From positions 8,980 through 72,979 of the IMG/VR virus record IMGVR_UViG_3300010944_000263: a stretch of DNA of 64,000 bases, one strand, 5' to 3'. Origin of the DNA: a virus (Duplodnaviria; Caudoviricetes). The notes below the pieces were generated by a model. It worked only from the letters and a program-made list of their open reading frames with translations, was not told the DNA's origin and ran no database searches. The position numbers were made by a program, and so were the translations under genes. Each line of letters opens with the position of its first letter. The first letter of the stretch is position 1. Of this stretch, positions 1 to 64,000 are shown one piece after another.

Positions 1-47
1 GCCGCACACTGGACACGGCTCATGTCGCGACACTCTCTCCCAGGTGC

Positions 48-386
48 TCATGCGTGCTCTCGCTCGTCGTACCAGCTACTAGCGGCATCCTGCAAGCATT
101 GCTCCTCGTACCTGTCGTGCCAATCATTTTCGATGATTGCCTCGGCTATCTTGTCCAGCGCATCCCAAGCCCAATGGTCGGTCCTGTGTCGCGTTTCCTC
201 GCCAACTCTCCATACGGTGACGTTGATAAAAGTCCACTCGGCAGAAGAGGACCATCCAGGGTATCCGCTTCCATCTGGATAATACCGCACCATCGGCTCG
301 CATGGATGAAAGTCGTACTTTACCTCCACTTCGAGACTGCTATCGAAACCAAGCTCTTCAAGGATTATCGAGATTGTCCCGCTCAT
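48..386 (-). CDS. Hypothetical phage protein (112 aa)
   Basis: ATG overlaps the helicase stop (ATGA); protein-like composition. Confidence 0.6.
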   Translation of the reverse strand: MSGTISIILEELGFDSSLEVEVKYDFHPCEPMVRYYPDGSGYPGWSSSAEWTFINVTVWRVGEETRHRTDHWAWDALDKIAEAIIENDWHDRYEEQCLQDAASSWYDEREHA

Positions 387-3154
387 TTCCTCACCCTGTA
401 TGGATTGCCTTCGTCGCTGTAATCGTTCACGGTAAAGCCGTAGGTATCTCGCACCTTTCGTTTGCTGTCGGGATGACCATACGGAATCATCTTGTACTTT
501 CTTCCAGCCACTTCGACTGAATCAGGAACTCGGAAATCGGTACCTTGCTGTTCCGCTATCTTCTTGGCGATGTACCACGCCTGCCCCCAAGTTCCTCCAA
601 TATGCCCAGCCTTGAAAAGTGCAATCAGCATTATCTCCTCGGAAGTCCGAAGTTTCTTCTCCGTCTTTACGTTCGACTTCTTAATCTCCCGAAGCTCACC
701 ACCAGTGAACTCTAACCCTTGCGACTTGCGCTCTCTAGCTGTCGGCTCATACCCGCATTGCCGGCACTTTCCGCCGCGATAGATAGCATTGCAATTCGGG
801 CAATTGATTGTCGCTCTTGGCTCATGCGTCTTTGCTGGTCGCTCTCCCCATTCGAGAGTCCACGCAATGTCATCGTCAAAGAATCCATGCTTGCTGATAT
901 TGGCGGCATGATCCAGCACAATGCAATCAGGAACATCGGGATGCACGCGGCTTCCTCGTCCGACCATCTGGCGATAACGAACAACGCTCCCGATTGCTGT
1001 ACACAACTGCACGCATCCCACACGAGGAATGTCGGTGCCTCGCTCGATAACGCCAACGTTGCAAATGTACTGAATCTCTCCGCTGTTCAATCGCTGAAAC
1101 AATGACTTTCGCTCTTCATCATCTGTCTCGCCATCGACATAGTGAGCATCAATTCCATTCTTGCGAAGAATCTCCATCGCCTCGTACGCATGGGATCGAC
1201 GCGGGAAGAACCCAACTGTAGCTCTTCCTTCCGCCAATCGCTTCCAATCCTTCACCAAATCGCCAGCGAGCCCGTCCATCGCTGCTGCCACACTGTCCTC
1301 GGTGTAGTCATCACCACGCTTTACAAGCAGGTTCAGCTTCCCCTGGGTCGCTTGGAAGTAACGGAACGGAGACAGATACCCATTCTCAATCAACCACGAC
1401 GGAGATGGACCCATCACAATCTTACTGAAGACCTTGTTCAACTCTCGGTGCTGCGGAGTAGCAGACAGCCCAAGAATAAAAGGCGGCTTCAATCCTAACT
1501 CGGCTCGCTTCTTGTTGTGCGCCACAAGGAATGTTCTGAACTTCGCAACGTGGCTATGGCAATTATGAACCAGAAGATTGTTTGCAAAAAAACAGTGGCT
1601 CTTTTCTACTTCTATGTCGAACACTTCCGTCTGGCTTGCGGGAACGATTTTCATCACACGACACCAACTTGTATCGCATACATTCTGGGACGTACTTCGA
1701 AATCCGACGACCAATCTCAAGTTGCGTCCAGCTTGCGATTCCGATGAAATATGCGTCCTTTGACCTGTTTTTGTAGACAGAAGCCTTTCCGATGTTGTCA
1801 CAAAACCAGTCTGCAATAACTTCGTTTTCCTTTTTAGAAAAACCTTCCGTGTGAAGAAGCAGCGATTTTTTTGTTGCTGATCCATCATCACATATCCACC
1901 ACGCGAGCCCAATATCCCCAATCGCATCGAGCCATTTTCTGGACACCACTTTTTTCCCTCGACGCTTAACCAGTTTTTCGATTTCAATAAGCGATTGATT
2001 GCATGAAGTGACAGTGACAACAGACTGCTCACCCCAGCCTTCGTTATCAACAACTTTGGTTTTTGCAGCCAATCTATGCAAGAATTTCGCTTTGTGAATT
2101 GCCCACTCTTTTTGAACAAGCCCATGAGTGCTGCTAAGTCTCGGAGATTTTGACCTGCTGTTTGGATATGTGATCGAAGAGTCCCCAAGCAATGTCCCAA
2201 GAATCGCCTGCCTTTCAAGAACAGTAAGCTGAAGCATTTGATTAGTGCTACAGTTTTCGTGTCCGTCGCAATACTGTTTGTATAAGGGCATCGCACCGTA
2301 TGCGATCCATGAGTCAGCTGTCTCAAATCCAAGTCTAGTCCTAACACCACAGCCGCATTTGCAAAAAGGAGCGGCTGCATTGAGTTCTCCCCAGAGCTTA
2401 ACAAAGTGCTCTTTTTTTCCGAGTGATTTATGCCCCCAACAAAACAGCTTTCCTGTTCTAGGCTTTCTTCCACACCCGCATAAGCAAGTATCTCGTCTGT
2501 AGGCAATACGTACTGCGCTTGTAGCCATCCTCGCCTCGTATAAAGCTCGTGATCTGGAGTGCATCGCACTTTTCCTGCGTGCGTATGTATCTCTAGTGTA
2601 GTTTTTGTCCCGCTATGCTTCCAGTTCAAAACACTAGCAAAATGAACTCCTTTTTCTTCGCTGTATGATCTCACTGTCTTAGGTTTTCGATACGGAACTT
2701 GATCTATTCTCATCGCTCCAAGTTCTGTCTCTATAATCGAATCCCCAGAAACGCATTCATCAAACACAAGAAAGTCGTAGGTGAAATCGTTTCGATACGT
2801 TCCTTTCTCAACGTACCAACTGTTCTTGGTATCGATTGAAGCCACTTGCAAATCGCATCCTGGCAACGTGTCAACTCCAGACATGATGACACCATGCGGC
2901 AATCGAGGGTGTTCATCGAACGACGCGCTGGCATTCTCGACGAGCCCGCGACGATGAACCATGAAAGCTGCCTTTCCGCTTTCACCATCTTTCTTTTCGC
3001 GATTCAAATACAAGCCAAGCATGTGCTTCGCACACCGAGTCTTGCCCGCACCTGGAGGCACACAAAAAATCACGCTTCGATACTTTGCTATCTCTCGCCT
3101 GATGTTTGCGACACATTCCTGCTGGTATGGACGAAGCGTAGGAATCTCAATCAT
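383..3154 (-). CDS. SF2 DEAD/DEAH-box helicase (RadD/YejH-like) with C-terminal Zn finger, interrupted by an intein in Walker B
   Basis: Walker A PPGAGKT; DE|CH motif reconstituted after removing the intein; LSATP motif III; RQMVGRGSR motif VI; CPNC..CRQC. Confidence 0.9.
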   Translation of the reverse strand: MIEIPTLRPYQQECVANIRREIAKYRSVIFCVPPGAGKTRCAKHMLGLYLNREKKDGESGKAAFMVHRRGLVENASASFDEHPRLPHGVIMSGVDTLPGCDLQVASIDTKNSWYVEKGTYRNDFTYDFLVFDECVSGDSIIETELGAMRIDQVPYRKPKTVRSYSEEKGVHFASVLNWKHSGTKTTLEIHTHAGKVRCTPDHELYTRRGWLQAQYVLPTDEILAYAGVEESLEQESCFVGGINHSEKKSTLLSSGENSMQPLLFANAAVVLGLDLDLRQLTHGSHTVRCPYTNSIATDTKTVALIKCFSLLFLKGRRFLGHCLGTLRSHIQTAGQNLRDLAALMGLFKKSGQFTKRNSCIDWLQKPKLLITKAGVSSLLSLSLHAINRLLKSKNWLSVEGKKWCPENGSMRLGILGSRGGYVMMDQQQKNRCFFTRKVFLKRKTKLLQTGFVTTSERLLSTKTGQRTHISSESQAGRNLRLVVGFRSTSQNVCDTSWCRVMKIVPASQTEVFDIEVEKSHCFFANNLLVHNCHSHVAKFRTFLVAHNKKRAELGLKPPFILGLSATPQHRELNKVFSKIVMGPSPSWLIENGYLSPFRYFQATQGKLNLLVKRGDDYTEDSVAAAMDGLAGDLVKDWKRLAEGRATVGFFPRRSHAYEAMEILRKNGIDAHYVDGETDDEERKSLFQRLNSGEIQYICNVGVIERGTDIPRVGCVQLCTAIGSVVRYRQMVGRGSRVHPDVPDCIVLDHAANISKHGFFDDDIAWTLEWGERPAKTHEPRATINCPNCNAIYRGGKCRQCGYEPTARERKSQGLEFTGGELREIKKSNVKTEKKLRTSEEIMLIALFKAGHIGGTWGQAWYIAKKIAEQQGTDFRVPDSVEVAGRKYKMIPYGHPDSKRKVRDTYGFTVNDYSDEGNPYRVRK
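1562..2755 (-). mobile_element. Intein (398 aa) in helicase DECH motif
   Basis: Block A CVSGDSII, block B TPDHELYTRRGW, block F VFDIEVE..HCFFAN, block G LLVHN followed by Cys+1. Confidence 0.92.
1563..2528 (-). CDS. LAGLIDADG homing endonuclease (321 aa) overprinted in the +2 frame of the helicase intein
   Basis: Motifs AILGTLLGDSSI and LAWWICDDGS, two CxCGCG..GH repeats at the N-terminus; ATG at 2528 preceded by GAGG (alternative ATG 2564). Confidence 0.85.
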   Translation of the reverse strand: MATSAVRIAYRRDTCLCGCGRKPRTGKLFCWGHKSLGKKEHFVKLWGELNAAAPFCKCGCGVRTRLGFETADSWIAYGAMPLYKQYCDGHENCSTNQMLQLTVLERQAILGTLLGDSSITYPNSRSKSPRLSSTHGLVQKEWAIHKAKFLHRLAAKTKVVDNEGWGEQSVVTVTSCNQSLIEIEKLVKRRGKKVVSRKWLDAIGDIGLAWWICDDGSATKKSLLLHTEGFSKKENEVIADWFCDNIGKASVYKNRSKDAYFIGIASWTQLEIGRRISKYVPECMRYKLVSCDENRSRKPDGSVRHRSRKEPLFFCKQSSGS

Positions 3155-3915
3155 TTCTTACTCCACAACTCGACACCCTGCACCAGCTTGACCAGCTTCT
3201 CTCGCTCACGACTGTTTGGTACCAACTCGTGGTAATCATCGATTGCTCGAACTAACTTATCGCGGTGCTGATTCGCAATGCTCGCTGCTTTCTTCGCCAT
3301 ATCTTCAACGCTAAGCGGCTTGTTAATTGCCTTCTCCAGATTCTTGCTGTCTCCCTTTGCCTTTCTGCCTACCTTCTTCTGCTCTGGCTTCGGCATCTCG
3401 ACCAGCTTTTCCAACGCTGGCTGCGTCAAGTCGACCGCCGCTGCTTGAACGGAGTTATCGACCTGCTCGATCATCTCGGCGCGAACAACGTCTCGATACA
3501 CCTGCCTTTCAGACACCTCGGACTCTTCCGCTACCTTCTGAACAGCCGAACGTTTGTTCTCTCCTTGACTCATGCGGTACTTCACTCTCTCCGCTCGCAG
3601 TTTCGACTGAGCCCCCGGAGTTAGGTTTCGCTGGCTGATTGCATCTCGCTTAATACGGTCCTCAACTTCCTCCAGCGTCTCGGCGTCCTGATAGACCTGA
3701 ATCGTCTCAAACGGCAGCTTGTTCTTCTTGCACAACTTGAATCGATGATGCCCATCGACAAGTAAATCTCCCCACAACCAAAGCGGGCTGTACGCTCTCC
3801 CTTCCTCCAATAGCGATTCTTCCAGTCCCTTGAGCTGCTCGCTATCGAGAGGAGGAATCAACGCTTCGATCCGCTCATCTACTCGCACTTTGCCGTTAAA
3901 CGCTTTTTTGACCAT
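3151..3915 (-). CDS. ParB/Sulfiredoxin-like N-terminal domain protein
   Basis: LIPPL..EQL..LEESL..EG..PL..W..LLVDGHHR pattern; start chosen at ATG 3915 with GAGGAG SD. Confidence 0.75.
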   Translation of the reverse strand: MVKKAFNGKVRVDERIEALIPPLDSEQLKGLEESLLEEGRAYSPLWLWGDLLVDGHHRFKLCKKNKLPFETIQVYQDAETLEEVEDRIKRDAISQRNLTPGAQSKLRAERVKYRMSQGENKRSAVQKVAEESEVSERQVYRDVVRAEMIEQVDNSVQAAAVDLTQPALEKLVEMPKPEQKKVGRKAKGDSKNLEKAINKPLSVEDMAKKAASIANQHRDKLVRAIDDYHELVPNSREREKLVKLVQGVELWSKK

Positions 3916-4141
3916 CGATAGACTCCTCTGGAACTCTTGCGAAATCGCACCGAGGCGACTTCTTGACCAAATCTTTCTCACGCGTGTCAACGTTCGTGCC
4001 GCTGACAAAGTGCCATTGTTCAAAGCCTCGTTGGGTAACGCAAACCAGCCTGTCGAATCCGTGAATGACGTCTTTACGTTCGACATAAACGACGCGACCG
4101 TTACGCATCACCCACCACTCTCCAGGTTTAGGCTTGCTCAT
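3896..4141 (-). CDS. Hypothetical phage protein (MSKPKPGEWW...)
   Basis: Fits tightly overlapped operon; start overlaps the upstream gene end. Confidence 0.55.
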   Translation of the reverse strand: MSKPKPGEWWVMRNGRVVYVERKDVIHGFDRLVCVTQRGFEQWHFVSGTNVDTREKDLVKKSPRCDFARVPEESIDGQKSV

Positions 4142-4547
4142 CCAAAACCTCAACGTCCTCCGGTTTGTACGCGCGGGTGCCCAAACCAACTTTGACATAC
4201 ATCCAAGTTGCGCTGAAGCACCTTTGAAAACCGACTAACTCGCCCTCTTCCTTCAAGGCCCTGCACTGGGCTCCATTGGCTGCATCAAGAAACGTCGCCT
4301 GACGCCATCTTTTTTGCCTCCAGTTTGGACCGTCACAGCCTGGAATGTGCTCAATCAAATTAAAACCATGCGTTTCGTCGTCAGGCAAATACCTTCCGTT
4401 GGGTGTACACACCGAGACGTCATAGTATTCGCCTCCCTGGTACATAACAATCGCGAACGCATACTCGCCCTGCAAAACAGTGCCGACTACCTGTGCAATC
4501 AGGCTCTTGTTTCGACACTGATACCATTGACCAACTTGGATTTTCAT
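4128..4547 (-). CDS. Hypothetical phage protein (139 aa)
   Basis: Protein-like ORF in operon with SD. Confidence 0.65.
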   Translation of the reverse strand: MKIQVGQWYQCRNKSLIAQVVGTVLQGEYAFAIVMYQGGEYYDVSVCTPNGRYLPDDETHGFNLIEHIPGCDGPNWRQKRWRQATFLDAANGAQCRALKEEGELVGFQRCFSATWMYVKVGLGTRAYKPEDVEVLDEQA

Positions 4548-4594
4548 ACAACTCTGCTCCTTTGCTTCTCCTGCTTGAAATCAAAACCGCACAA

Positions 4595-4858
4595 CTACGC
4601 TTCGCCGCCAGACTTGTCAGCCTCAACAGCACTCTCAAGCAAATCGAGATAGCGAGAGTCACGATCTCGCTTCGAGCACTTCTCCATCGGCCATATTCGA
4701 TCAACCATCGCCAACTTAGCCTGATGATCGCTGACCGCGACAATCCAGACGGTAGCCTGCTCACTCGCCGCCGTGAACAGCAGCATGTCGCGCGTGCGAG
4801 CATCTTTGATTGCAGCCAACTCATCATCGTGAACGATTGCTTTCTTTTCTTCCGACAT
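4595..4858 (-). CDS. Hypothetical protein
   Basis: ATG 4858 with GGTGGAG SD; operon context. Confidence 0.55.
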   Translation of the reverse strand: MSEEKKAIVHDDELAAIKDARTRDMLLFTAASEQATVWIVAVSDHQAKLAMVDRIWPMEKCSKRDRDSRYLDLLESAVEADKSGGEA

Positions 4859-4889
4859 GACAACTCCACCATCCACAAAAGGACAAAAC

Positions 4890-5174
4890 CTAGTAAAGAC
4901 GCTCAATAGGCGTCACTTCAAAATTCCCGTCTTCATCACTCTGCAACAAGTAATCTTGATAGCTCACTGCGATGACATACGTTTTCTTCCCGAACAACAT
5001 CTGCCGAATGTCGCAGCAACACTTATTAAACTCGCTGGAAGCCTCCTCGAATTTCTTTTCGGCTGCGATGTATTTCGCGACAGCCCACGATAAATCAGCT
5101 TTTTTCTTACGCTCTAATTCTTCGATGTCCTTTGCCGACAACTCAGAAACATCAACAGGTGAATCTGCACTCAT
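4890..5174 (-). CDS. Hypothetical coiled-coil protein
   Basis: AGGAG SD; helical heptad character. Confidence 0.6.
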   Translation of the reverse strand: MSADSPVDVSELSAKDIEELERKKKADLSWAVAKYIAAEKKFEEASSEFNKCCCDIRQMLFGKKTYVIAVSYQDYLLQSDEDGNFEVTPIERLY

Positions 5175-5177
5175 CTC

Positions 5178-5528
5178 TCAAATCTCCTTGTTTTTCATTG
5201 GTGGATTTTGTGACAGGCTGTCACAAACCAAATTTCCGTCACTGTTTAACACGAGGTCAAACGCTTTATGGACCTTCCGTATTGCTCGCAAAACAGGGGA
5301 CTGTTGAATGATCTCGTTCGGATCTTCTAAGTTCCTGTAAAGCGTCTTGCTACCAGCCTTGTTAAGCTGGTCTGCTTTGTTTGGGCGGATCTCCACGAAG
5401 AAGTTTTTGCCCTTGTCGCTTATTCGAATGAATCCATCCCAAGATGGAACGTAGAAAAAACGAAGACGCGCCGCTCTGAGCAGAACACCAAAGGCAACTC
5501 GATCATCCTTCTTCTTCGCTGCTTTCAT
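5178..5528 (-). CDS. Hypothetical protein (116 aa)
   Basis: Starts 3 nt after the ERF stop; operon context. Confidence 0.6.
   Translation of the reverse strand: MKAAKKKDDRVAFGVLLRAARLRFFYVPSWDGFIRISDKGKNFFVEIRPNKADQLNKAGSKTLYRNLEDPNEIIQQSPVLRAIRKVHKAFDLVLNSDGNLVCDSLSQNPPMKNKEI
5211..5223. repeat. TGACA-N3-TGTCA palindrome copy 1
   Basis: TTTTGTGACAGGCTGTCACAAA. Confidence 0.85.
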
Positions 5529-5531
5529 GGA

Positions 5532-6284
5532 TTAGAAACCTTTGCTCTTGATAGCCGCCGCTTGCTTCTTGTAAGCATCGCGAACAGCATCACCGACGTG
5601 CTTCGGCTCCTTCGCAAGAACGTTTCCTAGCTCCTCCAGCCTTTCCTTGGTTTCAGCTTGCTTGAGAATCTTGCCCCACATCTGGCAATAGAACGGCCAC
5701 ACCGCCTTCTGCACTGGTGGCGGCTCCTTTAGCAAGCTCTGCCCGAGTGGCGGAAGCATCCACGCATCATCGACCTGATTGATAGCGTCTACCCAGCTTT
5801 GCGAAGCTCCGTCTAGTTCGATATCTTCCGCCGCGGGAGCTGCACTCGTGGGCTTCGCGTTGATATTGTCCGCCTCGTTGTCTGGCTGACCGCGAAGGTG
5901 GAACGCCGAGAGATACGCCGACTTGAGAGCGTAACTGAATGCCTTCCCTGTTGCTTTATCCGAGGTGTCGAGTCCTTGCCCCCACCCCTTGATAGATGTT
6001 CGCTCTGTTGGATTATCAGCGTTTACCAACTCAATGGTAATAGCACACTCTGCTTGCCAAGCACCCTTCCCGCCAGTGAAGAATTCCAGCTTCCTGTCGT
6101 GAATCTCAGTCACCATGCAGACGACACCATGCTCGACTAGACACGCACGCAACTTGTCGTCAATGTCATCTATCTTGTGATACTGGTACTTATCACCGTA
6201 GTTGACCTGCCCGCCTTTACCGACTGCACCCATACGCTCCATCACTTTGACAATGCGCTGATACAGATTCAAATTTGAACTCAT
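5532..6284 (-). CDS. ERF-family single-strand annealing protein
   Basis: GWGQGLDTSDKATGKAFSYALKSAYLSAFHL matches the ERF signature; adjacent to exonuclease. Confidence 0.8.
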   Translation of the reverse strand: MSSNLNLYQRIVKVMERMGAVGKGGQVNYGDKYQYHKIDDIDDKLRACLVEHGVVCMVTEIHDRKLEFFTGGKGAWQAECAITIELVNADNPTERTSIKGWGQGLDTSDKATGKAFSYALKSAYLSAFHLRGQPDNEADNINAKPTSAAPAAEDIELDGASQSWVDAINQVDDAWMLPPLGQSLLKEPPPVQKAVWPFYCQMWGKILKQAETKERLEELGNVLAKEPKHVGDAVRDAYKKQAAAIKSKGF

Positions 6285-6310
6285 AACACTCTCTCCTAGA
6301 CAAACAGAAA

Positions 6311-7138
6311 CTAGAACTCAAGGCTAAGCGACATCGACTCGTACACCACGCGAGCCTGCTCGACACGCAAGCGAAGCGTATCAACGTATTCAGGATTAAA
6401 TCCGAACTCGAACACCTTGATACGCTGATGCTCGGGGATCTTGTGAGACACCAGGTGCATCGAATCAACCTTGGCGGACAACTCCTTGTAGTGAGGGTTG
6501 TCGTCATCGCAGTTGAAACGAAACCACAATCGCTTCTTCTCTTCTTCAACCAGCTCGAACGGAGTATCTACCAAGACGTGAGCCAAGCGGAACTTCCTTC
6601 GACCTGTCAAAGCCATGTACACTTGCCCCTGCGCGTAATAGAGCGGATCAGGGCGGCGCACCTCAACAAACGTGCGAAGCGTCCAAGAGCACTTAGCATC
6701 CTCAATCACGTCATCCAAAACAACGTCAGGCGTCCCGGTGAAATGCTCGTCCTCGAACCATTCGTCATTCTTCACTCGGAATCCACCATGAAGATGCCGA
6801 GTCATAATGCCAATGATTTCATCTTCGCACATGAGCCCCTTTAGAATCTCGTTACTTACGAGCGGCTCATCGTAACCAAACGTGTTTCGCATCCAGCAAT
6901 CGCGAATGTAAGACATTGCTGTAGCGCCGAACTCAAAATCGGCATCACGCTTGGCAATCAGCTCCTCCAGCTCTTGCTGCATATTGGCAGTCAAAGGCTT
7001 GGCATCTGAATTGTCCTTGCGAGCCTGTAACTCGTCGAGCCTCGCAAGCTGCTTATCCGTGATCGCATTTCCGCCAACAAGCAAGTTGCCGACAGATGAC
7101 GCACGGAACCTCACCGGCTGAACGCCAGATTCTTCCAT
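6311..7138 (-). CDS. YqaJ/lambda-exonuclease-like recombination nuclease
   Basis: RASS, G..CE, GTPD, EDAKC, YYAQGQVYM motifs. Confidence 0.8.
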   Translation of the reverse strand: MEESGVQPVRFRASSVGNLLVGGNAITDKQLARLDELQARKDNSDAKPLTANMQQELEELIAKRDADFEFGATAMSYIRDCWMRNTFGYDEPLVSNEILKGLMCEDEIIGIMTRHLHGGFRVKNDEWFEDEHFTGTPDVVLDDVIEDAKCSWTLRTFVEVRRPDPLYYAQGQVYMALTGRRKFRLAHVLVDTPFELVEEEKKRLWFRFNCDDDNPHYKELSAKVDSMHLVSHKIPEHQRIKVFEFGFNPEYVDTLRLRVEQARVVYESMSLSLEF

Positions 7139-7188
7139 TACACACCTCCTAGATAAATCTCCTGTCTGGCTGATTACCAGACGAGACT

Positions 7189-7216
7189 ATCTTAGCGGCA
7201 TCACCCCAGCGTGCAA
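7189..7216 (-). promoter_or_regulatory. Putative sigma70-type promoter of the recombination operon
   Basis: TTGCAC-16 nt-TAAGAT on minus strand, upstream of AGGAGG-SD gene at 7138. Confidence 0.45.
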
Positions 7217-7234
7217 TAGCACCCTGGGAATTTT

Positions 7235-7633
7235 CTAGTGGTTTTTGTCTTTTTCAGTCGGGTGCCTGTCTCGATATTCTTCTCGGTTCTGCTGACCGAA
7301 AAAAAGACTAGACTTTTGCCGCACTTCCTCAACATTTCGATCAATTCGATTCAGTTGCTCAGCGTGATCCAGGTGCGACTTGGCAGCCGCTTGAATCCAT
7401 GCGATTGCCTCTCCCTGAGAAGAGACAGCCGATTGGATCTTTTCGACCGTCCTCTCCATTCGTTCCGTCGCAACATCAAGAGTGTCGATATGCGTAATGA
7501 TCCTTTCTTTCATCGGCTTCAAGATGTCCGTCCCGAGCCACAGAAACGCCTTCCACAATCCCCATGCCACGACAAGCAACAAGCCGCCAAGGATGGTAGT
7601 TTCGAAAATCTTGATGATGATAGATGGATCCAT
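7235..7633 (-). CDS. Membrane protein with coiled coil (holin-like position)
   Basis: N-terminal hydrophobic helix then coiled coil; last gene of the late operon. Confidence 0.5.
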   Translation of the reverse strand: MDPSIIIKIFETTILGGLLLVVAWGLWKAFLWLGTDILKPMKERIITHIDTLDVATERMERTVEKIQSAVSSQGEAIAWIQAAAKSHLDHAEQLNRIDRNVEEVRQKSSLFFGQQNREEYRDRHPTEKDKNH

Positions 7634-7641
7634 TGCGTTTC

Positions 7642-8790
7642 CTAAATCTTGTACGCGACTCGAACTTGCATGTCAGCAATCTCACGCAAAATCGCATCAG
7701 CTTCCCAGTAGCCGATCTTTTCCAAGGATGACGCCCCAACTTCCAATCTGAATCTTGGAACGCCACTTCCTGGCACATCGCCCGCCACGATGTTTACGCC
7801 AGCACTCTGCAAAACGGGGCGATCTCGCTCGTTCCACCGCTTGCACCATGAACAGAACTCATTGGAGGCGACAACAATCCTCGCCTTCGACAAGGGCTCT
7901 GGCTGGTCGTCTCGCTCGTCTTGACCGCCGCCGTGAGGAGAAAGCCCAAAAGGATCTTGGATCGCGTTAGGAACGGCGTAGAAAACATGCGACGAGTGAA
8001 CCGTGGATAAATGCCGCTCCCACGTCACCCAAAAGAATCCGCCGTCTCCTTGGCTCTTACCGTGGCTTGAGTGCTCACGGAACTCAAACCGCCCCTTTTG
8101 GCGGTTGTAACGAACGTGATCAAGATGCTCGGAATGGTTCCCAGGGCCGATATCACCGACCAAAACACCATCCTTATCGAAATTCTTCCAGTTGCGGCCG
8201 ACATGGATTGCAATCACCACTGGCTTTCCAGTGACTAGCGCCGCAACAACTTCCTGTTCGCTTGGAGTCGCAAAACCCTCGTGAGCTCGAAACCGAAGGG
8301 CTTCTTTATCCGCCTGAGCTGTGTTGTACGCATTTCGCGTAATCTGCCCTTCTTTAACCATCTTGCGGGTCGCAATGCCCTTTTGAGTAATCGCTCGAAG
8401 ATTGTCGCCAAGCGTACTTCCTTGGTCTCGGCCGCCGTTCACCAGCGAGTAAAGATAGTCGTCGGACAACTCAATCCGAGGCTGACCGCTCACGTACCGA
8501 GCCTTTTCCTCAGCGTACGTGGCTGCACTCGACGCGCACTTGCCCCAACCGTTCTGATTCTTCGTCCACGACGAATCGTAATGAGCCATCCCGCCAACGT
8601 TGCGCTGATACTCATCGGATTCAACAAGATTGATCAACTCAGAGCGACTTGGAAGGCTACCGAGAGACTGACAGAGAGTCATTAGCCGCGGTGGATCGGG
8701 ATCAGGAAGCAATCCAAGGCAGTGCACAATACCATCAGGGGAGACAACAGCATCTTTTCCATCACGGAAAATAATTTCGCAACTACTCAC
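7642..8790 (-). CDS. Papain-like (C1) cysteine peptidase with C-terminal thioredoxin-like CxxC
   Basis: QNGWGKCASSA (Gln/Cys), GNHSEH (His), G..GFFWV; FCSWCKRW near the C-terminus. Confidence 0.7.
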   Translation of the reverse strand: MSSCEIIFRDGKDAVVSPDGIVHCLGLLPDPDPPRLMTLCQSLGSLPSRSELINLVESDEYQRNVGGMAHYDSSWTKNQNGWGKCASSAATYAEEKARYVSGQPRIELSDDYLYSLVNGGRDQGSTLGDNLRAITQKGIATRKMVKEGQITRNAYNTAQADKEALRFRAHEGFATPSEQEVVAALVTGKPVVIAIHVGRNWKNFDKDGVLVGDIGPGNHSEHLDHVRYNRQKGRFEFREHSSHGKSQGDGGFFWVTWERHLSTVHSSHVFYAVPNAIQDPFGLSPHGGGQDERDDQPEPLSKARIVVASNEFCSWCKRWNERDRPVLQSAGVNIVAGDVPGSGVPRFRLEVGASSLEKIGYWEADAILREIADMQVRVAYKI

Positions 8791-9469
8791 CTGTCACCTC
8801 CTTTAAGATCGCTTTCAAGTCATCAACCGACTTTGGCGCTGAAAACACACGGTAGCTGTTCGCGTCCTGACTTAAGATCAGCGACGGCAATTCCTTGGTA
8901 ACAGACAAAAACGGCTTGGCTGCCTCAAGCTCATCGTCATAGGCAGCGATTTTAATACCGCGAGACTCCAGCATTTTGCGAGTTTCGATAGACAATCGAG
9001 TATTCGTTTGCGGAATCTGATTGATCGCATCGCCCTGCTCGTAAATCCAGACAGCCCACGCCGGCTTGAACTTCGGGTCAGGCTTTGGAGTAGGGGACGG
9101 CTTTGGTTCAGGCTTGGGAGGCTGAGGATCTGGACGAGGATTGACCTCGCCCTCAGAAACAACCTTTAGCAACGTCGATTCACCAGCCGTGATGAGATAA
9201 TCACCAGGAGGAGCCGCGAAAATGGTGTACGAATCAAATCGCTCGAAGTGATCTTCAGATAGATACGTCCACGATACCGAGCCAGCCACCACGTTAGCGT
9301 AGATCGCTTGAACCTTCGCGCCAGCCGGATGATTGATTTTCACTGGACGATCGCGCTTGGCAATCGCCGGAGCCTCCACTTTGTAATGCACCGGCTTGTC
9401 TTGCGAGATTCCGTTGATACCGGAACACAAAGCAAGGCACATCACCAAAACGTAAGAAAGGTTGTTCAT
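8783..9469 (-). CDS. Secreted protein with signal peptide and Pro-rich linker
   Basis: Hydrophobic N-terminus, PDPQPPKPEPKPSPTPKPDP linker, globular C-terminal domain. Confidence 0.6.
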   Translation of the reverse strand: MNNLSYVLVMCLALCSGINGISQDKPVHYKVEAPAIAKRDRPVKINHPAGAKVQAIYANVVAGSVSWTYLSEDHFERFDSYTIFAAPPGDYLITAGESTLLKVVSEGEVNPRPDPQPPKPEPKPSPTPKPDPKFKPAWAVWIYEQGDAINQIPQTNTRLSIETRKMLESRGIKIAAYDDELEAAKPFLSVTKELPSLILSQDANSYRVFSAPKSVDDLKAILKEVTGE

Positions 9470-9507
9470 GTTTGATCCTCTGCCTCAAACGCCAATCGAA
9501 CCGGAAA

Positions 9508-9915
9508 CTACGAAACTTGACCGAGCGTAATCTCGGTGCCGTCGTCATCAACACACACTTGGCTATCACGGATGATGTCCAAGACTTCCTTGGCGATGCT
9601 GACAGCTTCCTCAAGGTTGATGCAACTCAGGATGTCAAAGATCGAGCAATCGCCATCTGGGCATCGCTTACACTCTTGAAAAAGAGCCATGATCCTTTTT
9701 CCGACCGCAAGCACTCTCGCCATCGGAAAGCACCTAAGAAAGCTGAGCATATCCAAAATACCCATGCTAACCTTGGGGCTACTCAGTTTGACCGTCAACG
9801 CGGACGCATCGGCAAGCGGAGCGTCACAAATACCATCTGGGCAATCGTCGTGCTTACGAACAGTCTTTAGAAACACAGAAACAAGCTGAACAATCAGCAA
9901 CAGAAAATTCGACAT
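9508..9915 (-). CDS. Cys-rich membrane-associated protein with two CPDGxC repeats
   Basis: DCPDGIC and RCPDGDC; N-terminal hydrophobic helix from ATG 9915. Confidence 0.55.
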   Translation of the reverse strand: MSNFLLLIVQLVSVFLKTVRKHDDCPDGICDAPLADASALTVKLSSPKVSMGILDMLSFLRCFPMARVLAVGKRIMALFQECKRCPDGDCSIFDILSCINLEEAVSIAKEVLDIIRDSQVCVDDDGTEITLGQVS

Positions 9916-10001
9916 GCTACACCTCTGAAAAAGGGAAACCTGAGCGCGACACAGCGTCACGCTCAGAATAATACCAAAACACGCAACTGAACGAAACAAT
10001 A

Positions 10002-13000
10002 CTACCTTGAAAACACCTTGCGAAGTTGCTGCAGCCGATCGCTCAAAGCGGCCTTGTACACCGGAACACCGCCACGCATCTCTTTAGCCGATCCGTAGGT
10101 AGACTCCCAGTGCTTAATCAACAATCGCCTTGCTTCCGTCAACGTTATCCCTGACCGCTTGAGTGATTCAATCGCTGCTTTTTGCTCACTGACCGACTGA
10201 TTGAAAGACTCAACAGACTTAGCGGCCTTGCGATTCGGAACGGTTGAAGCTGCATAAACCAAGCTCTGCTGCTTTTCTTCTCGACGCCGACTGATCTGAG
10301 TGAGCTGCTCCCGAGTCAGATACTCTTTGTACTGAGGATCTGGAGAATCGAACTTCATCCGCTTAAGATCCTTTTCAAACAACTCCTTTCGCTTTTCTGG
10401 AGTCGCTGTGCGATACTTCGACTCAGGTCCATAGGTGCTAGCGCCCATACCATGCAGAGATAGTAGAGTAATTAGCGCGCCCTGCGGTATCCCTCTCGAT
10501 TCTGCCGTCTCTCTGATTTCCCTGATGGACAGCGGGAAGAACAAATTCACTATCGAAGAGTAAGGCGTCATTGTCTGACCAACTACATTTTCCTCTGCTG
10601 CAATGTCGAACACAGCACCAGGTATAGGCGCCAACTTAGATCGCAAGAAATTACCAACAACCCCAGGAACTCCAGAACTGGCATACTGCTCATCTTCTCC
10701 TCGCAACGAAACCACCGTGCCATCATCTCTAACTCGCTTCCCTGTTGCGATGCGGCTCGCTAGAACGATGACTTGCGACAATCCAGACATCGGGTCGATT
10801 CGCGTCTCACCAAACTTGAGCTTCAAGAGGTCGCTCGACCGAAGGTCCAGGCTAACTGTAGGCTTTTCTTCTTCGTCGTCGCCGCCTAGCAATCTGCCAA
10901 GAGCAACAGTTAGCCCCAAGAACGACATGACGCCAGCAGCGTGCCGAGCATATTCAAGTGCAATCGCCTTCTTGACGCGACCAGACACCTTTCGACTTCC
11001 GAGCAACCACAAAGGCAACCCGAGGTACTGAAAGCGAGACGCTACGAATCGAGGGGCGAAGAACACCATATTCATCTGCTCTGCCCATCTCATCATCGGG
11101 CCAAGGTCCGATCGCCCTGTCGCCGCATTGATGTACATAGCGATTACTTTTGCCTCGTCGGCCGTAACTTGACCACCACGACCAAGGTTAGCAATCAAGT
11201 GCTTGAACAACTGGAAGCGGATTCCATTCAGAAACGTCATGTAGCCACGAGCCGAAGCCGCAACAGGCCACAATGCGATTTTACTTTTGTCGTTAAGCCA
11301 TGTTCCCTGCGCGCCGATTCCATCTCTAGCCCATCGTCCCATGTACGCTTCTTCCTGCTTGGTAATCTTCCCTTCCTCTTCCGTGATTTGCAGGCCGGCG
11401 GTAATTGCAAACTGATACAAATCGTCTTTTCGAATCTCTTCCGCCGTCTTGAACTCCGAAGATTTGCTCAGCATGGCTCGGTACATATCCTTCGCGACCG
11501 CTTTAGCCATCATCGGATGCCCAAACGCAACCGTACCGCCTTGACGGAACACAGCAGACGCGTCGATAGACGTCATCAGCGCCCGAGACAGGTGAGCCGT
11601 TTCTTTGATGTAGTCCCAAGCTCTTTCCCGAGGGCTCATGTTAGCCAATCGATAGTCAGAAGCCATTCGATAGAACTGATCTTTCACGTCAGCTAGCTCT
11701 CGCTTGAGATCTAATTCCTCTTGGCTTAATATTCGAACTTCTTTCCGTGGCTTTGGATCGAACTCGCTCTTAGCTATTCTCTCTTTGTAGTCTGCAATCT
11801 GCTTGAGTAAGTTCGCTTTGTACGCTTTTTCAATCTGTTCAGGTGTACGTTTTCGAACACCAACCAACGAATCACGCTGAGCACGCAGAGCCTCAATGCG
11901 AGCTCTCTTAGCATCCAGTTCAGGAGTGGAAATTGGCTGAGCCTGCTTCTTGGCGTTGAACTCGCCTGTTCGCAACTGCTTTTCGAGGTCGGCAATTACC
12001 CTATCGAGAACACGATTAGTCGCCGCGATACGCTGATCCATCGTCGCTTCTGGCTTGGGGAACATTGCCTTGTAATCAGCCATCAGCTCATTTCTCTTTT
12101 TACGGAGATTGTCTAGCTCAGTGTCTTTGCCTGCCAAATCACGCTTTTGGCTTCCAGCAATAGGCTGCTTAGTAACGTTGACAGCCCTATCCAAGTCGTA
12201 GATTCTGTTTCGAAGAGCTGTCTTTGCTGCTCCAATAGCGGTCTTTAACTGCGTGTTTTCATCAGTAACTCGATACTTTCCGTTTCGCTTTTCTTGATTG
12301 ACTTCTCGAATCAAATCTCGCAATTCATTACTTGGCTCCTGCCTTCCGAAGCCTGTCTTGGCTGGAGCAATACCCGCTTCCATGTCTTGCAACTTGGATA
12401 GCTGGAGCAACTGCGCATTGATGTCCGCAATAATCTTGTCGTACTCGTTGTCTGATGGAGGAGAGTATTGCCCATAACCGCTCAAAGCGTCCATCGTCTC
12501 ACGCTTCGAAATCTCGGGATCAATCTCCTGTAGAGACTCCCAAACACCTTGCAGCACATCATCACGCTCGGTAATGCCCGCCTCGACAAGGGAACGCTCA
12601 ATCTGCTTGGCAAGCCGCGACAAGCCTCTTGTATCGCCTTTATCCATCGCAGGAACAGGAATATCACCGTTCTCGCTCAACTCCTTCCAAGCCGTTGCAA
12701 ACGCGGCACGAACCGAGACAGGAAGTTCTGCACCGAGATCCTTGCGGATGTTTGCCAAGAACTCACCTAGCGAGAATACACCGAGGTCGACGTACGCCTG
12801 AACGACTGACTTGGCTTCGCTAGCCATCATCTCATCTTCCGTCGCGTATAGAGAGCCAGTGTCGTCGGCTGAACTCAACGCAAAGACAGATGCAAACTTG
12901 TTCTTGAACGACGTGAGCTTATCGACCGCCTTCTTGCGGATCGCTTCTGGAATCCGTCCGCCTTTCTTTTTGCTGTCCTCAATCTGAGCGTCAACGTTCC

Positions 13001-16000
13001 TTTGTCGCTCAAGGTCCAACTTCTCTTGGTTTGCTTTGGCAAGATCGCCTTCAAGCTCAGCCACCCTCGCAGCCAGTTCGCGAATCTTTGCCAACTGCTC
13101 TTCGTTCAACGCATTGCCAGCGTTTGCTACACGAGCCTTGCGAATCAAAGCAACCGAAGAGAAATCTTTAGCTAGCTCAATCTGACGAGCTACCCCAGCA
13201 CGGCCCCATTCTCGACCAGCAGCCTTTGCAGCCTCCTCGATCTCAGCAAGAGCGTTCTGAATAATGTCCGTGTCTGTTAGCGCCTGAGCAGAAGCCAACG
13301 AGTCACCATTGTCCTTTGCTTTGATGAGCCTATCCGAAGCCTTGATAAGCTGGTTAGTTACTTGGCGGTAATGCAGCTGCATGACAGCAACTTCGATATT
13401 GCTCAAGTTGCGAGCCTTCTGATTGATCTCTTTTACAAGGCGATCGCCAAGCATCGGATCATTACGGAGCATCGTTTCCGCAGCTTCCAGCCACTCTTCT
13501 TGCGTCTCCGAAGCGACGTCCACTAAGCCTGGGACACCTCGCCGGAACCGAAGCTCATTGACAACTTCGTTCTTGATACTGGTAACGAAGTCATCATTTT
13601 TTGACAGGCTGTCAGCACTTTCGATATCGCCACTTCGCTGCACCAATTTGTCAAAAAGGGCACGCACTTCGCTTGGCAATGGACCGCCAGTGATTTGCTG
13701 AATGTTTCGGTAAACACCCTGCATCCAGCGAGCAATCTTCTGGAACAATCCTTTCAGTCCGCTGCTAGGAGGATCGATTCCTTCGAACCAGTACTGCTCC
13801 CACATCTTGGCGAACTTCTCTTCGTTCTCAACCTTCCAGACGCCGTTCTCGACGCCAATCTCCTTCTCCAGTGCGATGATTTCGGAATCCGTAATTCCAG
13901 CCCGTTCGCTTTGAGGAACCCTGCGATTGAGCAGGAATCGACGCAACGGGTGGGCAATCTCATGGATGAACGTGGACACGTCCGCTTTGTCCGTTGCACC
14001 GATGATGGCTCTGGTCGCACTGATAAACGATGTCCAACCCTTGATGTAGTCGCCTCCCCCTTGGAGAGCCATTTCCTCCAGCTTCTTCGGAACAGGCGAA
14101 CCGAACGGAGCAAAACCAACCTTGTCGAACGAAAGACCAACACGCTCCATGATGTCGAGCGCCGCGTTAATCTGCTCATCGGACAGGCTAGAACTCGGGA
14201 ACGCTGCCCTAGCCATCGAAAAGACTTGTTCTCGAGTTACGCCGGGAGTACCCAGGACATCGCTTGTGCTGCGAACGCCTGCGAATCCGGCAATCTGAGC
14301 CACCAGCCGCAAATAGGGTCCAATTTCGCGTGTACGACGTTCTCCGAGCGACTTGACCGAATACGCGACCAGTTTGTCGAACGAGTTTATGTTGGCGTCC
14401 ATCGCAGCCATGGCGATATCGATAGCCTGCTTCTCGATAGTCGAGTCAACGTCACCCGATTCCATCTGAGCAAGGTCGGCCGGAAGATCGCTCAACTTGT
14501 TTCCAAGGTCAGGGTTTTTATGGAAGCTACGAAGTTCTTCTAGGTTTTTGAATATTGGCTCGCCTTGTTCATCGAGCACCTTATCAGCTCGAACGGCTAC
14601 CGTATCAACACCGTCTTCATACAAAACGTGCGTGTCAGACCTATACCCGGAAACAGCGTGCTCTTCCAATTCGAACTTGGCACCATCTGAAGACTCTTCG
14701 CCGGTTACTCTTTCTCGATAGAGCTCTGCTTGCATATCCGCCATAGCTTGCGGAACTGCAGGTCGCTTTCTCTTTTTGACGAAAATAGACGTTCCAATTG
14801 GAGCAATATTTCGGAACCAAAAAGAAGAACCTTCAGGATTAGACTCCAGTTCCGCAACCAACGCTTTTAGCTTAGCTACTTTCGCGTCTAGTTGTTGCTG
14901 CCTTACGAACGGAAGTTTCGCTGACTCATCCGCAGATTTAACAAAAGACTCCTTTTTAGCTTTTTCAGCTTTGCGAGCATCAATTCTCTTTCCAACGTTT
15001 CGCAACACACCATCCATACTAGCAAACGACGGATTGATTTCGAGAAGCATCTTTTCAGCGTGCAACTGACCACCGCTTATGAAAATGCTTACGCCTCTAT
15101 ACTCAGCAACCTTTCGCTTGTCAGACGCTTTTACGCGATCCTCGGTCGATTGCGTACGTCCATATCTCTCGACAATCATCTCCAGAGCGTCCGTAATAGC
15201 CTCAGCCCCAGAGATGTTCTTATCAGCAACCTTTATCAAGTCGCTCAACACCATCGTAGGCTCAACGGACTTGCCTGACTCTGATTTTTGAGGACGTGAA
15301 TCCTGGTATGCCTTCTGAATTGCAGACAGATCATCAATCTCTCTTGTAAGACGAGGAATGTCTCCTGTCTTTTGCTTATGCGCCTCCCAAAGAGAATCTT
15401 GAATTGTTCGGTAGTGCCTGTCCTTGGCTTCCTTTAACTTGACGATTTCTCTTTCGAGACGGAATCGCTGCTGAATACGAGGATCTCCTACCGCAGCCGA
15501 AAACGTCGCTTCAAAATCTCCTTCGCCTTCTTCATCCATATCGACATCACTCATGTCGATAATTCGCTCGTCTCCTTTATGGTGCATGAATCGATTGATA
15601 AACCGATCCTTTGTCAAAAGAACCTGCCATCGTCGACCGTCCTGCGGTCCTTCTGTCAGATACCGATGCTCGTGAACAGTGTTCCATCTGTTTCCTTGCC
15701 GGAATCCTCGACCGTTTCTTTGCTCAAGAGCTCCTGGCATCCAAGGAGCATCTAAATGGTGCATGGCAACAAGATTCTCCTGCGCATTGACACCAGTACC
15801 TAACGTCTCCGTTCCGCCAATCGCGAAACGGATTTCACCCCTGTTCATTGCACGAGCTGCTTCCGCTCTCTGCTCTTTATTCATGTTTGAGAACAAGGCA
15901 ATTTCACTTTCAGGAACACCTTCTTCCATCAGACGACGCTTAATCTCCTTACCCAAGTTGAAAATCTTGACGTTTTCAGTGATAGGCTTTCCATCGTTGT

Positions 16001-19000
16001 CTCTTCCAACAACCCGCTTTGCAGAATCTTTATGCCCCATCTCCATGAATATCATCTGCGTGGCTTTAGGATGCGAATAGTAGTAATCCATCGCATTCAC
16101 AAGCATCTTGTTGATCTTCAACCTTGGATCGCGAGGATCCACAAGACTAGCATCTACCCCATCCATCAAGCGAGGATCAAGAGCCAGCTTCACGCCTTCG
16201 CTATTGAGAACCAAAGGCATGTACTCTCTTGTTCGAAGAAGCTCAAACTTCGCTTTGCCTGTTGCTTGCTTAAGCGTCCTGTACCGCTCCTTTAAGTTTT
16301 CGCTCATCAGCTTTTGAATCGGCATCATCTGCAGCGTTTCGTTATGCACTTCCTTGTATGGACGACCGACAACAGGCTCTCCCTCTTCAATTCTTCCATC
16401 TTTTGTTGGTCGCGGAACAAACTCCGGCATGTCGCTCCCGAAAACCGTATCCATGTACTGTCCGATAGATGCTCGCAATTCCGGAAGGTTTACAAAGCTA
16501 GTTAGGCGCACAAACTCTTCGTACGTTCCGCCAACAGACAGTTCGTCGCTCGTTTCCGCAGTAGCAAACGTGTTGAACCATCCATCCCAATCCTTTACTC
16601 CAACTGCTTGCATTTCATCAGGCATGATGAATCGCTGCATGTTATAGATTTCATTCAAAGTGTTTGTGACTGGAGTTCCGGTAAACAAAAACACTCCCCG
16701 TCCATTTTGCGTCCCGCGAATGTAGTCAGACAGAAGCATTAGTGAATTGCCAATGTTACTCGACTGCTTATTCAGCCCCTTTACTTGCTGACGAGTAGCA
16801 ATAGGAATTTTTTTGAAAATATGCGCCTCGTCGACCATGAGCATATCAACACCCATGTCTTCAATGAAAATAGTAGATTCGCTAGCGGAATCCGCCTGAG
16901 CTTCTCGAATGCGCTCTCGCAAACGGAGGCGTTCCTTAACAAGCTCTTTCGCGGTTCTTTGCTTGAGCTTCTTCAAATCGTCGTCGTCTATGTTGTCTAA
17001 GTTCTCTGGCATACTGCCTTTGAACGGACTGTCGTCTTCATTGAAAGCCTCAAGCGCTGCAGCTTCCAATTGATCCATTTGCTCTTGAAGAAGCTTTTCA
17101 AGCGTCTCAGGGCGCATCTTCAGCTTATCAACAAGCGAGTGTGGAATCACAATCAAATCCCAATCCTCGGTAGCGATAGAAGCCATTGCCTGACCTTTAT
17201 TCTTCGAGTCGAGATTGTCAACATAAAGAATCTTGGCTCCAGGATAGGCTTCCTGTGCTTCTCTATACACCGCTTGCGAGTTTGCATTATGCGCAAACAA
17301 CACAGGCTTGTTGGCTAAGCGAAGCCGGCGAGACTCTATTGCCAAGGCTGCCATAGTAAGCGTCTTGCCTGTACCGACCTCGTGCGCGTACAGCCCTTTC
17401 CCTGAAACAATTCCACGCCAAACAGCCGCTTCTTGGTGCTTTCGAAGCGAAAAAGGATCTTCTCCCCTCTGTAACGCAAGACCTTCAAACAGCAAAGGAA
17501 CCTTTACTTTGTTCCAATCTGGAGTTGCCACAGATCGGTGATCTTCGTTGTACGCTTGAGACAGCCTTGCAATTCGGTCGGGAGTTTGCCAAATCCAATC
17601 CTTGAACTTGTCTTTCAATTCGTCAATCTTGGCGTTAGCTTCAAACGTCGCCTCTTCGTCCTTGACGTTGTTTCCTTCTGCATCTTTATAGAAAACGGAA
17701 ACACGACCGTTATTCATTGCCGCAGAAACCATCTTCGAAAACGGAACTTCCATGTGTCCGTGAGTCACAACTGCTGGAGAATTGTTTACCGATCCAGCGA
17801 AGTCTACCTTCCACCCTCGAATAGCCTTTAGCACTCTGGTGTTTTTCGGATCCTCTCCCAATAGGTCAGCAACAAACTGCGTGTAATCCTCCGCTGGAAT
17901 CCAGGGAGCGCCCATGCTTACTTGAATTTGGTTGTAAACAAGAGGCTCTGGCATGACAGATTTTGCCGCTTCGATAGATCGCTCGAGCCCATTCACGCCT
18001 TCGTTCTTCGCAGCTTCGAGCTGACGAATCTTTCTTGCCATATTCCCTGAGAGGAATACATCCGCAGCGTCATATAGGTCTTCGCCAGTCTTGTAGATCA
18101 ACCCTTCTTTCTCAAGAACAGCAATCACGTCAGCTTTCGGCATCTGCGCAGACTTCGCAACAGCATCCCAGTCAATATCCACGGAGTTGTTACGAGCCAA
18201 TGCGAAAGCATCGATAGGGTTCAGTTTTTCGTTTACGCGAGGTGGCTGACGAACAGTCGTCTTGGTAAAAACAGGACGCTTCTCGTACTCTCCGTTCGCT
18301 GTTTTCATCTCCAAAGACGCTACCGCGTTAGCTATCGCATCGCCAGAAGCCTTGAGATAACCGATAGCCTTACTTTCGGTAATTGGACCGTATTTGCCTA
18401 TGAACGCATCGTAAAACTGATTGAGCTGCTTTCGCTGCTCAGCCGCATCCTCACCCCTGCCCTGCAATTCAAGCACTTGCTCAAGAGAGTCGCGAACTTT
18501 AAGAAGCGAAACCATCTCGTCACGAATCTTTTTGACAGTCTCTGGCTTGCTCCCAGCGCGGTACCAATTGACGTACTCTTTGAGAGGCATCAACTGCTCG
18601 CCCTTGGCAATGTACAGTTCATCACCCTGATGAATAACTGTGTTCTGCCGAAGTTTCTTTTCGTTTGCTCTCTCTCTTCCTTCGTTCGCTGTCCTTTCAG
18701 TATTCAAAATGTTTTCAGGGACTGACTCGATCGCTTTCTGCCATCTTTCAGCCAAGTCAGAAGGCTTGTCGACAATCATGCCAGGACGACCACTCGTTGT
18801 GCCGTTACCATAGTTGATCGTCCCCAATACGTTTTCTGGGTGCAGCTTCCAGTAGTTATTCACATCTACCTTTTGCCCAGACGGTGTATCCATCTCGATA
18901 ACATCAATCCACTCCTGATTAACAGAAGATGGACTCTCTCCATCTTTTCGCTTACGAATGATAATCAAGTCCGCAACAACCTTCGTCTTGGCATATCGTT

Positions 19001-22000
19001 CAAACGCACCAGTTGGGAATCGGAACGCTGCAATCAAGTCGCCTCTATCAGACAACTGTTTTCGAAGCAGCTTAGCCTCGTCCTTGCCGTCCATCGTCAT
19101 ATTCGAAGTCACGAACGCCATGATCCCACCCGGCTTTGTCTGATCGATAGCCTTGCGGAAAAAGTAGTTGTGAATCGAGTACGGCATTCGATACATTCGA
19201 TCGTGAATCTTGTAGTTACCGAACGGGACGTTAGTAGCCGTTACGTCATAGAAATCATTTGGCGTCCTGCTATCCTGATACCCCTTCTGTTGAACGTTGA
19301 TTTGTGGATAGAGCATCTTTGCCATGCGAGCGGTAGCTTTATCCAACTCGATAGCAGTAAAGTTAGTTCGATCCATGATGTCGCGAGGCATCATGGCTGC
19401 GAAATTACCGATACCAAACGATGGCTCAAGGAACCTACCACCCCTGAACCCCATCCTTCTAAGCATCTCCCACATGCCTACAACAACTTCTGGATCAGTA
19501 TAGTGCGCGTTGGGAATCGACTCCTGGGCTGATCGCCACTCTTCTTCACCTAAATGTTCTCGAAGCCATTCATTCTCGGACTCCCAATCCTTCTTCACCT
19601 TCGGATTGTTCCAGTTTCCTTGGAAGAGCTCTTGTCCAAATGCACCCCACCCAATGTATGAAGCAATCGTTTCCAATTCTTCCTGAGTAGGCGCACGTCC
19701 AGACTCTTCAAGTTCTTGCGATAGCTCCAATGCACGAACGTTCCGAGCAAACTTGTCTTTGAGACCGCGACCAAGAATGATGTCAGGGTTAGTCAGATGA
19801 AAGTTTGGACGAGATGATTTTGGAGCTAGGTCTATTCCTGCTCCATCTCCTGGCTTGGTGAATCCATCTCCTCCGGTTTCTCCGGATCCAACATCAACAC
19901 CTCCCGGCACATCAGTTCCGCTTCCGACATTGCCAACTTCTCTTCCGTCACCAGTCGCATCACGTCCTGATTGAACCGACTCCGCGTTACTATCGCGTAA
20001 TCCTCCAGAATCCCTTGCTCCTCCAGCCTTTTCACCATTTGCGGGCTGTTCTCCCTCCAGTGTTCCAGAAGTTGCTGCACTTCCGGATTTTTCTCGGTCA
20101 GCGTTGCTTCTGCCAGTTCTTTCTTGATCTGGCTCACCCATCTCTGTTCTAGTACCATCTGCTTTCTCTCCTAAGTAATCAATCACGCTTATTGCAGGGT
20201 CAGAAACAATTTTCTGTCTTTCAAGAGCTCTCCATCCAGCTTCCATGTACGGCGCAAACTCTCTTGCGAAGTCGCTTCCAAAGTTTTCAACAATCGCATC
20301 TACATACGCACCAAACGTGTCTTTGCCTGCACGAACGTAAAGCAAGGAAACCTGAACAATCTTTTTAAGGCTATCCCTGTCTATCGTTTCAGCAGGAATG
20401 CTTTGAAGCAAAACATCAGGATCCGGTTTTTGAGCCTTCAAAGAACGAATATCAGAAGCAAACTGCTTCATCGCATCGTTAGCCGCCTTCAACGCAGCAG
20501 CCTTTGCTGCCGCTTCAGTATCGATCGGCTCTTTTTTAGGTCGTTTCTTCCCTGTCAGCTTCTCTCCTAATGGTTTCTTAGCTGCTGGAGCCTTGCCGTC
20601 CTTACGTCCAGTCCTTTTCTTTGGCTTCTCTTCCGCCAGTATCTCAGCAAGGACATCATCTGCCGCATCATCCAGCGTAAGTACCCTAGTCGACTGCGAT
20701 ACAGGGATATCATTTAGTGGAGGATCAATTACGCTCTTGATTGCTTCTGGCAATGACTCAAAAGTCTGATTCATGTCACTGAACAAAGACGCAGTCTTTT
20801 CACCGATTCCAAGAGCTCCAATAAGATCCTTCATCGCGTTTCGGAACTTCGTTGGCGACATCTCGTATAGAGCATGAACCAACCCCGCAGCCGAGTAATT
20901 GCGATACCCAGGACCAGCGATCAATTGTTGCTGGTCCATGAAATAGCTCTGAAGCGAACCGCCTGCTTTTCTATCTGCAACGTATCCGTCGTATGCTTGA
21001 ACGGCTTCAAGCAAGTCACTAAGCAACTGCTTGCCATGCTTCTTGTCTGCCATGCCTTTCGCTAAAGGACCAATTGCAGACAGAACCTTTTGTTTCACTG
21101 ACGGCGCAGCATCTCCTAAGACAGTCGCATCTGGAATCGCCTTCGCTGTCAATAACTGTTCTATTGCTGACTTTCCATCTGAATTCAAATCGCTCGTAAC
21201 TGGATCGACATAACGGTCGGTCTGCTTAGTGGTCCACGCACCATCCTTCACCAAAGCTCGAACAATGCGATCGGCGTGCTTTGGGTTAGCCATTGCGTCA
21301 CGAAGACTCAACGTGTCATCAGACGCAAGAATGCCAGCAATCAAATCAACAGTACCTTCGCTAACTCGCTTAGCTTGCGACACAGCATCCGTCGCCTGTG
21401 ACTTAGAAGCTGAAAGAGCCTCGTTGAGCAACGACGAAATGGTAGTCTTGTCAAACACCTCATCTAGCACTCGAACAATAACAGGCTCTTTTAGCTTCCC
21501 AATATCCTTTTGGTCGATACCAAACTTCTCTGCCTCGGATTGTATATGCGACTTGAGTCGTGCAGCTTGCTTTCCAGAGTATGCCAACTGCATTCCCATT
21601 GAACGTGCGTTACCACCAAGAACGGCACCGAACTCATCTAAGATAGGTGGACCATCGATAGGAGACTGCGTATCAGACGTTAACAGACTTACCTTGTCCG
21701 GAAGAACTTTCGATATTTTCTCGACAGTCTCTCGAGAGTCCGCACCTTGCTTTGGATCGTGATATGGACGTTCGTTTTCTAAAGCCCCTTCGTTCCTGGC
21801 AAAGTTGCGACGCGCGTCATGAGACGGAATTAGCTTTTCGGCTTCGATTGCGTAGTATGTTGCTTTTCGAGTCTTTCCATCCGCTGTAATAACTGCCGTG
21901 GACTTTCCTTTGACACCAAACTCCGATATCGGGACTCTATCTTGTCCCACTGTTCCTGCACTTGACTGCTTTGGTTCTTGTCTTGTTTCTGACTCATCGC

Positions 22001-25000
22001 CTACCTCTTTCTGCTTCGCCTTAGATTCTTCTTTTTCAGCGTCAGCAAGCAGTCTTGCCAACTCTTTTTCTCGGCTAATCAAACGATCATCAACAACTCG
22101 CCCTTGAGCTGCAATTTTCTGCCTAACAGAATCGAGCATCCCTCGAATTTTTGAAACAGACATTCCATCGTCGTTCTTTTTTGCTGGTGCGTCAGAGATT
22201 TTCTCTGCTGGTTTCACTAATTCAGCAACGGCAAAATACTTTCCTGGATCTTGCATCGCCTCTTCGAACGTGACGTTCTCTTTCTTTCCAGCGCCGCCAG
22301 CCGCATTACGCAAGTAAAACGAAACGTTGTCTCTACCAAACTCTGCACCGAGAGCGCCAAGAGCAGCAGGATTCGTAAAGTGCCCAGAAACTTGACGAGG
22401 CTTGTATTGCTTCGACTTCTCGACGACCGAACGCAACAGGCTCCTGCCTGATCCCTTTTTGGCTCCCTTCTGCGCAGCAAACATGTCGATGTATATTTGC
22501 GACGTATCGCCATCGAAACGCAACGTCGCTTCAGCCTTACCTACTCCTGTGCTCTCAACCTTCAATCCATACGTGTCGCTGTCGTACTGAACCCAATCAG
22601 ACTTGTTTTTGGCGACAGGCTCTACTTCTTGACCTCCGCGATCTGGAACTGAACTAGCAACAGGCTTTGCCTCTTTCTTGGGTTTCATCTTGACCATCTG
22701 GTCGGCAGTTTGCGTAACCATTCGAGCTCCAATGACAAGCTCGTACGTTCCGTCTGAACGCTTTTTGGTGATTTTCGCCTTCTTCTCATCTGACCATGGA
22801 ACGCCAACTTCTTCGCCAACTTCAAACGTAGCGTCTGGAGCTTGCAATGTGCTTTTAGGAACAGTGCGATACTTGGTGTCACCATCCAGGGAAACAACCA
22901 CATTGTCGCCATCAAGGACCTTGAAGATTGAACCTACGCTGTCTTCTAACTTTTCTCCTGATGCTGTCGTTTGAGCGGGAACGAACACTCGTTCGTCTCG
23001 CTTCCATTGCTTCGCAGAAGCAGGAACGATTTCTGGCTTCTGTTCCGACGAGTACTTGCTCGCTAGCTTGTTCAAATTCTCAAGACCGACCTTCTTGTCC
23101 GTCTCGAAATCTCCGGTCATACCTGCGCTGATTGACCGCAAGTCCTCAACTGATCGAACAACACCACGCTCTTGCCCCTTGAGAGCCAATTGCTCGAACA
23201 ACGGAGGCTTAGCCATCTTCTTGAGGCTTCCGCTTTGCAGATCATTCCAAATCTTGTCGTACATTCCATCGACAACTCCAGCCCCAGCAGACTGCATCGA
23301 TTTGGAAATCTCTTCGGAAGGCATAGCTTGAGACGCAGCAGGTGGAGTTGTACCACCTTGCTGCTCTGTTGCTTGCCTTGCTTTGAGGCGTGCCTTTACT
23401 TCTTCTTCGAACCGCAGCCTTTTCGCTTCATCGATTTGTCCATCGCCTTGCCCGACTTGGGTTTCGACTGGCTGCTCTTGCTGCCCTTGTGACTCGCTTT
23501 GTTGTCGTACGCCATTATCAACTCCTTCAGTAGTGATGGGCTGTTGCCCAGGAATTGGCGGCACAGTACCGCCTTGTGTTGTCTGACCTGCAACCGCCGC
23601 TCGGCTTTGCTCCCAGGCTTGTACACGCTCAGCTTCTTCTGGCGCTCGCTTAAACAACGCACGGTCGCCAAGAACGATTTCAGCCCACTTGTGAGCACTT
23701 GGTCGAGTCTCGAGCGATGCAATGCGAGACATCTGCTCTGGCGTCAACGGAGGCTGACCAGGAATCGCAGGAGGTTGCACCGGGGGAGCCGTGGGTGGTT
23801 GTGACGGAGCAGGAGGTTGTATCGGCGTAGGAGGAGCCGCGGCAGGCATCGGAGGAGGAGATGGCTGAACGGGAGCAACGGGAGGCATTCGAGATGCTTC
23901 CTCGGGAGTTTTTGACAGCGTGTCAGCACTTTGTTCACTGGGAATTTGTTGGTTTCCAGTGAAATCACTATACGCCGATTGCGCAGCTTCGCCTGTCCCA
24001 AACAGACCGCCAACGACCGCTCCTTGGGCGCCAGCCTCAGCCCACTTCATAAAGTTCTCTTTGGTGAGAATCTTCGCTTTGGGATCGTTTATTCTCGCAT
24101 TCACATCGCCAAGGAACTCTTGGAATCCTTCCTGAACTCCTTCTTCGCCGGCATTTCTCACCGCGTCCCACAAATAGCCAGCAGCCATTCGAGGACCAGA
24201 CTTACGAGCCACTTCCGCAGCAGCCGTTTTGCCAATGAACATTCGCAAACCGGACGGAACAGCACCCAACGCAGCTTCGGAAACACCGGAAATCTGACCG
24301 AGCGCCAACGCACTCACTGGATTGTCGATTCCCTTTTCCTTCTGTTCACCCCACATGCCACCGCCTTCATGCAGCGCCGTGGTTTGCGAGACAGCAACAC
24401 CAGCACCAACCTTTTTAGCGACAGTGTTCCTGACAGACTGCTCAGCCATTTGCTCAGCAGCTTCTTTCGCAATCCCTTTCTTGATGTACTGCTCAGCGAC
24501 TTCACCGATGGCTTTTTTGATAGCCGCCTTGCTGAACATACCAGCGATCGCACCAATTGGAGCCGTAACAACGTCTCCAGGATCCGGACCAGGAACCAGC
24601 ATTGCACCCGCAGCAGCACCAGCAGCACCGCTGATTGCAGATTCAGCCAATGACGGAGCCGCAGCACCAAGAGCACCAGCAGCCCACTTGCCCATGTTGC
24701 CAGCGCTGCCAAATGCACCAGATTTAGGGTCTGCAGAAAAAAACTTGTCCACCGTAGCAGGATTCTCAGACGCTTGACGCATCTCCTGCTCGTATTTCTT
24801 AAATCGATAACTAGCCTCTACGGGATCTCCGATGGCAGACTGCCCAAGACCAATTGCGCCTTGCAAAGTCCCCTGCATCGAATCAATCCCTCGCGACAAC
24901 CCTCGCATGAACTCATTGCGACCCGAGGTATTATCTGCAGCCTTTGCCTTAGCCTCTCTTTCTCGCCTTGCCTTGGCAAGCATGACAGACAATTCGTAAG

Positions 25001-25037
25001 CATCAAGCTGTTCGGATTCGCTCTGACCATCTGCCAT
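10002..25037 (-). CDS. Giant polyvalent virion/ejection protein (5011 aa), DarB-like: GNAT-like, DdrB/ParB-like, N6-adenine methyltransferase, SNF2 helicase, zincin peptidase
   Basis: MTase motif I LEPSFGIGNF and motif IV NVPF (~18.8-19.8 kb); helicase HEVGTGKT, VDEAH, TGTP, QRNGRGFRQGN (~15.6-17.5 kb); HEIAH (~13.95 kb); SPIDGPPIL..VLGGNARSM (~21.6 kb). Confidence 0.9.
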   Translation of the reverse strand: MADGQSESEQLDAYELSVMLAKARREREAKAKAADNTSGRNEFMRGLSRGIDSMQGTLQGAIGLGQSAIGDPVEASYRFKKYEQEMRQASENPATVDKFFSADPKSGAFGSAGNMGKWAAGALGAAAPSLAESAISGAAGAAAGAMLVPGPDPGDVVTAPIGAIAGMFSKAAIKKAIGEVAEQYIKKGIAKEAAEQMAEQSVRNTVAKKVGAGVAVSQTTALHEGGGMWGEQKEKGIDNPVSALALGQISGVSEAALGAVPSGLRMFIGKTAAAEVARKSGPRMAAGYLWDAVRNAGEEGVQEGFQEFLGDVNARINDPKAKILTKENFMKWAEAGAQGAVVGGLFGTGEAAQSAYSDFTGNQQIPSEQSADTLSKTPEEASRMPPVAPVQPSPPPMPAAAPPTPIQPPAPSQPPTAPPVQPPAIPGQPPLTPEQMSRIASLETRPSAHKWAEIVLGDRALFKRAPEEAERVQAWEQSRAAVAGQTTQGGTVPPIPGQQPITTEGVDNGVRQQSESQGQQEQPVETQVGQGDGQIDEAKRLRFEEEVKARLKARQATEQQGGTTPPAASQAMPSEEISKSMQSAGAGVVDGMYDKIWNDLQSGSLKKMAKPPLFEQLALKGQERGVVRSVEDLRSISAGMTGDFETDKKVGLENLNKLASKYSSEQKPEIVPASAKQWKRDERVFVPAQTTASGEKLEDSVGSIFKVLDGDNVVVSLDGDTKYRTVPKSTLQAPDATFEVGEEVGVPWSDEKKAKITKKRSDGTYELVIGARMVTQTADQMVKMKPKKEAKPVASSVPDRGGQEVEPVAKNKSDWVQYDSDTYGLKVESTGVGKAEATLRFDGDTSQIYIDMFAAQKGAKKGSGRSLLRSVVEKSKQYKPRQVSGHFTNPAALGALGAEFGRDNVSFYLRNAAGGAGKKENVTFEEAMQDPGKYFAVAELVKPAEKISDAPAKKNDDGMSVSKIRGMLDSVRQKIAAQGRVVDDRLISREKELARLLADAEKEESKAKQKEVGDESETRQEPKQSSAGTVGQDRVPISEFGVKGKSTAVITADGKTRKATYYAIEAEKLIPSHDARRNFARNEGALENERPYHDPKQGADSRETVEKISKVLPDKVSLLTSDTQSPIDGPPILDEFGAVLGGNARSMGMQLAYSGKQAARLKSHIQSEAEKFGIDQKDIGKLKEPVIVRVLDEVFDKTTISSLLNEALSASKSQATDAVSQAKRVSEGTVDLIAGILASDDTLSLRDAMANPKHADRIVRALVKDGAWTTKQTDRYVDPVTSDLNSDGKSAIEQLLTAKAIPDATVLGDAAPSVKQKVLSAIGPLAKGMADKKHGKQLLSDLLEAVQAYDGYVADRKAGGSLQSYFMDQQQLIAGPGYRNYSAAGLVHALYEMSPTKFRNAMKDLIGALGIGEKTASLFSDMNQTFESLPEAIKSVIDPPLNDIPVSQSTRVLTLDDAADDVLAEILAEEKPKKRTGRKDGKAPAAKKPLGEKLTGKKRPKKEPIDTEAAAKAAALKAANDAMKQFASDIRSLKAQKPDPDVLLQSIPAETIDRDSLKKIVQVSLLYVRAGKDTFGAYVDAIVENFGSDFAREFAPYMEAGWRALERQKIVSDPAISVIDYLGEKADGTRTEMGEPDQERTGRSNADREKSGSAATSGTLEGEQPANGEKAGGARDSGGLRDSNAESVQSGRDATGDGREVGNVGSGTDVPGGVDVGSGETGGDGFTKPGDGAGIDLAPKSSRPNFHLTNPDIILGRGLKDKFARNVRALELSQELEESGRAPTQEELETIASYIGWGAFGQELFQGNWNNPKVKKDWESENEWLREHLGEEEWRSAQESIPNAHYTDPEVVVGMWEMLRRMGFRGGRFLEPSFGIGNFAAMMPRDIMDRTNFTAIELDKATARMAKMLYPQINVQQKGYQDSRTPNDFYDVTATNVPFGNYKIHDRMYRMPYSIHNYFFRKAIDQTKPGGIMAFVTSNMTMDGKDEAKLLRKQLSDRGDLIAAFRFPTGAFERYAKTKVVADLIIIRKRKDGESPSSVNQEWIDVIEMDTPSGQKVDVNNYWKLHPENVLGTINYGNGTTSGRPGMIVDKPSDLAERWQKAIESVPENILNTERTANEGRERANEKKLRQNTVIHQGDELYIAKGEQLMPLKEYVNWYRAGSKPETVKKIRDEMVSLLKVRDSLEQVLELQGRGEDAAEQRKQLNQFYDAFIGKYGPITESKAIGYLKASGDAIANAVASLEMKTANGEYEKRPVFTKTTVRQPPRVNEKLNPIDAFALARNNSVDIDWDAVAKSAQMPKADVIAVLEKEGLIYKTGEDLYDAADVFLSGNMARKIRQLEAAKNEGVNGLERSIEAAKSVMPEPLVYNQIQVSMGAPWIPAEDYTQFVADLLGEDPKNTRVLKAIRGWKVDFAGSVNNSPAVVTHGHMEVPFSKMVSAAMNNGRVSVFYKDAEGNNVKDEEATFEANAKIDELKDKFKDWIWQTPDRIARLSQAYNEDHRSVATPDWNKVKVPLLFEGLALQRGEDPFSLRKHQEAAVWRGIVSGKGLYAHEVGTGKTLTMAALAIESRRLRLANKPVLFAHNANSQAVYREAQEAYPGAKILYVDNLDSKNKGQAMASIATEDWDLIVIPHSLVDKLKMRPETLEKLLQEQMDQLEAAALEAFNEDDSPFKGSMPENLDNIDDDDLKKLKQRTAKELVKERLRLRERIREAQADSASESTIFIEDMGVDMLMVDEAHIFKKIPIATRQQVKGLNKQSSNIGNSLMLLSDYIRGTQNGRGVFLFTGTPVTNTLNEIYNMQRFIMPDEMQAVGVKDWDGWFNTFATAETSDELSVGGTYEEFVRLTSFVNLPELRASIGQYMDTVFGSDMPEFVPRPTKDGRIEEGEPVVGRPYKEVHNETLQMMPIQKLMSENLKERYRTLKQATGKAKFELLRTREYMPLVLNSEGVKLALDPRLMDGVDASLVDPRDPRLKINKMLVNAMDYYYSHPKATQMIFMEMGHKDSAKRVVGRDNDGKPITENVKIFNLGKEIKRRLMEEGVPESEIALFSNMNKEQRAEAARAMNRGEIRFAIGGTETLGTGVNAQENLVAMHHLDAPWMPGALEQRNGRGFRQGNRWNTVHEHRYLTEGPQDGRRWQVLLTKDRFINRFMHHKGDERIIDMSDVDMDEEGEGDFEATFSAAVGDPRIQQRFRLEREIVKLKEAKDRHYRTIQDSLWEAHKQKTGDIPRLTREIDDLSAIQKAYQDSRPQKSESGKSVEPTMVLSDLIKVADKNISGAEAITDALEMIVERYGRTQSTEDRVKASDKRKVAEYRGVSIFISGGQLHAEKMLLEINPSFASMDGVLRNVGKRIDARKAEKAKKESFVKSADESAKLPFVRQQQLDAKVAKLKALVAELESNPEGSSFWFRNIAPIGTSIFVKKRKRPAVPQAMADMQAELYRERVTGEESSDGAKFELEEHAVSGYRSDTHVLYEDGVDTVAVRADKVLDEQGEPIFKNLEELRSFHKNPDLGNKLSDLPADLAQMESGDVDSTIEKQAIDIAMAAMDANINSFDKLVAYSVKSLGERRTREIGPYLRLVAQIAGFAGVRSTSDVLGTPGVTREQVFSMARAAFPSSSLSDEQINAALDIMERVGLSFDKVGFAPFGSPVPKKLEEMALQGGGDYIKGWTSFISATRAIIGATDKADVSTFIHEIAHPLRRFLLNRRVPQSERAGITDSEIIALEKEIGVENGVWKVENEEKFAKMWEQYWFEGIDPPSSGLKGLFQKIARWMQGVYRNIQQITGGPLPSEVRALFDKLVQRSGDIESADSLSKNDDFVTSIKNEVVNELRFRRGVPGLVDVASETQEEWLEAAETMLRNDPMLGDRLVKEINQKARNLSNIEVAVMQLHYRQVTNQLIKASDRLIKAKDNGDSLASAQALTDTDIIQNALAEIEEAAKAAGREWGRAGVARQIELAKDFSSVALIRKARVANAGNALNEEQLAKIRELAARVAELEGDLAKANQEKLDLERQRNVDAQIEDSKKKGGRIPEAIRKKAVDKLTSFKNKFASVFALSSADDTGSLYATEDEMMASEAKSVVQAYVDLGVFSLGEFLANIRKDLGAELPVSVRAAFATAWKELSENGDIPVPAMDKGDTRGLSRLAKQIERSLVEAGITERDDVLQGVWESLQEIDPEISKRETMDALSGYGQYSPPSDNEYDKIIADINAQLLQLSKLQDMEAGIAPAKTGFGRQEPSNELRDLIREVNQEKRNGKYRVTDENTQLKTAIGAAKTALRNRIYDLDRAVNVTKQPIAGSQKRDLAGKDTELDNLRKKRNELMADYKAMFPKPEATMDQRIAATNRVLDRVIADLEKQLRTGEFNAKKQAQPISTPELDAKRARIEALRAQRDSLVGVRKRTPEQIEKAYKANLLKQIADYKERIAKSEFDPKPRKEVRILSQEELDLKRELADVKDQFYRMASDYRLANMSPRERAWDYIKETAHLSRALMTSIDASAVFRQGGTVAFGHPMMAKAVAKDMYRAMLSKSSEFKTAEEIRKDDLYQFAITAGLQITEEEGKITKQEEAYMGRWARDGIGAQGTWLNDKSKIALWPVAASARGYMTFLNGIRFQLFKHLIANLGRGGQVTADEAKVIAMYINAATGRSDLGPMMRWAEQMNMVFFAPRFVASRFQYLGLPLWLLGSRKVSGRVKKAIALEYARHAAGVMSFLGLTVALGRLLGGDDEEEKPTVSLDLRSSDLLKLKFGETRIDPMSGLSQVIVLASRIATGKRVRDDGTVVSLRGEDEQYASSGVPGVVGNFLRSKLAPIPGAVFDIAAEENVVGQTMTPYSSIVNLFFPLSIREIRETAESRGIPQGALITLLSLHGMGASTYGPESKYRTATPEKRKELFEKDLKRMKFDSPDPQYKEYLTREQLTQISRRREEKQQSLVYAASTVPNRKAAKSVESFNQSVSEQKAAIESLKRSGITLTEARRLLIKHWESTYGSAKEMRGGVPVYKAALSDRLQQLRKVFSR
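13602..13614. repeat. TGACA-N3-TGTCA palindrome copy 2 (intragenic)
   Basis: TTTTTTGACAGGCTGTCAGCACTTT. Confidence 0.85.
19832..20158 (-). CDS. Nested +1-frame ORF (108 aa) inside the giant gene, TnpV-like
   Basis: TAGGAG SD 9 nt before ATG; LLEHWRENSPQMVKRLEEQGILEDY resembles TnpV-type proteins; host frame here is a low-complexity G/D/S linker. Confidence 0.6.
   Translation of the reverse strand: MVLEQRWVSQIKKELAEATLTEKNPEVQQLLEHWRENSPQMVKRLEEQGILEDYAIVTRSRFNQDVMRLVTEEKLAMSEAELMCREVLMLDPEKPEEMDSPSQEMEQE
21830..21997 (-). CDS. Possible nested +1-frame ORF (55 aa) inside the giant gene
   Basis: GAGGT SD 5 nt before ATG; MSQKQDKNQSSQVQEQWDKIESRYRSLVSKESPRQLLQRMERLEK... Confidence 0.3.
   Translation of the reverse strand: MSQKQDKNQSSQVQEQWDKIESRYRSLVSKESPRQLLQRMERLEKQHTTQSKPKS
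23396..23515 (-). CDS. Nested +1-frame small basic protein (39 aa) inside the giant gene
   Basis: AAGGAG SD 6 nt before ATG; MAYDNKASHKGSKSSQSKPKSGKAMDKSMKRKGCGSKKK. Confidence 0.5.
   Translation of the reverse strand: MAYDNKASHKGSKSSQSKPKSGKAMDKSMKRKGCGSKKK
23913..23925. repeat. TGACA-N3-TGTCA palindrome copy 3 (intragenic)
   Basis: TTTTTGACAGCGTGTCAGCACTTT. Confidence 0.85.
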
Positions 25038-25058
25038 TATCTATGTTTCCTTGCGAGT

Positions 25059-27017
25059 TTATTGTTTAACAGGCTTCCAAGCGTCTCTTTTTTCGTCAGC
25101 CATTCTGTCCTGGAATCCGCCAGTAATGCTACTTTCGAAATTCTTCTGCAGCTTGTCAGTGTACTTCCTGGCTAAGATTTGATTATAGACATATTCCTCG
25201 GCATCGCTGCGGGACATTTTCCCTTTCATCGCAACGTGCGAAATCACCTCATCCATGGTCGGCATTTTCTGGAAGGCTCGAACGCTCGCTCTGGAGTCAA
25301 ACATACCCATTTCGTCCCAGAGAGTATTCAGCACGCCTTGCTCTATTTGTGGACCACCAGTTGATTTCCTAGAAGGCTTCTTACCTACAGCCGCCTCTCG
25401 AATTTCTTCGTACATTTTCTTGGAGGTCTTTCCACTGCCAGAGACTATCGCCGAAACGTAATCTTGGTCGTCAATTTCTCCGAGCTCTCGCTTGACTCGA
25501 AGCTCAGCCAATATATCGGCAGCTTCAGTAACCATTCCCGACTTGGCTTTCTTTCTGGCAACGCCTACAAGCTCTGTAGGCGGTATAGACATTTCTAATA
25601 AATCAAGAACTTTGATGGCATCAGGATTGTTCGCAGAAGCCTCTGCCAGTAAAGCAGAAACATTCTCTCTTGCCCCCATCTTCTTTCTTATTTCGGTCTT
25701 CTGCTCTTGAGTGCCTGATTCGAACGTTTTCAACGCTTCTCCAATAATTCCAGCAATTAGAGGCCGCGTCTGCTGTGGCTGAGCCACAACTGCTGACGAA
25801 TTGCCAGCAGCAAGCGGCTGCGCAGCTGGCACCGCAGAAGCGGCGACGCCCTGAGGAACTCCGGCCGAAACCATGCCAGCTCTGTCTGTCGGCATCGTCG
25901 CAGGAGGAGTCACCGGAGCCTGAGCCTGACCTTGCGGGAAGCCGTTTTCTACCAATGCTTCGCGTCCAAGCTGCGACATCGCCATCATCTCGGTATCTGG
26001 GAACGTATCCAAGACATTGCCAACGGTCTGCATAACCGCTGGAGATACTGTTCTTGCAGGAGGAGCCACCGGAGCCCCCTGAGGCGCCCCAGGAGCGGCA
26101 AGCTGAGCTCCTTGAGCCATAGGCGAACCAGCCTTAGGAAACATGCTATCTTGGAGATTATAGTCTTGCATAACCATCTCCATAGCAGCTTTCTTCATAG
26201 CCTCCCTGGATTCAAAAAACGGCATCTCACCAGAATCTACAAGATCTTGCAGTTCTGATTCTTTTGCCGCGACAGCGCTCGCAAACTCCTTTCGGTTAGC
26301 ATCGTAATACGCCTGCGCTGGTGTCAACTGAGGCTGGTTAGCGGCTTCTGTCATCCACTCCTTTCCAGTCCTGACGTCCTTAACAACGAACTGAGTGCCA
26401 TCAGGGTACTTCGATGGATCTACATACCCTCCGCCACTTGGAAGACGATGCACCAAGTTTTCGTTTTCACGCTCGTACAAAGGCTTCACAGGAGGTATTT
26501 GCTCAAGAGCACTGGACACTCTTTCGTAGTACGGATTCGCAAATTCCACAGCCTGCGGTTCATCAAAAGCTTTTCCCCGAATTGCAGCAGCTCCTCCAAC
26601 CAACCGAAGCAACTCCTGCCTTACGGGAGCAGGAAGATCTTCACGTGACAATGCGTTTTGCGCCATCTTGGTCGTCATGTCGATCCGAGAATCAAAACCA
26701 GCCTGCTGCCTCTCTCGCTCCATATTCTGGAGACCAAACTCGCGAGCCTCTTTAGCTTGCTTTGCTCGAAAGTCTTGGTCTTGCTCTTGCCTCATCCTTG
26801 ACAAAAGATCGTTCTTGAAGTCTCGATCTTCTTGCCAAGCATTTTGCATCTGCTGCTTTTGCATGTCGAACGCGCGGTCCTGCATGGCATTCATCTGATC
26901 CATGTCGTACTTGCGCTGCTGCTGGACGAGCTGTTGCCCATACTTTCGCCGCTCAGAGCCGCCCGAAGCCAAATTAGCGCCGAGTGCGGCAACGTCGTGT
27001 CTTAGTCGTATTGCCAT
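25059..27017 (-). CDS. Putative internal virion/ejection protein (652 aa)
   Basis: Q/A/P-rich helical protein directly upstream of the giant gene; function inferred from position. Confidence 0.6.
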   Translation of the reverse strand: MAIRLRHDVAALGANLASGGSERRKYGQQLVQQQRKYDMDQMNAMQDRAFDMQKQQMQNAWQEDRDFKNDLLSRMRQEQDQDFRAKQAKEAREFGLQNMERERQQAGFDSRIDMTTKMAQNALSREDLPAPVRQELLRLVGGAAAIRGKAFDEPQAVEFANPYYERVSSALEQIPPVKPLYERENENLVHRLPSGGGYVDPSKYPDGTQFVVKDVRTGKEWMTEAANQPQLTPAQAYYDANRKEFASAVAAKESELQDLVDSGEMPFFESREAMKKAAMEMVMQDYNLQDSMFPKAGSPMAQGAQLAAPGAPQGAPVAPPARTVSPAVMQTVGNVLDTFPDTEMMAMSQLGREALVENGFPQGQAQAPVTPPATMPTDRAGMVSAGVPQGVAASAVPAAQPLAAGNSSAVVAQPQQTRPLIAGIIGEALKTFESGTQEQKTEIRKKMGARENVSALLAEASANNPDAIKVLDLLEMSIPPTELVGVARKKAKSGMVTEAADILAELRVKRELGEIDDQDYVSAIVSGSGKTSKKMYEEIREAAVGKKPSRKSTGGPQIEQGVLNTLWDEMGMFDSRASVRAFQKMPTMDEVISHVAMKGKMSRSDAEEYVYNQILARKYTDKLQKNFESSITGGFQDRMADEKRDAWKPVKQ

Positions 27018-27085
27018 TGATCTTTTCCTTGCTTTTCAAATTTCGCGAAAACAAACACGCAACGAGAATTGACACAGCAACGCAG

Positions 27086-27451
27086 CTACATCGCGTACTC
27101 AAAAACAAACCTTTCCGCTGACCAAACTTCTTTTTCGAGCCTATGCGAAACTTCATTGTGCGCCTTAAACGTCCACCAAAAAAATTTCTCTCGGCTTGAA
27201 AAATCTGGAGGGTTGTCTCGCTTAAACCTAAGCCAATGATTCCAGCAGGCGCTACATGGAACACTAACAGACTCCCACTCAACAAACCACGATTCAATTC
27301 TACTCCAATCTTCGACAACCCAGGCAGAACGATGTAAAGTTTCCCACCCAGGAATCATGCCTCCAGGAGTGCGTATCAACCCACTGCCTCTCCACCCAGG
27401 AGGAGGAGGGTACTCTAAGAAAGGGTTATTGACCAATCTTCTGTCCACCAA
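27086..27451 (-). CDS. Erv1/Alr-family FAD-linked sulfhydryl oxidase
   Basis: W..LH, PCSACWNHW (CxxC), W....HNEVSHRLEK pattern of the Erv/ALR fold; start uncertain (27451 or 27358). Confidence 0.75.
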   Translation of the reverse strand: MVDRRLVNNPFLEYPPPPGWRGSGLIRTPGGMIPGWETLHRSAWVVEDWSRIESWFVEWESVSVPCSACWNHWLRFKRDNPPDFSSREKFFWWTFKAHNEVSHRLEKEVWSAERFVFEYAM

Positions 27452-28656
27452 TTCATAACGACATTGCTGCCATACTCATAGCTAGTGGGAACATCCTGTG
27501 TTACTGTCGTGACCGTAGTGATACTCTCAAAATCCGGATCAGACGGAGTAAGGACATTTACGGTTCCGCTTGTTGGAAATGCTGTTCCAGAAGGAACTCC
27601 ATCTGGACACCGAGGGTAAGGGTAAGGCCAAAACCCACCGAGGATCGATCCCGTCAAGCATCCCGAAGGCGTCTGAAACTTGACGGCCGGAGAAAGGCCG
27701 GATGGGAAGACATGCGTCCCAACCAAACTGCACTGATTACCGTCTAAATAAATAGTTCTTTCTGCAAACTCAATATTACAATTCGCCATCTGAAAAAGAG
27801 TTTGCCAAAAGTTGATCGTTGTGCCGGCGCTGCAGTCAAAGCAATTGTCCGCCCCGACTGCTGTCAAATAAGCTGGCTCCGCTGGAGGCGTAGCCGACCC
27901 GAATTGCCAAAAATCTATATCCGCCCCAGTTGATTTGAGTCCGCAAGTTCCAAGATCAGATCGAAATCCGGTGAACGTACTGTTGCCAACAATCGTATTT
28001 CTCCTGCGATAATACGGACGATCTTGATCCCCAAGATCAAAGACATAAGAAGAAAACCTAGCAATGTCCTTGTACCAAACCTTTGCAGTCAAAGCAATTT
28101 TAGGCACGCCTTCAATTTCTACCCAGCACGCTTTAAGGTAAACGCCAATCAAAAAACGCTGAGCTACATACGATCTTTTATCTACCATTCCCTCGTAAAT
28201 AGTCGTAGTCGGCCCAACTATGTCAGACTGAGAACCTTTGCAAAGAGCGCTTGCTCTCCAATGAAAAGTAGGCTGCGAAACTGTTGTCACTCCGTCAGTG
28301 TAACGATAGTGATAATAAACAGGCGTAGACGAAACCAAAGAAGGAGCCATGGCAGCAGCAGCCCAACAGCACGTAGGCTCATTGATCGTCGAAAGAATAG
28401 TTCGCGCCGCCGGAGACAAATAGTCTGGGCTAGGTATTGGAGGCCAACGGCACGAAGCATTGTTTGAGTTTATAGGAGGCGTAATATCGTACCCAGCCGT
28501 AGTAAAGCCAGAAGTGACGTAATTAACTACCGGACGAATCTGACCACCAATAAAAGACACAGGATGCAAACCGTCTGGTGAAGAAAAATCAAGAGTAGAG
28601 ATTGCCGGATCAGGCAACCTGCAACAACCGCCGCAGCAACAATTCCACCATGTCAT
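27415..28656 (-). CDS. Cysteine-rich putative tail/structural protein (413 aa)
   Basis: N-terminus WWNCCCGGCC, many further Cys, beta-rich composition; tail-gene context. Confidence 0.6.
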   Translation of the reverse strand: MTWWNCCCGGCCRLPDPAISTLDFSSPDGLHPVSFIGGQIRPVVNYVTSGFTTAGYDITPPINSNNASCRWPPIPSPDYLSPAARTILSTINEPTCCWAAAAMAPSLVSSTPVYYHYRYTDGVTTVSQPTFHWRASALCKGSQSDIVGPTTTIYEGMVDKRSYVAQRFLIGVYLKACWVEIEGVPKIALTAKVWYKDIARFSSYVFDLGDQDRPYYRRRNTIVGNSTFTGFRSDLGTCGLKSTGADIDFWQFGSATPPAEPAYLTAVGADNCFDCSAGTTINFWQTLFQMANCNIEFAERTIYLDGNQCSLVGTHVFPSGLSPAVKFQTPSGCLTGSILGGFWPYPYPRCPDGVPSGTAFPTSGTVNVLTPSDPDFESITTVTTVTQDVPTSYEYGSNVVMNWWTEDWSITLS

Positions 28657-28664
28657 AACTGCCT

Positions 28665-29381
28665 CTACATTGCTGGTATTTCGTCAGGGTCGCATTTTGC
28701 TTGAATTATGTAGTACTTACCACCTTGGTAATAAACCAAACCTTTTGTGCCAGCAAGCATACCTTCGAAAATCCGATCAGGATCGTATATGGTTTCATTC
28801 GCAACAAAACTTCCGTCCATTTCTTTGACGATAGCTTCCGCAGTGCCTTCATCCCAATCTTCGAACGAGTGAAAACGAAAAAGCCCTTCAGAACCAGCGT
28901 GAATGAATATCCAATTTACAGCCACGCCGTTATGGTCAAACAACAATTCAATAGAGGAAGAAAGGTCAATTGGATGACCAGCATTCGAGTCTCCATCCAC
29001 AACGCCTGGGTTCTGACCAACCCTCCAATTCACTGACGAAGGCGAAGGAGGAGTGTAAACAGCAGTGCCCTGGATTGGCAAGAAAGCAGGATACACCTCA
29101 CCTATGCTATATTTGCCTGCAGTTCTGCACCCAAATGGCTTAGCAACCGATATTCCAGGTTTATTCCTGTCTCCAGATTCGTAATCGACAAAACGAAGAA
29201 TCCTTGTGTCAAATCCCCTGCAAATAACATAGTCATCGTATTCGTCATCTGCCGCTATCTGCATCATCGCGCAGTACGGCAAGATACCTTCGATGCCAAG
29301 CGATGCAAACCCACCATCAACCGGATTAAACGGAGGCGGAATCTTGAAATTTGGTGTTGGTCGCCGCCGCTTTCGGAACAT
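28665..29381 (-). CDS. Putative structural protein (238 aa)
   Basis: Protein-like ORF in the tail operon. Confidence 0.55.
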   Translation of the reverse strand: MFRKRRRPTPNFKIPPPFNPVDGGFASLGIEGILPYCAMMQIAADDEYDDYVICRGFDTRILRFVDYESGDRNKPGISVAKPFGCRTAGKYSIGEVYPAFLPIQGTAVYTPPSPSSVNWRVGQNPGVVDGDSNAGHPIDLSSSIELLFDHNGVAVNWIFIHAGSEGLFRFHSFEDWDEGTAEAIVKEMDGSFVANETIYDPDRIFEGMLAGTKGLVYYQGGKYYIIQAKCDPDEIPAM

Positions 29382-29402
29382 TTAATCAAATCCTAAAAGT
29401 GC

Positions 29403-29415
29403 TGACAGGCTGTCA
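29403..29415. repeat. TGACA-N3-TGTCA palindrome copy 4 (intergenic)
   Basis: AAAAGTGCTGACAGGCTGTCACAA. Confidence 0.85.
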
Positions 29416-29518
29416 CAAGTTGCACCCACCCTAACTACATGCTCAAATAAAGCGAGCCGTTTGGAACATGGTACTTCCAAACGGCCCTAACCACCATGGA
29501 CCTAAGAAGGAGGCTCAA

Positions 29519-30364
29519 ATGGCTAAAAACGATTCTACAGCAGCTCGTCCCCGCGTCAAAGACATCTCTGGACAGCAATTTCACGACCTGACCGCAATTA
29601 GCTATGCCGGCACAAACCTCGGAAGCCAAGCAGGAGCATACTGGACATTTCGATGCGTATGCGGAACTGAAAAAATACTGAACGGTCGTGCTGTACGATC
29701 TGGGTCTACCAAATCGTGCGGCTGCAGCAAGCATCGCACAAATGAAGTCGGAAACACTTACTTCAAGCTGACGGTCATCGAGTTCGCTGGCAAATCTAAA
29801 GGCGGAGACTCTCGTTGGCTTTGCAGGTGCGAGTGCGGAAACACAACCGTCGTTGACAGGGCAGCATTTCGAAAAGGAAGCATAAAGTCTTGCGGATGCC
29901 ACAGAGCCCGAGCAGGAGGTAGATGCGAAACTTCCGAGTACACTTCCTGGAAGGAAATGAAAAGACGATGCGACCCAGACTACAAAGACAAGCACCTGTA
30001 CGCCGAAAGAGGAATCACGATTTGCGAAAAATGGGCTAACAGCTTCAACGCTTTTTTTGAAGACATAGGACCAAAACCATTTCCAGAAGCCACAGTAGAT
30101 CGAATCAATAACGACCTCGGATACTTTCCCGAAAACTGCCGATGGGCGACAAAGCTCGAGCAAAGCCAAAACACTCGCAAAGCACGCATGTTGACGTTCA
30201 ATGGCGAAACTCTTTGTTTGCGAGAATGGGCAAGACGACTTGGAATTACGCACGCAACTCTGGCAAGTCGCATCAATAAAGGATGGGAACCGGAGAAGAT
30301 ATTTTCTAGCGAACACTATTTCTCTCCTCCTCCTAGAAAAACCAAGAAGAATAAGCAGGACTAA
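29519..30364 (+). CDS. Free-standing HNH homing endonuclease, antisense to the late operon
   Basis: Two W.CRC.CG...SCGC domains, WKEMKRRC, RGITIC, TVDRINNDLGYFPENCRWAT, C-terminal HTH; AGGAGG SD. Confidence 0.85.
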   Translation: MAKNDSTAARPRVKDISGQQFHDLTAISYAGTNLGSQAGAYWTFRCVCGTEKILNGRAVRSGSTKSCGCSKHRTNEVGNTYFKLTVIEFAGKSKGGDSRWLCRCECGNTTVVDRAAFRKGSIKSCGCHRARAGGRCETSEYTSWKEMKRRCDPDYKDKHLYAERGITICEKWANSFNAFFEDIGPKPFPEATVDRINNDLGYFPENCRWATKLEQSQNTRKARMLTFNGETLCLREWARRLGITHATLASRINKGWEPEKIFSSEHYFSPPPRKTKKNKQD

Positions 30365-32355
30365 TTGGGGGCGAGCCATCCTCCAGAACTATCCCCAAGC
30401 GCGCTGACCATCTTCGACATCTCTGCCCACTCAGGTGAAATATCATCCCGTCTCTCAACGAACGAGTACAGCCCAACAAGCAGCTTGTTTCTCTCGTCCA
30501 ACTGGTACGCCATCAACGCTCGGTTCTGATCGGCTACCGTCTTCCATCCATCGAGACGCTGAACAGCAACGTTCATCTTCTGAACAATCGCCTTCTGACG
30601 ATGATCCGCAAGAATGTTCGCGTTTTGCATCAGCAAAGCTGCATACCGTTCCTTGCCACCGATCAAGCCATTCAACGCCGCCTGCAACTGCTGCAACAGA
30701 GTATCTCGCTGCGACATCTGCCCGCGAGTAATCTCTTGCTTGGATCCATGCTGCTGATTGATTGCGGCAATGTGCTGAGCCTCAATCTGCTGGAGTTGCT
30801 CGTAATACCTGTTCGTCTCAGTATTATCCCACTTCGCAAACAAGTCTCTCAATTGGTAGATTCGATCCAGCGAATCCGCGGTACGTTGCCGAACGTCCTG
30901 CAAGCGAGCGTACAACTGCGATTCGACATCTAGCCCCAATCGAGCATTCGCATCTTTCGCAGCAAAGATAGCCTGCTTTCCAGCCAAGATCCTATTTCGA
31001 GCCTCTTGCAACAACGAGAATGTGCCCGTCACCAACGAGGCTTGGTATCGCAACACTTCCTGCCGAACCGCGTGCAATTGGCTTGTGCCATCAAGCGTCC
31101 TAGCTCTCATTGCAGCACGCTGATCGTAAATCCTGTGCTCGTTATCCAACTTCTCTCGGTTCAAACGGTCATTGAGCAACTGAATCTGCTCATCTCGATC
31201 CCGATGATTCCTTGCCGTGATATCCAACGCAATCGCAGACGAATAAAGACCTCTGCTAGTCAACTGTTGCAACTGAGCCGACAGATTCGCAGCAAACTGC
31301 TCGTTAATTCGAGCCAGTTCTGTTGCACCGAGGCCATTTAGATACCCAAGCGTCGCGCTTGCGTGAATGTTGTAATCACTGACAAGCAAATCGAGGATGT
31401 CTTGATAATCAACCGCGAATTGACTGACCAGACTTCCTGCCTGCGTCCTGAACGCATCCATATCGTTCTCAATCGAGAAGTAATCTGCCTCCAGCGCAGA
31501 CAGAATCGCATTCACGTCGGCAACGTACGCTGAAACGTTGTTCGATGCCGTATCCAGCAAGTTATCAATCGTCGCCGCATGTGCCGAGTAATTGTTCGCC
31601 AGGATCAAGAACTGCTGGTTATAGTCCGCAACGTGACCGGAAAGGACACCTCCAAGAGACGAAATATCAGCCAAGACTCTCCCTAGATGAGCCGCGTAAT
31701 TCGCATCCAATTCAGCTAGCTTGGCAGTGTAGTCGGTTATGAACGTCTGCAAGTCAGTGTCTTGCTGATCAAACATGCCAACAATCACGTTTGCACTGTT
31801 CTGAGCATTCGTCTCGAGATCGGACAATCGACTATCGAAATCGTCGATGGCTGCCTTGGCTTCTTCCGCATCAATGACGATCTGAGCCTGATTATCGCTA
31901 ATCAAGTCGTCAATCTCGCTCATGTACTCATCAAGATCCGCCAAGTACACGCCAGCCTGTGCGTTTTGCTGCGACGTTTGCGCATCAAACTGAACGTGCG
32001 AACTGTCGATCATCTGCGTCCAGTTGGCGAGAATCTGGTTGTATCGAACCTGATTCGCTGTTCTGGCTTCGTTCGCCGCGATCGTGTAGTTGTTGCAAAG
32101 ACTCAGCAAAACCTGAACAGGCTGCATCCCGTTGCGACGAAGCGAGAAGTAGTTCGTCGGCGGCCTCGTCGTCGAGTCTTGCCGAATACCAGTAACTTCG
32201 TACCCCTGAGCAACCAGCCACCCCATGATGCTCTCTGGAACATCCGTGACAGTCTGCGAGGTGAACCACAGATCCAAAAACGGATTCGTGACTCGCGGAA
32301 GCCACAATTCGCTCTGCGACGGGTTTTGCTCTGGTACTGATGGTATCGACGACAT
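30361..32355 (-). CDS. Long coiled-coil putative internal virion protein (664 aa)
   Basis: A/D/Q/L-rich heptads; position among tail/ejection genes. Confidence 0.6.
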   Translation of the reverse strand: MSSIPSVPEQNPSQSELWLPRVTNPFLDLWFTSQTVTDVPESIMGWLVAQGYEVTGIRQDSTTRPPTNYFSLRRNGMQPVQVLLSLCNNYTIAANEARTANQVRYNQILANWTQMIDSSHVQFDAQTSQQNAQAGVYLADLDEYMSEIDDLISDNQAQIVIDAEEAKAAIDDFDSRLSDLETNAQNSANVIVGMFDQQDTDLQTFITDYTAKLAELDANYAAHLGRVLADISSLGGVLSGHVADYNQQFLILANNYSAHAATIDNLLDTASNNVSAYVADVNAILSALEADYFSIENDMDAFRTQAGSLVSQFAVDYQDILDLLVSDYNIHASATLGYLNGLGATELARINEQFAANLSAQLQQLTSRGLYSSAIALDITARNHRDRDEQIQLLNDRLNREKLDNEHRIYDQRAAMRARTLDGTSQLHAVRQEVLRYQASLVTGTFSLLQEARNRILAGKQAIFAAKDANARLGLDVESQLYARLQDVRQRTADSLDRIYQLRDLFAKWDNTETNRYYEQLQQIEAQHIAAINQQHGSKQEITRGQMSQRDTLLQQLQAALNGLIGGKERYAALLMQNANILADHRQKAIVQKMNVAVQRLDGWKTVADQNRALMAYQLDERNKLLVGLYSFVERRDDISPEWAEMSKMVSALGDSSGGWLAPN

Positions 32356-32371
32356 GGCTTACCTACTTTCC

Positions 32372-34510
32372 TTACGCGGCCGCAGCTCTCGCATTCATAT
32401 CAAACACCGTCAGAGTGTTTGCAGCCGAACAGAAACACCGGACACCCTTGCTAGCAGGAATCACAACAGCAGCGTTTACTCCAAGACCGTTCAGAGTACC
32501 ACCTGTCGGCGGGTACAACTTCGCTGCAATCGCACTGTTGTTGATGATCTCGAAAATGTCTCCGGCTGCACACGTAGGCAACATGACACCCTTCGCCGCA
32601 TTGTCCGAAGTGATGAACTGCGTATTCGATGCTCCAAGCAATGCGGCATCCGTGTACAACGATCCAGCAGCAGCAACAGCAGCAGACGTAAGGCTCGCAT
32701 ACGGAGCCCAAGCACCTACGCCATTGATAAACTGCCTTGCGTTGTTGCTCAGCTTTGGAAGCAATCCGTGCCGAGACGTGGTAGCGTCAAGGTCCGTGTT
32801 GTCATCTGGCGCCGTAAAGTCATCCAGCTTGATCGCCTTAGCGTCAGCAAGGAACCTAGTGTCCCACAATTCTCCAATAGTCAGGCGAAGCGGAGAGCCA
32901 GAATTGAGAATGTAAATCGTGTCTGCATCCACTGCCGACGTTGCAGCAGTCAAAGCGGAAACGTAAGTCGCAAACGCCGACCAAAGATGCGTACGAAAAT
33001 CCGAAAGAGTGACCTTTTTGTTAGTCCCTCCATCGTCAACCATAAGCAGGTCAGCATCGGAAAGCGTAGCGGTAGACAACGCACCAATGCTAATCGCTCC
33101 AGCAACAACCGTGCTAACGTATGTCGCAAGAGCTCCCACATCCAGCTTGTAGCTAGTCGAACTTCGACGCATCCAAAGATCATCACCAGCCTGAACCGCG
33201 GGAGACGCATCCAGCTTGTCCCACATCTCTGTTTCGACATAGGACGCGATGTTCGCACCGGTGATTTTCTTCGGGGTACTTCCCTCAATCACGTAGAACA
33301 CATCCGCGTCTTCAAGCGTCGTCAGTGCAGTCAATCCCGAGACGTACGTTTGGAAGTCTGCCCAAAGTTTCGTCTCGAGCTCGGTCAGCGTAGCCTTACG
33401 AGGAGTTGACCCATCGCCAACAAGAAACAACGATCCAGACGCAAGAGTAGCCGAGCTTAGCCCCGTCAGATTCAAAACAGTGCTCTGAACTCCGTTCAAA
33501 ACAAACGTCGAAAGCTGATCGACCGTAACAGAATAGGTGGTCCCACCCCTTCCAATCAGAATCTTGTCGGCGGTAACAACTGGACTTCCGCTGCTCGCAG
33601 ACCAACCAGACGCAAGCACATGGGTAGACAACAATCCAACATCGAGCTTGTATTGAACGCCAGAACGAAAAATCAAGAAATCGTCACCAGCAGCAACAGC
33701 AACAGCATCGGAAGCACTGTCTTGCGTACCAATGATGTACGAAGCCAAATTCGCTCCGGTAGCCGTTCTTCCTGTTCCGCTTCTCTCCAGCAAGAACACG
33801 TCCGTCGCATTGGCTGCAGCTCCAAGAGCCGAGTATGTATCCCAAGCCGTTGAGACGATATCGACACCCACCTTGCCCTGAACATACGTGGCAATCGTCG
33901 ATGCAGCGACCTTGCTAGCGACTCCATTGTCACTCACATAGAACACGTCAGCATCAGCCAAAGTACCAACAGCAGGCAGAGCACTTGTGTACGCCAAGAA
34001 CTGCGAATGAACCCTAGCAGCAATCGCCGCAAACGTCGTCTTGAGTGCTGTAGAGCCCTGCGCAACAACGTACGCATCGCTATCGGTCAGCGTTGCCACT
34101 GCAAGCGAAGAAATCTGAGAGCCAAGCGAAACAGCCGACGAATCAAGAAACGTTTTCACGTTGTCGATGTCGATTTGCTTGAGTGTTCCACTGTCGTTGA
34201 AAACCAGCTTGTCGCCGCTCGCAATCGAACTCGCCGTAGTGATCGCTTCCAGCTTATCAACGATCCAATTGAAAAAATTGTCCGCAGTAAGGATCTTCTC
34301 CACGTCAGACTGAAAGACGTTGATTTCATCGGAATCGCTAACCGTCGTGATGACAGACGCCTGATGCAACTGGTCCACCACAAACGCAGCAAGTGCCGTG
34401 GCAGTAATATGCTTCGAGTCAGAACCATCAACCAACGGGATCTTTTCCGGACCAGACAGGGTATCCAGCGAAAGACCTGAAACGAAATCGGAAAAACTCA
34501 CGTCGCTCAT
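32372..34510 (-). CDS. Tail fibre-like protein with ~45-50 aa internal repeats
   Basis: Recurrent L...D.F.V...G...K.T...LA.YV units; TAATG overlap with the upstream gene. Confidence 0.6.
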   Translation of the reverse strand: MSDVSFSDFVSGLSLDTLSGPEKIPLVDGSDSKHITATALAAFVVDQLHQASVITTVSDSDEINVFQSDVEKILTADNFFNWIVDKLEAITTASSIASGDKLVFNDSGTLKQIDIDNVKTFLDSSAVSLGSQISSLAVATLTDSDAYVVAQGSTALKTTFAAIAARVHSQFLAYTSALPAVGTLADADVFYVSDNGVASKVAASTIATYVQGKVGVDIVSTAWDTYSALGAAANATDVFLLERSGTGRTATGANLASYIIGTQDSASDAVAVAAGDDFLIFRSGVQYKLDVGLLSTHVLASGWSASSGSPVVTADKILIGRGGTTYSVTVDQLSTFVLNGVQSTVLNLTGLSSATLASGSLFLVGDGSTPRKATLTELETKLWADFQTYVSGLTALTTLEDADVFYVIEGSTPKKITGANIASYVETEMWDKLDASPAVQAGDDLWMRRSSTSYKLDVGALATYVSTVVAGAISIGALSTATLSDADLLMVDDGGTNKKVTLSDFRTHLWSAFATYVSALTAATSAVDADTIYILNSGSPLRLTIGELWDTRFLADAKAIKLDDFTAPDDNTDLDATTSRHGLLPKLSNNARQFINGVGAWAPYASLTSAAVAAAGSLYTDAALLGASNTQFITSDNAAKGVMLPTCAAGDIFEIINNSAIAAKLYPPTGGTLNGLGVNAAVVIPASKGVRCFCSAANTLTVFDMNARAAAA

Positions 34511-35751
34511 TATCGCCAAGCTCCACTGGGTTGAATTACTGCACTCGCACCCTCCCAAGCCCAATCACCGCTCAATGCAGACAGCAAAAGAATCATGTAC
34601 TTTCCGCGAGCCCTAGGATAACACCGATGGTTCACACCAGAAATCCATACGCCCATGCTGTGAATGTTCAAAGGCTCCTCTTCTTCCATCAGAGCCTCTA
34701 TCGCCGCCTTAGCATTGACGCACACCTGTTCAGCCGTGTCAGCAACCAAAACTCGCCAAATCACGTTTACACCGCCATTGGCTAGGATTCCATGCAACTG
34801 AATCAGCCTTCCGAACGTGTTCCCGTCTCCCATCAGAAACGGACCAATCGCTATATGCGAACCAGAGTACCCGACCTTAAACGGCCAAAACCCTTGCCGC
34901 TCAGTATCGAATAGCCAAGAAACTTCGTCAGGGATATGCACATACACCCCACGAGTCTCATGGTCGTACTCTAGCACCGTTTCGTCATCGGTGACTCCCG
35001 TCAACTCTTCCGGAATCACATCTTCTGATATCGCTTGCAAACCGTCTCCGCTCGCTCCGATCGTGTACAGACCATGCGACGACAGGAAGTAATATCGATC
35101 AAGATGATCCCGACACCACGCCTTCGGACCAACAATGCCAACATCTCGAGATATGTTTCGCATCGCGCCGCCATCAGCAGGATCGCCTTGGATAACCCAA
35201 ACCGAGTCACTGGTGAAGGCTAGCATGTACGCATCCTTGTGAGGAATCAACGCAACAACGTCCGACCCCAACTCGCCAGCCTCAGCAAGCTGCATCGCAA
35301 ATGGACGCATCACATCGCTGACATCAGCACTGAGCGACCAATCCGCGTAATTGCCTACCCTGCTAGCATAGATAGCTCTGCCAGCAGGACAGACCATTCT
35401 GTCTCGATAGATGCACTGAGCTTCGTTGTACGGAGGAGCTCCAGAACCAACGTTCGCATACTGAACACCTCCGCTGTGAACAACAGAGACGTTCTCGATC
35501 AGTACTATTTGATTTCCATCTTCGTCTACAACATTATCGCCAGTGTCGTCAACGAAGTATTGGCTTTGCGTACTCGGGACCACTGCAGCCGCGGCAGGAG
35601 CCCAAGAACCGCCACGAAGCCGACCAGTGAAGTCTTCCATCCTCACATTCATGGAGTACGGAGCAAAATACCGATCTCTCCTGCCAGCTTGCTGCCGAAA
35701 GGAGAATCTTCTGCTGATTCCTGACGGAAAAACAATCTCTTTTGTCGGCAT
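34510..35751 (-). CDS. Putative tail tubular/stabilisation protein (beta-propeller-like)
   Basis: Size, beta-repeat character (VGIVGPKAW, YYFLSSHGLY) and position typical of podoviral tail tube B. Confidence 0.5.
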   Translation of the reverse strand: MPTKEIVFPSGISRRFSFRQQAGRRDRYFAPYSMNVRMEDFTGRLRGGSWAPAAAAVVPSTQSQYFVDDTGDNVVDEDGNQIVLIENVSVVHSGGVQYANVGSGAPPYNEAQCIYRDRMVCPAGRAIYASRVGNYADWSLSADVSDVMRPFAMQLAEAGELGSDVVALIPHKDAYMLAFTSDSVWVIQGDPADGGAMRNISRDVGIVGPKAWCRDHLDRYYFLSSHGLYTIGASGDGLQAISEDVIPEELTGVTDDETVLEYDHETRGVYVHIPDEVSWLFDTERQGFWPFKVGYSGSHIAIGPFLMGDGNTFGRLIQLHGILANGGVNVIWRVLVADTAEQVCVNAKAAIEALMEEEEPLNIHSMGVWISGVNHRCYPRARGKYMILLLSALSGDWAWEGASAVIQPSGAWR

Positions 35752-35759
35752 TCAATTTC

Positions 35760-36152
35760 TTACGCAGCAGCTTCGAGACCAGCGACAGTTCCGTTGCCAG
35801 CAATCGTGAACGCTTTCCAACTGGTAGCTGACTCCGCAATCGCCACCACCATCTGATTGGCGGCAACAGCAGACTCAGCACTTGCGCCAGTTCCACCATT
35901 GATTGCAATAGTCGCAGGAGCACTTGAGCGCAACTCACCACCAGTCGCAGCGCCGGCAATGATGACGATCTTGCCAGGAACAGGAGTTGGAAGAATCAAA
36001 ATGTTGTCCGCGGCTCCCCAAGTCGGAGTGACAACCTGAATGAATCTTTCGTCAGGAATACGAACGCCAGAAGAGCTTGCAGTCAGCCGTACGGACCCTG
36101 GTCCCTCTTCCGAAAAAGCCTCAAGCAAATCATGCAAAATACGGTGACTCAT
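35760..36152 (-). CDS. Putative structural protein
   Basis: A/T/G-rich beta protein in the late operon. Confidence 0.5.
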   Translation of the reverse strand: MSHRILHDLLEAFSEEGPGSVRLTASSSGVRIPDERFIQVVTPTWGAADNILILPTPVPGKIVIIAGAATGGELRSSAPATIAINGGTGASAESAVAANQMVVAIAESATSWKAFTIAGNGTVAGLEAAA

Positions 36153-36174
36153 AGTCAATCCCTTCAAAAATAGA

Positions 36175-36495
36175 TCAGTCTTTCAAAGTAACGCCAACAG
36201 AACCAGAAGCATTTCCGGTCATCTTCAACCAAGCAGCTCCCTGAAGATCGGAAGGAATCGGATAAGATCGACCAGCAGCAACCGTCTGAGTAACTGCACC
36301 AGCCGAATTGTAAGCAGGAAGGTACGTCCCTCTCTCTTTAGTGGACACATGCCATGTCAGAGTCGTAATGCTGGAACCAGAAGGAACGTGAACCATTCCA
36401 CGCTCAAAATCAGCATAAGGAACAGCCTTGCTGCTAACTTCGCTAGTAGAAACGACAACAGATTCGATTGATGTAATGTAATGAGCGTTTGTCAT
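36175..36495 (-). CDS. Putative structural protein (106 aa)
   Basis: ATGA overlap with the upstream gene; beta-rich. Confidence 0.55.
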   Translation of the reverse strand: MTNAHYITSIESVVVSTSEVSSKAVPYADFERGMVHVPSGSSITTLTWHVSTKERGTYLPAYNSAGAVTQTVAAGRSYPIPSDLQGAAWLKMTGNASGSVGVTLKD

Positions 36496-37745
36496 AATCC
36501 GTTCCCGTTCAAAGTTAATCTTCCGATACGCTGCTCTCGCAACCGATAATCATAATCGAAAACGCTGAATTTACCACGTTCGCCCTTTGGAGCGTCTGGA
36601 CCCAATGAAGTTGGCGAGCTTCTCTCCAAATCGTTGCGAATAGCCAATGCAATCATCTCCAGGAAACGTTTTTCGTGAACATGCTCCCTTTCCTCGAAAT
36701 TGTGCTCGGCGCTAGCCAAACACGCTTCCAGGATGACCTGAGACAAGACCTCAGCTCCAATTGGGTACTGATTCACGCTATCTAGCATGACAGGACGCAG
36801 GAGCATCGGCACCCGCATGGTGTACTCTTCGTCTGGAGTTGGGTAAAACGCCAAGACCTTTCGACTGCCTACCGTTGGATCGAACATATCAGTGCGAACC
36901 GAGTAAAAGACAGGACGACCGAACTCGGGATTGTTCTGCTCGAACTTCCGAATAGCCTGATCGCCTCGCTGCTTCACCGGGGGATAGAACGCACTATCGC
37001 TTGGGTAATACGTCAAATCACTGTCATTCGCAATCGCCTCGAACTCAACAGGCATTGGGATCTCAGGACGGGCTAGCTGGTAGTTCGAAGCCGAAGCGAC
37101 GTTCACCGACCCGTTATCAAGCGTAATCTGGGTATTTCCGTCCCGGCTCGCCACCGAGTAGTAGTTCCCGTTCACCTTAAAAATGCCATCTTCTGCCCAG
37201 CTTGGGAAGGATCCGCCAGTCAGAGTAACGACACCAGCAGAGACAGTAACCGTTCCAGTGACGTACGGCGCCGTTGTAGACACATCAACCACCGGACGGA
37301 AGAATGACCAGTCATGCGAAGCGTACACACGCTGCAGTCCATCCTGAATGCAATCTTCGATGTCAGAAACCTGATCCGCCGAAAAGTCGCTTCGGATCCC
37401 AAATAAGTAATGCCCAACACGTTCCTTGAGATTCAAGTAGCTGATAGCCATGCGGCTACCAATGAACACATCAGCGCGAGCATCAAAGTCCGACTCGAAG
37501 AAATACGTCGAACTTCCGTAAAGAAACTCCACGAACGCCGTGTACGGGACGCCTACCACGTCATCGAACTGGTACTCATACGTTCCAACATCAACGCGGA
37601 GCATTGCCGTTCCATCTGCAACAACAACCTCGTTAGTGTCCGTTCTCTTAACGCCATACGTGCCTGTAGGATCAGACAGAACCGCCGAAACAACATCAGT
37701 AGGCACGCCGTTGACTTTGAAAACCTGACGAATCGTACGCGACAT
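36492..37745 (-). CDS. Putative head-tail adaptor/tail tubular A-like protein
   Basis: ISYLNLKERVGHYL...IQDGLQRVYASHDWSFF, G.P.FY, FYPTPD patterns typical of adaptor proteins. Confidence 0.55.
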   Translation of the reverse strand: MSRTIRQVFKVNGVPTDVVSAVLSDPTGTYGVKRTDTNEVVVADGTAMLRVDVGTYEYQFDDVVGVPYTAFVEFLYGSSTYFFESDFDARADVFIGSRMAISYLNLKERVGHYLFGIRSDFSADQVSDIEDCIQDGLQRVYASHDWSFFRPVVDVSTTAPYVTGTVTVSAGVVTLTGGSFPSWAEDGIFKVNGNYYSVASRDGNTQITLDNGSVNVASASNYQLARPEIPMPVEFEAIANDSDLTYYPSDSAFYPPVKQRGDQAIRKFEQNNPEFGRPVFYSVRTDMFDPTVGSRKVLAFYPTPDEEYTMRVPMLLRPVMLDSVNQYPIGAEVLSQVILEACLASAEHNFEEREHVHEKRFLEMIALAIRNDLERSSPTSLGPDAPKGERGKFSVFDYDYRLREQRIGRLTLNGNGL

Positions 37746-37746
37746 A

Positions 37747-38058
37747 CTATTGCACCGTTATGTTGTTGCCTTCAACGCTCACATTGACTTGGCTACCGCC
37801 AGCCTTGCTAAGAGGGTAATTGTCGACAGCCGCAAACAACTCGACAGAGCGCATGCCGCTGTTACCCTGAGCATCTCCGCAGCGAAAGGACCATTCGCCA
37901 ACCAAACTCTCATTGACCGTGATTCTGTACTCCCAGGATCCGCTTCCACCGATAGGCGTCATTGCGTAGCTAGCCGCTGGAGTCCCAGTACCGCCTCGGC
38001 TAACAGCATAGGCTAACGACGTGTTTGGGTACGCACTTAGCTCAATCGTTTTAGCCAT
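37747..38058 (-). CDS. Hypothetical protein (103 aa)
   Basis: Operon context. Confidence 0.55.
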   Translation of the reverse strand: MAKTIELSAYPNTSLAYAVSRGGTGTPAASYAMTPIGGSGSWEYRITVNESLVGEWSFRCGDAQGNSGMRSVELFAAVDNYPLSKAGGSQVNVSVEGNNITVQ

Positions 38059-38078
38059 TTTTCGACTCCGGAATTTTG

Positions 38079-38091
38079 TGACAGGCTGTCA
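38079..38091. repeat. TGACA-N3-TGTCA palindrome copy 5 (intergenic)
   Basis: TTTTGTGACAGGCTGTCAAAAA. Confidence 0.85.
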
Positions 38092-38099
38092 AAAATCGC

Positions 38100-38786
38100 C
38101 TAATCGACGACCTTCGACACCACCGAACCGATTCCATTGTACCACTCCTGCCACGTTCTATCACGAATGCACGCGCCAGGAAATTCCAACAAAACAGGCT
38201 CATAACTCTGCAATTCCATGGTTGTCGTAAACTTCTGACGAAAATAAAGCGGCTCATTCCATGGTCGACGAGCACCCCGCCAATCGTACGCCGTCATGTA
38301 CTGAGCATCTCGCTGGGTAATCTGCTCCCCAGGCTCCAACGCAGGAGACATGATGTCACTTTGCACCGAAGAATGATGATTTCCGCCAGCTAAGTGCATG
38401 AATTCGTGAACCATCGCAGTAACGCATGTCAGCATACTGCCTCCAAAATTGAACACCGGAGAAATGCGAATCTCCAATCTCGAGCGATTCGCCCACGCAG
38501 CCCATCCAGGACCTCCAACGGAAGCCGAGCAAATGAACTTTACTCTCGCATTGGGGACTGTGAGCTGCTTTCCGCGGATTGCCCAATACTCACCAAGGTA
38601 GTCAAACATCGCCTGAAGTGCTCCCCACTTGAACGTCGGATTCACCCTGGCTCCTCTGTCAATCAATCGAACCCATGTAATTTCTCGCATCACTTGCTCC
38701 TTTGTCTGCATTCCTAAATAGAAACCGCATTGTACCGCACTCACAACCCAAACGCTAAAAAGGATTTTCGGAACAACTCGTTGCAC
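38100..38786 (-). CDS. Metzincin (matrixin-like) zinc metalloprotease with signal/TM segment
   Basis: HEFMHLAGGNHH zinc motif plus SDIMSP Met-turn. Confidence 0.7.
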   Translation of the reverse strand: MQRVVPKILFSVWVVSAVQCGFYLGMQTKEQVMREITWVRLIDRGARVNPTFKWGALQAMFDYLGEYWAIRGKQLTVPNARVKFICSASVGGPGWAAWANRSRLEIRISPVFNFGGSMLTCVTAMVHEFMHLAGGNHHSSVQSDIMSPALEPGEQITQRDAQYMTAYDWRGARRPWNEPLYFRQKFTTTMELQSYEPVLLEFPGACIRDRTWQEWYNGIGSVVSKVVD

Positions 38787-38847
38787 TTAAAGAATCCGCA
38801 ATTAGCATTGATTAGAGAGTGTAACGCCAATCATCTAGGAGAATCAC

Positions 38848-39858
38848 ATGCCAAAGCAAAAGCAAACCTTACGAGAAGTCTGGACACAATACGGACTTGA
38901 AGAATCGAAGAGCGTCAATTCGAGAAAGCACAACGCGGAAATGGGGCTCCATCTGCGCCGATGGGAATCGCACTTCACCGAAAAGAAGGGATGCCGAATT
39001 AACAAAGTCGACCGCCAGAAGATGGAGGCGTGGCGAAGAGCGTTACTTGATTCAGGATTATCACCACGCACTGCAAACAAGCACTTGGCAACCATCAGAC
39101 GCATACTGATTCTTGCCGAAGACAATAACATCATCCAGCATCGCCCAAAGCTCAAGTCACTTGTCGACAACCTTGGAACGCACAAACTCTATCTTCGAAA
39201 TGAACAGATTGATGCGTTATTCGATGTAGCCGACTCGCTTAGATGGCCGAACGGTCCAGTACCAGCTTCCGACTGGTGGCGATGCGCGATCATCATGTAT
39301 CGGACCTACGGGTTTCGAACGCAAGAGTTGCTAGCCTACGAGTCATCGAAATCACCGCTGACATGGCAATCCGTCACCAAGGAAAAGGAATCGCCGGATC
39401 TCGATTCAAACGAAACCAGCGAGTTTGGGTGGCTTTCCTACGTCCCCCCTAAGACGCGAAAGAAGAAGCCTCGCCCGATCACCGTACCGTTGACCAAGTA
39501 CACTCGCGCCGCTCTGGATGTTATGGAGCTTGCGAAGGAATCGGAATCGAGCCAGCTATTCCCGTCACCGAGAAACCAAGAGCGATTTTTTGAGACGTGG
39601 TACGGTTGGATGGAGGCCGCTGGAGTGAAGCCTAAGAACCCCGAGCTTGTCTTTCAACCGAGGCACCTGCGAAAGACTGCGGCGACCTACCTGAACCAGC
39701 ATCGGGAAGGGCTCGCATCTGCCGTCTGCCGCTGGGGGAAGAGCGCCGAGGCGGATGTAGCCCAAGAACATTACATTGCGAACGACTTGCTGTTACGCGA
39801 GCTGCATAACGTAGAGGTTCCGAAGTCGTTTGAGGCGTTTCTGGGAGCGACCAAGTAG
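38848..39858 (+). CDS. int: Tyrosine recombinase/integrase
   Basis: YRTYGFRTQEL (Arg), PPKTRKK (Lys), RHLRKT (HxxR), QEHY (Tyr); AGGAG SD. Confidence 0.85.
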   Translation: MPKQKQTLREVWTQYGLEESKSVNSRKHNAEMGLHLRRWESHFTEKKGCRINKVDRQKMEAWRRALLDSGLSPRTANKHLATIRRILILAEDNNIIQHRPKLKSLVDNLGTHKLYLRNEQIDALFDVADSLRWPNGPVPASDWWRCAIIMYRTYGFRTQELLAYESSKSPLTWQSVTKEKESPDLDSNETSEFGWLSYVPPKTRKKKPRPITVPLTKYTRAALDVMELAKESESSQLFPSPRNQERFFETWYGWMEAAGVKPKNPELVFQPRHLRKTAATYLNQHREGLASAVCRWGKSAEADVAQEHYIANDLLLRELHNVEVPKSFEAFLGATK

Positions 39859-39899
39859 ACATGCCGTCATCATGACCGCAATTGTTCGTCGCCGTTTTG

Positions 39900-39912
39900 T
39901 GACAAGTTGTCA
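39900..39912. repeat. TGACA-N3-TGTCA palindrome copy 6 (intergenic)
   Basis: TTTTGTGACAAGTTGTCAAAG. Confidence 0.8.
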
Positions 39913-40401
39913 AAGTTCCAAGCACTCCCTGACCCGTCGCTCGTATTCGGCTTCGCAAGCTGCTTTGGCTTCGCCTTCCGATTCAGCCTTCTTGATCAAA
40001 ATACCGTTACACTGTGCCACCCAATGCTGCGCGAACCTTGGCTTCCAAACCGAAAAAACACCAATCGAAGCGTGAGCGTCCATCGATCCTTCAAGACCGC
40101 ACAGTTCCCACACTAGCGGCTTGATCTGCGGCATCGATTCCTTCTGGACTCTTGCGTACTCGCTCAAAGGCATTGTCCAGTCTGGTTGAAAATCTGTGCA
40201 AACAGTATCTGGGATCGGCATCCCAACATCCTGCATGACCTGCTCATGCAAACGCTTGTTTCGCCGATCGAGTTCGTCTGCAATCTCGCGAAGGTGCGAC
40301 GCGGTTAGGTACGTGTTGTTTTCTGTCCAATACACTTCGTACCCGTCTGCACATTTGTTCAACGCTTGCTGCTCATTCAGGCTTTCAATCAATCTGCTCA
40401 T
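39910..40401 (-). CDS. Hypothetical phage protein
   Basis: Start chosen at ATG 40401 with GAGGGG SD. Confidence 0.55.
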   Translation of the reverse strand: MSRLIESLNEQQALNKCADGYEVYWTENNTYLTASHLREIADELDRRNKRLHEQVMQDVGMPIPDTVCTDFQPDWTMPLSEYARVQKESMPQIKPLVWELCGLEGSMDAHASIGVFSVWKPRFAQHWVAQCNGILIKKAESEGEAKAACEAEYERRVRECLEL

Positions 40402-40426
40402 TTTCCCCTCTGCACTTGCGGACGAA

Positions 40427-40678
40427 CTACCGGCACTTGTTACCTGTTCCTTTACATCGACCGCACGGTATACCTGGACCTGTAGACCCAACGAATGCAA
40501 TCCCACCATACCCATCGCACGCAGGGCAGTCACGGTCCTTAATCTCCAGCCATGTTGACCATGCGTCATCTTGCGACATCTCCCCGCTTGCTACCTTTCG
40601 TAACAAATCAGCAAATCGCTCATCAATTGGCTGCTTTTTCTTACCGATTCGCTTGAGGGTTTCTTTCGTCCATGCCAT
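40427..40678 (-). CDS. Small protein with DnaJ-type CxxCxGxG zinc finger
   Basis: CPACDGYGG and CGRCKGTG. Confidence 0.6.
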   Translation of the reverse strand: MAWTKETLKRIGKKKQPIDERFADLLRKVASGEMSQDDAWSTWLEIKDRDCPACDGYGGIAFVGSTGPGIPCGRCKGTGNKCR

Positions 40679-40743
40679 CTTTGAGTCCTTACTGATGCGG
40701 CTAACTAACCGGCACTTGCTGCCTCGATAACAATACGTCGGAC

Positions 40744-41112
40744 TTAATGCCATGCTCCACAAGCGCACGGTCCATCGTCTGAGTCACAACGAATACCGGC
40801 GTTGCTGCCGTAATCGACCGATCCATTTCGGTCTTTTGCCTCGCCCGATTCCCACTCTCGTAATTGATCGCCGAGCCTGTTTAAGGCTTCGCGAAGATTA
40901 TGCGATGACTCTTCGTGCATCAGCAAGCATGGGACGGGAAAGTTACTTTCTAGCCGCGACGCCCTGACCGTATCGGTCGCCAGCTTATCCAGCGTCTCAA
41001 TCCGATCCGCAGCTTCACGAATCACCGACGTTGCAACACCGTCCTCGCAATGAATGTCGTTGGCAAGGATGCGGAGGGCTTTGATTAGCGTGTTTGTGTC
41101 TGTTTGTTTCAT
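40744..41112 (-). CDS. Hypothetical phage protein
   Basis: Overlapped operon; C-terminal Cys cluster. Confidence 0.55.
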   Translation of the reverse strand: MKQTDTNTLIKALRILANDIHCEDGVATSVIREAADRIETLDKLATDTVRASRLESNFPVPCLLMHEESSHNLREALNRLGDQLREWESGEAKDRNGSVDYGSNAGIRCDSDDGPCACGAWH

Positions 41113-41468
41113 ACTATTTCGTGTTTCGCTAACTTTGTTTCGTCAAACGGCTCGCAAGCCCCGTACACGGCGAAGTACTCGCAATCATCGTGAGGCAGTC
41201 CATCATCCAGCTCGAAGCTGCCTTGGCCACCCTTATCTCGTTCGTCGAAGTAACGAGGCATGACCCGAGCAAGCCTCTTGTCATCACGTAGCAACTTACG
41301 AACGTCTTCCCGAGTCCAACCTGCTGATCGGTAGAAACGCAGGCAAAGGTTTGCTTGTACTATTCTGCGACGCACGATGTCCGGCGGATAGTGTTCGCAT
41401 CCAGTCACATAGCCACGCTCGGAGTCGCAGCATAAGGCACCGCAGCGTTCGCAATTAAAGTTACTCAT
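41109..41468 (-). CDS. Hypothetical Cys-rich phage protein
   Basis: CERCGALCCDSERGYVTGCEHYP. Confidence 0.55.
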   Translation of the reverse strand: MSNFNCERCGALCCDSERGYVTGCEHYPPDIVRRRIVQANLCLRFYRSAGWTREDVRKLLRDDKRLARVMPRYFDERDKGGQGSFELDDGLPHDDCEYFAVYGACEPFDETKLAKHEIV

Positions 41469-41472
41469 CGCT

Positions 41473-41706
41473 TTACTTGATCCCCAAGGCGTCTTTGATT
41501 GATCTTTGACACGCACCGAAACCATCTCGATACGCTTTGCGATACACCGCCTCGATCAAGTTGCGTATCTGCGGCGCAATCCTCTCGCCGTTCTCTTTCG
41601 AGAGAGCTTCGATGGGTGTGTACGTGTACCAGCCGTCCACAGTGAACTCGACCCACCATCTTTCGTTTTCTTCCGTAACTCGCGTTTTTATTGCTGGCGT
41701 GCTCAT
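41473..41706 (-). CDS. Hypothetical phage protein
   Basis: ATG 41706 with AAAGGTAG SD. Confidence 0.5.
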   Translation of the reverse strand: MSTPAIKTRVTEENERWWVEFTVDGWYTYTPIEALSKENGERIAPQIRNLIEAVYRKAYRDGFGACQRSIKDALGIK

Positions 41707-41779
41707 CGCTCTACCTTTTTCCTGACGCCGGGAACATGCCGGTTCAACAGCCGCACTACTAAATTGCCATAACTCCACG

Positions 41780-42163
41780 TTATCGTGACGTTCCAATCAG
41801 CAATCCGATGGCATGGTTGACCATCCCGCCTATTGCGTCAATCTCTTCCTCATCGTTTTGCTCGCGGATTGACTTGCGATCCCGCAACTTTCCAAGCCGT
41901 TCTCGCACATCAAACAGCAGGTTGTATGTCCTTAGCTCCCGCTCTGTCTTTGCTTCCGGCTTCGTGTTGCAGAATGGGTCCAACGCGTTCACTAGACCGC
42001 GAACGTCTTTTACATCCAGTAACGCCGAGACTGTTATTCCATCGTGCTCAATCCCGATCCGAACGCCTTCGCGATACGGTTCTCTCATGTTGTCATACTC
42101 TATACACAACAACGATCCATCCAATCCGTCGATTCGCTTAGTCTTTGCTCTGATGATTCGCAC
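41780..42163 (-). CDS. Hypothetical phage protein (127 aa)
   Basis: Protein-like ORF in operon. Confidence 0.55.
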   Translation of the reverse strand: MRIIRAKTKRIDGLDGSLLCIEYDNMREPYREGVRIGIEHDGITVSALLDVKDVRGLVNALDPFCNTKPEAKTERELRTYNLLFDVRERLGKLRDRKSIREQNDEEEIDAIGGMVNHAIGLLIGTSR

Positions 42164-42234
42164 GATAACTCTTCCAATTGCGGCACACTTCGGTGCACCT
42201 GGTTAATCCTTGCGTATACCTGAGCCGCTATGGT

Positions 42235-42852
42235 TCACCTGACCATAGACAGAAGAACGTCCCGAAACTCTGGAGGAGTTACGTTCCTGATCTTCGTTTT
42301 GTTCTTTCCGCCTATCATCGCCATCATGCCGATGCGGCGGGCTTTTTCGTATCCGTAACGCTCTAACGCTACCGGATGCAATCTTTGCTCACACTCGCCC
42401 CATCGAAGCGGTTTTAGCTCCACACCGACTGCATACAGCCACGTCGCTTTCCGGCTCATGTGCCCGTAATGCCCTTGCTCGATATGGCAAGTCATGCCAC
42501 CGAACGAATCAGCCGGAACCCAGCCGCCACGGACTGGAGGAATCGACAACCCAAAGAATTGCCAAGCCTTTGAATGTGCCGGATGCTCCAAAACTCCTCC
42601 ATAATTGCGAACGGAAGTCAATGCCGAGGCAAAGCATCCTCCATCTTCTCCCAATCGAAACTGATGCGGCTTGGCTGTCGATCCATGCCAGAACTTACCC
42701 CATCTCTGGCAGGGCGGATGAGCAATAACCTTATACGGACCACGGTATAGCCTGGCGTCTCGCGCCTCATCCCAAAGATCGACACCTTCAACGTCAGAAT
42801 AAACCCCGTCTGGCTCTACGAACAGAGCTGCGATCATTGGCGTGTCGCTCAT
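42235..42852 (-). CDS. Short C5-cytosine methyltransferase-like protein (paralog A)
   Basis: IAHPPC (motif IV-like) and VLEHP (motif VI-like); no canonical FxGxG. Confidence 0.55.
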   Translation of the reverse strand: MSDTPMIAALFVEPDGVYSDVEGVDLWDEARDARLYRGPYKVIAHPPCQRWGKFWHGSTAKPHQFRLGEDGGCFASALTSVRNYGGVLEHPAHSKAWQFFGLSIPPVRGGWVPADSFGGMTCHIEQGHYGHMSRKATWLYAVGVELKPLRWGECEQRLHPVALERYGYEKARRIGMMAMIGGKNKTKIRNVTPPEFRDVLLSMVR

Positions 42853-43169
42853 GCTCTACCTCCAATTGCGGACGTTTGGTCCGCATCAGTTACAGTTACC
42901 TTCTGGATCACTTCGTCAATTCTGCGTGCTGTGGATATGCAATGGTCGTGCATATTGCCCTTCGATGCCGCGATCATCGCATCAAACATTACGCGAGCCA
43001 GCTTGAGAACGTCTAGCATCTCTGGAGCCGCTGCAATCAATCGTGCGTTCGCTTCCTGTTGTTTTGTGTGTTCCGGAAACCACGCCTTCACGAAAGCAAC
43101 ATGGTAACAATCGCCAGCAATGACTTCACTCTTGCCATCAACAAGTCTCCACGGTCCCGGCGTGTGCAT
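42849..43169 (-). CDS. Conserved phage protein (HTPGPW / ANARLIAAAPE type)
   Basis: Both motifs present. Confidence 0.7.
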   Translation of the reverse strand: MHTPGPWRLVDGKSEVIAGDCYHVAFVKAWFPEHTKQQEANARLIAAAPEMLDVLKLARVMFDAMIAASKGNMHDHCISTARRIDEVIQKVTVTDADQTSAIGGRA

Positions 43170-43526
43170 TTACTTGCCCTCCGATGCTTTCGTTGGGAGC
43201 ACAATCTGACCGGATTCGGTAACAATTACGCTGTCTTCTTCGCTAATCACCATGCCGCGAATTTCTTGAAGCACGCGAGTAGGAATCCTCATGCAGCATT
43301 CGCCGTCGTTCTCAATATCGACTGGACTCATTGCAACTTCGCTAAGCAACAGAACCATCTTGGGATTGTCCGAGATAGCTTTTTGGTTCTTCGCTAACCA
43401 CTCCGTCCATATCGCAATGCGTCTTCGGTAATCGCAAATTTTCGACCACATTCTTTTGATGCGTTCGTCGTCCGATTGCTCGGCAAACTCTTGCATCTCG
43501 ATGATTCCAAACTTTGCTTTGCTCAT
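43170..43526 (-). CDS. Hypothetical protein
   Basis: Abutting/overlapping neighbours. Confidence 0.55.
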   Translation of the reverse strand: MSKAKFGIIEMQEFAEQSDDERIKRMWSKICDYRRRIAIWTEWLAKNQKAISDNPKMVLLLSEVAMSPVDIENDGECCMRIPTRVLQEIRGMVISEEDSVIVTESGQIVLPTKASEGK

Positions 43527-43870
43527 TCTTCATCCGATGCGGCGGTTGGGGCCGCACTTGCTTCTACCATAGAAAACGAAACCGTCTGGTAAAACCATTT
43601 TGGAATCTTGTTTGTCTCGTTCCATTCGCCGACTTCCGACTTCTTGGACAGATACTCTCGAAGAATTGGCGGTATCTGTTCGTCTCTCAACGTAATGATT
43701 GCAGTGCGACGTTCTGCATCTCCCCCAACTTGAATAATCGACTCTACGTCGCAAACTGTGACTGCAATTTGAACCACGATCACTCCCCATTGCGGACTTT
43801 GCCGCGATTCTAAATCCAATGGTACTTTCGAAACGCATCGACCAATTCGATGACGTTCATATGCTGCCAT
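43523..43870 (-). CDS. Hypothetical protein (start uncertain)
   Basis: Operon context. Confidence 0.45.
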   Translation of the reverse strand: MAAYERHRIGRCVSKVPLDLESRQSPQWGVIVVQIAVTVCDVESIIQVGGDAERRTAIITLRDEQIPPILREYLSKKSEVGEWNETNKIPKWFYQTVSFSMVEASAAPTAASDEE

Positions 43871-44061
43871 CGGCGATCTTCCATGATTGCAACAGCTTCA
43901 TCCGGTCCTAAGCCTCCGCGACTCGCTAATGTCTTGAAGTCTTGCCCTCCGTGGTTCTTCAACGCTCGCGGCTCCGACTCGATAGGAAGCAGGACAAACT
44001 TAGGAAACCCGTCTGGCATGTGCCTAGACAGCAAAGGCATTTTGAACTCAGTCAATTTCAT
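43810..44061 (-). CDS. Hypothetical phage protein
   Basis: LASRGGL..EA motif; AAAGGA SD. Confidence 0.55.
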   Translation of the reverse strand: MKLTEFKMPLLSRHMPDGFPKFVLLPIESEPRALKNHGGQDFKTLASRGGLGPDEAVAIMEDRRWQHMNVIELVDAFRKYHWI

Positions 44062-44488
44062 CTTGTCCTTTTTTCAAGAACAGCCTGTCCATCAATCGTG
44101 CCCGTGCGTTTTTCGCTTCCGGAGACTGATCTGGCATCCATTGCAGTCTTGGTGGGTTAGCATCGTACATCGGACCACGGGCGGTTACCTGCGTACCATC
44201 TAGGTCCTCTGCGTGTTCCTCACTGACTCGACGCAAATCATCTAGCCATGCGGGACGTTCTCCGCCCATCAAGAATTCCCGTAATTGCTTGCAACACTGC
44301 ATTCGGTCGCGAACATACAACGCTTCGTCTTGATTTGCTGGACCGTATACATACAGCCAAGGTGCGCTGCAGTTATTCACGTCGGTAACAACCATCGTTC
44401 CGCTTTGGTAGCACTGATGCTCCCACTTCTCTTCGCTAGGACACTTCGGATGAATGCTGCCGCAGTGCTTGCAGTTTAGGCTTGGCAT
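44048..44488 (-). CDS. Hypothetical protein (146 aa)
   Basis: N-terminal CKHC; operon context. Confidence 0.55.
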   Translation of the reverse strand: MPSLNCKHCGSIHPKCPSEEKWEHQCYQSGTMVVTDVNNCSAPWLYVYGPANQDEALYVRDRMQCCKQLREFLMGGERPAWLDDLRRVSEEHAEDLDGTQVTARGPMYDANPPRLQWMPDQSPEAKNARARLMDRLFLKKGQDEID

Positions 44489-44528
44489 TTTTGCATCACT
44501 CCCACTTGCCGCTATCTAGGCCGCACTT

Positions 44529-44906
44529 CTAGCGTCTCTTCACAGTAAGACCGTAACTTCCAAGCATTCCTTGCTTTCGGTAAACTTCCAAAGATCCGCC
44601 TTTTTCCGCAGTCCCCCACGTTGCCGCGTCTACTTTCTCGGAAAATGTCTCTCCCCCTACCTTTACTATCAGAACCCACTCTTCTTCTGAGTAGGTTGTC
44701 ATAACCACTGGACTTGTGGACTTTCCGCCAACCGGAAATCCAACCCCTGTTCCGCTAGAAGCAGGTGAATATACCTTGTCAATCACTACTCCAGATCCGA
44801 CTGTGATTTTTGATGCCGACGCCATGTCGACAATAGAAAAAACACCGAACAAGCAAAGCAGGCATACTCCTACTGCTGCAATCGAAGCCAAGATATTGCT
44901 TCCCAT
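44529..44906 (-). CDS. Membrane-anchored OB-fold-like protein
   Basis: N-terminal TM helix then beta-rich domain; GGGGAG SD. Confidence 0.55.
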   Translation of the reverse strand: MGSNILASIAAVGVCLLCLFGVFSIVDMASASKITVGSGVVIDKVYSPASSGTGVGFPVGGKSTSPVVMTTYSEEEWVLIVKVGGETFSEKVDAATWGTAEKGGSLEVYRKQGMLGSYGLTVKRR

Positions 44907-44918
44907 CAACTCTCCCCT

Positions 44919-45239
44919 TGCGGCTGCTAAACCGGCACTTGTGGTGCATCGAATTGTTAAGGCGTCCGGCGAGGGAACGACCCTCATTCGCCCGTGCTTG
45001 ACTCGGCCTAGGCCTTATCGGGAGGTCAGCCCGAACACGAACAACGCTTCTGCGTCACCACCGGACGTAAATCGCAGTCAAAGCCATCCTGCGTTGGGGA
45101 CTTCGCTTACCTACTAGCAGCCACCACAGCCACTTTCGGTTTCCCTTTCGATGGAGCACTTACGCCCTTTTCCCGCATCGCTCGGTAAGGCTGGTTAAGC
45201 CGATCTTGCTTGTTAAGTGGATAGGACAGGGATCGAACC
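44919..45239 (-). repeat. Inverted repeat B, left copy (non-coding, partner 62954-63274)
   Basis: Reverse complement aligns with 62954-63274 with few substitutions. Confidence 0.9.
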
Positions 45240-45308
45240 TGCTTAACGATGGAAATTTAAGGAGCGACGCATCGTGATTCCTCCACCGACTGACCTTCCA
45301 GCCTATCC
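45218..45308 (-). ncRNA. tRNA-like RNA, short variant
   Basis: Acceptor GGATAGG/CCTATCC, T-arm GCAGG-TTCGATC-CCTGT; no canonical anticodon arm. Confidence 0.45.
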
Positions 45309-45474
45309 ATGTTGGCCGTCTCTCCGACCTGTCACGCAATGTCGCTACTATTTTCCCACAAACCATGCGTTATCGTTGGGTCAATCCTTATGCCGTAGCT
45401 GGCTGGTCCGCGTCTCTCATGGCCACGACGCGGCAAGGTGTAGCGGATTTCTCCGCTGGCCCGCCTGACTCTGT

Positions 45475-45756
45475 ATAGCGGATGGCTACTCCGCACTTGC
45501 TTTCAAATGCTCGCCGAGCCCCATCGCAAAAATGCGCTGTCGCAACACGGTTCGGTAAGACATCATGATGTCAAACTGGACTTCAAGGCGATAACGCTCA
45601 TCACGATCTAGATTGCGAAAAGCCTCCGTCTCGAAAAACAGACCAAGATTTTCTGTGCGATCGCGTAGCTCATTTGCTTCTTCGATGACACGTTGTTGAT
45701 ATGGCAACACTTCCGACATATCCAATCCCTCCCGCACGCGCCGATAAACCAGCCGC
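45475..45756 (-). repeat. Inverted repeat A, left copy (282 bp, partner 62517-62798)
   Basis: Appears identical to the reverse complement of 62517-62798. Confidence 0.95.
45486..45719 (-). CDS. crAss001_48-like small helical protein (copy 1)
   Basis: PYQQRVIEE..EL...F..L...Q...M..Y..VL.QRI pattern. Confidence 0.7.
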   Translation of the reverse strand: MSEVLPYQQRVIEEANELRDRTENLGLFFETEAFRNLDRDERYRLEVQFDIMMSYRTVLRQRIFAMGLGEHLKASAE

Positions 45757-45760
45757 ACTT

Positions 45761-46087
45761 CTAAGTTGTCAAATTTCGGATCGCATCAATCGCAGCGTTC
45801 GCAGAGTCACGCAGCGCGTCGTATTCAACCAAGTTTTCGCACTCAACCTTTCCAGGCTCTTCACCAACAAGCGTTTCTGTGAACGTGCAATCAGCGACCG
45901 CAACGACAGTAGCAATACAGGTAGAAACTGTCTTTGCCTCGTCCTCCCCTGGGCACCCGCAAACGCTCGTCATTCCTCCTGGATGGTGGATTCTCACAAC
46001 CCATTCGTCACCGTGCTCGTCAAAGTGGTACGCCACACGAACACCTTCTAAAATCGAAACTGGACCACTAGATTCGTTGTCGCTCAT
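45761..46087 (-). CDS. Hypothetical protein (108 aa)
   Basis: AGG SD; operon context. Confidence 0.55.
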   Translation of the reverse strand: MSDNESSGPVSILEGVRVAYHFDEHGDEWVVRIHHPGGMTSVCGCPGEDEAKTVSTCIATVVAVADCTFTETLVGEEPGKVECENLVEYDALRDSANAAIDAIRNLTT

Positions 46088-46106
46088 AACTTACCTGCCT
46101 TTGCCT

Positions 46107-46316
46107 CTATTGTTTCCGTTTCTTGGTCCTGCTCTTCCACGCAGCGAACTCCGCTGTACTGAGAACCAATTCATCTACAAACCTCGAAGCGTTCGAGATG
46201 GATCGAAGAAACTCGTAGGCTTCCGGCGAGAACTGAACGTTCTTCGCTTTCCGCTTCGAAGCAGCCTTCATCGGCTTTCGACCTGCACCCTTACGCTTGC
46301 CACCCTTTTTGCTCAT
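46107..46316 (-). CDS. Small DNA-binding protein (GGKRKGAGRKP; RHH-like)
   Basis: AT-hook-like GRKP then a strand-helix-helix segment; AAGGA SD. Confidence 0.6.
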   Translation of the reverse strand: MSKKGGKRKGAGRKPMKAASKRKAKNVQFSPEAYEFLRSISNASRFVDELVLSTAEFAAWKSRTKKRKQ

Positions 46317-46352
46317 GGAGTTCCTTTCGACGAGCGTCGTTCACTCCTGGGT

Positions 46353-46381
46353 ATTCTATCGGCATCTATGATTTAAGGCAA
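46353..46381 (-). promoter_or_regulatory. Sigma70-type promoter of the leftward accessory operon
   Basis: TTGCCT-17 nt-TAGAAT with an A/T-rich upstream tract. Confidence 0.6.
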
Positions 46382-46486
46382 CAGGTTTTTCAAAAGATTT
46401 TCAACCGAGGACAATTGCGGTCGTCTCCGGTGCAGCGTGTTGTTTGTGCCAAGTTGTCAAAGACAAGTGCCGGTGAACAATCCGCA

Positions 46487-47782
46487 CTAGCTGAGTGTCA
46501 ATGTCGTGCTACGAGTCGTACCGTCTGAACCGCGATATTTGACAGTAAGCGTCGTGTTGCTAGTCGCTTCAATCGCTAGCTCTCCATTCGCGCCAAGTGT
46601 GATTGAACTAGCCGGAGTAGAGACAACGTTCCCGTAAAACTTAGCGTGTTTTGTTGATGGATTAAGATCAAGTATTTGGCCCCCCGAACCAAGCCAGTAA
46701 CCACTTACATTGTCGGCGAACCTATAGAGTCCTGCTGACCTATCGAACCCCTGTACAACTCCTACGTTACCTGTAGTTGTAGTCCTAATGCATGCGTCAC
46801 CCCCAGCCAAACCCACGGAAAGCACAAGTTCGGAGTTGGAGTATTGTCCTGAACCGTTGTTAAATACCTCAATTGTCGCAGGTCCGTTGCGTGAAGCAAT
46901 TCCATAGTACATTCTCATAGTGCCGGTGTCTGAACCACCTGCGTTAACTTGCCATACTATCGGATCTGCTCCCGATGTTGTTGCAATTGTGCGACTAGCT
47001 GGTTTTGCGTAGGTTGCTTCCGTAACCTGGTAAGTTGGTGCGGTTACATAAAGCCTATCCAAGTTGTCGATGTACGGAAGATTTACATAGCTGTTTCCCG
47101 CAGCATTAAGCTGTGCGTGAAAATTGTGGTTGTTTAGCCCCCATCTATGTAGCTGGGCCGTTGTGAATGTAACGACATTATCAACCCAATCATACTTAAT
47201 TTTTTGGGTTCCATCGAAAGCATAATTGGCGAAGGTCTGCGTATAGAAGCCTGCACTTGAGCCCGCGTTCTTGTCGTTTTTGTCGACGGGCACGATCATT
47301 GAAAATGATCTATGCGGTGTTCCGTCTACGTGCTGGCCCTCTATGTGCCATTCCATCACGTATGGCCCGGAGTTATTCAGTAAGTACTTGCTTTCAGTAG
47401 AAACGAAAATACTTGGCTCAGCCGTGTTTTGCCTTTCGACGTTATAACCGTATCGATGTACGATGTTTTGATAACCGCCATCCTCGGGAAGGTTGAATTG
47501 GTCTTGAACGAAAGAAAACTCGCGGTTTGCTTCTGGTGCTGGCGTGTTGATCGTGAGCCCTACTACTTCGCCTGACAAGGCATAGTCGAGAAGCAAATCG
47601 TTGACTTCGCTCGGCTTGTAGTGTGCAAACGCAAGCGAGTTCCACGCAGTCGCACCGTCGCCGATCTTGATCTTGCCGTTCGTTTCGTCGTAGCCAAACT
47701 CACCCGACGACAGCACTGGATTCGCAGTGCTCCACGCCGATGCTGTCCCGCGTCGAACTTGTACTTTGCGAATCACGCTCAT
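46487..47782 (-). CDS. Receptor-binding/fibre protein with Mtd/hyaluronidase-type N-terminal module
   Basis: VQVRRGTASAWSTANPVLSSGEFGYDETNGKIKIGDG..AWNSL. Confidence 0.75.
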   Translation of the reverse strand: MSVIRKVQVRRGTASAWSTANPVLSSGEFGYDETNGKIKIGDGATAWNSLAFAHYKPSEVNDLLLDYALSGEVVGLTINTPAPEANREFSFVQDQFNLPEDGGYQNIVHRYGYNVERQNTAEPSIFVSTESKYLLNNSGPYVMEWHIEGQHVDGTPHRSFSMIVPVDKNDKNAGSSAGFYTQTFANYAFDGTQKIKYDWVDNVVTFTTAQLHRWGLNNHNFHAQLNAAGNSYVNLPYIDNLDRLYVTAPTYQVTEATYAKPASRTIATTSGADPIVWQVNAGGSDTGTMRMYYGIASRNGPATIEVFNNGSGQYSNSELVLSVGLAGGDACIRTTTTGNVGVVQGFDRSAGLYRFADNVSGYWLGSGGQILDLNPSTKHAKFYGNVVSTPASSITLGANGELAIEATSNTTLTVKYRGSDGTTRSTTLTLS

Positions 47783-48039
47783 GGAGTTCCTCCGTCAATT
47801 TCTTCTTCGAATGTGGTCGATGGTGTTCCTCCATCAATGTCAGCTAGCTCGGCTGCAATTGCGGATTGCAGATCCTCCATTGCCACGCCATCGATCCACT
47901 CGAACTGCGCCAAGTTCCCGCTAACCGACACAACACGAAGAGACTTACCAGACGCTCCAGCATCGTTGGGCATACGAATACGCTGAAACTCGTCTCCCGG
48001 CTGGACTACTGGAGGAATCATCTGAACCTCAATGCACAA
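47779..48039 (-). CDS. Hypothetical protein with two IDGGTP repeats
   Basis: DIDGGTP...EIDGGTP; ATGA overlap with the fibre gene. Confidence 0.55.
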   Translation of the reverse strand: MCIEVQMIPPVVQPGDEFQRIRMPNDAGASGKSLRVVSVSGNLAQFEWIDGVAMEDLQSAIAAELADIDGGTPSTTFEEEIDGGTP

Positions 48040-48050
48040 TGGAATGAATC

Positions 48051-48085
48051 AAAAACGCTGAGGGCTGTTAGCGTCAGCCCTCAGC
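48051..48085 (-). terminator. Rho-independent terminator
   Basis: GCTGAGGGCTG-7-CAGCCCTCAGC then GTTTTT on the minus strand. Confidence 0.75.
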
Positions 48086-48099
48086 CAAACAAATGCTGA

Positions 48100-48951
48100 C
48101 TAGAGCATTTGAGCGCCAGCAATCCAATCCACCTTCAAGTTCAAAGCGGCGTTGCCAGCGATGTCCTTGATACCGATGATCGGAGCCAAGAGAACGTCAT
48201 CAGGGAACGTCGCTGCATCGATCTCCGAAGAGGTCAAGCGAGCCGGGGCTGCACCAGTACCAGCCAAGACGCCGTTGACGTACCACTCAACCATCTTCGG
48301 AACGGCTCGGTATCGGAAGCCGAGCTTGACGTAGGTATCGGCAACCATCGTCGCCAATGCGTTCAGCTTCGTCTTTGTCGCACCGTCTTGGTACGTTTGA
48401 CCATCAGCCTTGTAAGCACCGTCTACCGCGGCTCCTTCGGCTTGCAAGTGAACGAACCCAAGAAAGTTCTTGTCAGCCAACGCGCCAGTGGTGTCAACGA
48501 ACAATCCGTCCGTCGCTCCCATGCTGACTTCGCCAAGACCAACGCCCCAAGACCACTTGGCGGCAGTGATTGCACTAACGCTGATGCGAGTCTCGAACAC
48601 GAGGTCACGGTTGGCAAGCAAGAACGGAGCTCCAAGCCCTCTCCCCCACTGCAAAACAGCTTCGTCGTTGGCGGCGTTTCCGTCGACAGCCAACTGAACC
48701 AAACCTTTTTCGGTCGTGGTGTCAGCAATCTGCTCGATGGTGCAACCAGTGCCTTCGAGAATCCGATATGGACCTTCGAGAGAAGACGCCTGAAACGAGT
48801 GAAAGTTGTCGTAAAACCCGAAACAAGGATTCCCAGACTGCGAAATCGTCGTCGTCCCAAGAGGACCAAACGAAGTTGGAGGAGCGAACCCTTTCCACAA
48901 CTTCCCGCCAGAAGGAAGGTAGCCGATGCTCAATTCATCAAAAGTAATCAT
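48100..48951 (-). CDS. Putative capsid decoration/structural protein (283 aa)
   Basis: Beta-sandwich-like protein immediately after the capsid gene. Confidence 0.55.
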   Translation of the reverse strand: MITFDELSIGYLPSGGKLWKGFAPPTSFGPLGTTTISQSGNPCFGFYDNFHSFQASSLEGPYRILEGTGCTIEQIADTTTEKGLVQLAVDGNAANDEAVLQWGRGLGAPFLLANRDLVFETRISVSAITAAKWSWGVGLGEVSMGATDGLFVDTTGALADKNFLGFVHLQAEGAAVDGAYKADGQTYQDGATKTKLNALATMVADTYVKLGFRYRAVPKMVEWYVNGVLAGTGAAPARLTSSEIDAATFPDDVLLAPIIGIKDIAGNAALNLKVDWIAGAQML

Positions 48952-49017
48952 TGTGTTTTCCCTTTCAAGGAAGATGTGGGATTGTCTCAGCTTTGGGTGA
49001 GCGTTGTCCCATTATAA

Positions 49018-49053
49018 AGTTGGCGGGCGTACTTTTTCGTCTCGCCCGCCAAA
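49018..49053. terminator. Stem-loop downstream of the capsid gene
   Basis: TTGGCGGGCG-13-CGCCCGCCAA. Confidence 0.55.
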
Positions 49054-49067
49054 GACGTTAGATTTTG

Positions 49068-49080
49068 TGACACGCTGTCA
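49068..49080. repeat. TGACA-N3-TGTCA palindrome copy 7 (intergenic)
   Basis: TTTTGTGACACGCTGTCACAAAA (extended perfect arms). Confidence 0.85.
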
Positions 49081-49104
49081 CAAAACCATCACGCAAGCAC
49101 TAGC

Positions 49105-50223
49105 TTACGCGGATTCTTCAACGGTTTGCGTGCAGTAACCACGGAAGTTACCGCGACGATTGAAGCAAACCATCTGCACCGAGTCATCCATGCAGCGAAC
49201 GCGAACGTTGCTCATTTCTGGGTGCTGGAACGCCTTTCGCTTACGCATCTGACGACCAGCAGCGTAGTAAGCCTTAAACGTCGCCCAGTTCACACCGAGG
49301 ATAATCCCGTCCGTTCGAGCATTGACGCTCGAGGAGTTCGTCCAAGCTGGCACCCACGTCATTGGAACACCGCGGACGAAGACCGTTCCGCTGTGCGCCG
49401 CCATATCGTCACCAATGTTGTCATTGCCGAGCTGCAGCAATCGACGACTGGACGAAAGAACGCTGTGAGTGGTCAGCAATTCCCAGTCATGCCGCTTTTG
49501 GTCAACGATGTCTGGTCGCTGAACAGGCGGAATGAAGTGGCAAAGGTCCATCGACTTGATGACCTTCTCGACAAAATCGTTTCGGTCAACGCTGGTGTAC
49601 GGGAACGTACGGTTTCGCCATTGCGGGTAATCCGTACAAGAGATTCCACCAACACCATTGTTCGCCCAACCAACTGGCTCCATGCCGTTGAATCCCTCCA
49701 AAGCGTTATTTTCAGAAACGCTATCGCTGGTCGATGTGATCCACCAGAGAAGAGACGCAACAGTGAAAGGAGACTGAGTAGGACCAGTAGGACCAGGACC
49801 AAACACCAAATCTTCCATCCCGGTATAGAACGAGGTAATCAAATCCCGCTCCATGTCTTCGATGTAGTCGTAAATCTGACGACCACCCGTTCGGAAGATT
49901 TCTTCGTCAATGTCGTAGTGGTAGTTGTTGGTGGTCAAAGCCCACTTCAACTCGCCTTCATCCAGCGTGTTCACGCGGGTAGAAGAATCTCGGTGGTAGA
50001 GACCAACCGTTTGGAAGTTGTCGTTGGTATTGACTTTGACTTTCCACTTGCACTGCGACGTGCTCATGGTGTCCTTCTTGAGATTCCCCGAGAAGAGACG
50101 CGATGCGTACTTGTACTCTTGCAACGGCAAGGACAAGTCCTGCGCTGCAAGCTGTTCTTCGCCAGCAAACTTCTGATGAATGCTGTTTACAAAATCGTCA
50201 ATTTGCTCAATCGATAGAGCCAT
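49105..50223 (-). CDS. Major capsid protein
   Basis: 372 aa after portal and scaffold; GGI.....PQWRN and FRGVPMTW-type HK97-fold phage capsid patterns. Confidence 0.75.
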   Translation of the reverse strand: MALSIEQIDDFVNSIHQKFAGEEQLAAQDLSLPLQEYKYASRLFSGNLKKDTMSTSQCKWKVKVNTNDNFQTVGLYHRDSSTRVNTLDEGELKWALTTNNYHYDIDEEIFRTGGRQIYDYIEDMERDLITSFYTGMEDLVFGPGPTGPTQSPFTVASLLWWITSTSDSVSENNALEGFNGMEPVGWANNGVGGISCTDYPQWRNRTFPYTSVDRNDFVEKVIKSMDLCHFIPPVQRPDIVDQKRHDWELLTTHSVLSSSRRLLQLGNDNIGDDMAAHSGTVFVRGVPMTWVPAWTNSSSVNARTDGIILGVNWATFKAYYAAGRQMRKRKAFQHPEMSNVRVRCMDDSVQMVCFNRRGNFRGYCTQTVEESA

Positions 50224-50241
50224 TTGGAAATTCCCTTATTG

Positions 50242-51222
50242 TTAAGCTCGTTCAAGCTCACGATAGAGCCTGTCCGCTTCGTCACGAGGATCTTCCCGCA
50301 ACGGAGTAGGCTTCGTTGGGCTTCCACCCTGTCGAAGCTGGCTTTGCCGTGAAATCTTCTGAGTCTGTTGTTTCAATCGTTTCTTACTCAATTCGTCCGA
50401 GAACACCATGTCGGCAACTCGGGCAACCAACTTATCGTCGAGCTTGGTTGGACGACCCAACCGCTCAAGACCAAGCAACTGGGCTTTGACAGCAACGTGC
50501 AGATCCCTGCGGCGCTCCAGTTCCTTTGCCGACTCGCTGCCTGTCTTTCCGAACAAATCAGAATGACCAAGAGAATCGATAAAGTTGTCAAATTGCCTTT
50601 CTTCTTCCTTGGCACTCACTTCCATGAAATGAGACTCCAAAGCCTCGAGACGCGATTCGTAATGGTCGCGCATACGCTCGAACTCATTCACAATCTCGTC
50701 ATCATAGATGTCTTTGCTCAACGAAATTTGATACCGACCGTCTTTTGGCTTTTCCGCCTCAGAATCGTCTGTATCCGACTCTCCATTTTTGACAAACTGC
50801 CCTTTTTCATTGCGAGTCTTATTCGACTCACCCTCAACCGTCGCTTTGCGTCCGGCTTCAAGAGCTGTCTTGTCAATCAGGCGCAGAGCCCTGCTCAACT
50901 CCTCACGACTGGCAAAATCAGACAGGTCCGATTCATCAATGCCATACGCGGCAACCTCGGCTTTCACGTCATCGTCTACCCAATCAGGAAACGACGATTC
51001 ATCACCGGATAACTCGCCTTGGTCTAATTCCTCGGCGGATTCACTGCTGGCATTTTTCTCAGCAGATGGCTTTGTTGCTGACGACACTTCACTAACAATC
51101 TGTGCGTCAGACTTTGTTTCACCTTGTCGCTCGGCCGCAACTTCTTGAACGACGCTTTCAGCGTAGGAACGGATCTCTTCCGAGCTCATGTTTTCGTTAA
51201 GGTCGATTTCTTTACTCATCAC
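50242..51222 (-). CDS. Capsid scaffolding protein
   Basis: Acidic low-complexity N-terminus plus coiled coil, directly upstream of the capsid gene. Confidence 0.65.
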   Translation of the reverse strand: MMSKEIDLNENMSSEEIRSYAESVVQEVAAERQGETKSDAQIVSEVSSATKPSAEKNASSESAEELDQGELSGDESSFPDWVDDDVKAEVAAYGIDESDLSDFASREELSRALRLIDKTALEAGRKATVEGESNKTRNEKGQFVKNGESDTDDSEAEKPKDGRYQISLSKDIYDDEIVNEFERMRDHYESRLEALESHFMEVSAKEEERQFDNFIDSLGHSDLFGKTGSESAKELERRRDLHVAVKAQLLGLERLGRPTKLDDKLVARVADMVFSDELSKKRLKQQTQKISRQSQLRQGGSPTKPTPLREDPRDEADRLYRELERA

Positions 51223-52060
51223 CGTATTCCCCGTTCTTAATTAGTTGTTTTTTGCGATGCAGGATGTGCATTGGGTTTTTAGCTCGCATACGCTCGCCAA
51301 CTTCACCTAACATACGCTTTGAATCATCAACTCGCTTGCATGCCATACAGCAAAATCGTTTTTCTGGATCTCGTGTTGCAACGCTTTCACCGCATGTCTC
51401 ACAAAAAAAGAAACGAACAGGACGCATAGCTGTCGCTTCTATTGCACACAATTGTGAGCAATATTTGCGTGTTGCTTTTTTAGCCACAAACTGTTTATTG
51501 CAATGTCCGCATAGTACAACCTTGCGTTTTGAACACCTTTTGAACAATGCCACCGGCAATTCTGGATGACGAGAATGATGACACCGCCAGCAAAGAGTTT
51601 CTCCATTCGAAAGCTCGTATCTCAAATCTGGAGCTTCGTTCCATCCTTTAATGTGATGAGCCTGCAGCCCTTCCGTTGCGCCACAATCAACGCATTTCAA
51701 ATCTCTCTTGACGATCTCTCTGGACCACACACGAAACTCTAGTGATCTTCTACCAGCATTTTTTCCTGACCGCCTTGCAATCCCTCTCGCCGTTGCACTG
51801 CATTTGTTTGAGCAATACTGCACATTGCCTCTTGGGCGATCTTCTACGAATTCATTCCCGCATTGCTTGCACTTGTACGACTTGCGTGGTTTTTTGTCGC
51901 TACGGATCTTACGACCGTACCGTTGACACTCTCTGCTGCAAAACACACCTTTTCCAACATCAATATTAGACTGTTTTGCTAGAAAATCTTTTCCGCAATG
52001 CCTGCATTTTTTTTGAACTAATGGCCTACGTGGTGATCTGATTTTTGGATATTCAGCCAT
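51212..52060 (-). CDS. HNH endonuclease with multiple CxxC zinc ribbons
   Basis: CVDCGATEGLQAHHIK...ELSNGETLCWRCH plus repeated CxxCG..F...YCS units. Confidence 0.8.
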   Translation of the reverse strand: MAEYPKIRSPRRPLVQKKCRHCGKDFLAKQSNIDVGKGVFCSRECQRYGRKIRSDKKPRKSYKCKQCGNEFVEDRPRGNVQYCSNKCSATARGIARRSGKNAGRRSLEFRVWSREIVKRDLKCVDCGATEGLQAHHIKGWNEAPDLRYELSNGETLCWRCHHSRHPELPVALFKRCSKRKVVLCGHCNKQFVAKKATRKYCSQLCAIEATAMRPVRFFFCETCGESVATRDPEKRFCCMACKRVDDSKRMLGEVGERMRAKNPMHILHRKKQLIKNGEYGDE

Positions 52061-52376
52061 CAGAGTACCCTCCCTCATTATCAACCAATCCCCTCATCGA
52101 AAGGAATTCCTTACGTGCTCGGCGGCTTGTAAAACGAATCTGACCGCTATCCAACACAGCGGCGCCTTGAATTCTGTGTTTTTCAATCAACTGCCGTGTT
52201 TCGCCAACCTGAGCTCGCATCACGCCGCATCCTTCCGAAATAAGCGGATTGTGCTCGGTGTACGTGTTCGCAGCCATAGAAGGCGACTCGAGCCAATCAG
52301 CCTTTCGAGGCATCAGCTTGTCGAGCTCTTCGGAAGTAACGACCTTACCTTTGTACTTGTGAACAACTCCTGCCAT
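52053..52376 (-). CDS. Hypothetical protein (107 aa)
   Basis: Between portal and scaffold, tightly coupled. Confidence 0.6.
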   Translation of the reverse strand: MAGVVHKYKGKVVTSEELDKLMPRKADWLESPSMAANTYTEHNPLISEGCGVMRAQVGETRQLIEKHRIQGAAVLDSGQIRFTSRRARKEFLSMRGLVDNEGGYSDG

Positions 52377-52379
52377 TTT

Positions 52380-54161
52380 CTACCCCTGAGCCATTGCGTT
52401 GCGTTGCTGAGCATTAAGTTGAGGGTTTCCACCCATCAAGGTTTGAATCAAAGCGTTATTGCGAGCCTGTTCGGTTCCTCCGCCGCTCACATTGCGACGA
52501 ATCGTCTCTCGAACAGTGTGCGGAGACTGACGAATCGTGTTCTGATCGCCACCAAGCATGTCCGATGGATTTGCAAACGTAATGAACCGCTTGAACTCTG
52601 GTCGATTCTTCAATCGTGCAATTTCGTCGACGATTGCGGCTGCATCGAAGGTTGCTCCAGACGCCTGGAACATCGGCCAGAGAGGCGCGATCTCGCGAAG
52701 AACCTGGAATAGCTCCTGGAGGTGCTGCTCCGGCGTCTTGAACACCATGGAGTACGGTTCAACTTTGAACTCGTAATCCTCGAAGTCTCCTTTTCGATAG
52801 TTCGGTGTCCAATCGGACGACACTTGAATGCCGCTATTTTCAACCGGAACAGATGTATGCAGCTCAAGAGTCTGATCCTCCCACATTAAACGACCAAGAT
52901 CCAGAATGCACTCCGAAGCAAACGACACAACTGCCATCCGCATATCAGCCACATTCCTCGTCACGCTTCCATGGATAAGTTCTTCCTGACCAACCGTCGA
53001 CGCTTGGCTCCCGAGTCCGCCCATCGCTTGCAAGTTTCCAGCGAAGCGGTCGTACTCTCCTTGCAAGAAAGTTGCGAGTGCCATATCTCGCTGATCAACT
53101 CCGCCCATCTCAAATTGCTTGATCTGCTCTGGGCTTGTCCCTCGCTGCCAACTGTTTCTTTCGGCTGTTCGCAATCTTTCTGCATCATCTGCCATGTTTG
53201 GAGGGTAAACGTTCACAACGCGGTGCGCGTCTGAATCATCTTCCATGCGACGATGCAATCGATTCTGCAAATCGTGCATCCCTTTCAAATTGATCGCTGG
53301 AGATGTCGGTATCACATTGTCTGGAGTGTCTCCAAGCGAAAGGAACTTGTACGGTCCAGCTTGGGAACCAATCCACTCTCTTTCGATAAGAGGCGGCAAA
53401 TCCTGGTCGCAAGCCATGGTCACGATGGAATTGTTCTCGGCAATCCAAACGTCCATCAGCCAAACCATATCCTTCAAGTCATCATCCTCGGCACTTCCAT
53501 ACTCCGATGCGATATCTCTGACTGCACCCGTCGAATCGTGATGACTTCGGCTTGTTGGCTTGAGCTTGTCTCGAACCTTCTTGTTGTACCCAGGCTCGTC
53601 CATCACCTTTTCATAATCAGCTCGGTAGCGATGTCCGCAATACCGCATCTTACTCAGCTCTTTCGCAGGCATGTCCAAAATCAAGTCGTCGAGAGACACT
53701 CGGTTGAACCATGGCTCGCCGGGATCCAGCCAAACATCTTCTTCGGACTCGAGAACGCCATGAAACCTTGTGTCGGTGTCTCGCATCATCACGACACCAC
53801 AACCAAGGCAAAAGAATGCATCCATGACAATCGCTCGGAACGTTTTGTCGAGCGACATATCGCCAATGAGCTTATTCAAGTTCACTTCAAAGCGGCGAGC
53901 GAACGCAAGATTCTCCATTCGAGGAGTATTTACCAAGACCTGCGGATTGTTTGCAGCAAGCGCGACAGTGTAGATACGCGCAGTCTGGTTTATCAGATTC
54001 ACCAGCGTCTTGTTCTCGGCGCCAGACTCAGCATACCAAGAACCAACGTAATCTTTGATCAGTTCCTTTCGAACTCGACGAAATGGCTCCAAGGAATCTC
54101 GAGACGCCTTGATCGCTTTCAGTAACCGAGCACGTTTTTCGTTGTTTGATAAGTCTAGCAT
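52380..54161 (-). CDS. Portal protein
   Basis: About 590 aa downstream of the terminase, helical, Q-rich C-terminus; positional inference. Confidence 0.7.
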   Translation of the reverse strand: MLDLSNNEKRARLLKAIKASRDSLEPFRRVRKELIKDYVGSWYAESGAENKTLVNLINQTARIYTVALAANNPQVLVNTPRMENLAFARRFEVNLNKLIGDMSLDKTFRAIVMDAFFCLGCGVVMMRDTDTRFHGVLESEEDVWLDPGEPWFNRVSLDDLILDMPAKELSKMRYCGHRYRADYEKVMDEPGYNKKVRDKLKPTSRSHHDSTGAVRDIASEYGSAEDDDLKDMVWLMDVWIAENNSIVTMACDQDLPPLIEREWIGSQAGPYKFLSLGDTPDNVIPTSPAINLKGMHDLQNRLHRRMEDDSDAHRVVNVYPPNMADDAERLRTAERNSWQRGTSPEQIKQFEMGGVDQRDMALATFLQGEYDRFAGNLQAMGGLGSQASTVGQEELIHGSVTRNVADMRMAVVSFASECILDLGRLMWEDQTLELHTSVPVENSGIQVSSDWTPNYRKGDFEDYEFKVEPYSMVFKTPEQHLQELFQVLREIAPLWPMFQASGATFDAAAIVDEIARLKNRPEFKRFITFANPSDMLGGDQNTIRQSPHTVRETIRRNVSGGGTEQARNNALIQTLMGGNPQLNAQQRNAMAQG

Positions 54162-54251
54162 CAACGGTCGGAACAATTGCGGCGTTTCGCCAAGTTACAT
54201 TCCGACCGGGTTTTAACTCCGATCAATCAAAACCAGCCGACAACGCGTCGG

Positions 54252-54467
54252 CTAGCTCTTTTTCGACGAGGCAGGCGAAGACGATTCGCTTGCTTGTGTC
54301 GATACCGAGGACTGCCCCGGAATGTTTCTAAAAATCGATTTCGCATGAGCAAGGTTCAAAGCCGCTTGCGAAAAATGCAAAGCCTTTTGCCCATCCTGGC
54401 TCGCTTTGACTTGATCGCACATCTTTGCAACAGCAGCATCAATTTTTTCGTCTAAGTCGTTGTTCAT
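54252..54467 (-). CDS. Hypothetical protein (71 aa)
   Basis: KALHFSQAALNLAHAK helical hairpin. Confidence 0.55.
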   Translation of the reverse strand: MNNDLDEKIDAAVAKMCDQVKASQDGQKALHFSQAALNLAHAKSIFRNIPGQSSVSTQASESSSPASSKKS

Positions 54468-54478
54468 TTTTACAGGTT

Positions 54479-54985
54479 CTAGCTCTGTGGAAAGTTTAGT
54501 TTCGCAAATTCGCCGAAATGCTCCCTCGCCATCTTATCATAGCACAATGCCGCCTCCAACTCGGTATGGAAATACTGCGTGTATTTTTTATCGCCAACGT
54601 AAAGCGATGCTGTCCAAATTCTCGGGCGTTCAACTGATCGTTTCGACACTCCCTTGAACCTGCTGAATCCACCCGCTTGCTTCTGCCGATTCCTTCCGTT
54701 TTCGGCAGGAGTGCATAGTCTTAGGTTCGCCTTCGTGTTATCTAATCCATTTGAATTGATGTGGTCAACGTACATTCCGTCGGCAGCATTTAGTAGAAAT
54801 CGATGCAACAATACCGCCTGCTGCCTTCCTCGTATCCGCTGTTTCCTTACAGCGTAATAGGTGTTTCCTCCTTGCTGCGCACACCACTTGTGCTGCATAA
54901 CCAAATCAAGGTCTTCCGCGTCAATTGACGTTACTAAACCTCTAGTTAGCTGTACCTCAACGCCGCAATTATGTAAAATATCCAT
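54479..54985 (-). CDS. HNH-AP2 homing endonuclease
   Basis: LHRFLL...VDHINSNGLDNTKANLR plus AP2-like SRFKGVS..W.A..F.TELEAA..YD...FGEFA.LNF. Confidence 0.85.
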   Translation of the reverse strand: MDILHNCGVEVQLTRGLVTSIDAEDLDLVMQHKWCAQQGGNTYYAVRKQRIRGRQQAVLLHRFLLNAADGMYVDHINSNGLDNTKANLRLCTPAENGRNRQKQAGGFSRFKGVSKRSVERPRIWTASLYVGDKKYTQYFHTELEAALCYDKMAREHFGEFAKLNFPQS

Positions 54986-55015
54986 CGCCGAACCTCTACG
55001 TTAGGTTTGTCCACC

Positions 55016-55048
55016 GCCCAGATGGCTGACACCATGCTGGGCTTTTTT
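55016..55048 (+). terminator. Plus-strand (antisense) Rho-independent terminator
   Basis: GCCCAG...CTGGGC followed by TTTTTT. Confidence 0.55.
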
Positions 55049-55065
55049 ATTGCAACGGCTACGAT

Positions 55066-57873
55066 TTATCGTCGCAGAACATCCTTAATTCCATATCTAG
55101 GACTTCCTGGATTTGATACACGACGATCTTGCTGCTCGCGCCATAAAAACGAGCCATACTCTGGATTTTTGCCTTTTTCATCACCACTGTCAACTTTCTC
55201 GCCTGAATTGTCCGTCGAGTAGACCAGCCAAGCACCTGCCGCGGCAATTGCCCTATCACCGTGGTTCTTGTCCGTAGCACCCTTGTTTTTAGTAGGTGCG
55301 TGAACAATCTTAGACCCTTCCCATTCGTACTCTCCGCACTCAACTAGCATATCGGCCGATCTCGGAATGTACTTTCCCTGCTCCATGGCTAACGCGAATT
55401 GCTCGAACATGTCCGCCTTATCCGCATCGCGACACGGGAACCCAGGCTTACGACTCTTCTTCTGCGATCCAAGCTGCGTCACGTTTCGATAAAAGATGTT
55501 TCCGTAGTACAAAACCTCCATGACCTCCTTCGCGAAACCACTCGATACACCTGAGTCTTCCCATCCAAGTTTCGCTTTACGCATCCAAAGACACAAGCCA
55601 ACGACGATCCTTGCGAACGGACGAGGCTCTAGCCCTTTAATCGTATACTCGAGAACTTGCTCGCCTGTTCTATCGTCGATACCAGACGCAATCGAGTTCG
55701 ATGCGTACGCTCCTGTTCCTCCAGATGCGATATCGCACGCAATCGTAAACGGACCAAGCGGAGGGCTGTCATCAATCCCTGGCTTAAACCAAAGCACAAG
55801 AGGACCATCTTCGCGTTCAATCAAACCTTTTAGTTCTAACGTCTCGCTATCAAAGACAGGTGTTCCTTTCCACACTGGATTCTTCGAATGCGTCTTCTTC
55901 ATGCGGTCGAGCAAATCGGAAGTGAACACCTTCCCAACAGCTCCTTTCGGATTCCTATCTAGCTGAGACGCAATCAACTGAGGACGAGCTGTCTTTCGCA
56001 AACATCGCATGTCGTACCATGGCGACCGCACAACGCCTTCGTACTTAAAACCTTTCTTCTCGAGCAAATCACGCAAATCAGGTTTGCTTCGATGATACTC
56101 TGCAACCGCTTCCGCATCTTCAGGCTTGATAGCAACAGGCTTGTTGTCTGTTACGATGTACGAATGCTTCGAGTGAACGGGATGATCTTTCCAATCGAGG
56201 ACAAGATGCCATCCGCCCTCATCTCCCTTCGCTTCACATGCTTCGTGAAAAACGCCCTGGTCAATATACCTCGCTGAAACAAGCCTCAAGCACCCAGTCA
56301 CATCGTGTAGCGATTCCATTACGGCGTAGTCTTTTCCACCAGACACAAAGTCTTTCGCGCCGGCTTCGTCCATCGTGAACACTGTCGCTCTACCACCAGC
56401 AGCAACGTCTTGCCCTGCCGAGTAACCTTTGAGCAACGAACCATTGTCTTTGTTCTCGAACGTGTGCTGGCTCAAGTTTCGCTCATAGTTCGGCTGCATC
56501 CAAGCTGGAAGCATGTTGATTGCAAACTGCACCTTCCAAAGAACAGTGTCTGAGTCCGTCTTGCTATCAACGAGGTCCGCGTTACGTGTCACATATCCAG
56601 CCGAGAACATCTTGTCGCAAAGCCATCTTCGCAAATCAACCCACAGATATCCAAACGTACCTCCCTGAGCTCGAGCCTTGTCCACCAGAACGTCCAACGT
56701 CTTCTCGTTCTTCGACGTGTAATCAATCGCTTCATCGAGAGCTCGAAACACCTTCTCTTGATGCGGATACGGAATAAACGGAACCACTTTGAACTTCGCC
56801 CGCGGATCGTACCCGTAGCAATTATGAACTATCAACGGCTTGTCGTTTGCGTCTAAAACAGTAAAGCACTGCCTTGGGCCGCAATTCAAGAGGTCGTATA
56901 CCTCCGAGACCTGTTCGCTGGCATCAAAATTTCGACCGGAGAAAATCCATTCTTTATTCGATACGAAACTGCTGGGTGAGTTAGTCCAGTACGATTCATA
57001 ATTTCGTAAATCGTCATAGGACCTTCTGATGTTTCGTACTTTTTCATCGTTCGCTGCCGTTGGTTTTTCATTTGCTCCGACCATGTTGCCCATCGGCAAT
57101 TGCTTGGTTCGTAATTTCCGTCGTTGTTTATTCGGTCCAAAGTCTTGTCGTCTGGCGGATCTCCCATGTCTGCATAAAAATTCTCGAACTTCATCCATCT
57201 TTTGCAAACAGTGATTCCTCGACCTCCGTAGTCTTTCCATCTTGAATTTCTGGGGTTGAAGCATCTCTGCATCATGTGCGACCATCTGCTGAAAACAGAA
57301 CTTTTGCTTTTCCCGTGAACAATCTTTGATGTTGCTGACTTGCAACCGCAACTTGTGCTTTTTCCTCCTCGAAGATTGTCCCCAGAAACTGTCAACTCTT
57401 TCCCGCACCTGCACTGGCAAAGCCACGCTGCTCTTGTTGTGTTTCTGTAATTTCCATTTCTTTGAATAACCTTCAGGTAACCGAACACTTGCCCGGTCAT
57501 GTCTTTCAATTGCTTGCTTCCAGCCATTTTTTGTCCAAATCTTGTGGTCAGGAGTAACATCTATTTCATAGGCAAATATACTTCGCTTACGACCTTTATA
57601 AACAGATCCTCCTTGTGAAACCCAATCGTTTCCGTCCCAAACTAAATCAAGTTCTGTAACTTCTTCAATTGGGACAGGACCACGATCAGTTACAACTCGA
57701 GTCCCTTTTCCAATACATGCTGCCGCCATGAAGAAACAAACGTCATCCATACACGCTTGCCAAAACGCATTTCGAAACTTGATGTCTGTCAACGCACGCT
57801 CTCGGCATCGAATTCGCCACTTCAAGTTTTCTATAGGATCCTTCGGAACCAAATCGTAGTACAAACCGCTCAT
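55066..57873 (-). CDS. terL: Terminase large subunit with intein
   Basis: PFIPYPHQ, VDKARAQGGT (Walker A variant), TMDEA (Walker B), IACDIASG and HGDRAIA nuclease motifs. Confidence 0.88.
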   Translation of the reverse strand: MSGLYYDLVPKDPIENLKWRIRCRERALTDIKFRNAFWQACMDDVCFFMAAACIGKGTRVVTDRGPVPIEEVTELDLVWDGNDWVSQGGSVYKGRKRSIFAYEIDVTPDHKIWTKNGWKQAIERHDRASVRLPEGYSKKWKLQKHNKSSVALPVQVRERVDSFWGQSSRRKKHKLRLQVSNIKDCSREKQKFCFQQMVAHDAEMLQPQKFKMERLRRSRNHCLQKMDEVREFLCRHGRSARRQDFGPNKQRRKLRTKQLPMGNMVGANEKPTAANDEKVRNIRRSYDDLRNYESYWTNSPSSFVSNKEWIFSGRNFDASEQVSEVYDLLNCGPRQCFTVLDANDKPLIVHNCYGYDPRAKFKVVPFIPYPHQEKVFRALDEAIDYTSKNEKTLDVLVDKARAQGGTFGYLWVDLRRWLCDKMFSAGYVTRNADLVDSKTDSDTVLWKVQFAINMLPAWMQPNYERNLSQHTFENKDNGSLLKGYSAGQDVAAGGRATVFTMDEAGAKDFVSGGKDYAVMESLHDVTGCLRLVSARYIDQGVFHEACEAKGDEGGWHLVLDWKDHPVHSKHSYIVTDNKPVAIKPEDAEAVAEYHRSKPDLRDLLEKKGFKYEGVVRSPWYDMRCLRKTARPQLIASQLDRNPKGAVGKVFTSDLLDRMKKTHSKNPVWKGTPVFDSETLELKGLIEREDGPLVLWFKPGIDDSPPLGPFTIACDIASGGTGAYASNSIASGIDDRTGEQVLEYTIKGLEPRPFARIVVGLCLWMRKAKLGWEDSGVSSGFAKEVMEVLYYGNIFYRNVTQLGSQKKSRKPGFPCRDADKADMFEQFALAMEQGKYIPRSADMLVECGEYEWEGSKIVHAPTKNKGATDKNHGDRAIAAAGAWLVYSTDNSGEKVDSGDEKGKNPEYGSFLWREQQDRRVSNPGSPRYGIKDVLRR
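56821..57717 (-). mobile_element. Intein (299 aa) in terminase
   Basis: Block A CIGKGTRVVT, block B TPDHKIWTKNGW, block F VYDLLNCG..CFTV, block G IVHN then Cys+1. Confidence 0.92.
56886..57527 (-). CDS. HNH homing endonuclease (213 aa) overprinted in the +1 frame of the terminase intein
   Basis: WLCQCRCG..SCGC, WSHMMQRC, YGGRGITVC, TLDRINNDGNYEPSNCRWAT, C-terminal HTH. Confidence 0.88.
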   Translation of the reverse strand: MAGSKQLKDMTGQVFGYLKVIQRNGNYRNTTRAAWLCQCRCGKELTVSGDNLRGGKSTSCGCKSATSKIVHGKSKSSVFSRWSHMMQRCFNPRNSRWKDYGGRGITVCKRWMKFENFYADMGDPPDDKTLDRINNDGNYEPSNCRWATWSEQMKNQRQRTMKKYETSEGPMTIYEIMNRTGLTHPAVSYRIKNGFSPVEILMPANRSRRYTTS

Positions 57874-58029
57874 CTTCTTCGCCAATCGAGTTAGTTGGTA
57901 TGGTTCAAGTACGCTTGAGCAAACCACACAAGCATCGCAGCAACCAGCATCCAAAATAAACATCCGCCAGCGTCAGGCTTCTCGTTACTCATGCTATCCA
58001 TTCGATAAAGAACGCCATTTCAAATTCTT

Positions 58030-58042
58030 TGACAGCCTGTCA
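58030..58042. repeat. TGACA-N3-TGTCA palindrome copy 8 (intergenic)
   Basis: CTTTGACAGCCTGTCAAAAG. Confidence 0.85.
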
Positions 58043-58059
58043 AAAGACGTGAACCAACA

Positions 58060-58097
58060 AAAAAGAAAGGGGCACGCAACAAATGTCACGCGCCCCT
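58060..58097 (-). terminator. Rho-independent terminator
   Basis: GGGGCGCG...CGTGCCCC followed by TTTCTTTTTT on the minus strand. Confidence 0.65.
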
Positions 58098-58162
58098 CTA
58101 GGAGATTTGCCCTAAGGCAGAGTGTCCAAAAACTATAGCTTCGCTGAATTGCCATGTCAAAT

Positions 58163-58459
58163 CTATCGCAACAAAGCCTCTCGCAAACTCATCACCTTCA
58201 GCCTAGCTCGCAACGTCGACTCCGGAACGCCAGCAAAATCAGCCCACTCGCGTATCGACATCCTTTCGCCATCATGCTCGAGCCCACATCCACCGCAGCT
58301 TCGAGTATGACCACTTCGAAGATGATCCAACCGCACCACCGGCGCCGCACCACACGAACATCGACACAAAAACATTCGCTTCGTCCCTACCTGCGGCTCC
58401 TCACGCACTACCACCAAATCACCAAACCTCGCACCAACCGCTATTTCCAATCGTCGCAT
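58163..58459 (-). CDS. Internally deleted HNH derivative (DNA-binding domains only)
   Basis: FLCRCSCG..SGHTRSCG joined directly to GERMSIREWA..GVPESTLRARL; catalytic segment absent. Confidence 0.6.
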   Translation of the reverse strand: MRRLEIAVGARFGDLVVVREEPQVGTKRMFLCRCSCGAAPVVRLDHLRSGHTRSCGGCGLEHDGERMSIREWADFAGVPESTLRARLKVMSLREALLR

Positions 58460-59171
58460 TTTCGAATCTCCTCAATTTCAGCTTAACGAGATTCACCCTT
58501 AAACGCAACTCTATTGGTTTTTTAGATTTTGGCTGGTTACTGCGCGCTTGGCTCATACTTGGCTAGCTGTAGTGCGCGGCGTTACTGTAAAGAGTGGCTA
58601 GAAGAGAAATAAGAAACATTCCATTCTTTGGAAACCGGAGCGCAATGAGCCCTAACCCGGCTCACTGCAAAGCCAAAACCCCATTCTTCGGAGCCACCAT
58701 CGCTTTACTTCGCCCTCCGCGTTTTTATCGTGGTGTCCGACCATCCGCCTCAGCGGACCCTATCCACGTCTGGAATGCACATTGGAAGTGTACAACCAAA
58801 GTTGGTTTGCTAGCAGCTCCCAGTGACCACAACAGCCAATAGGCTCGACGGGCTAGCCCCGTAATTACGTGCAATCCCCCCATTTGTGGCTCAAGGGGGA
58901 TTGCGATTGTGCGACAAAAGAGACGGCACACAGATAACCGCGCAAGGCGGTGTTTCAAATTTATGTTTTCATGCTCTTTTGTCTGTACCAGGAGCCACCC
59001 AGGTACCGGAATACTAACCCGGCGCCGCAACGCTGGCAAGAGAAATTAAAAAACTTCCTTCGTCTAAATGGAAACGTTACCACCCAGATAAGATCGTATT
59101 CACCCGGGCGAGACTGCATTCACCCGAGCAACTTTGCCAAAAGCATCAAAATCCCTGGAGAATTTGAAGTT

Positions 59172-59184
59172 TGACAGCGTGTCA
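59172..59184. repeat. TGACA-N3-TGTCA palindrome copy 9
   Basis: AGTTTGACAGCGTGTCAGCACTTT. Confidence 0.85.
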
Positions 59185-59408
59185 GCACTTTCAGCCAACA
59201 AAAATGCAGGGACGTGCGGAGGCAACCACGTTTCGCACTCCCTGCTGCACCGATTGCGGGGGAAAATGAAGAAAACCCGCGGCTCTAGTGCTCACCGCTC
59301 AAAACACTAGCAAACCACGCTACACCTTGCAACACACTGGAAACGTTTCCACCTGCTAACCATTTGTCAGCAACCGCCACAAAAAAGCGCCAACATATAA
59401 CAGATACT

Positions 59409-59765
59409 CTACTTCTCCCTCGCCTTCACCACCGCCAACTTCACTCCCAAACGCTCACACACCAGCTTGCACCGCAAAATACTCACCTTCTCGGACGCCG
59501 CATCTCCTTTGCCAGCCAACAAAATCACCGCTGGCTTCTTGCCTGTCCAAACCGAGTACAAAACCGCTTGAGCAGGCGCCTCCTTCCACTTCTCACACCA
59601 CTCCACCTCCACAGCATAATCACGACTCACCAAATCCGCCCTGCTGCCATCCTCCAAAACCACCTCGCGATCGCAGCCGTAACGCTCCGCCAAAATACGA
59701 GACTGCTCTATCTCGCCAAGAAACTCACCACCAACACAAACCATAAAAAACAAACCAAAAAACAT
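59409..59765 (-). CDS. PD-(D/E)xK nuclease-like protein with hydrophobic N-terminus
   Basis: E..L.DGSRADL....AVEVEW..KWKEA..QA..Y. Confidence 0.55.
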   Translation of the reverse strand: MFFGLFFMVCVGGEFLGEIEQSRILAERYGCDREVVLEDGSRADLVSRDYAVEVEWCEKWKEAPAQAVLYSVWTGKKPAVILLAGKGDAASEKVSILRCKLVCERLGVKLAVVKAREK

Positions 59766-60195
59766 TCGCTAGACCTCCTCGAAACAAACTCACCAACCAC
59801 TGCCGTTAGCCAAAAACTAACGCCGTTAGCATTGACCCGAACACGCAATTGAAAATGAAATGCGGCGGCAAGATGATATCGCAAGGAGTCCCGTCGCGCT
59901 TGGGTGGGGGTCTGGTTCGGTTTCCGGCCGGACGCATCGCCGGCACCAAAACCGCGTTTTGCGAGCCCGCTTCAGCCGCTCCGACGCACCGAACGCAGCC
60001 CATAGACGCCGCAACGCCGATCAAAACCGCATAAAACAGCCACGCCAAGCCCTCGCAGCTCGACACACATCACGCACAGCCACAGAAAACCACGCTCATC
60101 GACGCCTTGAGAGAGCACGCCACACGTACGTCAGCACCGATCGACAGCCGGATTCGCATTTCACCCAGCGAATTCACACGCCGACGCCGAAAGTT

Positions 60196-60208
60196 TGACA
60201 GCCTGTCA
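60196..60208. repeat. TGACA-N3-TGTCA palindrome copy 10
   Basis: AGTTTGACAGCCTGTCAGCACTTTT. Confidence 0.85.
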
Positions 60209-60214
60209 GCACTT

Positions 60215-60940
60215 TTAGCCCGCCAGCATCTCGGCAAGCATACGACGCACTTCCTCGATCGATTGCTGCTCGCGACGGATCTCTGCCTGCTCGCCCTCAT
60301 TCGACGCCGTAGCCTTCGCTGCAACGTCGACAAACTTCGCGTATGTCTTGATCGACGTCTCCAGCCAGCCCAAAGCCGCGTAAGAAGGAGCCGGATTCAA
60401 TGCACGAGACAAATCCACCACGACACGCTCAGGAGTCTCTCTAACGCATCGCAACCGGTTTGCCTGCACCCAGCTCACCTCAGCGCTAAGAGGAGCGTTA
60501 GGAGGAAGATCCGGCCACGTAGCAGGCAATTCGCCAAGGCCTGTGACAGACAACTCGGCGTCCTTGGCGCGGGAACGGAGCGACGACGATGCCGGCTCGT
60601 CGGATACCGCAAGGATGGCGACCTCCCCCGGCTGTTGGTCGTTCTTTTGCAACTGGCTTTTTTGCGTTTGCTGCAGGTCTGGCGGTGGCTGGCTTGCTTG
60701 TTGCGTGATTTCTGTTGTTCGCTCGCTTGTTCTTTCGTCTGTTGTGTCCTGATTTACAGCGTCGAGTGGCGGGAAGCGTTTATTTAGTTCGCTGTACGTC
60801 CAGTCTTGCGCAGCCTCTTTCTCCAATCCGTTTTGACGTGCTTGGCGCATCAGCTCGTCACGGATTGCTACGGCTTCGCCCCACCGTTTTTCGCGCAGCA
60901 AGCGTTTGTAGACTGTGAGTTTTAGAGGCTTTTCGTTCAT
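60215..60940 (-). CDS. Hypothetical protein (possible terminase small subunit)
   Basis: Helical protein at the head of the packaging operon; function by position only. Confidence 0.5.
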   Translation of the reverse strand: MNEKPLKLTVYKRLLREKRWGEAVAIRDELMRQARQNGLEKEAAQDWTYSELNKRFPPLDAVNQDTTDERTSERTTEITQQASQPPPDLQQTQKSQLQKNDQQPGEVAILAVSDEPASSSLRSRAKDAELSVTGLGELPATWPDLPPNAPLSAEVSWVQANRLRCVRETPERVVVDLSRALNPAPSYAALGWLETSIKTYAKFVDVAAKATASNEGEQAEIRREQQSIEEVRRMLAEMLAG

Positions 60941-61317
60941 CGTCACTCCGTGCAGGCGCAAAGATTCCTAATATTCCGCTCTTGTTTATCGACGCAGCAA
61001 CCGAGCCGTTTGGCTCCCGAACATGGCATCCGCCAAGCCCCTCGCGTCTAGGCCGCCGTGGGATTTTCGGTCTGTAGGCTGCCAGGATTAGGTCGCGTGA
61101 CCCTCGACAATCCTTTGGTCTGTGCTCTCGCCTCGGACGCTCGGCAGGACTGTACGCCGCGTTGAATTGACTTACAGATTAATCCATCACAAACACTTTT
61201 TCCAGAATTCTTTCAACATTGACCCAAAATAGTATTGACCCACCGTCGCAACACACGATGATAGACATAGACCCGCGAACACAGCGGGATGGACCCATAT
61301 CTACGAAGGATAACACG

Positions 61318-61731
61318 ATGACGCAACACTTCTGGACAATCTCCCAAGGACGCCGATCACACCCAATTTACGGATGGGTGCAGACATGCCGAGTACCAGG
61401 CAAGACACCCTCGGCAGGCAATAAGACCGTTTGGCACGCATACAACGCGGCCGGCACCAGGCTGAACAAGGATTTCGACAGCGCAGAGCAAGCCAAGGCA
61501 GCCCTTGAAATGGCGTACGTCACAAAGGATGACAAGCCCGAGCCAGCTTTGCCCAAGCCTAAGAAGGCTGCCAAACGACCGCTCAAGACAGAGAAGTTCA
61601 GATTCCAGAACGGAGCCCTTCTCAAGTACGACGCCACCAAGCACGCTTACGTGCACTGCTACAGCAGCTTGTACGCAGAGACGATGGAAGACGCTATTCG
61701 GCTCTACAAAGACTCGCTGGAGCGTAAGTAA
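61318..61731 (+). CDS. Hypothetical early protein
   Basis: GAAGGA SD; first gene of the rightward arm. Confidence 0.55.
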   Translation: MTQHFWTISQGRRSHPIYGWVQTCRVPGKTPSAGNKTVWHAYNAAGTRLNKDFDSAEQAKAALEMAYVTKDDKPEPALPKPKKAAKRPLKTEKFRFQNGALLKYDATKHAYVHCYSSLYAETMEDAIRLYKDSLERK

Positions 61732-61958
61732 TGCGACACAAGATTATTCAAGCGATCGACGAGACAGAAACGCTATTGGCTAAAGCAATGTCTTACTCAC
61801 CCGGATTCAGGAAGCCGGCGCAGATCAGCTACTACGAGGCACACCTACGGTTTTTGCGAGCAATGCTTGACGGCCGTAACGCGGAGCCAGCAGTGGCGGA
61901 CAATGCAAACTGGGATGTCATGCAATGCGAGATCGACGCCAAACTAGCGATCAAGTAA
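61731..61958 (+). CDS. Hypothetical protein
   Basis: TAATG coupling. Confidence 0.55.
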   Translation: MRHKIIQAIDETETLLAKAMSYSPGFRKPAQISYYEAHLRFLRAMLDGRNAEPAVADNANWDVMQCEIDAKLAIK

Positions 61959-62037
61959 GCCGAAACGCCCTCGGGCGTCTGTCGCGCTGGCTACGCGGCA
62001 CTGACGAGGCAGCCAAAGACAACTAGGAGTCGCAAAG

Positions 62038-62271
62038 ATGACCAATCAAAACAAAGTCACTGTTATCAATCTAGCTCACGAAGTTTCCGATGCGGCTGTT
62101 GAGCGAGTCAGGCGGCTTGTTGATAACGTTCTTTCTCGTAATCCAAACTGGAGTGGCGCTGAGATCGAAATCGAAAGAGACGATTTCACGTGGGTGGATT
62201 GCAGCGATGAATTGGATGGATCAATGCTTTTGGCTAGTGTTGTACGTGCGATCGATGGCGAGCGAGACTAA
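62038..62271 (+). CDS. Hypothetical protein
   Basis: AGGAG SD. Confidence 0.6.
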   Translation: MTNQNKVTVINLAHEVSDAAVERVRRLVDNVLSRNPNWSGAEIEIERDDFTWVDCSDELDGSMLLASVVRAIDGERD

Positions 62272-62517
62272 ATGAACAAAGACAAAGGTGATGATCGGCT
62301 CTCGCTGCGACTAGGTGTCCTGCGAGAGCCGCTGCTGCGTCGAGCGGAGTCGGTCGGTAAAACTCCTAGCCAGTATATCCGGTCGCTTCTGGCGAAGGAT
62401 CTGGGTGTCGAGGAGCCGGAAATGAAAGAAGGCAGACCGATGACATCGGAGCAAGCCAGCATTGCAGCTCAGGCTGCGTGGGCGCGGAAACGGAAATCGA
62501 AGAAACGTAAACAATAG
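62272..62517 (+). CDS. Ribbon-helix-helix DNA-binding protein
   Basis: RLSLRL....L..RA...GKTPSQYIRSLL. Confidence 0.65.
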   Translation: MNKDKGDDRLSLRLGVLREPLLRRAESVGKTPSQYIRSLLAKDLGVEEPEMKEGRPMTSEQASIAAQAAWARKRKSKKRKQ

Positions 62518-62798
62518 CGGCTGGTTTATCGGCGCGTGCGGGAGGGATTGGATATGTCGGAAGTGTTGCCATATCAACAACGTGTCATCGAAGAAGCAAA
62601 TGAGCTACGCGATCGCACAGAAAATCTTGGTCTGTTTTTCGAGACGGAGGCTTTTCGCAATCTAGATCGTGATGAGCGTTATCGCCTTGAAGTCCAGTTT
62701 GACATCATGATGTCTTACCGAACCGTGTTGCGACAACGCATTTTTGCGATGGGGCTCGGCGAGCATTTGAAAGCAAGTGCGGAGTAGCCATCCGCTAT
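62517..62798 (+). repeat. Inverted repeat A, right copy
   Basis: Partner of 45475-45756. Confidence 0.95.
62554..62787 (+). CDS. crAss001_48-like small helical protein (copy 2, identical)
   Basis: Identical translation to 45486-45719. Confidence 0.7.
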   Translation: MSEVLPYQQRVIEEANELRDRTENLGLFFETEAFRNLDRDERYRLEVQFDIMMSYRTVLRQRIFAMGLGEHLKASAE

Positions 62799-62807
62799 GG
62801 GTGGTTG

Positions 62808-62975
62808 GGATAGGCGGCGTGGACGGTGACACGCAATCGCAGTCGGACGGTGAGGGACGCGCAGAGGAGATAGCCGGTTAGACTCCGAGAGTTTCGATTC
62901 TGGGTTGGAGAAAGTCCTACAAAAAGACTGCGGTGGAATTCCAAAACCAATCGGGTTCGACCCCCGACCTATCCA
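62808..62975 (+). ncRNA. tRNA-like RNA, long variant
   Basis: Acceptor GGATAGG/CCTATCC, D-like hairpin GCGTG-8-CACGC, CGCAGTC/GACTGCG stem enclosing ~85 nt, T-arm TCGGG-TTCGACC-CCCGA. Confidence 0.5.
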
Positions 62976-63274
62976 CTTACAAGCAAGATCGGCTTAACCA
63001 GCCTTACCGAGCGATGCGGGAAAAGGGCTTGAGTGCTCCATCGAAAGGGAAACCGAAAGTGGCTGTGGTGGCTGCGAGTAGGTAAGCGAAGTCCCCAACG
63101 CAGGATGGCTTTGACTGCGATTTAGGTTCGGTGGTGACGCAGAAGCGTTGTTCGTGTTCGGGCTGACCTCCCGATAAGGCCTAGGCCGAGTCAAGCACGG
63201 GCGAATGAGGGTCGCTCCCTCGCCGGACTCCTTTAACAATTCGATGCACCGCAAGTGCCGGTTTAGCAGCCGCA
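62954..63274 (+). repeat. Inverted repeat B, right copy
   Basis: Partner of 44919-45239. Confidence 0.9.
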
Positions 63275-63284
63275 GGGATTCAAG

Positions 63285-63851
63285 ATGACGACCGCAATTG
63301 ATCACCCTGTTGCCGTCCTGTGCGTGGCTCGAAACTCGATTTACAAGACAATGGACGGAGTACAGGTTTATGACGACATCAGAGACGCGAGAACTTTTGC
63401 AGGAGGAATGCCGATCGTCGCCCATCCCCCTTGTCGATCATGGTCAGCATACTGTCGCCATCAAGCCAAGCCATTGCCAGGCGAACGAGATCTTGCTCCG
63501 TATTGCGTTGAGTGGCTGGAGAAGTGCGGCGGAGTATTGGAACACCCAGCCCATTCCACTCTCTGGAGTACCCTTGGACTTCCTCGACCTGGAGAGCGAT
63601 CTGTAGGACTGTTCTGGTCTATGCACGTCCAACAATGTTGGTGGGGAGATACCAGAACGAAAAACACTTGGCTTCTGTTCTCAGGAATTGAGCCTAACGA
63701 AATTGAGATACCTTTCACGCTGCACGATCCGCGAGGAGATCGTAGGCGATGGCAGGTAATGAGTAAGCATCAACGATCGGCTACGGTTCCAGCGTTTGCG
63801 ACTTGGCTAGTTGATGTGGCGAGGAAAAGCAGGGCGGCAATAGCGGCCTAG
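63285..63851 (+). CDS. Short C5-cytosine methyltransferase-like protein (paralog B)
   Basis: VAHPPC and VLEHP; clearly homologous to 42235-42852. Confidence 0.55.
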   Translation: MTTAIDHPVAVLCVARNSIYKTMDGVQVYDDIRDARTFAGGMPIVAHPPCRSWSAYCRHQAKPLPGERDLAPYCVEWLEKCGGVLEHPAHSTLWSTLGLPRPGERSVGLFWSMHVQQCWWGDTRTKNTWLLFSGIEPNEIEIPFTLHDPRGDRRRWQVMSKHQRSATVPAFATWLVDVARKSRAAIAA

Positions 63852-63874
63852 ATATCCGCTATTGGGGGGGAATC

Positions 63875-64000
63875 ATGATGCCGAGAAAACGCCCAATGCC
63901 TAAATTGGCGAAGGTTCCAAACAATCGACAGTGCGTTTATTGCTTTGTGTGGTTGGCTCCGGAAAATGTGACAGTCGATCACTTTTACCCGAGTCAGTAT
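63875..64000 (+). CDS. HNH endonuclease-like ORF, truncated by the window end
   Basis: CVYC...TVDHFYPS. Confidence 0.5.
   Translation, partial: MMPRKRPMPKLAKVPNNRQCVYCFVWLAPENVTVDHFYPSQY

Follow-up and report, generated by a model that had tools for sequence, protein, structure and literature searches.

The encoding of a homing endonuclease out of frame within an intein is an already known layout, represented by the report of Gorbalenya (1998), by work from the Gogarten laboratory in 2025-26 and by genes P45/P46 of phage APSE-1. A cyanobacterial DnaX intein carries a LAGLIDADG ORF in the +2 frame (Gorbalenya 1998, as relayed in bioRxiv 10.64898/2026.09.14.751524), and inteins of actinobacteriophages contain either an endonuclease VII-like gene in frame 3 or an antisense LAGLIDADG or Vsr-like nuclease (bioRxiv 10.1101/2025.01.02.630785). 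In fractured genes (Dassa et al. 2009, PMC2677866), a free-standing endonuclease gene lies between the two parts of a split intein, and its 3' end extends over 6-69 bp of the downstream part. Hidden HNH insertions of the ShiLan type have been described in phage methylases (PMC11855218).

A 73-kb phage, of which a stretch of 64,000 nucleotides (the window) was analysed, carries two inteins, one in a helicase gene and one in a terminase gene, each concealing a gene for a homing endonuclease in another reading frame. In both, the host frame (frame 0) runs through the intein linker without endonuclease motifs, and the same DNA holds a complete endonuclease ORF in another frame, offset by +2 for the LAGLIDADG_2 enzyme of the helicase intein and by +1 for the HNH-like enzyme of the large terminase (TerL) intein. 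These are true dual-frame intein/endonuclease units maintained by selection. A preliminary description had regarded them as a candidate for an undescribed system, but out-of-frame and antisense homing endonucleases in inteins have been published and the APSE-1 pair is annotated, so no new kind of system is revealed.

The helicase unit

The first intein is hosted by an SF2 (RadD/ResIII-type) DNA helicase gene of 923 codons (383..3154, minus strand), recognized through the Pfam families ResIII, Helicase_C and Intein_splicing and through phrog_16 (DNA helicase, 1.7e-67). The insertion point is helicase motif II (DE/C...HN/CH, with slashes marking the junctions), which would read DECH once spliced. 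The intein itself (398 codons in frame 0; 1562..2755, minus strand) matches curated intein models, with 45.8 bits for Pfam PF14890 (cut-off 35.8) and scores exceeding the cut-off for the NCBIfam N- and C-terminal models TIGR01445 and TIGR01443. Its layout comprises Cys1, TPDH (block B), a GW pair, an N4-like stretch, a motif-less linker of ~285 codons, blocks F/G and the terminal VHN/C. The class 1 intein residues (Cys1, block B TPDH, and VHN followed by Cys) are present here as well as in the TerL intein, and the intact catalytic residues together with the essential nature of the host genes suggest that both inteins self-splice.

Nested in the +2 frame is a gene for a LAGLIDADG_2 (I-SceI-like) homing endonuclease (1563..2528, minus strand), of 321 aa when counted from the ATG in the GW codons. 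Its product (P0002) matches PF03161 at 2e-24 (86.8 bits, cut-off 25), has two CxCGCG...GH repeats at its N terminus and conserves both LAGLIDADG motifs (ILGTLLGDSS and GLAWWICDDGS), of which nine homologues share without exception G-D in the first and A-W-W and D-D-G in the second. A profile built from these nine matched I-WcaI (6x1j, 6e-12) and I-SceI (2e-7) in the PDB.

The terminase unit and its paralogs

The second host is a TerL-like large terminase gene of 965 codons (55066..57963, minus strand), identified by tblastn of its C-extein against annotated phage TerL genes; most of its 488 homologues are ~635-645 aa long and have no insert. The intein begins 82 codons from the gene start (FFMAAA/C...HN/CYGYDPR) and spans 299 codons in frame 0 (56821..57717, minus strand), arranged as Cys1, TPDH, GW, a motif-less linker of ~205 codons, block F (VYDLLNCGP) and IVHN/C. 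Pfam intein models give no match to it, and its identification rests on homology to the polymerase inteins of phages APSE-1, GB2A, SFCi1 and AB1 and on a fold model. AF2 modelled residues 1-88 and 268-299, corresponding to the Hint lobes, with pLDDT values >92 and residues 90-265, the linker, with values of ~45; the frame-0 linker is thus predicted to be disordered between confident Hint lobes. The top PDB matches of this model in Foldseek are all inteins (probability 1.00, best E 1.3e-3).

The gene nested in the +1 frame (56886..57527, minus strand; 213 aa from the ATG in the N-G codons) encodes a PacI/I-HmuI-like HNH-type protein (P0004) that matches phrog_374 'HNH endonuclease' at 1.3e-63 and is 38% identical to APSE-1 P46. 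This match, and that of P0002 to LAGLIDADG_2, agree with the preliminary reading of both nested ORFs as endonuclease genes. The HNH-like protein has a zinc-ribbon/beta domain at its N terminus and an HTH at its C terminus, and its AF2 model (pLDDT 88.8) is structurally closest to PacI (3m7k), with a Z score of only 6.1 over 79 residues. Foldseek returned no match to this model below E 0.3, phmmer none in the PDB, and the Pfam and NCBIfam HNH models none to P0004; the family profile gave weak matches to I-HmuI (0.13) and PacI (0.26). In an alignment of 36 members, R132, Y139 and N143 are invariant and N155 is nearly so (motif DRIxN...N), and an invariant His is absent. Annotation and weak fold similarity point to a putative nuclease activity for the family.

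A free-standing paralog of this nuclease (298 aa, 35% identical) lies at 29468..30364 on the plus strand, and a third paralog is located outside the window at genome positions 6062-6811 (minus strand). The former is the sole clear plus-strand gene in the window. A recent origin of the nested gene from the phage's own paralogs was considered and rejected, since these are 35-37% identical to it and APSE-1 P46 is equally close.

Selection on both reading frames

Pfam and PHROG matches for the endonucleases are confined to the alternative frame in both units, and the distribution of stop codons points to two coding frames in each linker: frames 0, +1 and +2 contain 0, 22 and 0 stops in the helicase intein and 0, 0 and 14 in the TerL intein. 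The same pattern of two open frames and a closed third was found in five cultured-phage homologues. When the nuclease was recoded synonymously, frame 0 remained open in a fraction of only ~1e-4 of recodings for the helicase unit and in 0/20,000 for the TerL unit (p <5e-5). Between relatives, identity over the same DNA is 46-81% in the nuclease frame and 24-49% in the frame-0 linker, with 53-83% in the splicing lobes. Codon-position variability indicates purifying selection on the nuclease frame in both families, and for the helicase-unit nuclease it is the third codon positions of that frame that vary most. Constraint passes from frame 0 to the nuclease frame ~13 codons past the start and returns to frame 0 after PECMRYKL, the conserved end of the nuclease.

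These data bear on the idea that an ordinary in-frame endonuclease domain underlies each nested ORF, which would then be a decaying remnant of it or an artefact of assembly frameshifts. In its favour, RecA-like, TerL, SNF2 and ligase-like genes have canonical inteins that do contain the LAGLIDADG family of the helicase unit in frame. However, the nested ORFs are intact and of full length, the nuclease frame is under purifying selection, frame 0 is held open against strong odds, and the frame offset is identical across >70 independent contigs and cultured phages, so that decay or artefact is hardly credible as an explanation of the two dual-frame units.

Start and stop positions of the nested genes

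Every codon named in the preliminary description was confirmed on the minus strand. In the helicase intein, the ATG (2528-2526, frame +2) is formed by the A of GGA and the TG of TGG within ACG AGG CGA GGA TGG (T-R-R-G-W), and the TAA stop (1565-1563) lies within CAT AAT (His-Asn). In the TerL intein, the ATG (57527-57525, frame +1) consists of the AT of AAT and the G of GGC within ACA AAA AAT GGC TGG (T-K-N-G-W), and the TGA stop (56888-56886) lies within TTG AAT, the Leu-Asn of block F. Both inteins do end in GTT CAT AAT TGC, but this common ending is uninformative because VHN/C is the ordinary intein terminus. The assignment of the xGW codons to block B needs correction, as GW is found 8 residues past the block-B His, at the border between block B and N4 and outside TxxH. 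Nor is the ATG in these codons the sole candidate start, above all in the TerL unit, because each nested ORF has further in-frame ATGs, at 2564 in the helicase unit (12 codons upstream of the GW ATG) and at 57560 and 57500 in the TerL unit (11 codons upstream and 9 codons downstream, respectively).

It had been proposed that the xGW, block-F Leu-Asn and His-Asn codons serve as a general, ready source of starts and stops, identical boundaries arising by convergence. Both units of the window, with an ATG in xGW and a stop in blocks F/G, fit this proposal, and so does the LAGLIDADG/helicase lineage, in which each of the 14 units examined (13 with ATG, 1 with GTG) has its start on the GGA TGG (Gly-Trp) codons that follow block B, compared with GGA in only 12/29 Gly codons at the equivalent position of control inteins that do not need the ATG. 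In three of these units (L090, L092 and L093) an upstream stop makes the GW-codon start the first possible one, and 4/14 end at CAT AAT TAA. Starts are scattered, however, in the HNH (+1) lineage, for which 62 unique units from IMG/VR were surveyed. Only 3/62 have an ATG or GTG whose first base falls in the xGW codons; likely starts lie anywhere between 9 codons ahead of the block-B His and 10 codons past the Trp, with H-9 (20 units), W+2 (13), W-3 (6) and W+8 (5) as the dominant candidates among others, and they are supplied by variable residues (N/D/Y/S before A or G) rather than by conserved motif codons. Stops also spread widely. Counted from the terminal Asn, they fall between +23 and -32 codons in HNH units and 1-33 codons ahead of it in LAGLIDADG units (33 codons before to 32 past over both); they are simply the first stop past the nuclease core. 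The TAA of the helicase unit is an automatic backstop, since His encoded by CAT forces TAA in the +2 frame at His-Asn codons. At either end, the nested ORFs of the window extend into the splicing lobes, whereas those of actinophages are described as located for the most part outside the splicing domain (bioRxiv 10.1101/2025.01.02.630785), which again argues against a general rule. Finally, common descent accounts for all agreement among units of one lineage, leaving only two independent data points. A design shared between the lineages is therefore quite unlikely: the xGW start stands for the LAGLIDADG lineage and falls for the HNH lineage, and the conserved motifs are not supported as the source of the stops in either.

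Within the LAGLIDADG (+2) lineage, the start appears to be fixed on GGA TGG, with the invariant Trp codon giving TG. It may be asked whether this position is an adaptive 'lock' on nuclease expression, which would then resist mutational loss because two of the start bases cannot change without damaging the splicing of an essential host protein. This reading is doubtful; if true, it would imply a slower decay phase of the homing cycle, and if such anchoring recurs in unrelated out-of-frame lineages (dnaX), a general rule by which selfish overprinted genes stabilize their own expression.

Another possibility is programmed ribosomal frameshifting from frame 0, which would produce a nuclease fused to the N-terminal intein lobe with no internal initiation. 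In the TerL unit, Shine-Dalgarno motifs are absent before all three candidate ATGs (57560, 57527 and 57500), and an A-run (ACA AAA AAT G) immediately precedes the frame switch, both of which would suit frameshifting. A -1 slip at A AAA AAT was examined and discarded, as it would give the +2 frame, the wrong direction for a +1 nuclease. Most HNH units have an ATG or GTG backed by a Shine-Dalgarno motif, homologues keeping GAGG, GGAGG or AGGAGG at 5-10 nt, and several units have a stop in the nuclease frame 2-9 codons upstream of the start; moreover, RNA folding near both starts is no better than in shuffled sequences (z -0.76 and +0.94). Frameshifting is thus highly improbable, and initiation within the intein at a start codon of the nuclease itself is the preferred reading.

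Distribution and mobility

The distribution of these units is sporadic and mobile. An intein-less TerL allele (P0035) is 99% identical, inserts are present in 28 of the best 120 TerL homologues, and in four TerL homologues that were fetched (L126-L129) the unit occupies sites different from that in the window. Inteins with a +1 HNH-like gene are common rather than rare, with 156 relatives in IMG/VR located in polymerase (PolA), TerL and other genes. Neither host gene was matched by megablast against phages, and when loci were searched with the alignment of the helicase intein, IMG/VR yielded FoX3 alone and the GTDB genomes yielded no match; relatives of the helicase intein were collected through the protein database with contig look-ups, and through the nuclease alignment.

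Dual-frame intein units are concealed by gene callers. A near-identical TerL has been publicly called as a 595-aa protein, and among the cultured-phage HNH units examined the nested nuclease is annotated in only one (APSE-1, truncated), the ORF being unannotated in four.

Proposed mechanism

The two units are very probably independent mobile non-canonical inteins, in which a mini-intein-like Hint domain has had its linker DNA overprinted by a same-strand endonuclease gene of the free-standing type. Translation of the host mRNA in frame 0 would yield a precursor with a long, disordered intein linker of ~205 or ~285 residues, largely free of sequence constraint, and splicing of the intein would restore the helicase DECH box or TerL. 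Internal initiation on this transcript, at the 3' border of the region coding for the N-terminal splicing lobe, would produce the endonuclease as a separate protein; that its expression is decoupled from host protein translation, as had been suggested, is plausible. The endonuclease may then cut intein-less alleles of co-infecting relatives, with repair copying in the whole unit (homing). Because the nuclease core occupies the whole linker, only DNA shared with the splicing lobes is left for the initiation signals and the first stop. This arrangement, combined with the common ancestry of units of one lineage, would account for starts close to GW and for stops within blocks F/G or past them, rather than a universal use of motif codons.

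In these units dual coding is seen in a clean natural form, with constraint changing frame within a few codons; that one lineage has its start codon fixed on the invariant codon for Trp is a detail that can be tested.

Comparison with known systems

As in ShiLan-type insertions, an out-of-frame HNH ORF is found within a stop-free insert of the host frame. The ShiLan ORF starts a few codons into the insert and stops at its very end (PMC11855218), and there is no splicing domain, whereas the units of the window have complete Hint lobes. Fractured genes resemble the window in having a nuclease gene of the free-standing type between two intein lobes, and Pectobacterium phage Abuela and E. coli phage AN_ECEAS have split helicase genes in which relatives of the window's LAGLIDADG gene are placed in exactly this way. 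In contrast to fractured genes, neither intein of the window interrupts its host frame, which would make splicing a cis reaction, and the nuclease families differ, those of fractured genes being GIY-YIG and Vsr-like (PMC2677866).

Homologues of the TerL unit include APSE-1 P45 (DNA polymerase with intein) and P46 (HNH endonuclease), and units of Caulobacter phages GB2A, RW, RLK and KcrB, Shewanella phage SFCi1 and Gardnerella phage vB_Gva_AB1. Identity between the TerL unit and APSE-1-type units is ~30% for the intein in frame 0 and 37-38% for the +1 nuclease, and the block-F stop is shared with 4/5 cultured-phage units. APSE-1-type units are inserted in family A DNA polymerase, whereas that of the window is in TerL, and they start at W+2 (ATG or GTG), W-3 or H-9, compared with a candidate ATG on the N-G codons here.

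The hosts in the window, the DECH box of an SF2 helicase and this TerL family, differ from those of the dnaX and actinophage cases, and a PacI-like HNH-type +1 nuclease was not found described in the papers on those cases. On the features compared, the helicase unit is like the dnaX case in its +2 offset and in its I-WcaI-like LAGLIDADG type. Both units share with non-canonical inteins a splicing domain encoded in one frame with the extein, a motif-less in-frame linker that is predicted to be disordered, a complete endonuclease in an overlapping frame under purifying selection, and a sporadic distribution.

Host genes and their inteins

The source genome is a single contig of 72,979 bp, with genes almost all on the minus strand and a fifth of its length taken up by one minus-strand ORF of 5,011 codons (10002-25037). 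An SF2 helicase ORF (383-3154, minus strand; ResIII and Helicase_C domains; phrog_16, 1.7e-67) carries an intein within motif II (DE/C...HN/CH, slashes marking the junctions), which scores above the cut-offs of Pfam Intein_splicing and both NCBIfam intein-end models. The large terminase ORF (TerL; 55066-57963, minus strand), whose C-extein matches annotated TerL genes, holds an insert of 299 codons that begins with Cys, contains TPDH and GW, and ends in IVHN/C. No match to this insert was found in Pfam, and the polymerase inteins of APSE-1, Caulobacter GB2A, Shewanella SFCi1 and Gardnerella AB1 are homologous to it. Its AF2 model, built with 34 homologs, consists of two beta-rich lobes (residues 1-88 and 268-299, pLDDT >92) and a disordered middle (pLDDT about 45), and the top matches in a Foldseek search of the PDB were all inteins.

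Nuclease ORFs nested in the linkers

Both nested ORFs appear, on sequence grounds, to be bona fide. The +2-frame product in the helicase intein, P0002, matches LAGLIDADG_2 at 2e-24, and a profile from nine of its homologs matches I-WcaI and I-SceI. The +1-frame HNH-like product in the TerL intein, P0004, has a phrog_374 match of 1.3e-63 and shares 38% identity with APSE-1 P46. In the linkers between splicing lobes, two frames are free of stops and the third has 14-22, as in five cultured-phage homologs. When nuclease codons were swapped for synonyms drawn from the phage's own usage, frame 0 (the host and intein frame) stayed open in 1e-4 of trials for the helicase unit and in 0/20,000 for the TerL unit (Poisson estimate about 1e-7). 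Over the same DNA, identity to relatives is 46-81% in the nuclease frame vs 24-49% in the frame-0 linker. Across the nuclease core, per-codon-position variability is highest at third positions of the nuclease frame; it is of frame-0 type over roughly the first 13 codons of the nested ORF and once more past the conserved end of the nuclease. These switches at both ends argue that the linker is wholly occupied by the nuclease core, with a 5' leader and a 3' tail overprinted on the splicing lobes.

Start and stop codons

As noted in the preliminary description, the helicase-unit ORF can start at an ATG from GGA TGG (2528-2526, frame +2, codons read on the minus strand) and stop at a TAA within CAT AAT (1565-1563), the TerL-unit ORF can start at an ATG from AAT GGC (57527-57525, frame +1) and stop at a TGA within TTG AAT (56888-56886), and both inteins close with GTT CAT AAT TGC. 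Further in-frame ATGs, overlooked there, lie at 2564 in the helicase ORF and at 57560 and 57500 in the TerL ORF.

The proposal that starts fall inside the xGW codons near block B was borne out in one lineage only. Across 14 LAGLIDADG(+2) units (the window, FoX3, seven metagenomic helicases and five IMG/VR or GTDB loci), the start lies on the Gly-Trp codons in 14/14, as GGA TGG in 13 and as GGG TGG (GTG) in FoX3. A stop 2-9 codons upstream makes it the earliest possible start in three loci (L090, L092, L093), and the window, like several relatives, has GAGG 5 nt before it. The equivalent Gly codon in HNH-type inteins, taken as a control, is GGA in only 12/29.

For the HNH(+1) lineage, IMG/VR was searched with an alignment of five frame-0 inteins. 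This yielded 156 relatives, of which 80 loci were retained, giving 62 with unique nested units; the nested frame is +1 in 61 of these, and in 53 frame 0 is open and the HN end can be identified. Taking as best start a Shine-Dalgarno-backed ATG/GTG if present, or else an ATG, 20 units start 9 codons ahead of the block-B His (a GW-less subfamily, with AGGAGG at 9 nt), 13 at W+2, the second codon after the Trp (GWK[N/S/D/Y]A, read as xAT G or xGT G), six at W-3, five at W+8 and the remainder elsewhere, with an ATG/GTG beginning within xGW codons in only 3 of the 62. W+2 is also the start in all of four more TerL alleles (4/4) in which the unit is inserted elsewhere. In the window's own subfamily (window, L008, L087), the N-G ATG and an ATG 9 codons downstream are both conserved, and no convincing Shine-Dalgarno was found for these units (cf. 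~55% of the phage's large ORFs), so the TerL-unit start is a candidate only.

The further proposal that conserved intein codons supply the stops did not hold, since HNH-lineage stops range from 23 codons upstream of the terminal Asn to 32 codons past it, and LAGLIDADG stops lie 1 (four units), 6, 15, 19, 25, 28 or 33 codons before it. With His encoded by CAT, a TAA at His-Asn is unavoidable in the +2 frame and acts as a backstop. Starts and stops probably fall in the splicing lobes because of geometry, there being no spacer between lobes and nuclease core. The observation is confirmed and its interpretation partly supported: the xGW start is a conserved trait of the LAGLIDADG lineage, and in the HNH lineage it is largely coincidence. 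The detail deserving follow-up is the LAGLIDADG-lineage start codon fixed on an invariant Trp codon.

Mobility and paralogs

Several signs of mobility accompany the HNH(+1) unit, which is also present in polymerases, at several sites, and in further genes. A 99% identical TerL allele, P0035, has no intein (...FFMAAV/CYGYDPR); this nearest public protein (595 aa) begins at an internal Met, and its intein site is empty. Of the 120 closest TerL homologs, 28 have inserts of about 290-960 aa, in two cases with an in-frame LAGLIDADG_3 domain; in four that were fetched, the unit occupies sites different from the one in the window. The TerL family is an intein hotspot.

A free-standing paralog of the TerL-intein nuclease (29468-30364, plus strand; 298 aa, with a duplicated N-terminal zinc-ribbon repeat) sits among minus-strand genes. 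Its exact antisense (29435-30379, minus strand) is open for 314 codons with junk-like sequence, and long antisense shadow ORFs also occur at 48109-49017, 49126-50217 and 32225-33409, probably as a codon-usage effect. A third HNH-like paralog, apparently free-standing, lies outside the window (genome 6062-6811, window about -2917 to -2168, minus strand; 249 aa, 37% identical to P0004). Directly upstream of TerL, an ORF (58163-58459, minus strand) encodes a 98-aa product without a nuclease core: its N-terminal part matches the HNH-like nucleases' zinc-ribbon/beta domain, and its tail resembles their C-terminal HTH. A homing endonuclease may have given rise to it as a small terminase or DNA-binding protein; alternatively, it may be a nuclease in decay.

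Relation to known systems

The LAGLIDADG family is also found in-frame within canonical inteins of RecA-like, TerL, SNF2 and ligase-like genes, and free-standing between split helicase gene halves in Pectobacterium phage Abuela and E. coli phage AN_ECEAS. These three arrangements suggest a continuum that joins fractured genes and out-of-frame units to canonical inteins, which others have already proposed. Two IMG/VR loci (L109, L110) hold distant LAGLIDADG relatives in the +1 frame inside open ORFs of ~1,160 codons, and may represent an additional out-of-frame unit in another host gene.

The suggestion of an undescribed system does not stand. Out-of-frame or antisense homing endonucleases in inteins have been described for several cases, including dnaX (Gorbalenya 1998, as cited; bioRxiv 10.64898/2026.09.14.751524) and actinophages, where the ORFs are reported to lie mostly outside the splicing domain (bioRxiv 10.1101/2025.01.02.630785); a related case without an intein is also known (PMC11855218). 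Neither the two preprints nor PMC11855218 discuss where starts lie with respect to the splicing blocks. APSE-1 P46 is itself annotated inside P45. An intein with an out-of-frame endonuclease is a known architecture, of which the window's units are further members.

Follow-up and report, generated by a model that had tools for sequence, protein, structure and literature searches.

A phage terminase intein with a nuclease gene overprinted in the +1 frame of its linker

The large terminase subunit (TerL) gene of the phage sequence analysed here (the window, 64,000 nucleotides) is interrupted by an insert in which two proteins are encoded by the same DNA. We consider it very probable that this insert is a cis-splicing class-1 intein whose linker carries, overprinted in the +1 frame, a homing-endonuclease gene of the free-standing type; splicing and homing are the parts that we infer, from fold and catalytic residues and from element distribution, respectively. 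The layout itself is confirmed, under selection and widespread, and two-frame inteins as such have already been described.

According to this model, ribosomes reading TerL would translate straight across the intein and its in-frame "shadow" linker. The two splicing halves (residues 1-90 and 268-299) would then fold as a HINT domain around the disordered 177-aa linker, and the intein would excise itself, joining FFMAAA to CYGYDP. Other ribosomes would initiate at an internal ATG (57527), yielding a 213-aa protein made of a zinc barrel, a PacI-like His-Me finger and a helix-turn-helix (HTH). In mixed infections this protein would be expected to cut or nick TerL alleles that lack the intein, at its site of insertion, and repair of the cut allele would copy intein and nuclease gene together. 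The TerL unit belongs to an old, mobile family.

The terminase gene and its splicing domain

The TerL-like precursor is a continuous minus-strand ORF (55066..57963; 965 aa counted from the first ATG), but homology to relatives starts near the ATG at 57873 (MSGLYYDL), which makes the latter the likelier start. Its N-extein, ending in ...FFMAAA (57718..57963, minus strand), was delimited by sequence and by comparison with TerL relatives, and the C-extein, beginning CYGYDPRAKF... (55066..56820, minus strand), was recognized by sequence and by tblastn to annotated terminases. Between them, the intein spans 299 aa from C1 to ...IVHN (56821-57717, minus strand), and the boundaries proposed in an earlier note on this DNA for a TerL intein ending C...HN/C proved exact. 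The identification of the ORF as TerL relies on tblastn to annotated phage terminases, in which matches running from residue 1 to residues 221..274 of the C-extein showed 25-29% identity to large subunits, with E-values down to 6e-13. Pfam, NCBIfam and PHROG scans of TerL and of the C-extein alone returned no terminase family above threshold, and the C-extein sequence found no match among solved structures. The gene adjoining TerL is weakly portal-like. In ~75 of 80 TerL relatives the intein is absent and the two exteins are contiguous.

Block B (TPDHKIW) maps to intein residues 55-61 and block F (VYDLLNCG) to residues 273-280. Both splicing domains, namely the N-terminal one with C1 and the block B T55..H58 (residues 1-90; 57448..57717, minus strand) and the C-terminal one with block F and block G (...VHN), followed by the +1 Cys (residues 268-299; 56821..56916, minus strand), were modelled by AF2 with a pLDDT of 94-98 (97 for the latter). 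The model adopts a HINT fold that superimposes on the Mtu RecA intein (Z 14.3, rmsd 2.5, 113 aa) and matches 69 intein or HINT chains at Z 8 or more. Across 66 related inteins, C1, T55, H58, D275, G280 and N299 are invariant, with H298 close to it, and all 66 end in [HS]N with C or S at the next position (...VHN/C in the window). A profile of the intein family matched the Mtu RecA mini-intein at E 3e-5, and the Pfam intein model remained below threshold on the window intein sequence. The N-terminal Cys, the TxxH motif, the C-terminal His-Asn/Cys and the modelled HINT fold together mark the TerL insert as a predicted class-1 intein. Protein splicing would be expected because TerL is essential and its frame is kept open.

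The +1 nuclease, its putative active site and its predicted translation

The nuclease gene lies on the minus strand at 56886..57527, within a +1 ORF open over 56886..57560, where a conserved ATG at 57527 gives a product of 213 aa. This ATG overlaps the intein codons AAT GGC (N-G of ..KNGWK..), and the TGA stop overlaps TTG AAT, that is, the L-N of block F. The protein matches phrog_374 "HNH endonuclease" at E 1.3e-63 and was modelled by AF2 with a pLDDT of 89. Conservation and fold matches delineate an N-terminal small beta-barrel with four Cys in a CxC...CxC arrangement (residues 4-62; 57342..57518, minus strand), of which C39, C41 and C60 are invariant and C62 nearly invariant. The barrel resembles SH3/Tudor/KOW-like folds (Z 4-5.6), and is probably a zinc-bound DNA-binding module. 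It is followed by a putative, diverged beta-beta-alpha-metal (His-Me finger) core, ..LDRINNDGNYEPSNCRWAT..EQ..N (residues 68-160; 57048..57326, minus strand), assigned by a PacI match and an I-HmuI profile alignment, and by a candidate C-terminal HTH (residues 164-200; 56928..57038, minus strand), suggested by weak HTH family matches in many members and by model helices at 173-200.

The best solved structural match, PacI (3m7k_A; Z 5.8, rmsd 3.1, 79 aa), falls below the safe level of the tool, and the nuclease profile aligns to I-HmuI at E 0.19, with R132 at the position of the general-base His. Foldseek of the whole model against the PDB retrieved nothing below E 0.3, a null that carries little weight because the model is multi-domain with a pTM of 0.55. 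The model places strands at 129-132 and 144-147 and a helix at 149-154, with Y139 in the loop (133-143) between the two core strands. R132, Y139, N143 and N155 are invariant among the 36 sequences of the family; hence, where the first core strand ends, Arg takes the position of the canonical general-base His in 36/36. N143 and N155 align to the I-HmuI motif as the second-strand Asn and the metal-ligand Asn in the helix, and the residues aligned to the I-HmuI metal ligands (the Asp preceding R132, and N155) are kept. A catalytic His is likewise missing from the PacI-like His-Me fingers (group 20), in which a loop Tyr takes over its role and an HTH-like domain is the partner (PMC5714182). The window nuclease has R132 for His, an invariant Tyr in the core-strand loop and an HTH, though a C-terminal one, and may be of this kind. 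These models and alignments suggest that it is probably a diverged His-Me finger. The earlier note had read the ORF at 56886-57527 as a complete HNH like the free-standing gene at 29519-30364. Their kinship stands, since the free-standing paralogue (29468-30364, plus strand) also falls in phrog_374 (E 2.5e-71) and is 35% identical to the intein copy, but "complete HNH" needs qualifying: besides the Arg for His, no Pfam (HNH, HNH_3, others) or NCBIfam HNH model matches the window nuclease or 35 relatives, and the HNH name comes from the PHROG 374 annotation only.

The same observations, the invariant Arg and the lack of Pfam or NCBIfam HNH matches in 36 members, would also suit a DNA-binding protein that has lost its nuclease activity and is kept for some other role, for example regulation or site recognition, the element relying on ordinary recombination or on a different nuclease for its spread. 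His-Me finger groups without His or an equivalent Tyr are indeed regarded as inactive (PMC5714182), and a 98-aa relative consisting of the N-terminal module only is encoded directly upstream of TerL. We nevertheless deem such loss improbable, as the invariant Y139 occupies the loop site of the His-replacing Tyr of PacI (PMC5714182), the putative metal ligands are preserved, and the many insertion sites in unrelated genes, with nuclease clades following sites, are what site-specific cleavage predicts.

As for the start of the nuclease, only a weak GGA precedes the window ATG, ~8 nt on its 5' side. Of 41 relatives, 17 show an SD-like motif, and several are devoid of an ATG at the expected place, which could speak for a programmed +1 ribosomal frameshift that joins N-extein, intein N-domain and nuclease in one product, instead of initiation at an internal ATG. 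This is, in our judgement, very unlikely: a +1-frame stop lies 12 codons ahead of the window ATG, most relatives keep an ATG 5-21 codons ahead of a conserved KD[LM]TG motif, block-B codons of several clades place GAGGT or AAGGA 11-13 nt ahead of that ATG, a conserved slippery site was looked for in vain, and gene callers on other assemblies predict a free ORF, placing the start of relatives at the same MAG... Internal initiation is the favoured route to the nuclease. A search for an internal promoter yielded one sigma-70-like 9/12 match (57602-57575), and the count in the region (4, as compared with 1.8 +/- 1.4 in shuffles) is not clearly above background, so that we give this match no weight.

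Two reading frames in the overlap

Between blocks B and F we counted ~210 in-frame codons without stop or recognisable motif, in keeping with the ~205 stop-free, motif-less codons reported earlier. Across the +1 gene, the host frame contains no stops, whereas 20,000 synonymous shuffles averaged 14.2 and none was open (P<5e-5). Likewise, 59 distinct full-length loci, picked by full-length tblastn matches, a choice that favours open frames, totalled 0 host-frame stops where 531 were expected, while a control frame had 4-22 stops per locus. In high-GC phages, chance alone can leave a 200-codon off-frame open; open off-frames arose in 4-5 of 300 shuffles for two of the loci (L102 and L208). Only a need for ribosomes to read through accounts for the complete absence of stops from the window and its 59 relatives.

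With an open host frame, splicing in cis is expected, unlike in the fractured genes described from metagenomes (Dassa 2009, PMC2677866). These share with the TerL unit a free-standing-type endonuclease at the endonuclease insertion point of the intein and a location in phage replication and packaging genes, but in them the host frame is interrupted and trans-splicing reassembles the protein. That TerL is such a gene, with a split intein in separate N and C genes, is hardly credible in view of the stop counts, even though the layout is known and one gene caller did render a relative as a nuclease gene with a truncated TerL piece downstream. We also rejected, after testing, an assembly or sequencing artefact or a decaying +1 relic, a reading given some colour by one in-frame fusion, which however sits on a 1.7x-coverage contig with its C-extein thrown out of frame, and contradicted by the same layout in the finished genome of APSE-1 and, across independent assemblies, in 112 non-redundant +1 loci, by the ~14 stops that frame 0 would then carry, and by a +1 substitution pattern typical of a protein under purifying selection.

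That pattern is apparent at several levels. The shadow linker (residues 91-267, 177 aa; 56917..57447, minus strand) has a pLDDT of 42-58 and no secondary structure in the AF2 model. In the three closest pairs, aa identity over the overlap is 60-63% in the nuclease frame versus 33-36% in the host frame, the opposite of the decayed nuclease frame with a conserved intein frame that the earlier note had named, beside an assembly error, as grounds for abandoning its proposal; neither of the two applies. When the window was compared with its relative L242, differences at frame-0 codon positions 1/2/3 amounted to.24/.22/.63 in the N-splicing domain,.53/.21/.17 in the overlap and.23/.09/.68 past the nuclease stop, and ten further pairs agree with this profile. 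The wobble position is therefore the frame-0 third position in both splicing domains and the nuclease's own third position inside the overlap, where frame-0 codon position 1 is the most variable base. Together, these sequence comparisons indicate that purifying selection in the overlap acts on the nuclease frame and not on the host frame, and that the shadow linker, although translated with TerL, appears to be constrained only to stay stop-free. The shadow peptide is slightly more hydrophilic than synonymous shuffles (KD -0.89 vs -0.80; 47 of 59 loci), but the same shift arises from dropping T-initial codons to avoid stops, so that no conclusion can be drawn on selection for its composition.

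The genetic code makes such openness cheap. When the gene lies in +1, the host frame acquires a stop only where a T-ending nuclease codon precedes one that begins with AA, AG or GA, and each NNT codon has a synonymous NNC; the host frame can thus stay open without cost to the nuclease. On a broader reading that we advance only tentatively, this would account for a preference for +1 in an old mobile intein family whose nuclease is obligately out of frame, overprinting being a stable end state rather than a transient step towards a fused intein-endonuclease, and the nuclease would represent a large branch of the His-Me finger superfamily, of the PacI type, cutting with a Tyr in place of the canonical His.

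Relatives, mobility and known two-frame inteins

Scanning viral contigs for exact peptides of the one intein protein produced no relatives, and these were found with an alignment query instead. The genome scan was seeded with a 4-sequence intein alignment, since a 66-sequence alignment was too diverse as a seed. Among 146 non-redundant related inteins, 128 bear the nuclease, in +1 in 112 of them, in +2 in 15 and in frame solely in the low-coverage fusion mentioned above (L201). The family occupies at least ten insertion sites in over 100 environmental phage and prophage loci, including at least four TerL sites, DNA polymerases (P45 of APSE-1 among them) and helicase-like genes. A Parapusillimonas prophage (L246) is among the carriers. 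Its occurrence is sporadic: the closest TerL relatives (86% identity) are intein-less, and relatives at 71% and 69% carry the intein. Intein-less alleles occur in L001 and L002, among others. In one locus (L164) the nuclease is 52% identical to that of the window, but TerL only 26%. In the tree, nuclease subclades follow insertion sites. Sporadic distribution, transfer between 26%-identical TerLs and clades that follow sites are indirect evidence that points to a homing function. Decayed nuclease ORFs were found in L086 and L166. Two mini-inteins, L194 and L199, retain the first ~25 nuclease codons in +1 and are thus deletion products, not precursors, which rules them out as the ancestral state.

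The nuclease has at least 7925 homologues, mostly free-standing genes, so an ancient invasion of an intein is plausible. The earlier note had suggested that a free-standing HNH invaded a mini-intein as a safe harbour, and had called for a phylogeny against free-standing HNHs. The tree placed the window nuclease inside a 99%-supported clade of TerL-intein nucleases, apart from the two free-standing paralogues of the genome (35-38% identity), and a recent invasion by one of these can be discarded on both grounds. What survives of the suggestion is an origin from a free-standing gene, which, to judge from the tree, was old and took place elsewhere than in this genome; the TerL unit was inherited or transferred whole.

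The TerL unit leaves the basic picture of intein homing unchanged. Inteins with an out-of-frame endonuclease, rare curiosities in the literature, are represented here by a whole family of more than 100 distinct loci built this way, and the same frame offset recurs in terminase, polymerase and helicase-like genes. Such genes can be expected to be missed or mis-split systematically by gene callers and intein surveys. They offer a clean natural system for DNA shared by two frames, one of which needs only openness, and point to a very large uncharacterised nuclease family with an active site lacking the textbook His. This nuclease family, of at least 7925 proteins, has no Pfam counterpart.

Out-of-frame intein endonucleases of other nuclease families were published in 1998 and 2025-2026. 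The published actinophage inteins with an Endo VII-like ORF have much in common with the TerL unit: the nuclease lies between the splicing blocks on the same strand in another frame, host genes include TerL and DNA polymerase, the middle shows no discernible structure when read in frame, a free-standing endonuclease origin was proposed and distribution is sporadic. They differ in nuclease family (Endo VII-like, versus PacI/I-HmuI-like PHROG 374 here), in frame ("frame 3" versus +1) and in being described as rare, as opposed to the more than 100 environmental loci of the window's family. ShiLan-type HNH insertions in phage methylases (Arsenault et al. 2025, PMC11855218) also hide an out-of-frame HNH in an open host frame, but have no splicing domain and are thought to be retained in the protein, whereas the window insert is a complete intein with predicted removal.

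The same element family is found in Hamiltonella phage APSE-1 (NC_000935), in DNA polymerase P45 with nested P46, thus in a polymerase rather than in TerL. P45 contains a class-1 intein (...GGKS/CLAKGT ... IVHN/CEN...) with an open host frame and, in +1, a nuclease 39.5% identical to that of the window that also stops inside block F. NC_000935 annotates only its C-terminal 141 aa, as P46 "HNH endonuclease", and the portions of the APSE-1 literature that were accessible mention the intein and its variable presence and hold no mention of the two-frame design.

In the cyanobacterial dnaX intein, the endonuclease is a LAGLIDADG protein in a +2 ORF (Phillips, DeSimone and Gogarten, bioRxiv 10.64898/2026.09.14.751524); as cited there, this two-frame intein was first noted by Gorbalenya in 1998. 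It shares with the TerL unit a disordered in-frame linker, a confident model of the alternative-frame nuclease, selection in the overlap on the nuclease and not the host frame, and coexisting mini-intein and empty alleles. Differing in nuclease family and frame and in residing in a bacterial chromosomal gene, it is closer to the helicase intein of the same window (383-3154, minus strand), which holds a LAGLIDADG_2 ORF (1563-2564) in +2. The TerL unit is, as previously proposed, a second overprinted unit of another nuclease family and frame, and the host frame of the helicase intein likewise has 0 stops where 5.7 were expected.

The terminase intein and its overprinted nuclease gene

The source record of the window (72,979 bp, IMG/VR, rated complete) contains an uninterrupted TerL-like ORF (55066-57963, minus strand), in which a 299-aa stretch (56821-57717, minus) bears the marks of a class-1 intein. 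Its first residue, a Cys, directly follows ...FFMAAA of the N-extein, TPDH and VYDLLNCG lie at residues 55-58 and 273-280, respectively, and it ends in His-Asn, with Cys (CYGYDP...) as the next residue. The host protein was not recognised by curated family libraries; its C-extein shares 25-29% identity with large terminase subunits annotated in many phages (E down to 6e-13), and the gene next to TerL is weakly portal-like. In ~75 of 80 C-extein relatives on viral contigs both exteins are directly joined, which marks the insert as optional, in keeping with an intein. Homology to these relatives begins near an ATG at 57873 (minus; MSGLYYDL...), 30 codons into the ORF, which makes the ORF's first ATG (57963) unlikely to be the true start.

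AlphaFold2 modelling of the intein from a 66-sequence alignment was confident for residues 1-90 and 268-299 (pLDDT 94-98), with residues 91-267 devoid of secondary structure (pLDDT 42-58). The confident part matches the splicing domain of the Mtu RecA intein (Z 14.3, rmsd 2.5, 113 aa) and dozens of further inteins. Similarly, the intein sequence profile matches the RecA mini-intein (E 3e-5).

On the same strand, the +1 frame with respect to TerL (frame 0) is open from 57560 to a TGA at 56886-56888 and encodes, from a conserved ATG at 57527 to 56886, a 213-aa protein matching PHROG 374 ('HNH endonuclease'; E 1.3e-63), as does a free-standing paralogue (29468-30364, plus). Both intein boundaries and the nuclease start and stop are those placed by an earlier note made from the sequence alone. 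The ATG spans AAT GGC, which encode Asn-Gly downstream of block B in the intein, and the TGA spans TTG AAT (Leu-Asn of block F), all of them conserved intein codons. SD-like motifs were evident in some clades (GAGGT, from the block B His-Glu-Val codons) and weak in the window. A weak sigma-70-like match (TTTATA-16-TATATT, 9/12; 57602-57575, minus) is located within the N-domain of the intein, 15-48 nt upstream of candidate nuclease starts; the count of such matches in this region was not clearly above that of shuffles.

Constraint on the two frames

The TerL frame has no stops across the +1 gene, whereas 20,000 shuffles preserving the nuclease protein and codon usage had on average 14.2 and were never open; the two off-frames of the free-standing paralogue contain 8 and 16 stops. 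We compared the window with L242, the closest related locus, which has its intein at the same TerL site and a nuclease 70% identical. The two differed at frame-0 codon positions 1/2/3 by.24/.22/.63 in the N-terminal splicing domain,.53/.21/.17 in the overlap with the nuclease gene and.23/.09/.68 after the nuclease stop, the pattern switching at the ORF boundaries. Frame-0 position 1 is the nuclease third position, and the concentration of overlap differences there indicates conservation of the nuclease protein, with the host frame under no constraint other than to remain open. Ten further pairs yielded the same pattern, with amino acid identities across pairs of 52-84% in the nuclease frame versus 29-57% in the host frame (60-63% versus 33-36% for the three most closely related pairs). 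A decayed HNH frame within a conserved intein frame, the outcome that the earlier note set against its own proposal, would have given the reverse. What that note observed is confirmed, and its reading as an overprinted intein-endonuclease unit is supported.

A related intein occurs in 4 of 80 TerL relatives, at three different TerL sites; in each, the nuclease is again in +1 and the host frame is open. Alignment searches with these inteins added 160 loci on viral and metagenome contigs and 10 in bacterial or archaeal assemblies including MAGs, at least four of the latter with the nuclease in +1. After de-duplication, the nuclease was in +1 in 112 related inteins, in +2 in 15 and in frame in one, and 18 lacked a nuclease of at least 100 aa. 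The in-frame case (L201), on a 1.7x-coverage contig with the C-terminal splicing domain and C-extein thrown out of frame, looks like a one-base error. Each of the 66 distinct full-length relatives has C1 and [HS]N, carries Cys or Ser at +1 and keeps its host frame open. For the 59 of them whose +1 ORF is intact, the host frame had 0 stops versus 531 expected and the other off-frame 4-22 per locus, a very large margin in a test biased to open frames by the choice of loci via full-length tblastn matches. The +2 cases (L125, L140, L141, L154, L202 and ten others) are a distinct clade of inteins in DNA polymerase motif B, whose nucleases form one group with 100% support.

In the +1 arrangement, each host codon joins the third base of a nuclease codon to bases one and two of its successor, and a host-frame stop requires NNT followed by AA, AG or GA. 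Since the standard genetic code offers a synonymous NNC for every NNT, all host stops are removable with the nuclease unchanged. The +2 arrangement has no synonymous fix where Met precedes Ile, Met, Thr, Asn or Lys, which may be one cause of the excess of +1 over +2 (112 to 15).

At L242, automatic gene calling gave the nuclease ORF (2636-3274) and a 573-aa TerL fragment (3376-5097) as separate genes and missed the through-reading TerL precursor; two-frame loci of this kind are probably mis-annotated widely.

Fold and family of the nuclease

The nuclease model (pLDDT 89) falls into three modules: a small beta-barrel bearing four conserved Cys (three of them invariant, the fourth at least 90%), a two-strand, one-helix core and, at the C-terminus, a helix-turn-helix. 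Pfam and NCBIfam HNH models matched neither the nuclease nor any of 35 relatives. Alignment of the profile with I-HmuI (E 0.19) placed invariant R132 at the general-base His and retained the neighbouring Asp, N143 and N155. The earlier description as a complete HNH holds only in part. The best structural match of residues 68-160 was the restriction enzyme PacI (Z 5.8, rmsd 3.1, 79 aa; modest by the standards of the tool), a His-Me finger enzyme without this His, whose role falls to a Tyr in the loop joining the core strands (PMC5714182). In the present family, that loop contains an invariant Tyr, Y139. On the strength of this match, Y139 and R132, the nuclease is probably an active, PacI-like, His-less member of the His-Me finger superfamily. 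The family numbers at least 7925 proteins at E 1e-10 or better, none of which contains a Pfam domain, and matches 1236 phage records.

Directly upstream of TerL, in the usual small-terminase position, a 98-aa gene (58163-58459, minus) with an HTH-like tail is homologous to the N-terminal Cys-rich barrel of this family (phrog_374, E 4e-13). Its position, roughly 300-600 nt upstream of TerL, is kept in L242 (1997-2293) and ~25 intein-less TerL relatives. Possibly, a protein that recognises the packaging site arose from the DNA-binding module of the endonuclease, or the reverse.

Mobility and relation to known two-frame inteins

The closest TerL relatives (86% identical) lack the intein, and relatives at 71% (L242) and 69% (L025) carry it at the window's site. 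The nuclease and intein of another locus, L164, are 52% and 43% identical to those of the window, far above the 26% of TerL, which indicates transfer between distant genes. Insertion sites of the family include at least four in TerL, three in DNA polymerase, and helicase-like genes. In a FastTree phylogeny of 188 nucleases, the intein-borne ones cluster (11 label changes versus 51 in shuffles) and subclades correspond to insertion sites; genomic context is known for a minority of the database proteins in this tree, which may contain one or several independent captures. The window nuclease falls inside a 99%-supported clade of TerL-intein nucleases. The two free-standing paralogues of the genome, to one of which the earlier note had likened it, fall outside.

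At two loci (L086, 1381-2283; L166, 55-963) the +1 ORF is broken, with longest pieces of 125 and 143 aa, and the host frame open; these are likely decaying endonucleases in still-splicing inteins. Mini-intein relatives, which the earlier note had envisaged, do exist (L194 and L199), but a remnant of the nuclease ORF, its first codons, persists in +1. Both the broken ORFs and the mini-inteins are in line with a standard homing cycle, in which an element spreads, decays and is lost. Three other TerL sites taken by sister elements are empty in the window's gene, rendering it a potential target of several related elements. One such site, ...SPWYDMR|CLRKTA... in L089 and L094, is an uninterrupted peptide in the window's C-extein.

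Intein endonucleases in another frame or on the opposite strand were noted by Gorbalenya (1998), as cited in later papers. Detailed descriptions exist for actinophages, whose inteins encode an Endo VII-like enzyme in 'frame 3' or, in antisense, enzymes of LAGLIDADG and Vsr-like type, and a cyanobacterial dnaX intein has LAGLIDADG in +2 (bioRxiv 10.64898/2026.09.14.751524). Both the actinophage and dnaX papers call the architecture rare and propose the same origin as the earlier note, that is, invasion of a mini-intein by a free-standing endonuclease. The nuclease family and frame of the TerL unit were not among the published types found in our literature search. The element itself has long been in GenBank: DNA polymerase P45 of the Hamiltonella phage APSE-1 (NC_000935) contains this intein and, in +1, this nuclease, a part of which is annotated there as the nested ORF P46 'HNH endonuclease'. 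The TerL unit is a member of a widespread family, a variant of published two-frame inteins. It is of value chiefly as evidence for two-frame inteins being common and stable, and in drawing attention to a large uncharacterised nuclease family.

The window holds a further unit in an SF2 helicase gene (383-3154, minus), with an intein delimited by DE|C...LLVHN|C. Its nested +2 ORF (1563-2564, minus) encodes a LAGLIDADG_2 endonuclease (Pfam, E 2e-24), and its host frame has 0 stops versus 5.7 expected (0 of 2000 shuffles open). As the earlier note held, the genome thus carries two overprinted intein-endonuclease units of different nuclease family and frame, LAGLIDADG_2 in +2 in the helicase and the PHROG 374 nuclease in +1 in TerL.
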